Shown: one piece after another, positions 1 to 42,372 of the stretch
Layout of the letters: each line of letters begins with the position of its first letter
Position numbering within the stretch: the stretch's first letter is position 1
NCBI GenBank assembly: GCA_021432655.1
Contig: MU271396.1
Location: 32,102-74,473 of the forward strand
Reading direction: 5' to 3'
From: Atractiella rhizophila
Taxonomy: Eukaryota
Length of the DNA stretch: 42,372 nt
Notes under the pieces: generated by a model
Told to the model about the DNA's origin: nothing
Seen by the model: the letters and a program-made list of their open reading frames with translations, nothing else
Database searches by the model: none
Translations under genes and position numbers: made by a program

Positions 1-2234
1 CTAGTGAGCGCAACTGTGCTCCCAGTCGCGTTGATCGTGATACGATCCGTGTTGAAAAAACGTTCTGGGAGTAATACCACGTCAAAGTTGTCACAAGTCG
101 CCGGTTTGTGATCCGGTCGCCGACTGAGCGCATCTGGTTTTGCGGAGTTCCGCCCAGGACGGTGTAAAAGTGTGAAGTTGAAGGATGCAAGTTCGGTGAT
201 CCAGCGTGCCTGTCGGCAATTCAACTTCTGCGGCATTCTGAAATACTCGAGGTTTTTGTGATCGATCAGGATCAGAAATGGCTCGTCAGTACCTTGTAGA
301 AGGTGTCTCCATTCTTGCAGTCCGCGCATAATCGCGAGCATTTCCTTGTCGTAGGTGTCGTAGTTCCTCTGGGCGGCGTCTAGCGATTTTGACACAAAAC
401 CTAGGGGATGAAACTTCCCATCTGGCTTCATTTGTGACAAAACGGCGCCTGTCGCGAAATTTGACGCATCGACTTCAAGCAAAAATCGCCCTATTTCTTC
501 GGGATGTGCCAAAACGGGCGCCGAAGTCATGAGCTGCTTCAAAGCGGCGAACGAACGTTGCTGATCTACCCCCCAGACCCAGGAAATCTCTTTTTTGGTC
601 AGTTCATATAGAGGTCTCGCGATGTGACTAAATCTGTCGCAAAAGCAGCGATAGAAATTAGCGAAACCGAGGAACATTTGGACTTCCTTCATGTTTTTTG
701 GTTCCGGCCAATCTATAACTCCTGCAACCTTTACTGGATCGGGTTCAATCCCTTTGCTGGTAATGATCAATCCTAGATACTCTACTTCACTTTGACACCA
801 AACACATTTCTGTAAGTTAACGTAAAGTCCATTTTCGCGCAAAATTTGGCACACTTCTCGAACGCGTTCCCAGTGTTCTTCTTCAGTTTCTGTCGCAATT
901 AGGATGTCGTCTATGTATATGAAAATGAACGCAGCGGCGATCATCGCGCGGAAAATAGAGTTCAGGAAAGCTTGAAAAGTCGCCGGCGAGTTGCAGAGTC
1001 CGAAATACATCACCAATGGTTCGAAAAGTCCTCGATTTGTGCGAAACGCCGCTTTGTGTTCGTCTCCTTCTTTGATGCGAACGTTGTTGAACCCTTTCCT
1101 CAGATCAATCTTGCTGAAAAACTTCTTACCAGAAACCATGGAAAAGAGGTCAGCCTGAATGGGGAGTGGGGTCTTGTCTTTGACTGTGGCTTCGTTCAGC
1201 TTCCGATAATCGAAAAGGGGACGAAGTTCAGAGGAGTCTTTCTTGTGCGTGAAGAAAACAGAGGCTCCATGTTCACCTGTGCTAGGACGTATACGGCCGG
1301 CACTTAGTTCGGCGTCAATGAATTGGTCGAGCGCCGCTTGTTCGTCTCTTTTCAAGGGGTAGACCGGGCCCGCATATGGTCGAGATTCGGGTACGAGGTT
1401 GATCGCGTGATCCCAAGGACGTCGGGGGGGAAGAGAAGTTCTGAATTTTTCGTCATCAAAAATGTCTGCAAAATCGGCAATTTGCGTTGGTATTTCAACG
1501 ACATTTCTTGGTCTCATCGCCGCTGCGTCTTTCGCTAGTTTCTGCGATTTTGTCATAGCTGCTCGTATCGAGGTGGATGATGGCGGGAATTGTTCGCAAG
1601 TGGCAGACACGTCATCTGCATTGCAACTGGTAGGGCAACGAGAGAACTCAACTTTCCCTGAGTCCCAGTTGATCTCTGGGTTGTGGTGTCTTAGCCAGTC
1701 GTGGCCTAAAATCATGTCGACAGTCCCTAACTCCGCTACCGCGAATTGCCAAACTTCATGGTGAGCGGCGATCGAAATGGGCAAGTAAGTAACAGAATAG
1801 ATGGATCCTCCTTGGTTGAGGGATCCGTCGATGTTATAAACAGGTACTGGGGAGGGAAGTTGAGTGACAGGTAGGTTGTATGCAGAAACGAGTTTTGGAG
1901 AAATGAAAGAAGTAGTTGCGCCGCTGTCGACGAGCGCCGATGTGGCCTGTCGGCGATGGGAGTGTGGATGGTGGAATGCGGTTCTGAGTTTCGTCTTCGA
2001 ACTGACAAGTGATGCTGTTGTCGAGCGTAAGTGGACTTTGTCGTACATTTTTGCGACTTCTGCGCATCTTTGTCTCCAGGAGGGAAAACGCAATTTCGGG
2101 AATGGGGAGTCCTGCTCTGCTGGGGGGAATACTGTGCTGGGCGGCATTTTGTTGGAAGTGATTTTATGTGACGTAAATGAATTGCAATTCGGCGATGGGG
2201 ACACTTCTTCCACCCACCGCCGTCCTAAAAATCC
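1..2234 (-). CDS. pol: Gypsy Pol polyprotein (aspartic protease, reverse transcriptase, RNase H), partial, runs off the window
   Basis: Manual translation: ALVDSGATTSFIS (protease, ~1928), FIYIDDILIA (RT, ~917), FLEVDASNFATGAVLSQ, YDTYDKEMLAI, DHKNLEYF, KPDALSRRPD (RNase H region). The anchor codons checked (2234, 1928, 917, 134) share one frame, -1 relative to gag. Probably missing from the ORF track because no stop occurs in the window. Confidence 0.93.
2190..2234 (-). promoter_or_regulatory. -1 programmed ribosomal frameshift signal (gag/pol)
   Basis: Slippery G GAU UUU (2234-2228) directly before the gag UAG. 5 nt downstream is a 10-bp stem CGGCGGUGGG/CCCAUCGCCG (2222-2213 with 2199-2190). 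Pol is in the -1 frame. Confidence 0.75.
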
Positions 2235-3535
2235 TCCTCAAGATCTTTCGATTGGGTAGCACCCGTTTTCGGCGACTGGTCAGCGAATTGTCCGGAATGT
2301 CGTTCCTGGTGCATCATTTTCGAATCAAAATATTCCCCTTGGGCCCGAAGATATTGCTCCTTGTTCATAATCGTTCTACACTCCCTTTCCCGGTGTCCTA
2401 TCTTTTGGCATCGCCTGCAACGGGGAGGTCTAGACTTTGTCGCGTCGACTTCCATGTCATCGGGGTCTTTGGCCCTATGAGCGTGTGGAGCGGCGTTGGG
2501 TGACGGATCGGCGACCGGTGACAAGGCGGCGCTCGGTCGATACGATACAGGCGTTCTGTTCTCCCTGTGCTTTGGGAATTTTGAGCTATCTCTTTTTGCA
2601 GAAAATGTATTTTGTGGTCCGTCTTTCGCCGAGGGGATGTTTCGAAAGAAGGTTGAATGAGCAGATTCTTCCGCATCAATTCGCCGAGATTTTTCTTTCC
2701 AGTCCTCCAGCGATTTTGGGAACTCCCCCTGGGTTACTTTGAGGTGTAGGGCAGGATTGAGTCCTCGTTTGAAGAAAAAAATGAGGGCTTCATCATCAAA
2801 GTCAGCTTGATTTGCCAATTCTTCAAACTTGATGATGTAGGTTTCTAGGTTCCCTTTTTGTTGGAGGGATGATATTTTCGTCTGCGCAATGAGCTTGTGG
2901 TCTGTCTTGCACAAACGCGCTTTGAACTCCGACAAAAATTGTTCCCACGAAATTTGTTCCTCGTTTTCGACAAGTCGGCGCAAAATCCCGGCGGCGAATT
3001 TTTCCGCATCCCCTTCTTTCATGTAAGAAAGGGTAAATAGGATTTTCGATTTTTCGGTCGGGAATTGGCCAGGAACTGTAGACGTGTAGACGTAAATTTC
3101 GCGTAAAAATGTCGGAGCTGTGTTGGGCACTCCTTTGAAGATTGAAGGTGGGGCAAGTTTGATACCTGCATATGGTGCAACTTGGACAGTTTGGGGTATA
3201 GAGGGAGAAGGGTAAGCCTGAGGTGTTGGGTCTGTTCGCGATAAAAAGGGGGAAGTGGTTCCACTATCTCTAGGAGGAGGTAGTCTGGAGTCTAGCAATT
3301 GTAAAATTCGGTCATTTGTGTTTTGGACGTCGGACCTCAGTTGCGCAATTTCGTTCGCATTCTGGGAGGTTTGCGCATTTTGTTGCTTGAAGCTTGATAT
3401 GAGGTCTTGTTCGAGTTTTTTGAATTGCTTTTCAGTTGTGAGGTGTAGAGTTTGGAACATCCTTTCTAAGTGCTGGATGCGTTCTTCGCTCGTCGGCGGT
3501 TCGCGCGTTTCCATGTCTCCCCAAACTTCCGACAT
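2225..3535 (-). CDS. gag: Gypsy Gag protein
   Basis: ORF 2225..3592 with first ATG at 3535. Retrotransposon-gag-like core (SKILFTLSYMKEGDA...YIIKFEELA...FFKRGLN), PDDMEVD motif and CCHC knuckle CRRCQKIGHREREC. Confidence 0.92.
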   Translation of the reverse strand: MSEVWGDMETREPPTSEERIQHLERMFQTLHLTTEKQFKKLEQDLISSFKQQNAQTSQNANEIAQLRSDVQNTNDRILQLLDSRLPPPRDSGTTSPFLSRTDPTPQAYPSPSIPQTVQVAPYAGIKLAPPSIFKGVPNTAPTFLREIYVYTSTVPGQFPTEKSKILFTLSYMKEGDAEKFAAGILRRLVENEEQISWEQFLSEFKARLCKTDHKLIAQTKISSLQQKGNLETYIIKFEELANQADFDDEALIFFFKRGLNPALHLKVTQGEFPKSLEDWKEKSRRIDAEESAHSTFFRNIPSAKDGPQNTFSAKRDSSKFPKHRENRTPVSYRPSAALSPVADPSPNAAPHAHRAKDPDDMEVDATKSRPPRCRRCQKIGHRERECRTIMNKEQYLRAQGEYFDSKMMHQERHSGQFADQSPKTGATQSKDLEEDF

Positions 3536-3620
3536 TTTTAAGTTTTGCTGTTCTGAAAGGTAAGGAGAGTATTCTTCTGTTAGGGCTAACACTATGTGCG
3601 GTCGCCGATAGGCAATGCGT

Positions 3621-3693
3621 CTGTAGTGGAGGTAAACCTAAGAGATAGTATGGCATGAGAAGACTAACCTGTAGTGGAGGTAAACCTAAGAGA
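3621..3693. repeat. 25-bp perfect direct repeat at the LTR/leader junction
   Basis: CTGTAGTGGAGGTAAACCTAAGAGA at 3621-3645 and 3669-3693. CCACTACA (3711-3718) is an inverted copy of its TGTAGTGG start. Confidence 0.9.
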
Positions 3694-4064
3694 ATACTCT
3701 GAGGTCACTACCACTACATCTCGATGTATATATACATATTTAAAAGCACTGCCATAAACTGTAACATATGATTCTTGAAACATGTAAGATAGCTAGATCA
3801 GGAAAGCAACAAAGGGAATACGCGGAAATGAGGCATGTTGAACAGTACAAGTGAGAAAGGATAATAAGGCAATAATGGAGACGGTGCAGACCGGCGAAAT
3901 ATATAAGGTTTGCTGAGCGGCGATTCGTGTAAGATAGGGAAAGCGGCGATCAGCGCGTACGTGAGCAAAGCGGCGATGGGGGGCACGTGATCCCATAACG
4001 TCGTGAAGTAGGTCACGTGACTTCGTGTGGTGCATTTCGATAATGCGTAGGGGCAAGCCTGACA
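3670..4064 (-). repeat. Putative 5' LTR (~395 bp; the inner boundary could instead be 3622)
   Basis: Minus strand reads TGTCAGG...CCACTACA (TG...CA). TATA-like CTTATATATTT near 3900 and CACGTG motifs in U3. The outer end coincides with the point where the neighbouring transposase-like frame is cut. The second LTR is not in the window, so the boundary cannot be confirmed by alignment. Confidence 0.6.
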
Positions 4065-5262
4065 TGGAGTCATTCGTGGAATGTCTATCCATTCTAATCG
4101 ACAGGCTCCTAGCCTTGATATTGCACGGTCTTTTGCTTCTTATAGCCGAGTCCAACATATTTTCAGTGGAGGATTTTGGAAGGACAAGATGACTGGGAAG
4201 TGGGTTCAAGCCGGGAAGGGTGTACGAACAATATTTCAAAATCCAAAGGTTCAACTTCTTCTGGGGCTGGCTATTAACATGGAAGTGCTGGAGCCTAGAG
4301 ATCGTACTGGTGAAATCAAGATTGCTCCACAAAACAAACAGCTAAAGGCTGAAGACACTGAGTTGGCGCACATTCCTTCAAGTATACTTCTTGATACTAC
4401 CCTCAGTGGCAACAGAAGTTCATTTCTCCATTTCTCTCATCAAATTGTCTCGTCAGTAATCGTCAATAAAGACGAGCCTATTCATGCTGGGTCCTGGGAT
4501 CTAACTACGGCCATGGATTCTCAAGAGTTTCCAATGGTTGCAAAGGTTGTCAAGATATTACGACTGGAGCAGCAAACACCATATGGATCCAAGTCAAGCC
4601 TCTCTATCCTTGCACTTCCTTATGCAGTCGATGCTATGCACCCTCGCTTCTACATGCCAGTTCTTGCACCAACATCAGCCAAACCATTTCATTTGCCATT
4701 AAATGTGATCATGGCACCTGTCAATGTCCAGCATGCATGTGATCTGATGCTCTGTGGTGCGACTGGAGAAGCCATGGTCCGGCAAGAACGGCTGCAGTCC
4801 AATAGAAGAAAAGCTATCATTGAGCATAAACATGGCACAACAAAAGATTTTTGGATCCTGAACACCTGTGCCTTCCGCAACAGCGAGTTCACAGACCCAT
4901 ATTGCGTCGCTTTCCCTCTCGAAAGTCGCTCAGAGGTTGTTGACAAAGCTCTGGCATGCTATAACAAACTCAAGGAAGCAGAAAATGCGCTCACAAAAGC
5001 ACGCAAATCACTTCAAGGGAGATCACAGCATATCCTTGTGGACGGCATTGATATCTCAGGCATCAACTACACAGACCCAGGATTTGACTGCAGTACTCCT
5101 ACTATCGCCCAACTCCGTGCTATCCTCACACTTTACGGAGTGGCTACACCAAAGGGGAAGCTCAAAGTCGGTCTCTCTTTGCATTCTAAGAAGATAAGCA
5201 CCTCACATAGAAAATTTCCAGTCCTTTTACATACTCCAGCTGACAGAAAAGCTGGCACATGA
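4065..5262 (+). mobile_element. C-terminal part of a large fungal DNA-transposon-type (CACTA/CMC-like) protein, interrupted by the Gypsy insertion
   Basis: Frame reads GVIRGMSIHSNRQAPSLDIARSF...HIFSGG and later PVNVQHAC...C...VRQER...IEH. I recognise these motifs from basidiomycete transposon-derived hypothetical proteins. The superfamily assignment is from memory and not verified. Confidence 0.55.
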
Positions 5263-7436
5263 GCGTGCACGTGAAGCGGAGAAGGGAGAAGATGCGGATG
5301 TGCAAGGAAGCGAGAGAGTGCAAGTGCCAGCAGATCTGGAGGGTATGGTGGTAGATTGAGAAATGAACTATGTTTCATCATTCTACTTGTGGCAGCCAGC
5401 TTGGGAGGGCAAGAAAGCACAGTGCTTTCACAAGTGCGAACCACATGAGTCATGGGCCACAAGCCGCTCGCGCTCTCCTTCTGGACGTGCGTGTGTTATT
5501 TGTCCGCGACGCCGTTGCCCTTGGCCTGTTTCATGAGTTTTTGCGAAATTCAATCACAATTTCCGCGTTTTGCATTTCATTTGAGCCCTGGAAGTACTGA
5601 AATTAACGCATCGAAACCGAGAGTCTACTTCTTGTAACCCCAAACTCGTTTTGGGAGTCATTGAGGCTTTCTTTTGAACCTCGTTAGAATCAGAATTTCT
5701 ACGACACTAAAGACACTTTGTGGTGCATGCTGTGGGATTCGCTTTCTGAATACATTCTGGATTCGATCATGGCTTCGGCAGTTCGCGTTTATTTCAAGTC
5801 GTCGGAGGATTCAATTTAGCGCATCAAATTCTGGGAACTTCTTCCGAGCACCTACAGACTCGTTTTGGGAATTGCTGGTGGCATCCCTTGGACTCCCACA
5901 GATTTTGAATTTCCTGGACGCCAAAGGCACTTTGCCGTGTAGTCACTTGCTCATTGCTATGATCACATAACTCTGCACCATCTGTAACAATGACAATGTC
6001 TGTACCTTGTGCCAGATCAAACTTGTCTGTGCAAGACTGTCTAACTGTTTGTTCAAGACAGCTCGAAAAATGCAAATCATGCCCGAGGGATCTCGCACGA
6101 GACGAACGAGAGTTTCTATTGGTTCTCGCGCCATGATTTCAAGTACATCATTTTCCGTGAGTCCAGCGCTCTTTGCACGCTTCGATCCATTGTCCGTGTC
6201 CGTGCAGCACGGAGCCTTGCACAGAGCCGTGCCATCAATCTCTCAGGGAAGTCACTTAGTGAGCAGAATCTGACCGACGGTCGGGGCACAATATTCAATG
6301 ATAATACTACAGTGCCGAACATGATCCAATATTCGTGTTCTGTCTAATGACTCATGCCAGCCAGATGAGGGCAGGATGGAGATAGAGACGTGCGCAAGTA
6401 ATCTCCGCCTAATGGTCAACTGGAACGGGTGGGACCCATGGCTCCTCTGGACTGACCAGGACAGGTGACACTTCAATTGAATGGAACGCACGAGTCCCAT
6501 TGTCGGCCAACAGGGCACATCAGGTTGCCAATCCAACCAACTGCAGACCCCAGTTCATCGTTCAACGTTTCAACCCGAACTTCCCTTTCATAGCTCTCGT
6601 ACTGATGTTGAACGTTGAACTAACCTGAGGCGGCGGATATGCCTGCCTCGGATCCGTCGCCATTTCTCATGTTTCATCTTTTGTGGAAACCATGCATCAG
6701 TCGCGGCGGTGTTCATTCGTAAGCTAGCGAAACGGCTCCACAAGATATACAGCTTGATACTGGACCAGTTGACGTGAGAGTTAGGAGTTAACGGCATCGA
6801 AGTTGAGAGGGTCCAGAATAAGGAGATGTGCGGAATGAATGTTTTATCATCGTGAGTGCATCAATTCTTAATGACTCTTGCGCTCGCCAAGTTTACTCAA
6901 AGTGCATCGTTTAAACGCGCACTTATTGAGACTCTTTCGCCATCCTTCTTGCTCTTTGCCCAGACGTTAGTCGGCATGGATTTGTTACGCTTGTTAGGCA
7001 GGCCAGCTTCGTTAATGTAACGGAGAAGTGAAGCAATTGAAACGTTTTGTATGAATCAACTTGTTTGTTTCTCACTTTGGATCGTGTCCCAGGACTGGAA
7101 GTGATGTAAGCGGATCGAAACGAAGGACAGAAAGGTTGACTTTAGTTTGGATTTGCTGATGCTTCCTTGTAGGGTACAACCAAGTTTGACCCACTCGTGA
7201 TGGCATGAAGAGTAGAAATTGCAGCTTGAGCAGTCTCCTTTATTCAGATTGTCCTGCTTCGAATAGAAATAGGCGAGAAGAGAATCAGATGAACTTAATT
7301 AGTTTCACGCATACAGTCTCAATATCGTTTCTGGGAGAAGGGGAACGACAATAGATGAAGCACGTTATGACCTTGGAAAAGACGAGGTTGTTCTTAGCGG
7401 AGCAGGCACAGCGATTCCATCTCCCATGATGTCGGT

Positions 7437-7704
7437 TTAATTGGGAGCGGCTTCCGAACAGTGTCCTACCCAATTCCTCAGCACAATTCAGCAGAAATGA
7501 TAAAAGTGAAAGGTGTACGGGCAAGCAACTTAGCAAGGACAGTCAACACCATTTTTTCTGGGATGACATGTTGTTCTCCATACAGCTCGATGATGTAGCC
7601 TCCCTCTGACTTTCCCTGCAAAGCGACGTCGGATGTGTCACTGAAAGGAGAAGATGGAAACTAGCCACAAATCTCCACGGGTTGCTGTGCAAGGAGCCTT
7701 CCAT
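7437..7704 (-). CDS. Microprotein family copy A (54 aa): MEGSLHSNPWRFV|GKSEGGYIIELYGEQHVIPEKMVLTVLAKLLA|RHCSEAAPN
   Basis: Exons 7704-7666, 7615-7519 (97 nt), 7465-7437. Introns of 50 nt (GC-AG) and 53 nt (GT-AG). TATAAAA at 7798-7792. Homologous to the six other copies. Confidence 0.75.
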
Positions 7705-9148
7705 CAACTTGAGAGTTCAGGCGTAATCGGTAGATTTTGAAGGAGTAGCTAAGGGTCTTGAAGAGAGTAAGAGGGCCATCTCTGCAGCTCCTTTTATATG
7801 CTCATCCTCCTTCGTCTGGTAGTTGAAGAATCAGTTGACTTTCAACTGTCAAGCAAAAGTTCTCTAAGCTCCGGTGTTTCTCCGTTCAAGTTTGCTCAAA
7901 GAAAGTCGTATCAACTTTTCTCGTCCCCCTGTCGCCATTGTCTGGATGCTTTGCTCCACTTTTCCCCCGTTCACACCATGCCCGACCCCGATTGAATTGA
8001 GCAAAGCTGCACCAGCGCCACACCAGGTAGAGATTGTTCAAACATTCATGTGAACGCTCGTTCAAACGCTCAATTCCTGTCCCCTGTGCATTTCGACGGG
8101 ATACCGCGCACGCACGAGAGGAACGAGGAAACAGCGATCGTTCGGGAAGGGACACATTGAATTGTTTGAAACATACTCAACACTGTGTTTGCAGGCAGGG
8201 ACGAAGTGTACAGGCTTTGCCATGTCAAGAATTGTCCCGACTGTCTTGTCAATTGTAGGAATGGTGATCAACGTCCTGAAAAAAACGAGATGATCCATAT
8301 CATTGTACGCTTGCTCGGACGTATTCGTGGCTTCTTCCGAGTCTCGTTCTGCAATGATCCTTAATGTTATTGTCGCGTCTCTGAATACTAGTCTTGCGGT
8401 GTTCAATCCAATGCGAGCACCAGCCGACCCACGAATTCCAACCAACTTCGTCAATCTGGGTCCAGAATGTTATTCTGCTTGCGCACCTCCCACGATCGTA
8501 GGCCTATCGTCAAGCATACCCTTATTGGCCGCAGTTTGAGGACGAAATCGATATCCTTCGGCACCAAATGGATTGCAGTTTCGACTGGTCGACACCTATC
8601 GGTACGGTCACGACAGTCTGTGGCCGGGTCCTAGAACTTAGATTATCCATCACTGGCTTGTGATTGAGCTATCATTCATATCGTTGTTTACTGTCTGCTT
8701 CCCGTCGTCGCTTTCGCTCTGTCCTCCCACACTGGTGGCTGATCGAGATCTAAGACATGAAGTTGGCTCCAAATTGCCCCCAATGATGGTGGATAGCAAT
8801 GGCAGATCGAGTTGCGATATTGAAAATGGAATGTGTTGTGAGCCAGTTAACTTGGATGTTGTTCTCTCTACTAGTAGGGCCAATTTGCCACATCCAAGTC
8901 TGAGAACTCTTTGGTCCGTACCATCTACTGGCTACTTGCAATTTGGATGTCATCTAGTTATGTATTATGGATGATCTTGGATGATCCTGCCTCTGCGAGT
9001 GTTTCAGAATGAGTCGCCACCATGACCCACCGTGCACGCGGACTCGGAGCCACCGCGAGGCTTCCCTCTTAACCTCTGAACCGTTCCTACTGCTTGCTAA
9101 TCTCAACCGAAATTTTCCATCAATCTACCTCTTGGACGGGTTAAAAGG

Positions 9149-11029
9149 ATGTCAAGCTTTCTTCGCAGACGCTCTTCCTCCCAATCCTACAGCGTCAGCA
9201 TCAAACATGATCCCTTTGCCTACCCGCCGTCATCCGGGCCATCATCTTCCTTCTCTCCATCGACAGAACACATCCTCCCCATCGCCTCCGAGTACGAAAA
9301 GACGCCGACCTCACCTTCCTTTCCCTCGGCAGGCACTTCGTCGTCCGACACACCTTCCAGAGTCCGCCTCCTCCTCCTGCCAGCCACTTGGCTCGTCCTC
9401 GCCCTCGGAGTAGCCGCTGCTCACCACTTCTTCTACTCCTGGGCTGCCGATCAGCCTGTTGTTGATGTGCCGCTCGAACAGAGATGGCTGCTATCCATTG
9501 GTAACGCGGCGGCTTTCGTCTATGCCATTTGTATAGCAGAAGCTACCAAGATAGGACTAACCAAGCTGCTGTGGTTCGTTCACCTTCCTCATACATCGAC
9601 ATTGGAAGAAGGAGGCTGATTGATGGATGAAGGGAATCGGCGAGGACTGAATATAAAACTCTAGAAGACCACTCAACTGCCTTCTCCCTCGAAGCCTCCA
9701 TCCTTTCCATGCTCAACGGCGCACTATGGAAGTCCGGCAGATTGCTTCTCCTCCTCGCTCTCCTCCTCCGTCTCACCTCCATTCCCGGAATCTTCGTTGT
9801 CCCCACACTAACGGCGCAACTAGTGTCTACAAACACCACCTCGACTTGTTCCGTCCCCATCTTCCAAGCGGGAGAGATAAAACAGGAGGTGGACGAGATA
9901 GAGTACACCTGGACCCTCTCCGGCGTCACAGCCTATGCGCAACCCTCCTCCCTGCTCTCCTCCCTCTCCTCCCGAGTACTCGCATCCTCTTCTCCTCTCC
10001 TCACTCTCCCCTCCTCCTGCCCAGGCTCTTCCTCCGTCTCCAACTGCACCTTCTCAACCACCGTTGATGCGTTGACGTACCAGTGCAGCGGAGAGACGTT
10101 CCAAGGGTACGAATACACCGGACAAACTGTCCTTTATCACGCGGTGGACGCGCCAGAATACAAGGAGGCAGATACGGCTGCTGTGGCGCAGAACGACTGT
10201 TTGTCCATCCGCCTCCCAACCCAGAACGACGCGCTCAAATGTTGCCCTTACCACGCATCCTTCGAGGTCTCAGTGACACAAGAAGGGGCGGAGAGGAATT
10301 CAGTAACTCTTTTGTCTGAGCCGAAGGTTGGGGATAAGTTATGGTCTTATGGAAGCGAGTATGACGTACAGGTGTCGGGGGATGGTGTCGATGGGTTCTT
10401 GACGGATGCCCATTTGTGGGCGGTAAAGGATTCGGTTATGAGGTTGTTGTTGGGGAAAGTCCAAGTGGATTTTGACCAGAAAGTTCCGTCCGTCAATGAG
10501 ACGAGGATCGATGTGACACCGAACAAGGATATGTATGATGCGAGGAATATCGAGAAACCTACGAGCGTAGACGGGCTGTTGAAAACTTTACCAGAGTTGA
10601 TGAACAACATCAGCTGTGCGTTTCCGCCTCTTTCCTTTAAGATGCCGACACTGATTGTGGTTGACAGTGAGCCTGCTCAGTCTGACGCCCTCGACAACAT
10701 CCACATCCTGTATCTCACACCCATACGCCTTAACATACGTTTACACCCCTCTCGTGCTCATCTCCGCCTACGCTCTCGGCCTCCTACTCTCCCTCCTCGC
10801 CGTGCTCCTTGGGACAAAACTGTTTACGCTCCACTTCCCAGCGCAGAACACATTCAAAGATTTCGTGCTTGCCAGCCGGAATTCAGGACTGGATGTACTG
10901 GTGGATGGGAGGGAGGGGACATGGAAGGTTAGGGAGGAAGCGGCGAAGGAGAAGTTGAGGTTGGGAGCCATGAAGGATGGAAGGTTGGCTTTTGGGACGA
11001 AGGAGGAGTTAGTGGATTCGCGTGGTTAG
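9149..11029 (+). CDS. Uncharacterised fungal membrane protein (multi-TM N-terminus, Cys/Thr-rich luminal part, C-terminal TM)
   Basis: Three ORFs joined by introns 9574-9632 and 10616-10667 that keep the frame. Motif AHHFFY...QRW...GNAAAF...W...PTL and a C-terminal YALG TM segment resemble a widespread fungal family of unknown function. Confidence 0.8.
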
Positions 11030-11832
11030 ATACTTCGTTTTTCTCCCACTCGTTCCTCATCTGAGCATTCATTTTGTGTTATCTTATACTTGTCGTAGAT
11101 CCCAGGATTGTGATATATCACGTGGACCACTGTTAGCATTGTTTGCAGAGAATGCTCGCCGTCAACCTTAGATAAGCACAACAGATAGGAATGATCGGGA
11201 GCACGTTCTGCTGCAGATCAACAAAAGGAAGAAACGTTCTTGGGCACTTCTCCACTTGTTCACCGTGTCATAACTTCGTCGAGGAAGGGAGATTGACTGT
11301 TACCAACTAACTTTCCCCCAGTTTCCCCAGAGATTGGCTGAAAGTATTGTCACGCACACATAGGGAGAACTCGCCGGCTCCTCTCGATTCTCTTTCGAAC
11401 CGACATCTCGCCTGGTACCCACCGGCACCGTACCTGTCTTGCCGGCCCACTTATAGATGGTGCTAGCAGCCAATTCTGCCCCTCCAACGTTGTGTCGCCA
11501 TAAAATCAATTATTGACTCTCTGGCGTCAACAATTTATCGAGGTACAGTACATATAGAGCGCTTGGAGTTGTGAGGCTAGCCCATTCGTTGGCTCGAATC
11601 GATATCTCCTTTGGTTTCCATCAGGTTTACAGTCAAGACCAAGTTGGAAGACTTGCGTTTCCATTTGACGCAGTCTATCGCCGCGAAGTGGGAGGGCCTA
11701 GTCTAGCTCTCGTTAGGGAGCTTGGCAGTCAGCTCTAGGCAAGGCTATAAAAGCAGCGAGATTTCTTCTTCATCCACCATCAATCAAACGACATCCTCTG
11801 TTGAACGCCAAAACATCGAGCGAATCCGAAGA

Positions 11833-13314
11833 ATGCCAACTCTGCTGTCACTGCCGACAGAGCTGCTCCACGCAATCATATCCCAAGTCCTCCTCTTCCC
11901 AGAGACATGGCATATTGGCTCCTCCTCCCTCCTCCGTCCCTCTTTCGACACCCTCCTCTCCCTCTCAGTCGTGTCCAAATACCTCAGAGCGCTCTCCACG
12001 CCGTACATCTTCAAGTCGCTGATTCTCTCTCCGGACGCGTACGGCCTTCGAAGGAACCATTGCACCTACCTCGAACCGCTCCAAGAGACCTATAACGTCG
12101 CCATGGACCTTGTACAGCAGCTCAAGGTCGACATCGTCGTCGATCGCTTCGTCGCCAACAAGAAAAAATGGGCTGCTACCACGATGGAGAGGAAGATGGC
12201 ATCGATAGCGAAGGAGGGGCATGGGAGGAGAATGCCGATGCCCATCCCGATGCAGGAGGTTCATTCGTTCGGGAGGCATGCGAGCGTGCTGGAGGCACCG
12301 GATAGGGAGGAGATGGAATATCTAACGAGATGCTTGGACGATCTCGCCTCGTCATCTGGGAGGAAGTTGAAGGATCTGAAGATCTCCGTCAAGAACTATC
12401 GATGTCGACTACACCCTTCTTTTCCACAGTATTTTGGCCTTGCCGTGCGCAGATTGGAGCGGTTCCGATTCATCGAGAGCTTGGAATTGAACTTACCCGC
12501 TGCGCTCAGGGAAGAAGCGGGAGGGATCCTCTTGGCCTTAAAAGGGAATCTGAAGGAGCTCAAACTGGCAATTGGCAGCGAAGCCACCTTGCCAGTGCTA
12601 TCCAAGATGGACAAGCTTCGGAAACTCGACCTCCTCCTCGCTTCTGACGTCCAACCTTCCTCTTCCTCGACATTTCAACACTTAGAAGAAACAATGCAAG
12701 ACTTCAAAGCGCTTGAAGACCTTCACATCCATTCCGAGGACGCACCCATGCCCTACTCCGGAGCGCGAACCTCCAGCAGTTCCGATGACGAGGGACTGCC
12801 CTTCCTGTTAGATTTTGAGATTCTGCGGGTTGTTCTCGAGAAGTCACGGACAACACTTCGGGTCTTGACGATTGAAGAATGCGTCCTCGTTTTTCCTCTC
12901 TCCGCTGATCCAGACGTCGACAATTCCAGCACATCGATCGATCCCATCCGCTTCACTAAGCTCCAAGTTCTGGAACTCCACCTGGGAGCCAACATTGTAT
13001 TCTCTCCTCCTCCCCCGCCTTCTTTTTCCCCTTCCATCTACCACCATCTCCTCTGCGCCTTCGCCATCGCCCCTCTCCAGACTCTCAAGATCTGTAGCAA
13101 CACGACAGAGAGTGATATGGCCATCTGGGAACCTCTGCGGATGGACGCCGAAGGAGGAGGAAACGGACGGTGGAAGGCTTTGAGGGAGATAAGGGCGAGG
13201 AAGGGAGTGGTAGAGGAGTTAGAAGAGGGAGGAGGGAGGGAAGGAAGGAGAGGTAGAGAGTGGAGAGCCGCTTGTGGAGTCGAACTCGGGGTGGGCAAGT
13301 TTACTGTTTGGTGA
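11833..13314 (+). CDS. F-box-like / LRR-like protein, single exon
   Basis: ATG at 11833. N-terminal LLSLPTELLHAII F-box-like motif, then Leu-rich LxxLxL repeats (LKELKL, LRKLDL, LEDLHI, LRVLTI, LQVLEL, LQTLKI). TATAAAA at ~11746. Confidence 0.7.
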   Translation: MPTLLSLPTELLHAIISQVLLFPETWHIGSSSLLRPSFDTLLSLSVVSKYLRALSTPYIFKSLILSPDAYGLRRNHCTYLEPLQETYNVAMDLVQQLKVDIVVDRFVANKKKWAATTMERKMASIAKEGHGRRMPMPIPMQEVHSFGRHASVLEAPDREEMEYLTRCLDDLASSSGRKLKDLKISVKNYRCRLHPSFPQYFGLAVRRLERFRFIESLELNLPAALREEAGGILLALKGNLKELKLAIGSEATLPVLSKMDKLRKLDLLLASDVQPSSSSTFQHLEETMQDFKALEDLHIHSEDAPMPYSGARTSSSSDDEGLPFLLDFEILRVVLEKSRTTLRVLTIEECVLVFPLSADPDVDNSSTSIDPIRFTKLQVLELHLGANIVFSPPPPPSFSPSIYHHLLCAFAIAPLQTLKICSNTTESDMAIWEPLRMDAEGGGNGRWKALREIRARKGVVEELEEGGGREGRRGREWRAACGVELGVGKFTVW

Positions 13315-13822
13315 TACACCCCCCTTCGAGTGAGCTTCTCCAGACTCCTGCTTCTTCTTGTTTTGAAGGTTGAAGTGTACTGATGCTAGCTCGTAAAGAC
13401 GATAGATCATTGCTAGAATACACGGACCCAACACTTGGAATCATCTCATTACATTGTCACTGCTCATTTCTTCATTATGTCTTACGTTCACGTCCAAGTT
13501 CCGTCAAATATAGTTCCCAAATGGTGTTGTAGGATTAGCCTAATTCACAGGGGAAGGATTTTCAAAAATGTATCTGTTTTCCTTGTAATCACTCTATTCC
13601 GCTTTTGTAGAGTAACGTCACGACCCTTCTGTTTCAACTTCAAAGGTCTTCATTTTGCCGCCTCGTTCATCCCATTGCCAGTGATGGAGGAAAGGAAAAG
13701 TCGTGTTTGCAAATTACCTTACTACGCTTTAATATACTAACAGACGTATATACAACCAAATCAATACGGTTCTTCGTGTTTCCTTGTAATATCCACAAAA
13801 AAACCGAGTGAGAAAGGAGGGA

Positions 13823-15577
13823 TCATCTCCTCAGACTAGCAAAACGTCTCAACCAGTTTCCTCCTTCTCTGTTTCCATCGGGCTTGCCGCGAACACCCTC
13901 AACAGCGTGCTCAGATGCACTCCTACCCCTCTTCCTCAGCGTCCCCTTCCTCTTAATCTCATTCGACCTTCTAATTCTTGCCCCTGTCTCCTCTCCCAAG
14001 CCAGCGTCTGGTGCGAACATGTCTTCACCACCACTCTCCGCTCTCTCTTCGAATCGCACCTCTTCCTTCACGTTCTTTCTTGAGTTGGATCTACCCCGTT
14101 CCTCTGCTTCATCCATCGCTCGCATTTCCTCTGTCGTCAGCGGTGGCGTTTTGATCCGAGGAATCACGGGGGGAGGACGGTCTTGTATAGTATGCGGAGG
14201 GGAAGGAAGGGGTAGTGGAGGGGGAGATGAGCGACGCTGTTGGATGTTGTGTCTCCAAGTGTCGAGGGCGTGAAAAGACGATAAGGCTGAGGCGGCGGGA
14301 ATCATTGGCGGGCGTGGTGGAATGGGAGAGTTGGGCTCGGAAGGCAAAAGGACGGTGGATGGAAAGGCAGGGGAGGAGTTCGAGTGGTGCGGAAGGGGAG
14401 GGCGAGGTCGTGGTGCTCGATTGGAGCCTGTCGAGCGCGAGCGGAAGATGATCGGGAAGTGGGGGTTGAATCTGTACCGCTCAAGTGAGTGTGGTGGTCT
14501 CCTATCCGCACGAGTTAGATATTTTTCAGAAAAAAACAAGCTGGCGCACGATCGATGTCCTCCCTTCGGCCGTGCATCCATCAGACTGTCGAAACTCCTC
14601 CTCCTCTGCTCCGTAGGCTGCTCTACAGGTTGATTTCCAGGTCCATTCTCTGCTATAGGGATCGTAAAGTCGTCCTTGACGAACACTGCTCCTTTCTCAA
14701 AGGGGAACTGGATCCTCTCTCTCTCCCGTAACTTCTCCCAGCTCTTCTTTCGCAACTTCTTACCGCCTTCCGCGACATTTTCCTTGTCCACCTCTCCCGC
14801 CAACGCAACCTCGCTTTTATTCGACATTGTCACACCTAAACTTGCGATGGCTGTCTTCGCAGCATCCACTGATCCCACTTTCCCGTGCTTCAGTACACGT
14901 GCAGGAGAGTCGATGAGCTGCCACCCATAGCTGCGATGTCGAATGTCCGTCGGTTTCTTCATGAGCTTTCCATCCTCTTTCTCTCTCTCTCGCTTTTTCT
15001 CCCTGGCCTCCTTTGCCTTCTCCACACCTGTTATTACTCTCCCCCACTCACGAGAAAAAGCCAGGACGCCACCATTCGGAGCTGAAGGATGAGATTTGTT
15101 CTCTGGCGCAAGGGACCCACCGTTTGGAGCAGAGGGTTTCATCTCTTCAACTCTTTGCTTTGGTGGAAGAGGAGGTTCTTTCACTGGTACAGGTGCAACT
15201 GGAGCAACGGTTGAGATAGACAGGACACGACGAGATCTCATGTCGTCTGCGGCGTTAGAGACGGTTACTGGGAGTGTAGGTGGAGGTCTCGGGACAGGTC
15301 CAGAGGGAAAAGCGCCTGGCAGGCGAAATGATACAGGTGGTACTGTTGCTGCGTTGATTATTATAGGTGGAATGCTGACGGATGGGGATGTCAGAGATGC
15401 AGGTGCTGTTTCTGAGATGATCCCGGTTATTGGGGGCTGGCTTGAACCTGCTAGATAGAAAGGAACGGGAGAAGAACTGCGTTGCGTTGAATCGTCATCC
15501 CATCCTGTGGCGAGTAGTATGAAATGTCACCACCCATGATGTAAAATAGCAAACAGCTTACCTTCCTGGTCCCACAT
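13823..15577 (-). CDS. Hypothetical Pro/Ser-rich, probably disordered protein
   Basis: The 472-aa ORF extends upstream in frame to 15504. A GTAAGC...CAG intron (15561-15505) joins a 16-nt first exon with ATG at 15577. A further in-frame intron near 14500-14550 is possible. Confidence 0.65.
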
Positions 15578-16636
15578 TCTAATGAGGAGGATGATTCAAT
15601 CCGATTGCAAAGGTTAGAGAGGAGAGTTGAAATAGATTAAGGGAAGCGATCCTAAGATTTACAATCAGCATTTGTTTTGGACGATAGCGACTCCCCAACC
15701 GTCTAAATGGAGTAATGAAGGATAGATATTCAGTCAATTCCCAGCTTATGAGGCATGGGTAAAATATTTCGCAAGTTCAATATGGTCAGACCGTTGCCGT
15801 GTTTAAATGTCAGTAATGTCAAGAACGTAAACGCCTAAATAAGATCCCGCCTGGGGGCCAGAACAGACAGGCTGCTTTTGATACTGAAAGCCATCCTCGT
15901 GGAAGTGCACATATTACACATCAGCAGCAAATGGCAGAATAGATTGAGTAGATTACTCCTCCAATGGTAGTCTTGATTGTCAAGCATTCGGAGATATCGA
16001 TAGCATTATCACTTCATTACGAAAACGGTAGATTCCATGGATTAAATCAATGGTGGCATTGGGAAGGGTTCTTCTCGCCGTGTTGATTAGCAGCACCGTG
16101 AGTAAGATATATCTGCCTAAGCACAACTAAGATCTCAGCTACCACTACTTTGTTAGGTGCTCAAAGGGTCAAAAGCTTTCGATACTTTGCGGACGGACGC
16201 GAATTTTCAGCGAAGAGAGAAGTTTTGCCACCTACCGTGACCACCGTACATCTGTCGAAAGGACCAGCCTATCACCTATCAGATTATCACCCTTCCTTCC
16301 CTTCGACCACTTCGACTTCTCAGCTTGAACTGTCCTTAATAGTAGCTCCTTCTTGTCAACGTCACTGTTACAGTGTTACAATTGAGTGTAGTGTGATTTT
16401 AATTTAGCTCATTAAGCGCACAAGGGCAAAGTTACGTTGTAGTTCTTCATTGCATTCCATGATCTTGTACCTACCTTGACTTCTCTTGTGCCTACCTTGC
16501 TTCCTGCCCTGGGACGGGCAGATATATGGGGTAGTGTAGATCTATTCAATCTATCCTAGACCTGTCTTCATTTCACCAGCTTCGCACAAGTCATCCTCCA
16601 GGGGTCTGTCCGGCCTATGTCGTGGCATTACTGGAG

Positions 16637-17431
16637 TCAGAGTCTGAACAACCAAGGGACGCATCCCACGCACCTCACGTGCAGCACAATTGAAGGTGGC
16701 CGCTTGGGGCCGAAGAGTTTGCTACCCATTTCGCGCGGAGTCCACCAGTAGGTGGGAAATGTGCGCTGAATGTTATTGACGATGAGAGCGATGAAGAGCA
16801 TGGTCGTCGTTCCCACAAGGACGTATGGTAACAAAATCCAACCCAATGCTTCGACGTTCGGATCAATCGAAGCAAGGAGTGCGGTCGCTCCGCCAGGTGG
16901 ATGGGACGTATTGGTGAACGCCATCACGCTGGAGGCGAGACCGACTGAAAGTGCTCCGGAGAGCCATTTCAACTCTTCGAAGTTGCTGCTGTATTTGAAC
17001 AGCTTCGTGACGCAGATGCCACACACAGCGGCGACCAGGTGGCCAAAGACACAGTTCCGTGGTTGACCGAGTGGGGAACTGATCACGCCGTATTCGAGAA
17101 TGGCGGATGCACCCTGAATTGCTGTCAGGAAGGTGTATGTGCAATTGTATGGAAAGCATACGAAACTAGCAATGATGATTGGAGGGGGCTGACTGTATGT
17201 GAAGATTCCGCTGTACTTGAAAATGGCGGCTACGGCGGCAATCCCACAGAATGCTCCAAAGAAGGACCACCACCAGACAAACACATTTCCCACCTCTTTT
17301 GGCTTCGTTTCTCTATAACCAAGGAACCTCGACAAAGCGGGTGGCAAGCGATGTATTTGAGATGGAGGGAGCCATGGATTGATGTAATCGTCGATATCGA
17401 AATTCAAGTCCTGGATCTTTGAAAATGTCAT
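16637..17431 (-). CDS. HPP family integral membrane protein
   Basis: ASFGASAIL (after removing the 48-nt in-frame intron 17161-17114), SPLGQPRN, GH, TNTSHPPGGATAL and NNIQRTFPTYWW: the typical fungal HPP-family pattern. The exact 3' end is uncertain. Confidence 0.9.
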   Translation of the reverse strand: MTFSKIQDLNFDIDDYINPWLPPSQIHRLPPALSRFLGYRETKPKEVGNVFVWWWSFFGAFCGIAAVAAIFKYSGIFTYSQPPPIIIASFVCFPYNCTYTFLTAIQGASAILEYGVISSPLGQPRNCVFGHLVAAVCGICVTKLFKYSSNFEELKWLSGALSVGLASSVMAFTNTSHPPGGATALLASIDPNVEALGWILLPYVLVGTTTMLFIALIVNNIQRTFPTYWWTPREMGSKLFGPKRPPSIVLHVRCVGCVPWLFRL

Positions 17432-18754
17432 GCCTACCTGCTAGGGAATTGAGCAAGCAAACGATAGCTGTATTGACACTTGAGGACCGTCTACTATGTC
17501 TACTCGTCTAACTTGGTGTAACTTCTTTGAACGAACTTCAGCGAGCGAAGCTGGAGGAGTTCTTGAGCTTCCTATTAGGTCATCAGACTGCTTGATGACG
17601 GTTGATGACACACATCTATGCTCGAATCGAAGAGCATTGCCGAATTTCACGCAAAATTCGTTGTTCCCTGTTCTTCCAGACCGAAGATGGCAAGGACCGA
17701 AGCTTTACCGCTTCCACAGTTCATTTATGCCGAATGCAAAAGTCACACATCCATGTATTACCCTAGAGAGCTGAAAATTGAATGTTGAATGTGAAGCTGA
17801 AGGGGGTAGAAAGGATGGCCGCGTTTGGCGAAGGCAATTGTTCGAGATTCGCTAGAACCATGCACTGAATAAAACTTCCAGAGCTCACAGTCAATGGTCG
17901 AGCAACCAAAGCCATCTAGCCTTAGTAGACTCGCTCTGTAAATCAACAATCAACTACTGAGTGAAGAATGGTCGTGATAGGAAAAAAACACCATTTTTGT
18001 AGGAATCTGGGTAAAGACGCAACTTTTCACGCAAGACTAGCAGAGATATGAATTACATTGATCGGTTCAAGATTCAGTTACCAGTGACGGTTTGTTGTCG
18101 AAGCTGCTCAGCCAGATGGCAGATGGGTCCAATCGCTGACCAGTCACAACTTTCTCCTGCGCTGGAGCATTCAGAGTAACTTAGTCCCTAGCTCGAATAC
18201 TTATAGCTAGGAATTTGATCAAGTTAGAGAGCGGAACGGTATAAGGTGTGCCCGTTTCGTTCGGGGGGCAGTAGAACGTCACCTTTGAGACTCTCACCTG
18301 AAACTGAGCCCACTTCTCCGGTCAATCGAGGTTAGTCAGGCTGTAACGTATTCTTTTGGCCGCTTCTGTTGTCGCCTAGAGCCTTAATACGCGTGTCACG
18401 CATCGACTCAGAAAGTTACTACTGTGATTGCTTGAGATTTCAATACATGGATAGACACAACAGGGAAGCGAGAGCTTAGCCAGCCCGCCAAGCATTTCAG
18501 GCATTGTTACATTTAGACGCAATTTGTAGACTCCGAACAAAGTAAGAAACAGAGGATTGTATAAGCTATTTAGGATACAAGAAAGAGATTTAAATCAGTT
18601 GTCCGTTTTATGATCTAAATGAAACTTTTTCTGAAAATGCATTGTTGGAAAATCAAGTCCATCAGTGATTGCATGAAGGAGGAATGAAGATCACGTCTCC
18701 AAGTGTAGCCAAAGTAGTGACGCTCCTTGTCATGTTTTCGCTTGAGTAGTGGAA

Positions 18755-19004
18755 TTAAATCGCACCTGGTTCCATCGTTCGTTGTCTGAGCAGAAGAGAT
18801 GGGCGAAAGAACACACGGGCTAGCAATCCAGCAAGAACCGTCAACATCATTTCTGCGGGGAGAAGGTATTCCACTCCATTCATTTCGATTATGTACCCCC
18901 CCTCTGATTTTGTCTACAAAATGCAGCATTAATAGTGAGTGAGAGAAAGCTGATAGGAACCATACAACGATTGTCCACTTGCTCGGGTCTGTGGATGCTT
19001 CCAT
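18755..19004 (-). CDS. Microprotein family copy B (48 aa): MEASTDPSKWTIV|TKSEGGYIIEMNGVEYLLPAEMMLTVLAGLLA|RAI
   Basis: Exons 19004-18966, 18913-18817 (97 nt), 18765-18755. GT-AG introns of 52 and 51 nt. TATAAAA at 19086-19080. Confidence 0.85.
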
Positions 19005-22000
19005 GCTACTTGACAGTCCTAGTGCAATGAGGCTGAGTATCTGTGAGGTTTGACGACAATGGATGGGAATAGTCTTGGCTTTTATAGAGCTTATGATTCT
19101 GGTAGAGCTTGCAGATACTTTCATCGCTCACTTGATCGCTCATCCATGGTTTGGGCAAACGGCCTAGAAGTCCGAAAATCAAAGACGAGGGGAACGAGAA
19201 GAACGAGGGCTATAGTGTGGTTACCAAAGGGAACGAAAAGGTCTGTCAACCAGATCGACATCAATCATCCTATATCGCGACGGTGCCGGCACTCCATCTT
19301 TCCAGCACTATTACATTGAAGATCGTTTCGGTCCGTCGCTCCCGATTAATGTCGACTAACACTCCTGGCCTTAGTTCGATCCATCCCTATCTCGTGGCCA
19401 TCGTAATCGAAGGAACAAGACAATTTCGGACAGAGCAAGGTCATCAAAATTAAAAGTTAGCACTCTGAAGTTGCGGTGATTGTCAGGCTTTCCTCCGAGG
19501 ACAGAAGTTACAGCACAGGCGGTTGAACAGAAGGTCAGTTTCATCAAGTCTTTCACTACGTAAGTCTCTTCATCATACCCATTGCATCTGATCTGCCCAG
19601 GATTCAACATACTGCAGCTTTCATTGGAGGAGAATAAAGCAGGCAAATGTAAGTCCTTTGGTGAGTCAACGTCGAGTATTCTTCCCCTTACAAGCCCAAT
19701 CGAGCGACGTGGAGCGCGATTGAACCAGATTGAGCCACCGCACAGACCAGGAGCCAGACGGACTAACAGACAAAGTGCTATCGATACTGAGCTTGAATAC
19801 AGGCAGCAGTCCCCGCGGCTCCGTGGCCCCGTACCTTGACTTGACGGGGACTTCGCTGGTCGCACCTCATACACTCAGACAGCAATGAACAATGAGTTCA
19901 AACTGACTCCATGAAGATGTTGACGATACCCGCTTAACCCAGAATTTGCGCCTGGAATAGAGAATGAGACGAATATGGATTGCGTGTCGCTTTTCATTAG
20001 CTTTTAGGCATACCCTCATTGCAGGGTGTCAATGTTCACAACTTCTCGTAGTATTGCTCGGGGAGTTTCCAAGACGTGCTCCCTTGCAACCGCACACCTT
20101 CAACCCCGTTTCCAACTAGTAACCTACACGGGGACAAGTGTTCGCGGAGAGGGGAGGGGGTACATTGGTCCACTACCAAACTCCGACCCGGACTCTCCGT
20201 CTTGAAGCCTCTCTCGACACTCTCGACACCAAACTCAATCAGGGAGAGCCAAACTCACTCGACAATCGCACCTTATTCCCATGTGATCACCTTGTCCCTT
20301 CACTCGAGACACTCCACCGGTGACCCGCGAATCCGCCAATCTTACACTTTATCTGTCTTACACAGCCACTCCCCAGTACGACCATGGTCACGGGGGTCAC
20401 AGGCTTTGCCCGGTTGTTGGAATATTGAACAGCTTCAAGTTAGCCGCCTACCCTTGACCGTAACCACCGAGGGACTTGCACCTCCTCACCAGTTCCTTTA
20501 TCGCAGGCTGAGGAAGTATAGGAACGCGATGTAGAGAATCGTTGTTGATCCTAAAGTCTAAATACCGAAAAATCTCCGCTAAAGGCGACAAGATTCAAGT
20601 ATTCTGCAATGCAAAAGGATCTTGGGCATTTAAAGACCATCTAGTTCAACGTCATTCATCTCAAGAGGCGACTACAAGCTCCTTCATGCTTTGGGTGAAC
20701 TTGCATCCCCATTACTCGAGTAAGCTTACTAAGTCTCAGAGATGGTTTGTGTGCCTTTGTAGCATGGATAAGTTCTTAATCTTCTCGGGTTCGGCGGGAT
20801 CGCAAGCAAAGCGATGATCAACGCGCCGAACGACGGTATAGTATACACGATCCGAATTTACATACGCACTGTGAACGTGCTGATGCCCTTGGACTTCGTC
20901 CACATTCCCCAGGCCAAGCGGGAGCCGCTACAATCAACGGGTGTCAGTATGAAGAGGATCTGGCTGAAGGAATCAAGTGCTGTTTTTCAGAGAGCGGGGA
21001 ACCTATTTATGGCCCCGAGACACCACGTAGCAGTTACACCGTGAGTATTCCCCTACATGTAGTAATGATAATGGTCTCTAAGCACAAAGGATAATTCTTC
21101 AAAATATCCATACCTTTCCTGACTTGGGCAGATGGGGTTGAATCAGACAGGCTTTGTTATTATTAATTCTGCAACACAATCCACGGTCTAATGACCTGAA
21201 ACGAAATTTGATTTGATATTTAATCATTTAGCTATAGTTTGTCAATTCCAGTTTTGCTGTTTCGCAGCTCAGGCGTCTCCGAAAACCGCGTTGTCAGAAG
21301 TCTTAGAAAGCTGGAAGCTTCAAGCTTCAGGTTTATGGTTAAGAGGAAGAAGTTGGCATGGACATGTCCGGATTCACCGACAGGAATGTCGTGAACGGGA
21401 GAAAAAGCACATGTCATCGGCAGAGAAAAAGTAGATGGGGCACACCGTCCCTAATTCGTTTAGTGCTCATTATTTAATCATCAATCAATAGATATTACTT
21501 GGCAGCAACGTGACGGCGTGCCCATTCTAGGATCGACGTGTTCGTCAGGTGCCGTCTTTCCAGAATTTTACACAGCAGAGCAAGTCGACGCGTTACACGA
21601 TCTATTGGACGAGAATTGAGCCGTACAATGTCATTTCTTCGGAGAGGTTAACGTCGTGCCGGATCAATACCGGTTGATGTGACGATATAGAGTAGGCCGG
21701 TTCGAATCAATTCCATGGGCAGGCTCTCGTTCGAGCGACCGGCTTGGGCTGGAGGTACCAAAACCGGATTATTAAATGAAATGCCTCCTCGAGAGTACAT
21801 CGACGACGGTTGCCATTATCTGGGGGTCAAAGCGCTGACTAATGTTATGAATGGAGTATAGAAAAGCGTCAAGGTTATAGCGAAATAAAGGCAGAGGGGA
21901 CTAAGTTTCTCATTGATAATGGAGTGCATGCTGTCCTGTTGGAATTCAAATACTCAAACTGTTGAAAACAGGTGCGATTACTTTGCTTGTACGACAACGA

Positions 22001-22309
22001 ACTATATGTAACCATTCTCGCAACTGGTGTCAAGAAAAATGAACGTACAATCATCGAAAGTGCGAGACAACACAGCGCAACAACACCATCTCCAACGAGC
22101 AATGAGAGAGCACACCTGTGCACTTAGTATCCACTTCCCGTCTAATCCCTCCAATTGCCTCTACGTCTCCAATAACATACCTCCCCCATCGGTAGACAAG
22201 GTAAATCAACGCATATCAACTTGGCTTCCGCTGTGACCCTAATGCACAAACCCTACTTCGTCCCTCTCAAAAACGGCGACGGAAGGTAGGAGGTCTGGTC
22301 AAGATCAAG

Positions 22310-24553
22310 ATGTCTTTTTACTGTGCTTGTAGGCCTTTTTGTGCTCGCATTACTCAGTGCTGACGAACGCAACGTGATAGTATCCGGCGAACCAGCTCAG
22401 AACCCCGTCATAGTGCCCCAAAGCGGCTACGTCTTTGAGAGGAGTTTATTGGAGAAATACTTCGCGGAGCATGGAGAGAAGGACCCTATCACAGATGCCG
22501 CAGTCGAGGGGGGAATTGGAGGAATTGTGGTCGTGAAAAGAGGTGGGTGACGCGTTTTTCTGGTCGGAATGGTGTTGCTCCTATTCCGTTGTGTTGGACG
22601 AAGGTTGCTCTTTTCCTCTCTAGCATGAAACTCCTGTTTCCTTGAATTTTACGAGGCGAAACAGGCGTGTCATGTTGGAAAATAATAATTGCCACCTTTT
22701 AGAACCAACCTGTACTATTCTGATGGAACGAGGTGATGATGATACTGCCAAAACAAAATCGACTAGAAGGCTGATTATGACTTCTGATTCTACTATGTTT
22801 ATCTGAACCTCTTCCTTGAGCGACTATGTTGTCCATTCTCGAAATCTTGCCTCATGAATTTACCTGACAACTGACTTGCTACAGCACCTTCAAACCTCAA
22901 AATCTCGGCACCAAACACCGCACCGCGTCCTCCGTCTCTCACATCTATTCCTTCTCTCCTTCACACATTACAGTCGGAATGGGACGGTGTGATGCTTGAA
23001 TGTGCCGAGCTTCGGAAAGTAGCCAACCAGCTCCGGTTAGTCCTGCTCCTGTCATCGGCAAATGGGTGAGAGTTTGACCAATGGGTGGATGCAACAGGCA
23101 AGACCTTAGTCTGGCGCTTTATAAAGAGGATGCCGCCATGCGCGTACTTGCGAGGGTAGTGAGAGAGAGGGATGAGGCTAGAGAGTACGTCGTACATTTC
23201 GTTCAGGGTTATTGCATGCTGACGACTAAATAGTGCTCTCAACAACATTACCTCTACTCTCGGCGTTTCAGGGCAGACGAACGGATCTGCGGCAGCAGCA
23301 GGAGGAGATGTTGAGATGGAAGATGCGTCTACAGAGGCCGGACCACTCGGGGCTGAGGCAGAGGGACGCATCGAAGCTGCTCATCAAAGCCTTATCAAGA
23401 CCAGGAAAGCGCTCAAGCCGCCATCCTCCAAGTTCACCGACGCCGTGAAGTTGAAGCCCGTCACCGCAGAGGAGGTCAAGACTTTTGAACAGGTTCAGGT
23501 GGTAGGCAGTCTTCACGGAAGCAAGAAGGACGAGGTGGGCATCAGCGCCGTCGCTACTTGGGGTGCGGGAGGCTTGAATGGCGCTGAAGAGGGGAAGGAG
23601 GATGGCGGAATCCTTGCTACTGGAGGGTACGCATTCACTTCATTCTCATTCTTACCCTGGGCTCATGGTGTGTTGTCAAAAGAAACGACAAAGTGGTACA
23701 GGTCTACGACCGGACGAACGACAAGGTTCTAGCAACTCTCAAAGGGCACACCAAACCCATCACTTCCATCGTCCTCTCTCCCATCTCCCGTACCTCAGGC
23801 GAGCTTTCCATCCCCACGTTCCTCGCCTCCTCCTCATCCGACAAAACCGTCCGGCTCTGGACACCAACCGAATCCGCATCCGCTAAATCCCTTTACAAGA
23901 GCTGGACGACGCTTTCAGGGGTGCACGACGGCTCAGTAACTGGCCTCTCGCTGCATCCCTCCAACACTCTCCTCGCTTCCGCAGCCTCCGATGGGACGTG
24001 GGCCATTCACGACCTCGCTGGAGATGGAGTGAAGACGCTCTTCACCCACTCCTCATCGTCGGGCAGCGAGATTCCTTCCGGCGTCGGCTTCACCAGCACG
24101 GCTTTCCATCCTGACGGTGCCCTGATAGGTGTAGGAGGGAGCGATGGAGCGTTGCGAATCTGGGATCCGCGTCGGAGGATGATGAGCGCGATTTTCGAGT
24201 CGAAAGATGGAGCGGTGAAGACTGTAGGCTTCAGCGAGAACGGCTTCCTCCTTGCGGTGGGCTACGAGAGCGAAGTGGTGAAGGTTTGGGATCTGAGGAA
24301 GTCGGAGGTATCGAAGGATTTCGGAGCGGTTGGATTGGGAGAGGTGAAGACCGTCGGTTGGGACCCGAGCGCGAGTTGGCTTAGCGTCGTGGGAGAGAAG
24401 GGATTCGGGTTGTGGGCTAACAAGACTTGGGCGGAGGGCACTACTGTTCAGGTAGAAGGAGGCATCAGCGGTGCAGGGTGGACGAGGGATGGAAGGAATA
24501 TCGTCACCGGTGGCAAGGACAGGTGTCTTCGCGTCTTTGGTGTTAAGGCTTAG
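22310..24553 (+). CDS. PRP19: Pre-mRNA-processing factor 19 (U-box E3 ligase, coiled coil, WD40)
   Basis: Spliced translation gives MSFYCALSGEPAQNPV...SGYVFERSLLEKY...KDPIT (U-box) and PRPPSLTSIPSLLHTLQSEWDGVMLE...QDLSLALYKEDAAMRVLARVVRERDEAR (Prp19 domain), followed by WD40 repeats. About five introns, including 22329-22380 and 22543-22884. Confidence 0.95.
22725..22815 (+). ncRNA. Candidate intronic box C/D snoRNA in PRP19 intron 2
   Basis: Box C ATGATGA 22736-22742, D' CTGA 22771-22774, box D CTGA 22803-22806. Closed by the terminal stem GGAA(C)GAGGT / ACCTCTTCC. Lies ~70 nt from the 3' splice site of a 342-nt intron. Confidence 0.7.
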
Positions 24554-24962
24554 TAGATCCTAGACTGGCGAGTTGTGGTCAAAAGTAACTAGGACATAAT
24601 TTTGCTAGCTTATGGAATTCAAGCCTTCCGATATTGTTATCTGTAAAAAGCTCTGAACCAGCGAGTTACATTCAACTCAACTTGAAGTAAGGAAGTGGCA
24701 ATTGTACTGATACATTTCAGAGATTAAAGAGGACGATGGGAGCGTTGCAGCAGCCTTATATTGCGAGAGAGTAGTCCTTAAAACAGGTGTAAAAGGTTGT
24801 CTTACGCATACAGTTGAGTCGCTGAAGAAAATGATGCAGGAGAGGTGTTCTAGTATGTGAATGATTGATCAGATTTCTAAGGAAACGGCGCACCGTGATA
24901 CGATTGAAAGATTGCAAATGATTGAAGCGTACTAAATATGATAGAAAGTGACAGGAGCACCA

Positions 24963-26182
24963 TCAACTGAAGAACCTAGAGCTGAAGTAGGACGCCAACA
25001 GATCTAAAGAATCGATCCGAGCCCAAAACCAGAAAGGAGCAGAACGTCCCAACCCAACCGAAAATGAGGCAGAGAAAGGAAAAAGAAAGGTCAAGAGGTA
25101 GAACCCTTCTGCCACTCGCTCACAGTCCTCCGGAGCTTCTCCCGCTGCCTCCTCTCGTCCACTAATGCTTCTCGGCCGCTCCTTCCGAGGCTTTTCGACA
25201 TCCGCCATAGGGATGGACGCTTGGGTTCGTCGGTGTTGTCGGGGTGGGAGGGGCGGACGAGGCTGGAGTTGGAGGTGCAGAGGTGACGATGCTATCACAA
25301 TAAACAGTAAAAAAACATGAATCAGCCATCTGGTTGTATACGTTACGTGAAAACAGAGAGGAAATACGTACTCTAGCGTTTTGGATTTTGAGCTCCTACT
25401 AAAGAACCTCGAGAGGCGATTGTTCTTCATCGTCTTCGGCGCCACATTCATCTCCTGTCCTCTTAATGCGCTGTCTAAGCTCGAATCCGTAGGACTTTCC
25501 GATACTGGTGTGTAGAGCGCATTTCTTTCTTCTTCCCTCGGAGTAGGACACTCGGGATAGAGCGAGGTAAGAGCTGTGGTGGATGACGGTGCGGATGAAG
25601 AGGAGCCTGATACAGAGTATGGTTGACGGGGTGGGAGGAGAAGTGATAGGTTGGAGCTTTGAGCTGTGTGGACTGCATCATGCGAAGTCAGCTTTATAAT
25701 TTATGAAGGATGAAAAGACGAACTTGGACTTGGACCATGCGCGTTCCATTGAGCGGGACGCAGGTTTGTGACTGCTTGATACCCCGTGTGATGACGATGG
25801 TGGTCGAGAGAGGAACGGGAATGGATGGAGGACGTTTCTGACCAGCCTTCTGAATCCCACATCTTTCTTCTTTGCTTGCTTCAAGAAAATTCGTCTGGAA
25901 GGACTGAAAACGCGGGGGCAGGAAAGGACAAAGAGGAGCTGGGCTTTTCACGTCTTTACTGGACGAGAAGTGAAAGGAAACGGTTGGCCTTTTATGGAGA
26001 TCGAGTCTTGGCAGAAGGCGCAACGATTGGGAATGAGGAAGATTTGCATCCACGATCATCTCCTCGCTCGCGGCATGCGCAAAAGGAAATCCGAAGACTG
26101 GTTTTCCTGGAGAATGAGAATGAATTGCGGGAACAGAACGCTCCAAAGACGATGCGCAGGCTCGACGCCGAAGAAATAACAC
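24963..26182 (-). CDS. Hypothetical low-complexity protein, multi-exon, boundaries uncertain
   Basis: ORFs 25694..26182 and 24963..25451 can be joined through GT...AG intron-like segments near 25725-25675 and 25370-25300. No recognisable domain. Confidence 0.3.
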
Positions 26183-27717
26183 TGGTCATCCATCTCGCCT
26201 AGTCGGCAGTCGGGAAGAGAGTGTGGAAGAGAGAACAGTCATGATCACACGTTGAGACATTGAAGCAATAGCCCAGCTAAGAGGAGAGGATGCCAAACTC
26301 TAAACAAGTACCTCCGAAGGTGGAGTGTCGTCCCTGTCAATGAGGATGGAGGGACGGCGGAGTTGAGGGCGGATGCGAAAGAGAACAAAGCAAAAGATGG
26401 AAAATGAGAGCCCAATTCGGCAAGATAACGGCTGGAACGGCTCCTGTTGGAACTTGGAGGCATGCCAGATAAGCATGCGTGGAGCCTGTGCACGACAAGA
26501 GAGATGTTTGCAGGTCGGTTGTTAGAATAAAGGAAGGTGTCACCTCATCAAGTGAAGGGAGACTTCTCAGACTCTTTTGCGCAGGCCTGTTAGCCTGTTG
26601 CGAGGGGATGATATCCTCCTTTCAGATGTCCCACACACCGCTACTGTTTCATATACCGCCCATGTCGACCCAACGGTGACTTCAAATCAACCTCCTCCAG
26701 CTGTAATTGATTGGTTGATGGGCAGGAGATAATAGTATTTGGTGGGCGGATAAAGTCCCTTCCATTGTCCCTTACTGTGTTCCATTGTTCCTTGCTGTAT
26801 TCAATTGTCCCTTGCTGTTCCTTGTGGCTTTTGCTTTTCGGATCTGTTCCTGCGTGCGACCATGCTACCATCTTTACAAATGTCGATGCGTTGTGTTGTG
26901 GGGAGAGATAGACGTTGAGTGTTGAGTGTTGATATGATACGCTGATGGGCTACTTGGATACTCTTATTGATCTATTGAATTTCAACGAGGTTTTCGTGCG
27001 TTATTTCTTCCAGCGTGTGAGCATGAAAAAGGGCTTCTGTTACCTCCGTATTTCCACGCAATCCATCGGCTTTGAACCTGTTGTCTCTTCACGGATCGTG
27101 AGAAGCAGATTGAATTGGTACATTGATTTGAACGGTTTGAACGTCTGTGGCGTTGCAGGGGGATGAGTGAGGGAAGTTGTGTGAGGCTCGTACAAAGTTT
27201 GAAAATTTGACCCAACACAGATCGGAAGCCCCGAAAAGCTCCAACCTCTGTCAACGACAACCCTCAAATTCTTTCTCAGGTCTTTCTCAAAAGGTCAAGC
27301 GCTTCAATTTCGCGCGCACCCGATCTGATTGCTATCTTTGCGCACCTGTCAAACTGAGTTACAAAGATTGAATTGACTAGTGATCTGTCGTGGTCGACAA
27401 TTGCCATTAATATGGATATTGTCATTGACAAATTCAAACTAGCGGGCCAAGGACCCGCCCAAGATTCAATTTATTTCACCACATGTTCTGTGTACCAGCG
27501 AGCTTCGTGTCTGTGACGAGCGTGAATGACAATTGAGATGAGATCCGATCAGTTTGGGCACGCTACCTCACACAAAAGCAACCATCCGTCCTTCAAGCAA
27601 AATATGGCTAGTCGGCTCGCTGAGGTATAAAGTGAAGCCTGGATGAAGAGTTTACTTCTTCTCGTCCACCTCACTTCTCTCACTTTTCACCTATTCTTTC
27701 TGAAAAGAACTCTCACA

Positions 27718-27967
27718 ATGGAGGCGTCTAGTAATCCTAGTCTGTGGTGCTTTGTTGTTAGTCTTCCTCGCATTTATTTCAGGTGCAAGTCTAATTCGTC
27801 CCATGCAGGAAAAAACTGCAAACGGCTACATCATCGAAGTAGACGGCGAGCGTCACTTTTTCACTGAAGACATGGTGCTCACTGTTCTTGCCGGATTGCT
27901 TGGTCGTGTGTTCTTTCTTCCTTCTTGATAGAGAAGAAGCTGAGGCGTTGTACTAGGAGCGATTTAA
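27718..27967 (+). CDS. Microprotein family copy C (48 aa): MEASSNPSLWCFV|EKTANGYIIEVDGERHFFTEDMVLTVLAGLLG|RAI
   Basis: Exons 27718-27756, 27809-27905 (97 nt), 27957-27967. GT-AG introns of 52 and 51 nt with CTAAT / GCTGAG branch-like motifs. TATAAAG from 27626. Confidence 0.87.
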
Positions 27968-29784
27968 AGCGCATCCCAGTAGCTTTACCTCGAGAAACCA
28001 GTCGTCATTTCCATTGGCAGCCCTCTCGAATGCCCTACTTTAAGCTTAGCCACCCCTTCTTTCCTGGCTGACGTGGCACATGAGAGATGGTGCAACTGGC
28101 TTTACCTGGAGATGCATGTCGTTGCTTGTCCCAACCCTCTCGATTGGCCTGTTTCTAGCTTACCCACCTTCTTCAAAAAGCAACGGTTGTTTTAGTCTAT
28201 ATAACGGAGAAAATTCGTTCGAAATTGCATTTAATTGTTCATTTTTACATTGCGGTATGGAGGTTATATGAGGTACGACATGGATGAAGTGGCAGCCACC
28301 CCTTCCACTATTTCTCGGTACCTAGTTGACATACGGTGACAAGGAACTACTGAACTTTCAAGCTGGACAAACACTTGCGTCTTCACACCTAGAGTGCTTC
28401 AACCAGTAATGAGCACATTTCAGCTCTGGCTCCTCCACTCAATCCCCACAGTAAAGCAGACCGTTCAATGGTTGACCGGTCTCAGAACCGTGAAGAGGCA
28501 AAGATGCAGACCAAGACGAATGGATTGGTCACGCCAAGAGCAAGAAAGGAAGCAAATTAAACTCTCACACGTGTCCACTTCATGTTAATCCTAAAATAAG
28601 AACATTAACTTTTGCCATTACTCTTTAATACTCATTTCCAATCGAACATTTAGCCAGTTTGTTTAAGGACGGAGGGTTAGGCCCGAAACTCGAACCTTCG
28701 AAGGTGGGAGCCATCCTTTGATCTAGTCCTCCGTCCAACCGACCGTGTCTCCTCAAGTCATGCCTTCGAAAGGTCGACACCACGGAGATGCAGCGGCTTT
28801 CGGGTGCCTTAAGGCGGTCGGTTAGGTTGCCGTAGCGGAACCGGAAGTGGACCATCCATGAGAGGGGGGTCACTGGTACGGGGTAAGGGATAGAAAAAGG
28901 AGACGGAGGAGATTCGGAGGGAGGTGGATGTGGGATTATCGGATGGGGTAGGTCTCTATTTGTGTAGCGTAGTTTGGGCAAGAGTACACAGTACATGGGG
29001 AGTTTCAAATGGTTGTCGTATCCGCATTTGGCAGAAAGGAACGGGAAGCCCAAATGTTGCAAGCGAAAGTCCGCTCCACATTGCCTCGGTGCAAGTGGGA
29101 AAGTGACACTAAACGCCCAAGGGTAGATGACTATCCATAACTTCAATATACTCGCATGTCTTCCTTCAGGAATTCCGTTTTTCTAGGCAGAAAGGCGCTG
29201 GTTCAGTTGCCTAGGCAACTTTAGTGCAAGAATTCATTCAGCGAAGTAGCTACAACGGATTCAAATAGAACAGTGACAGCGGTAATCGCGGAAGTGAATG
29301 TTAACCTTTATCCAATTGACAAGCTGCTAAGAAGCTCCCCTCGATGGTTCACGTGTCAACATTTCGAATTGGATTTATCTCGAATGTAACATCAACGGTT
29401 GTACCTTTACTGGTGCTTACCTTCCTCAGATGCAAATTTCTAAGATTGCAGTTGTCCGGAGAGCTGAAGTTTGGTCTTGCCATGTGACAGAAATGTGGTA
29501 GACATCAATTACTTGGCTGAGTAATTTTGATACACACAGGTCTACCTTCTTGCCCCTTTCTCTCGGGTGTGACAATTGGTTCCTCGACCTAGTTTGCATA
29601 TTTCTTCTATCTCCTTCGGGTCGCAGGGCAGGTGCATAAATGACTGAATTGGCCTTGGGCAAGACGTTTTTTTGAAAAATCGCGTGTTACTGAGGAGCAG
29701 ACATAAAAGGAAGGGTCACATTCCTTCAGAACCCAGAACTCTTCTATATCTCACTGCCTATCCATTACTCCTGCAATCTCTAAC

Positions 29785-30037
29785 ATGGAAGCATCCTGGA
29801 ACGCTAGCCAGCGCAGAATTGTCGTAAGCCACCCAACCTTATCTTTGAGCTCCGTTTGAATCCTCTTCATAGGAAAAAGTGGAAGGCGGATACATAGTTG
29901 AAGTCGATGGGAAGCGAACCTTTTTCCCAGAAGAAGTGGTTTTGACCATTCTTTCTGATTTGCTTGCTCGTCCGTTGTTTCGCTTTTTATCCCTTCCTGA
30001 CTGATTTGGCCGGTGGATGGAAGAAGGAGCGAGATAA
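29785..30037 (+). CDS. Microprotein family copy D (~48 aa): MEASWNASQRRIV|EKVEGGYIVEVDGKRTFFPEEVVLTILSDLLA|RAR
   Basis: Exons 29785-29823, 29873-29969 (97 nt), 30027-30037 (NAGNAG acceptor, +1 codon possible). Introns of 49 and 57 nt. CATAAAAG from 29702. Confidence 0.83.
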
Positions 30038-31295
30038 AGGTTCTTCTCTGTTAAAGGGTACGAAAATGAGCTTAAAATACATCACGCGTCGCGATTATCA
30101 GTTTCCATTCTGTGAATAATGACTACTGAACGAAAATGTATCACCTGATCTTAAGTGAGACTAGATGACGAAGAAGGGTCTCAAAGGAGGGGGTCTAAAA
30201 ATGCGGGGAGGCTCATAAGTGGAGAAAGAAGGTAAGGGAATAATAGAACACACCCCCTTTGAATGCTTTAGAATAGAAAGGTATGACCAGCTCGAAAAGA
30301 AGCGATGGGAGTGTTGGGAAGCACAGTGCTTCCATCAGTAAAAGCTGAAATGAATGATATTAACTTGTGGTCACCACACACATAAATGCATTGAGGCGAA
30401 TCTAACAGGCAAGCTCTACAGGATGGTAGTTGCGTATGAGGGAATAAAGGAGGTCGCGGAATCATGACGGGTGTAGTGACTCATGACTCATGACAACAAA
30501 CAGAAATGCTATTGAGATAATAATGCATTTGTATCACAGAAATCCGAAGTAAAGTGAACAAAACGCGGTTGCAACTGCGCGTGCCTCAGCCTTGTATCAT
30601 TTGCGGTAAGATAGTACATGCAAAGATGTCCCGATCATTGAAATTAAACGCTCATTCTCGCTTGTTGACCGGTTTCGCTCGTCCTTTACGTTCGTTGAGA
30701 ACTGGCGTATTGATTGTTTTGTTGACGATGAGATTGAGAAGGCAACGCACGGGCGAGGAGCGGAACAACGCTGCAATCTTGTCAAGTAATTTTTTAGAAG
30801 CTAACATTGGCGCGCCAATGGTTCATTATTCCGAATGACGGCGCACAGTTTTGACATTGGACGATAATTCAAAACTTTATTTCTCGTTCACCTCGTACAC
30901 ACTTCTGCACGCTCCTTCACCAAGTTTCGTCTGGACTTCGCAAGAAACAAGAAGCGATATGACTCGACTTCATATGCATTCGTTCATTTGGCATTGTTTG
31001 TGAGAAACGACTCGTTCCTCCCGTTCAAGAGAGTCGTGCGCCTCGTTCTTCTCGTGCTTACGCTCTTACATGCGGAACTGACAATAGCAATGAGATACTC
31101 GAACTTCAAAGATTTCATCGGCTCCGTAAGCATTACTTTCCGGAGCCCAGCCTCCAGGTGGGAAGACAAGCCCTGAGATGCGCTGATTTCGTCTGCTACC
31201 ACGACACGGGAGTTGGATATAAAAGCGCAGGCAACCTGGTTCCACTCTCCACAAAATTCTGACCTACTAATTGCTGACTGAAGGAGACTTTCAAC

Positions 31296-31548
31296 ATGGA
31301 ACCAGCTAGCCAGTGGAGATTTGTCGTAAGCGCTGACCGCCTCCGTCCAGCCATCCGTATTTATGCCCTTTCATAGGATAAGACGGAAGGGGGCTATATA
31401 CTTGAAGTAAACGAGGAGCTATACTTTGTCCAGGAAGACGTCATGCGTGGAGTTCTCTTTGCGCTCCTGGACCGTGCGTTTTCTTCTTCTTTGATAAAAT
31501 AAACTCAAGAACTGGGTAGAGAGCGGTTTAGAAGTCCTTTTCAGGTGA
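31296..31548 (+). CDS. Microprotein family copy E (~51 aa): MEPASQWRFV|DKTEGGYILEVNEELYFVQEDVMRGVLFALLD|QSGLEVLFR
   Basis: Exons 31296-31325, 31377-31473 (97 nt), 31520-31548 (last exon uncertain). GTAAGC and GTGCGT donors. TATAAAAG from 31218. Confidence 0.78.
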
Positions 31549-32219
31549 AGTGGAAAAGCTTTCTCGCACAACTGCTTCAGTTGTACATCAAGAAACATTC
31601 TTCACTCTTTCTTCAAAATCACGTGTCGGTCTCGACCCCTCCTTTTTTGTCAGGGCACGTATCAAAAGACTGGTTTATCAAAAACTCTTTAATTGTGTTC
31701 CTGTGTGACATGAGAGGGTGTCCATAGCGGGAAATGAATCCAAAATTCTTTATGCCTTATTACTCCCCACAGATCTAAGAATGAAGCTAGGTCGACGTGC
31801 AGTGAGGCAATGAAACCATCTTACGCAGACGTTGAGAACAAGAAACGAATCTGGAACATATGTTGTTAACTTCAAGAAACCGATTCTACCACACCGTATA
31901 CTGGGAGGCAGTGAACTGGACTTCCTCGTCGAGGCAAGAACTTGATTGCCAACGTAGATGTAGACGCAAATATGGAACAATGATTGAGATGTCCGATGCA
32001 GGACGTACAAGAATCAACTAAATCGAGCAACTTCATCGGCAAGGAGTGAAATGGACTTTAAAGCTACTATGATGCCGTGAATTGACCTCAAGTTACCTCG
32101 AGACATTCCATTCTTTTCACGTAGAATGCAAAACCTCAATAAAGAACCTCCACGCTACGTGACGCGGCTAGGAAACACTCACCGAATCTGCATCCTCCCT
32201 TTCCCCGTTAATTCTCTCC

Positions 32220-33110
32220 GCCTAAACTACTCTCATCTTTCCGTACCAATCAATCGTCTTTTCCACGGGCAAAGACAGAGGTGTCGGATCGCCCAGCCCT
32301 CCCCGCTGCTCCTCCGAGCGGTCCACTTTCGATTCCTCTCCTACCTCGACAACTTGCAGAGACTCGACATTCTCGCATTCGCTCTTCTATATCCTCGTTT
32401 CTCATGTTTCAACTCAACGTCTCTCACCGTCTTCATTAGTCCTTCTGCCCCTTCTCTCCGTCCGCCTTTGCCATTTCCTAAGCCAGACGAAGGTTCCAAG
32501 TGGTTCGATTAGTCCGAAACGGTTCTGAGCAGGAGGTGCTGCCGCACTCATGCACTTCGCTCTCCCCCGCTCTCCCCGCAGTCCCTTAATCGTAGCTGAC
32601 CTTTGTCAGACACAGTTTCCCTTCCCTCTACCACCGAGGAAGCCGTACTGTTCGAACCTTTCCGGAACACGCCGGCGTCCACAGGAACGAGTGACGTGTG
32701 CTCGTCAGTAGACCTCAGTCTCGCTTTCAATATGTCCTCTCATCTGCGGTGTTGCTTCCCCGCCTTCATTCTCATCATCCCCTTTGTTATTTGCCGTCGT
32801 AGGCGTCGTTGGACCGGAGGATGAGGTCAGGGATGGAAATGGGGTGCAGCGATTAAAGTGCTTTAGTGGCTGGAAGAGAGTATGGAGCCGCTACGGAGTG
32901 GGAGTGAAGCAAGTGAAGCCTAGGGTTTGGCAGAGGTCAGATGAGACAGAGGGGTTGAAGGCGGAAGGGGTGGAGGTCGCGTTGGTCGTGGTCGTATTGG
33001 TCGCTGGTGGGGATGAGAGGCGAGGTGGGGCGAAACAAAGAGCCATGCCTCTCTTCCGGCGGGTAGGCTGGAGGAGGAACGGAGAGATTGGGAAAAGTCA
33101 TGAAGAGGCG
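32220..33110 (-). pseudogene. Possible decayed low-complexity gene
   Basis: Protein-like Ser/Pro/Thr-rich then Glu/Arg-rich stretches across several minus-strand frames, broken by stops and frameshifts. No domain recognised. Confidence 0.25.
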
Positions 33111-34493
33111 TAGGGGATTGTAAGCGACATAGCAACCGAGACGATTGTCCTAAACATCTATCTTGAAGGAGCGTAGGAGTGCGGCGGAGTGGAAGGGCGA
33201 CGCCGACGAAAAGAACAAAGGAGACTGGAGATCCGCTAATAACAGCTCCAATCGGAACTTGGAGATAAACATGCGTGGAAGTGTCTGAGCATGAGCACGA
33301 GGAGATGTCTGCAGGTTGGTGTTGGAATGAAATGAAAGCGTATGCCTGTGTTGGCTGCCACTCATATCCGAAGTCACTCCACAGGAGGACTGAGGAAAAT
33401 GTACTCTCCGACGTGTTGAAGCTTTAGGGAGAATGCCCCTCTTCAACGAGGATAAGCGACAAAGACAAATCCTTTTAGGAGCGGCGTTGGGAGTTGGAAC
33501 CCAGACTATCCACCGCTGACTCAGCAGGCCCAAGCTACGTAAGCACAATCCACGCCGCAGCAAGGAGAAAAAAGGGAAGGAGACAGAAGCCAGGTAACAC
33601 TGAGGCCAATGTAGAGTCCGATGGATGGCTGTGAGTTCTCGAAAGCGAATCGTATCTGCGTTTTTGTTGGGAATCCAAGGCTGTCGGTTGAATTGCTGGT
33701 ATAGGCTTGCGTTCGTGCGTTCCTTTCTCTGTAGACATCGGCTGCGAAGAATTGCCAGAGCTGGAACGTTGTCTTCGTATTTCCATACCGCCCAGCAGTG
33801 CAGTGATCGCATTTGTGTTTCATGTTAGTTCGCTTGGGGCAGGTAGAGGGTCATAATTGAGACATTTTCAAGGTTCCATTGCCAGTCAAGCTGAATGATG
33901 AACGAAGACGAAACTTGTTCCAAAATACAACAATTCAGCTATATCACGGTTACTACAACAGGTCGCCCGATGAATGACAAGTCCTGAGCTTCAATGTCGA
34001 GATTTTGAAATGTAGACACTTTCATTTTCGGAAAGACATTGGCAGGAACTCTTTTAGTAGGAAGGTGTTGGATGTGCTCTGCCTTCTCCTGCAGTATCTA
34101 TTACTCCAGAGAATTCAATCTATTAGGAAAGGAGCATGTCGGAGAGCCTGCGATGCTGCGGCAAGGAAATGGATACTTGGGGGTACACATTCAAACCTGA
34201 CCTTCCAACGCTGGCAGGTTGAGGCGAGGCGCCATTGACTGGTTTAGGTCATCAATTCCCTCGTTCACCTTGTTCAGTAGCGTTGACGCGGAGGAAGTAT
34301 GTCGGACGCGCGAGTGGGATGAGCAATCCCAACCCCAACCCGTCATAGTGCTGCGAATTCCTTCGTTAGCGTAATACCCCATTAATTGAGAGACGCCAAG
34401 TCACCTACCAAACAATATTTCGATAAAAGCCCCACTTTGACTCTCTTATTGACCACACAATCAATCCTATCCCATTATCCATTAGTCCCTCTA

Positions 34494-34738
34494 ATGGACC
34501 CATCCTCCAACACTAACCACTGGAGATACATTGTAGGTCACCCTCGACTTTCCTTGAGCCATCTGATTCGTCGTTTTGTAGGAACAAACCGAGAGCGGAT
34601 TCAAAATCGAAATCGACGGGTTGGAACACGTTTTGCCTGAAGAAGTTATTTTGGAGGTCGCTATCAGGTTGTTCGCCGGTGGGTTCTCTCTTATCTCTTT
34701 GATGATAGACGCTGAAGATGTGATTAGCTGCCACTTGA
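34494..34738 (+). CDS. Microprotein family copy F (48 aa): MDPSSNTNHWRYI|EQTESGFKIEIDGLEHVLPEEVILEVAIRLFA|AAT
   Basis: Exons 34494-34532, 34582-34678 (97 nt), 34728-34738. GT-AG introns of 49 and 49 nt. GATAAAAG from 34422. Confidence 0.85.
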
Positions 34739-36799
34739 ATCTTCCTCAGTGTACTATACCATCATCCGTGATTCAACGGCTCCTGTTGAACGTCGAGAAC
34801 AAGCTACGATCTATGTAGCCCCGAATCTCAGCTTGCATTTTTCCTACCTGTATTTGTTTCGAAATGTACTCAGCTCTGTCTCGTGTCGCAATGTATCATA
34901 TGAAGCCCAACTAGTCGAATGAACGCGGATGAAGCAGAGGCAACGTCTTCACATTGTTTATCCTTAGCTCTAGTATACGCTTCGGGGCCAGGAATTTAAG
35001 ACCTACGCTGCAGCGAGGTAGCGGCTAACAATGGACTGTCAACCTTTACAGAGCAAGCGATGAAAGTACAGAAGGGTTAAATAATCGTCGTCTGTTTTCC
35101 CTCCAGCTCAAATACGGTGAGTAAATCCCATAACAAACACAACAACACGCGTATTGCAACATGATCCTCTTCGATCCCTGTCGAGCCTTGATCCGTTTGA
35201 GCGTAGCAGAAAGGTTCTATTAAGATTGAAAGTGAGCTCTGACGCAGCAAGGCTCGTAGGTTCGTACGGATCACGATGCGAACTGTGAGTAATATTATGG
35301 GAGAACTTAGAAAAATTGTCTTCGGGTCCCGCTCAACTGAACTTTTACCTCTGAACTTCAAGGGGTTGCAGAGCTAGGACGGAAGCGCACAGATTGTGAG
35401 AGATTGTGGACCTGAGGCGGAGGCAGCGGATCAAAAATAGGAAGCCAAACATGACGGCAAGGGACGGCCTGGAGACCAATTTGGCATGTTTCAATTGCGC
35501 AGATGTTGCAACTTCGCAATGGCAAATATCATGATTGCTAGCTTGCGCTTCGTCCCATTCGTTCGTTTAATCATCGCCGAACGCCGTCGTGCCATCTCCA
35601 GCATTAAGGCTTGTTAATAAAGCGCGATGAAGCGATGAAGCAGGTGGCGAGCGGCCCTAGAACCTCTCTAATTATATGAGGCAATGGAAAGGAGTGATTG
35701 GTAGATTTTATCGGAGGTGGAGGAGATAAGGGGGCTGAAGGTGCAGGAGGATGGAAGGAACTCGTGCTTTACCTTTGATGGGGATAAGCATCTCTTCCAA
35801 CGTAAAGACTGGAGGAGGAAAGGAGTGACTGGGAAAGTCGTTGAAGGGCGAAGGGAACTTGCAAGCAATGTTTCAAGCCAAAAGGAATCCTCCGATTCAA
35901 TCAAACCACTGGCCGTGCAATCAATGATAGTGTGGCGGCGCATTGGAATGCGGATGCCGAAGAACAAATGAGATGGAAAGGGAGTGCTCAGCAAGAGAGA
36001 TCACGGCTTCATTTGGCCCTTGGAGGAAAGTCAGATCGCCTGAGCGGCAGTAGATGTCTGCAGGTTGGCCACTGGAATGAAAGTGTGCTCTCAAGCTTGA
36101 ACTACATGCTGGCAGGTGAAAGACACTCTGATCTAAGTACGAGGGCTGCGAAGTGGGACTGCAAGGTGTGAGAAACAATTAGATGATGGTCTCACACTTG
36201 CAAGGAGCTCGCTTTTTCACTAAGGAAGCTGAGTGATAAGAAAAACGCAAGCAGAAAGAAAGAGATTCAAGCTTAGACCGAATGTAATGAAAGTGGAAGG
36301 CATATATGCCCCCATCGTCCTATCACGAATGGGCAATTGTCTTTTAAGCGGCCTCCTTTTCACCTCTACCAAATCCATCCACGTAGTTGGATGAGGACGA
36401 GTCAGAACCGAACCTATACCAAGATCAAAGAGAAATCAATTCAACCGAGATCCAAGGAGTAAGAGCTACACACAGGCACGAAAGGGGCAGCAGGAGACAG
36501 GCGAGCAGCGTCAGAGAAAGTCGAGAGCTGTAAAGTCTCGGAAATGGAAGCCTATATTTAAAGAGGGGCGGTTTGCTGGCTGGTTCTCAACGCTCCACGC
36601 CCTAAACTCTGGCGAAGGGTTTGGGTTCGTAAATACCTGGGTATGCTTTGATTACGTCTGCGCGAAGAATCAAGAGACGTTGAGGGCTAATTACCTTCGT
36701 ATTTCCACTCACCCCAGCATCTTTGAACTCTGCCCTTTGAGTATTTACAATTCTTGTTTCATGTTTGAGTTGCAGAAGCTCATCAATGTCCCGTTCTCC

Positions 36800-37620
36800 C
36801 TCATAGTGACTAATACGCTAGCAGGTGGTTCCTTCTAAATTCACCGCCGACTAGTGTGGAAGTCGCCGAGAGTGTTCAGTGCCCGCTTGTTAGATTATTG
36901 CTGAAGATTGTGTTGAAGGAGTCCATTTTGCACAACGTGAGGCATTTAAAGTTAAAACTAAGGTGAGAGCCAGAAAAGGATGTTACTGCTTAGTCTGCTA
37001 AGTTCCTTTCAGTTCCTTTAAATGTTACTTAGCGGTCACTAATCATCACCCCCTACCGAGGTAAGATCCTCCGTTTACTCATTATCCCCTAACCACAACA
37101 ACTACGGTGTCATACCATTGAAAAAAACAGCACCACCAATTCTCGCTCTCACTCCCAAAATAGGGACGGAGTGGAAGCAAATGATCACTGATCGAGCAGG
37201 GAGGGCAAACTAGTTTCACAAGATGCTTCGTCAAATGGACAGCTGCAAGGAATAACGATGCACGACCTACATTCGAGGGAAGCGTGTGGGCTGTAGAGGA
37301 GATAAGGCCTTTTTACCTACATTATCATCCCAAGCAGCGAACAGTTGCTGAAGCGGTCCACTGTTGCGACCACAACCACCTAGACTTGAGACTTGGTCAG
37401 TTTAGTCCCTCTTTGGAAAGTACACATGTATAGCTGCATCCGTCATTTATCCCTTGAAAAAGCCCAAACCCTTAGGAGGTTTGGTAACTAAGTGGGGTGA
37501 ACAGCCTTAGTATTGTGGCCAGAGGGGCCGCTGCCCATCACCACCTCCTTCCTCCCGAGCTTCCAAACCTTGGGACTCCGCCCAATGGGGACGCGCCGCT
37601 CTGGCAAGACTACCAACTCC
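36800..37620 (+). pseudogene. Decayed intronless ORF of unknown origin, copy 1 (homologous to 39635-40420)
   Basis: Shares a 61-nt identical block and the peptides IITPYRGKI, LTPKIG, MLR and LP(P/L)ELPNL...LW with copy 2. Differences in those peptides are mostly synonymous. Contains stops and frameshifts. Confidence 0.6.
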
Positions 37621-39634
37621 TTGACGTTCGAACTTATGATAACGAACCAAGGGACCGGGGCCTTTTACCACTGAAGCTACCTTGTTGCAGTTTAAAGCAG
37701 GTTCGGTTGACTAGACAAAAGAGCTAGCGTAGGAGCGCCTTTGTCTACCTCGACTTTTCAGTCCCGCTCTTCAAAACTATGAGTTCACGATACGTCAATA
37801 CATCGAAACAGTTTCACCACGGTTCACCTTTGTTTTGCAGTACTCCCAGTGAAGTGAGGAAAGGAGCTGGGTAGCCTTGCAACTTTTACAGCTCTGGCAC
37901 TTGCAGATGTAGGTACTCGGAGATAAGGAAGGTGCGCTCCGTTTATATCGTCAGTAGTGAAGTTTTCACGGGTTTCGACGGTGACCCGCTGTACACCTTT
38001 TATGCACCCCTTAACTAGTAGTTGTGGAGGTAAGAGAACTAGGAAGCGCGTCTGCGCACGGGTTCGTATTCGTCTTCCTTCTTGCCTGCTTGCGTTTAGG
38101 AAGCGCCCTTAAACACCTCACCTCCTAACTCTTAGTCTACAGTTTGGCCGAGGGGAAGGTTTCATCTGACTCGTAGATAAAGGCTCTTAAATGTCACACG
38201 TTAAGCGAGACTGCAGCGAACGAGACGGAGGACAACGGGGCACGCACGAACACACGACATGGAGAATGAATAACACTGTTTCCTTACACGAATTGCTGTC
38301 ATCGGGATCCCAAAGTTCGTCTCACAGAGAGCGAGATGCTCCCACACCAAGGCTCAGCGGATACTCACACCGGTTCAAACTTTTGATCGGAGGTCAGACC
38401 TCTGTAGTTGCTGCCGAGTAGCTAGACTCCAAGGTTCAAGGTTAACTCGGAGAGAAGCCGCTCGAGAAGAAAAGGTAGAGGGGAAAGTAAGAAGGCATAG
38501 ACGGCGGTGTGCTAGTAACTGCCGTACTTTTCGCCAAACCAACTTCGTGAGGAAACCGGTCTTGTAACGAACGTTCAAGGGAAGCGGGAAGCTGCTGTAA
38601 AGGGTAGAAGGGCGACCTTCCCTAGCGGACCGAGACGCCCACCCAGGCGTGAGTGTGGGAGTAGGGTTAGTGTAGTTTTTTAGCTTAAGGAAGGTAGGAG
38701 GAGGTGACAGTGGAGGGAGGTAGAGGAGGGGGAGGCGATTTGAAATGGCTAGCGAGAAAAAGGAAACAAGGTATACTAATCTCTCCAAAGCTCCTGTAAG
38801 CGGCGAATGGAATAGCGAAGTAGTTATGACCTCTACCACTCTCCGCAAGTCGCCACTGACTTGTTGCTCACCCTGCTTCGCGGCGTTCAATTGAAATGGA
38901 TGCTAAACGTTCATTAGTATAATAAATGGTAAGGGAGTCAACGTACGTGAAGGCAGCATCAAGCCGCTGTGCAAGTTGAAATGGCATTTTCAAGTCGATT
39001 TCGTCCAGAAGCTTCTATTAAAGGGTTTCAAGAGAGCATGAAAAGTTGCAAGGGAAGGAGAAGGTCCATACCTGGGCGCCAAAGCTCGGCACGTCGCAAC
39101 CCTTACAAAGCGGAAGTAAGAGTTGGAACTTTTGGAAAGGATGGTGAGACTAACAAACCTAGGCGAAGCGAGTGTCGAGTTCCGAACTGTCACATCTCCT
39201 AGTACAACATTTGTACACGACAACGGTAACCACGTAAGCAAATACCTAAAAGTTCAATAAGTAACAGAAACTAAACTTTTTCCTTTTGTCAGCTCCGCCA
39301 TGAAATCTTAAGCTCAAAGACAGGAAAGATAGTGAGATATTTACGAATGGACAGGTCACAACAGGCGATTGAGAATGTTGTGTTGATGACTGACAGTGCT
39401 ATGCAGAACTATAAGGCCAGGGACTTCGAATCTTGTCCGTCTTCCTGTTTATCACACCTGTGCCAAGGAAGACGAATTAAGTGCAAGCAAATTGATCAAC
39501 ACGAAGTATACTAGGAGGGTTACGCTATTCTCTGTTTCGACGAACCTAATTCTTTGAGTGTAGATCTTTTGACTGTTCGACTTTAAGTTCCGTTGTATTA
39601 AACCTGTAACAAAGAGCTTCGAGTTGTTCTCGTC

Positions 39635-40420
39635 TCATAATGATTACTGTGCTAGCAGGTGGTTCCTTCTAAATTCACCGCCGACTAGTGTGGAAGTCGC
39701 CGAGAGTGTTCGGTGACCGCTGTAGCTGTTTAGATTATTGCTGAAGGTTTAGATTATTGCTGAAGGTATTATTGCTGAAGGTTTAGATTATTGCTGAAGG
39801 TTTAGATTATTGCTGAAGGTTATGTTGCAGAAGTCCGTTTTGCACGACGTGAGGCAACTACAGCTAAAACATAGGCGAGCGCCAAAAAAGGATGCAGTAC
39901 TGCTTAGCCTGCCAAGTTCCTTTCCACACCCTTTGAACGTTGCTTAGAGGTCAGGGATCATCACCCCATACCGAGGTAAGATAATCCGATTACTAATTAC
40001 CCTATCCTAACCAACTACAGGTCCATGCCCATGCCCTTCACAATGACAGCGAAAATAATGACATTCTCTGGTGTCTTACCCCAAAGATAGGTAAAGGCCG
40101 CTCCATTGAACCGGCAGTCAAAGCAAACTTCCAGGATGCTTCGTTATTTGTTTCAGTAGGTATAGGGCATCTACAAAGCACACAGTCTATGAAGGAGGCT
40201 TCGCTCCGACGGGGTGGACTTCTGTGTCGCTCAGAGCACAGTTGGACGGTTACAACCTGTAGAGCTTCGGGTGGTAAGGATTAGAGGTGAGACGAAATAC
40301 AGTCGCATTTAACGTGAGGTTTATAACGGGCTAAGAATCATCTAACTTAGCGGGTAGCCTTTACCCCTGGAACTCCCTAACTTGTCACGGTGTAGCTGCG
40401 CTCTGGGATTCTTGAAAGCT
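39635..40420 (+). pseudogene. Decayed intronless ORF of unknown origin, copy 2
   Basis: Homologous to copy 1. For example CTT ACC CCA AAG ATA GGT (40075-40092) and CTC ACT CCC AAA ATA GGG (37148-37165) both encode LTPKIG. Confidence 0.6.
39729..39819. repeat. 19-bp minisatellite (TTTAGATTATTGCTGAAGG) x5, third unit shortened
   Basis: Units at 39729, 39748, 39767 (15 nt), 39782 and 39801. A single unit occurs at the homologous position of copy 1 (~36890-36906). Confidence 0.95.
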
Positions 40421-40621
40421 ATCGTAGAGCCGCCTTTTATTAGGTCGACCTTCCAGTTCAAAACTAGGGTTTGCAGTCTTGACTGTTGAAAGCCCGGAGG
40501 TTAACCGTCCACACCCTTGACACAGTTTCGGCCTGATTAAACCTTTGTTGTGTAGTAGTTCAGTGGCAGTGTTCGAGTGAGTTAGACCGACTTGCAACTC
40601 TCGCAAGTCTTACAACTCTTG

Positions 40622-40646
40622 NNNNNNNNNNNNNNNNNNNNNNNNN
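40622..40646. other. Assembly gap (25 N)
   Basis: Run of n characters. Confidence 1.
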
Positions 40647-40770
40647 AATCAAAATTGAAATTTACGGAGTGCAACACGTTTTACCTGAGGAAGTTGTGTT
40701 AGAAGTCGTTATTAGATTGTTCGCCCGTGACTTGTGAGAGCCGCTGAAGGTGTGATCAGCCGCCACTTAA
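40647..40770 (+). CDS. Microprotein family copy G, 5'-truncated by the gap: ...IKIEIYGVQHVLPEEVVLEVVIRLFA|PAT
   Basis: Exon 2 remnant 40647-40726, clearly closest to copy F. Intron 2 homologue is only 33 nt (40727-40759). Exon 3 CC GCC ACT TAA ends at 40770. Confidence 0.7.
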
Positions 40771-41050
40771 ATCTTCCTTGGTGGACGATCGCATAATCAG
40801 TGATACTCCGCTCTTGTTGAGCTTCGAGAAACAATGTCCAGTTGCCTTGAATTTCAGCTTGTCAGTTTTCTAGATGTGAGTTTCTTAATGCATGCAGCTT
40901 TGTCTCTTATCGCATTGGGAGGATCATATGAAGCACAACTAGTTAAATGAACGTGAATCAAGCAGAAGGAACCTTGACACATTATTTGTCCTTCTGCGTC
41001 TTCTAAGCTTCAGGGCCCGGAATAACAAGACGTATCGTGGCAGTGAGTAG
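40647..41050 (+). repeat. Diverged segmental duplicate of ~34600-35030 (copy F plus its 3' flank)
   Basis: Collinear matches such as GCTGAAG.TGTGAT.AGC.GCCACTT.AATCTTCCT and ATCATATGAAGC.CAACTAGT..AATGAACG. Confidence 0.8.
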
Positions 41051-42372
41051 TTGTGTGGTAAGACATAGCGAACAACACTAGAAGTGATAGAAAAGACAGA
41101 AACTTGAATTCTAAAGGCCTCGTATGCTTTCCTTTTTCAAGTCAAAGACAATGAATAACCTGAAAATCCATAAATGGATGCACCGGGAGCAACGAAAACA
41201 ATCCCAACGCTGCGCGGCTCGAAAACCGGGGGTCCCTACCGGGGAAGAGGAAGGAAACGTTGAAAAATATGAGGGGGGAACTATCTTCGAAGACCTGCTA
41301 CAGTCAACTTTTACCGTGTTGAAGGGAAGGCCGTATTTTCACAGATGGTGAGACGGTTGAGACTGTGGAACAGCGGCGAACGCGGGGGATCAAAGCTGGA
41401 GAGAGGAAACAAAGGACAGCTCCAGGATGACCTTCGCGGAGAAACAGACATCCCCTTCCATCTTCGACTGAGCAGATGATCACAACTCATCGATTACTCA
41501 TCTGGGAGCAAAGCTGGGAGATGGTAAATAATCTGATTCACCTTATACAAAATATTGGTAAATTAGCTTGCCCTCGTGTCACCGTGTCTTGAAACTGCGT
41601 CGAATCGTGAGTGGCGAGTGACCTTGCAACCGCGCGAATCATGGAACAGAAACGAGCATCAGTCGCCTGCAGGTGCGAGCAGTAAGAGGTGAGAGCAAAG
41701 ATAGCAAAGAACCATGCAAATGCTAGCAAACTGGTGGCTGCGACGCGATGCGAGTGAAGTGGACGCTGCTATAGGATCGATAGCTTGATTCGTTGGAATG
41801 GGCTCAGGTGAGGTACGTATGCTCTCTCTGGATGCTCAGGGAGTGGAGCGAGACTAGGGTGGAAGGCTTCACTTGTTGTGTAATGCCGATTGGGCAAGCA
41901 AACACGGCTTGATTAAAAGTTTGATGCAGTTGAGTCGGTTGTAGCTTGTTGGCAGCTACCCGAAGCCTAATCGTTTATTATTCACATCGAAGATGTAATC
42001 CGTTGGCGCGTTGCAAAGGAGGAGCAATGCGCGCCCTGCAGGCTACAGTTGCCGCTGTGACCGATGTTCGTCGTTCGAGTCGTACATTTCGTTCCGTTCA
42101 TCTTTTGCTCAACACAATTGGGTCATCGATGACGGGATCAGGCGGGATGGATCAGGATGGATGCTTTTAAAATAGATAGCCTTCGCCACCAGTATGATGC
42201 ACGGTCGTCCTCTCTCTGTTTGGAGAGATGCTGTTGTGTTGTGGGTAAGGGATTCATTCCGATGCGGCCGACATCACAACCAAATATTTAATTTCGAGTC
42301 GTTTCTGCGATCATCCGTTTACGCGCCGCCGACATCGGATAAGCATTCACTGTAATGGGGAGAAGGAAAGTG

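Follow-up and report, generated by a model that had tools for sequence, protein, structure and literature searches.

The question raised by this locus is whether seven short, similar loci on both strands of Atractiella rhizophila contig MU271396.1 represent a genuine family of small genes and, if so, what kind of protein the family encodes. A. rhizophila has been described as a root endophyte among the early-diverging Pucciniomycotina. The window, that is, the whole stretch of DNA analyzed, comprises 42,372 nucleotides (positions 32,102 to 74,473 of the contig). We found that the microprotein family is genuine, and we favor, at a probability of roughly 0.45, the reading that it is a lineage-restricted multigene family of small three-exon genes encoding acidic intracellular protein-binding modules, which would probably be oligomeric and whose paralogs would differ in their partners.

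A profile HMM of the exon-2 peptides was run over all six-frame ORFs of at least 12 aa and returned exactly seven copies in the window, with E-values from 6.5e-21 to 3.4e-14; the next match had an E-value of 0.19. These are the seven loci proposed in the first-pass annotation, and each was confirmed at its place (Table 1). When 1086 ORFs were compared with one another by BLASTP, 30 pairs passed E≤1e-3, and 26 of these fell on the same loci. The common architecture described earlier for the six complete copies was also found: exon 1 was 39 nt long (30 nt in E), intron 1 was 49-52 nt long and in phase 0, exon 2 was 97 nt long in all six, and intron 2 was 46-57 nt long and in phase 1. The last exon had been described as tiny, which agrees with the 11 nt found in B, C, D and F, while the tail of E (29 nt, as in A) is longer than this word implies. 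Eleven of the 12 introns had GT..AG borders, the exception being intron 1 of A with its GC donor. Only two exon-2 columns were invariant over all seven copies. The products of the complete copies were 48-54 residues long and acidic, with a pI of 4.2-6.2 and a net charge of -1.2 to -6.5. Copy G may be a degenerate gene. A TATA-like box was located 71-94 nt upstream of the ATG in every complete copy (6/6); ATAAAAG, at -71 to -94, was the only 7-mer common to at least five of the six upstream regions, and C carried TATAAAG there. We read these boxes as putative promoters of the individual copies.

Table 1. Positions of the family copies and associated features in the window.
Feature	Exons or segments	Span	Strand	Evidence and remarks
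Copy A, 54 aa	7666-7704, 7519-7615, 7437-7465	7437..7704	-	Gene model; identical to deposited P0001; HMM E 6.5e-21; intron 1 with GC donor; outside the stretch compared with RNA contigs
TATA box (TATAAAAG), 94 nt upstream of A ATG		7791..7798	-	
Copy B, 48 aa	18966-19004, 18817-18913, 18755-18765	18755..19004	-	Gene model; equals C-terminal 48 residues of deposited P0003; HMM E 1.3e-20
TATA box, 82 nt upstream of B ATG		19079..19086	-	
Copy C, 48 aa	27718-27756, 27809-27905, 27957-27967	27718..27967	+	Gene model; contig joint 27905>27957 and acceptor 27809
TATA box (TATAAAG), 92 nt upstream of C ATG		27626..27632	+	
Copy D, 48 aa	29785-29823, 29873-29969, 30027-30037	29785..30037	+	Gene model; intron 1 removal in contig
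TATA-like box (ATAAAAG), 82 nt upstream of D ATG		29703..29709	+	
Putative alternative 860-nt intron, from upstream exon end 28947 to AG acceptor inside D exon 1		28948..29807	+	Contig joint read against sequence
Copy E, 51 aa	31296-31325 (30 nt), 31377-31473, 31520-31548	31296..31548	+	Gene model; contig leaves exon 2 at 31473
TATA box, 78 nt upstream of E ATG		31218..31225	+	
Copy F, 48 aa	34494-34532, 34582-34678, 34728-34738	34494..34738	+	Gene model; contig joint 34532>34582
TATA-like box (ATAAAAG), 71 nt upstream of F ATG		34423..34429	+	
Copy G, partial, 26 codons of exon 2	40648-40726, putative 33-nt intron 40727-40759, last exon 40760-40770	40648..40770	+	HMM E 3.4e-14
Run of 25 N (assembly gap), takes away 5' part of copy G		40622..40646	.	

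Pairwise identity at codon positions 1, 2 and 3 was 0.60, 0.75 and 0.47, respectively, and the mean pN across the copies was 0.32 versus a mean pS of 0.66. This pattern indicates purifying selection on the encoded protein, as had been proposed from the sequence. The dN/dS ratios pointed in the same direction, with values of 0.11-0.67 in 16 of the 21 pairs, the remaining five being saturated in dS. The introns had been described as heavily diverged, which was not borne out: family introns matched each other at 0.59-0.61 of nucleotides, and exon 2 sequences at 0.63, compared with 0.51-0.52 between family introns and unrelated introns. The introns were hardly more diverged than the exons, and the constraint is visible in the codon-position pattern. 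Identity in the flanking UTRs (0.49-0.54) was at background, with random sequence at 0.47-0.48, and the downstream flanks could not be aligned between copies, apart from F and G, where 40923-41023 was 75% identical to 34895-34995. The exon 2 sequences of F and G were 79% identical at the nucleotide level, and this is the only duplicate pair that looks younger. Most duplicates are old, with dS at or near saturation, and the description of the family as expanding is doubtful.

Splicing was examined in contigs of one public run, X1, placed at 90% likeness. The kind of run was inferred from its behavior: the contigs skipped the GT..AG introns of the neighboring Prp19 and HPP genes, and X1 therefore behaves as cDNA. 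Predicted junctions were found in four of the five copies compared (C, D, E and F), which supports the earlier proposal that these are spliced genes. For C, a contig joined 27905 to 27957 across a GT..AG intron 2 and also used the acceptor at 27809; in the listed contig, exon 2 was joined to other upstream letters without C exon 1. For D, a contig with 16 letters equal to 29808-29823 joined directly to 29873 had intron 1 removed as predicted. The same 16 exon-1 letters stood between 28947 and 29873 in a contig joint with the donor GTAGGT, which, by our interpretation, would reflect an upstream exon spliced into exon 1 through a canonical GT..AG intron of 860 nt. The E contig left exon 2 at 31473, continued with 34 letters that by our reading resemble the last-exon region at 31520-31554, and then aligned over 31555-32212. 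Intron 1 of F (GT..AG) was removed in a contig whose shorter arm at the joint spanned 97 letters. None of the joints listed for the X1 contigs fell on B, a further 13 joints being unlisted. The contigs also reached beyond the small genes, extending 420 nt upstream of the F ATG (34071-34532) and 660 nt downstream of E, and the transcript structure is less tidy than one small gene giving one mRNA. Some contigs differed from the window sequence, so that, given the 90% placement, they may stem from alleles or near-identical paralogs.

HMMER was used to search 1.84 billion representative sequences for relatives at E≤1e-3. The search returned 14 proteins, 11 of which were A. rhizophila hypothetical proteins; these 11 true relatives, all annotated as such and all from this species, sit on three contigs of 74,473, 63,157 and 45,359 nt. 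Besides the seven copies in the window, at least six further distinct members were found on the two other contigs. In the searched databases the family is confined to a single species, and this restriction may reflect sampling. Standard gene callers had been expected to miss the copies, but five of the seven (A, B, C, E and F) were already deposited as hypothetical proteins, so the family was not missed. Copy A corresponded letter for letter to its deposited protein, B was deposited with an N-terminal extension, and C (P0002) was deposited with a different first exon at 26945-26995, 0.8 kb upstream. E was deposited as a partial protein (P0006) on two contigs, and F (P0007) shared its first 45 residues with the deposited model and then had a different 3' reading; no deposited model of D was present among the database matches. 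The deposited models of one family thus disagreed on the start, the first exon and the 3' end. All members shared the Met at which the conserved region begins, and the N-terminal extensions of the deposited models were mutually unrelated.

The absence of a characterized family, as noted at first pass, held in sequence and fold searches alike. No Pfam-A family reached its gathering score in nine family proteins scanned at E≤1, five of which matched no family at all; the sub-threshold matches were S1_2 (11.8 bits, cut-off 21.8), DUF561 and DUF5608, and an OGG_N match in P0012 lay outside the family domain. A sequence profile search of the PDB gave a best E-value of 0.63 (ribosomal protein S1), with nothing at E≤0.001. 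AlphaFold2 models of two members that are 42% identical both had an E-E-E-H topology, with mean pLDDT values of 80.8 and 80.2 and a core of 90-94, although the two runs are not independent because a single alignment was common to both. The predicted topology agrees with the three β-strands and helix guessed from the sequence. In the alignment, conserved hydrophobic positions fell on both faces of the predicted sheet and the helix was mostly hydrophobic, which we read as a surface that would need a partner.

Upon comparison of both models with 48,161 chains, no chain reached a Z-score of 5 for either, although a best Z-score of 7-8 is usual even for models that lack a clear match; the matches to the predicted fold were far below significance. 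The top neighbor of both was PUR repeat III of Pur-alpha (PDB 5fgo and 8chw, 5fgo_A first), with Z-scores of 3.6 (rmsd 3.9 Å, 46 aligned residues) and 3.7 (rmsd 3.8 Å, 49 aligned residues), accompanied by FlaG (3.5 and 3.4) and COMM domains. PUR repeat III resembles the family in having a β-sheet followed by a C-terminal helix within about 60 residues, and it pairs with a second copy into a whole domain. However, its sequence identity to the family was only 6-13% and the family had no Pfam match; a PUR repeat also has a fourth strand and a basic surface that binds nucleic acids, while the family proteins are acidic and three strands are predicted for them. PUR and PC4 bind nucleic acids via basic surfaces. 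Such a surface is absent from the six complete copies, and a PUR/PC4 nucleic-acid-binding role was rejected because the acidity of the family proteins makes this function not transferable. The COMM domain of COMMD proteins (PDB 6bp6, 8esd and 8f2u) has three strands and a C-terminal helix, and its Z-scores were 3.2-3.5 with the first model and 2.7-3.3 with the second. These domains, which are obligate dimers, differ in forming the C-terminus of roughly 200-residue proteins found throughout eukaryotes, whereas the family module is the whole protein and is known from one species; the rmsd was 4-6 Å, and no Pfam COMM match was found in the family.

Inspection of the translations and their hydropathy pattern bore out the earlier statement that a signal peptide, a CAAX box and a Cys pattern are lacking. 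The N-termini begin with M-E/D-x-S followed by polar residues, the first 9-15 residues being polar or acidic, and no signal peptide was seen. The C-termini end in ...RAI, ...RAR, ...AAT, ...APN and ...LFR, none of them a CAAX box; the only Cys near a C-terminus is in A, eight residues from the end, and the products contain no cysteines able to form disulfides and no transmembrane or toxin-like features. Basidiomycete lipopeptide pheromone precursors, which are likewise small multicopy genes on both strands, were rejected as counterparts, as the family lacks the C-terminal CAAX box and the ORFs scanned in the window contained no STE3-type receptor domain.

In the reading that we prefer, each product would fold into a three-stranded antiparallel β-meander capped by the hydrophobic C-terminal helix. 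The conserved residues would be structural, namely the turn glycines of the EGG-Y-I and G motifs, the proline at the helix start and the hydrophobic core, while paralogs differ in their surface positions and in both terminal tails. We infer that the genes are translated into intracellular protein-binding modules, which, by analogy with free-standing half-domains such as PUR repeat III and COMM, would probably form homo- or hetero-oligomers through the sheet and the helix, the paralogs being distinguished by partner specificity. A further-reaching version appears quite improbable, in which free-standing half-domains of an undescribed fold family would pair combinatorially among at least 13 co-expressed paralogs and provide a lineage-specific homo- or heterodimer recognition or regulatory code.

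An effector-like family acting in the association with plant roots and delivered by a non-classical route is unlikely, even though the genes are small, amplified and preceded by boxes that would suit inducible-type promoters, and every relative bears the name of one species, described as a root endophyte. The gene-sparse setting resembles that of such families in plant-associated fungi, since a Ty3/gypsy element and other repeats lie close by and 26-42 kb of the window holds no Pfam-recognizable gene among the ORFs scanned. Against this, the products have neither an N-terminal hydrophobic signal sequence nor disulfide-forming cysteines, the paralogs are old and under purifying selection instead of diversifying rapidly as effectors typically do, and several copies are covered by X1 contigs (growth condition not stated). 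Selfish or recognition genes (toxin-antidote, meiotic-drive or non-self recognition) that amplify and diversify in one lineage are highly improbable; although the copies are lineage-restricted and occur on both strands, on several contigs and near transposon remnants, no partner gene is repeated beside them, selection is purifying instead of diversifying, and toxin-like or transmembrane features are absent. Precursors of RiPPs are also very unlikely. The MSDIN-type precursors of Amanita and Galerina are multicopy, intron-bearing basidiomycete genes for peptides of about 35-50 residues without a signal peptide, in which an invariant leader and follower surround a hypervariable core processed by a dedicated prolyl oligopeptidase. 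The family shares the gene features, and its most variable stretch is followed by a conserved proline, but it has no invariant leader or follower, and its variation is scattered over the surface of a product predicted to be globular. No prolyl oligopeptidase (peptidase S9), methyltransferase, DUF3328 or P450 domain was found in the 109 ORF translations scanned from the window.

It is quite unlikely that the functional unit is something other than the small ORFs, with the exons forming part of longer or read-through transcripts (of a polycistronic type or with alternative 5' exons) and the peptide being a regulatory uORF or by-product. The putative 860-nt intron leading into D, the C contig without exon 1, the contigs overshooting F and E and the unrelated upstream exons of the deposited models would all fit such transcripts, and a study of mushroom-forming basidiomycetes (PMC4503453) reported polycistronic ones. 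Contiguity alone proves little, however, because unstranded short-read contigs fuse overlapping neighbor transcripts. Conservation is limited to the three coding exons and tracks codon positions, and the TATA-like box keeps its distance from each ATG. Self-BLASTP found no second paralogous coding segment beside the copies, and no homologous main ORF follows them in the window, which argues against a shared main ORF; the only other repeated coding-like segments, at 36.8 kb and at 39.6-39.9 kb, are not direct neighbors of the copies.

The family opens no long-standing question. It illustrates how annotation handles such genes, given the discrepancies among the deposited models described above. 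Were the combinatorial pairing of half-domains true, self/non-self or host-related proteins could be among the targets. In fungal genomes, lineage-restricted microproteins have been poorly charted, and this family is an unusually clean case: it has at least 13 paralogs, its exon phases are fixed, its coding constraint is clear, and its junctions were seen in cDNA-like contigs. With a fold of about 50 residues that is confidently predicted and has no recognizable relative, it may serve as a tractable test case for the role of such families.

Reading of the seven loci (copies A to G) and construction of gene models by coordinates bore out, almost to the base, the architecture proposed in the first-pass annotation. 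In the six complete copies, exon 1 measured 39 nt (30 nt in copy E) and exon 2 exactly 97 nt; the phase-0 intron between them spanned 49-52 nt, and a phase-1 intron of 46-57 nt separated exon 2 from the last exon, whose length was 11 nt in B, C, D and F and 29 nt in A and E. GT..AG ends were present in 11 of the 12 introns; the exception, intron 1 of copy A, had a GC donor, which is also implied by a deposited model that is letter-for-letter equal to our copy A model. Copy G begins right after a 25-N assembly gap that removes its 5' part, and it may be decaying because its putative second intron is only 33 nt long. A search of the six-frame translation of the window with the exon-2 peptide profile revealed exactly seven places, with E-values of 6.5e-21 to 3.4e-14, and the next-best match had an E-value of 0.19. 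Additionally, 26 of the 30 pairs found at E<=1e-3 by self-BLASTP of 1086 window ORFs fell on the seven loci, the other four being an unrelated repeat. The downstream flanks of F and G were 75% identical at the same offset as the genes themselves (~6.03-6.07 kb), indicating that these two copies arose by a younger segmental duplication.

The sequence of the window was fungal, with short introns of ~50 nt. The Pfam scan of 109 ORF translations matched only a Ty3/gypsy element, an HPP-family gene and a Prp19-type gene, and no match was found among the scanned ORFs between 26 and 42 kb. Rfam and ARAGORN found nothing in the window; given this result and introns of only ~50 nt, the idea that the loci are snoRNA hosts was ruled out. 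A repeated element of ~290 nt was also observed, and it does not adjoin the microprotein genes.

Features of the window, with the deposited GenBank models of the microprotein copies
Feature	Position (nt)	Strand	Remarks
Copy A, exon 2	7519-7615	minus	deposited model exact
Copy B, exon 2	18817-18913	minus	deposited model with N-terminal extension
Copy C, exon 2	27809-27905	plus	deposited model with other first exon
Copy D, exon 2	29873-29969	plus	
Copy E, exon 2	31377-31473	plus	deposited model partial
Copy F, exon 2	34582-34678	plus	deposited model with other 3' end
Copy G (partial)		plus	
Downstream flanks of F and G	34895-34995; 40923-41023		
Ty3/gypsy element	3-3637	minus	gag with zinc knuckle, aspartyl protease, RT, RNase H; long open frames; runs off left window end
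HPP-family membrane protein gene	~16.6-17.4 kb	minus	Pfam
Prp19-type gene	~22.3-24.6 kb	plus	U-box and WD40; Pfam
Long open frames (399-567 aa, n=4)	9631-10932 (+); 11707-13314 (+); 13823-15526 (-); 4063-5262 (+)		no Pfam match at E<=0.01; by eye, one with F-box-like start and one proline-rich, of low complexity
Repeated element, ~290 nt	36800-37087; 39634-40002		blocks 82-92% identical
19-nt tandem repeat	39728-39833		inside second copy of ~290-nt repeat

Comparison of the copies revealed clear coding constraint. The pairwise identities of the six complete copies at the three codon positions were 0.60/0.75/0.47, and across the 21 pairs obtained with copy G included, the mean pS was 0.66 versus a mean pN of 0.32. 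The dN/dS ratio ranged from 0.11 to 0.67 in the 16 of 21 pairs with computable dS, the other five being saturated. It had been proposed that the introns diverged heavily while the exons were kept; this contrast was weak at the nucleotide level, as within-family identity reached 0.59-0.61 in the introns against 0.63 in exon 2, and it was by codon position that the constraint became evident. Family introns showed an identity of 0.51-0.52 to unrelated introns.

Upstream of the genes, ATAAAAG was the sole 7-mer common to at least five of the six upstream regions, where it lay 71-94 nt before the ATG; copy C had TATAAAG at -92. When six 400-nt windows were drawn at random, the mean number of such common 7-mers was 0.2. 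Nothing besides this TATA-like heptamer passed the motif search in the six upstream regions, and the rest of the 5' leaders, like the 3' flanks, showed background identity. Copies A, C, D and E, four of the six, had a GACAAT hexamer at -190 to -238 from the ATG; this may represent a cis element common to them, but by the k-mer control it was no stronger than chance.

Evidence of splicing came from X1, a public sequencing run whose kind is not on record, which was available as contigs and carried 0.34 of the sampled words. Its contigs were placed on 16000-35999 at 90% likeness, a stretch that includes copies B to F, and they behaved as cDNA since they lacked canonical introns in both the Prp19 and the HPP gene. 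In this stretch, at least one of the predicted junctions was recovered for four of the five copies (C, D, E and F), with none for B among the joints listed; this support derives from a single run, some of whose contigs are not identical to the window and may therefore represent alleles or near-identical paralogs. In particular, intron 2 of C (27905>27957) and intron 1 of F (34532>34582) were removed exactly, the exon-2 acceptor of C at 27809 was also seen, and in D the final 16 nt of exon 1 ran straight into exon 2 at 29873. One contig followed E exon 2 to its end at 31473, continued with 34 letters and then aligned over 31555-32212; we read the 34 letters as a diverged version of the last exon of E. 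On the basis of the promoter signal, the coding constraint and the splicing, we are highly confident that the family consists of real protein-coding genes.

The HMMER search of 1.84 billion representatives with the exon-2 profile retrieved 14 proteins at E<=1e-3, 11 of which were "hypothetical protein" entries of Atractiella rhizophila. Five of these, on a contig of 74,473 nt, modelled copies of the window; a 63,157-nt contig contributed five more and bears an entry identical to E as well, and a 45,359-nt contig contributed one. The first-pass annotation had expected gene callers to miss the family, an expectation that failed: with five of the seven window copies already in GenBank, the sequences are not new and the callers did not miss them. 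Of the deposited entries, P0008 was 77% identical to D and P0009 was 74% identical to A, and the remaining relatives were ~40-60% identical to window copies. In P0012 (362 residues, other contig), the family domain at residues 157-187 was flanked by OGG1-like fragments, similar to the two ends of an 8-oxoguanine glycosylase (OGG_N E 3.5e-4). We read this entry as a probable mis-merged model, or else as a microgene lying inside a decayed gene. The matches P0005 (Zychaea mexicana), P0013 (Homalodisca vitripennis) and P0014 (no name) were spurious, being partial multi-stretch matches to tandem-repeat proteins from unrelated organisms. When the family profile was run through a word index of proteins, seven of 3212 candidates scored E<=0.01, every one from Atractiella rhizophila. 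The seven-sequence alignment was too diverse for metagenome patterns, so four sequences were used in a JGI metagenome scan; none of its 197 pattern matches was confirmed by tblastn. Altogether, the family has at least 13 distinct members, confined to one species in the protein and metagenome databases searched; to our knowledge, few close relatives of this fungus have been sequenced.

The six complete products were acidic proteins of 48-54 residues (pI 4.2-6.2, net charge -1.2 to -6.5) that begin with Met-Glu or Met-Asp and lack a hydrophobic N-terminus, a CAAX box and a Cys pattern. Pfam placed the family proteins in no family at threshold, the PDB sequence search gave no match, and the ESM Atlas gave no usable match for P0001 (copy A) or P0010, which are 42% identical. 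AlphaFold2 runs on these two proteins, both using one common 10-sequence alignment, predicted the same topology of three antiparallel strands followed by a 16-18-residue helix, with mean pLDDT values of 80.8 and 80.2, respectively, and of 90-94 in the core. Turn glycines, the proline ahead of the helix and alternating hydrophobics were conserved, and surface positions varied. The idea of a WW domain (Trp, then GGY, then Pro) was ruled out, as Pfam gave no match and the proteins lack the second Trp. A chromodomain was not among the structural matches listed for either model.

Foldseek against the PDB and BFVD gave no match at E<=0.001, its weak top rows being SH3-like integrase C-terminal domains, S1 fragments and a 20-residue stretch of Dnf1. 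Exhaustive alignment against 48,161 PDB representatives likewise gave no Z>=5 for either model. The weak leaders common to both models were PUR repeat III (Z 3.6/3.7), FlaG (3.5/3.4), COMM (2.7-3.5) and PC4/Sub1 (2.3-2.9), all of which are sheet-plus-C-terminal-helix units that are complete only by pairing; we treat them as a lead on the working mode and not as evidence of membership.

Our preferred reading, to which we assign a probability of about 0.45 as a whole, is that small genes, each under its own promoter, would encode acidic intracellular mini-domains that work through binding to other proteins, the probable active form being a homo- or hetero-oligomer. Contact between subunits would be made via an exposed hydrophobic sheet face and the helix, and the paralogs would differ in surface and tails. 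The homodimer prediction for P0001 (score 0.02, mark 0.32), in which the alignment was not used, carries no weight in either direction on the question of binding. Because the products are acidic, they are unlikely to bind nucleic acids in the manner of PUR or PC4. An effector-like role in root association also seems improbable. We give still less credence to the family being RiPP precursors, or to its being selfish or recognition genes, each of which we regard as a very slight chance; the self-BLASTP revealed no second gene repeated beside the copies.

Slightly below the effector-like role in our estimation is the explanation that the exons are of importance only within longer transcripts, or in the role of an upstream ORF; several contigs of X1 bear on it. 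The rest of the probability was given to no particular reading. The D contig contained an upstream piece ending at 28947 and then only the end of exon 1; GTAGGT directly follows 28947 and AG directly precedes 29808 in the window, which looks like a canonical 860-nt intron (28948-29807, plus strand) that links an exon further upstream to exon 1. The exon ending at 28947 terminates in ATGGG, where an in-frame ATG would replace the usual start of D, and an AG at the matching exon-1 position was also observed in B, C and E, within a conserved Ser codon. In the listed C contig, exon 2 was joined with non-canonical ends to 21 letters at 27535-27555, and 128 further letters had no place in 16000-35999; the deposited C model, P0002, uses a different first exon at 26945-26995 (plus strand), 0.8 kb upstream. 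Contigs also reached 420 nt upstream of the F ATG and 660 nt downstream of E. Downstream of C, one contig lacked 51 nt at 28076-28128 (ends CA..TT, with two other letters between) in an imperfect direct repeat, which we read as an indel between run and assembly and not as an intron. The C, D, E and F structures therefore indicate that upstream-initiated or read-through transcripts occur in addition to, or in place of, simple small mRNAs, two situations that the unstranded contigs cannot separate. Polycistronic transcripts have been reported for other basidiomycetes (PMC4503453). The N-terminal extensions of the deposited models were mutually unrelated and conservation began at the same Met, which supports the short ORF.

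No family-level description, characterised relative or function was found in the databases searched or in the titles and abstract openings of the literature, where no paper on the family or on small proteins of Atractiella rhizophila appeared. Nothing so far points to a new mechanism. The family is new but of a known kind, namely the lineage-restricted, amplified small-protein genes of fungi, among which such orphan families are common, and it is both solid and tractable.
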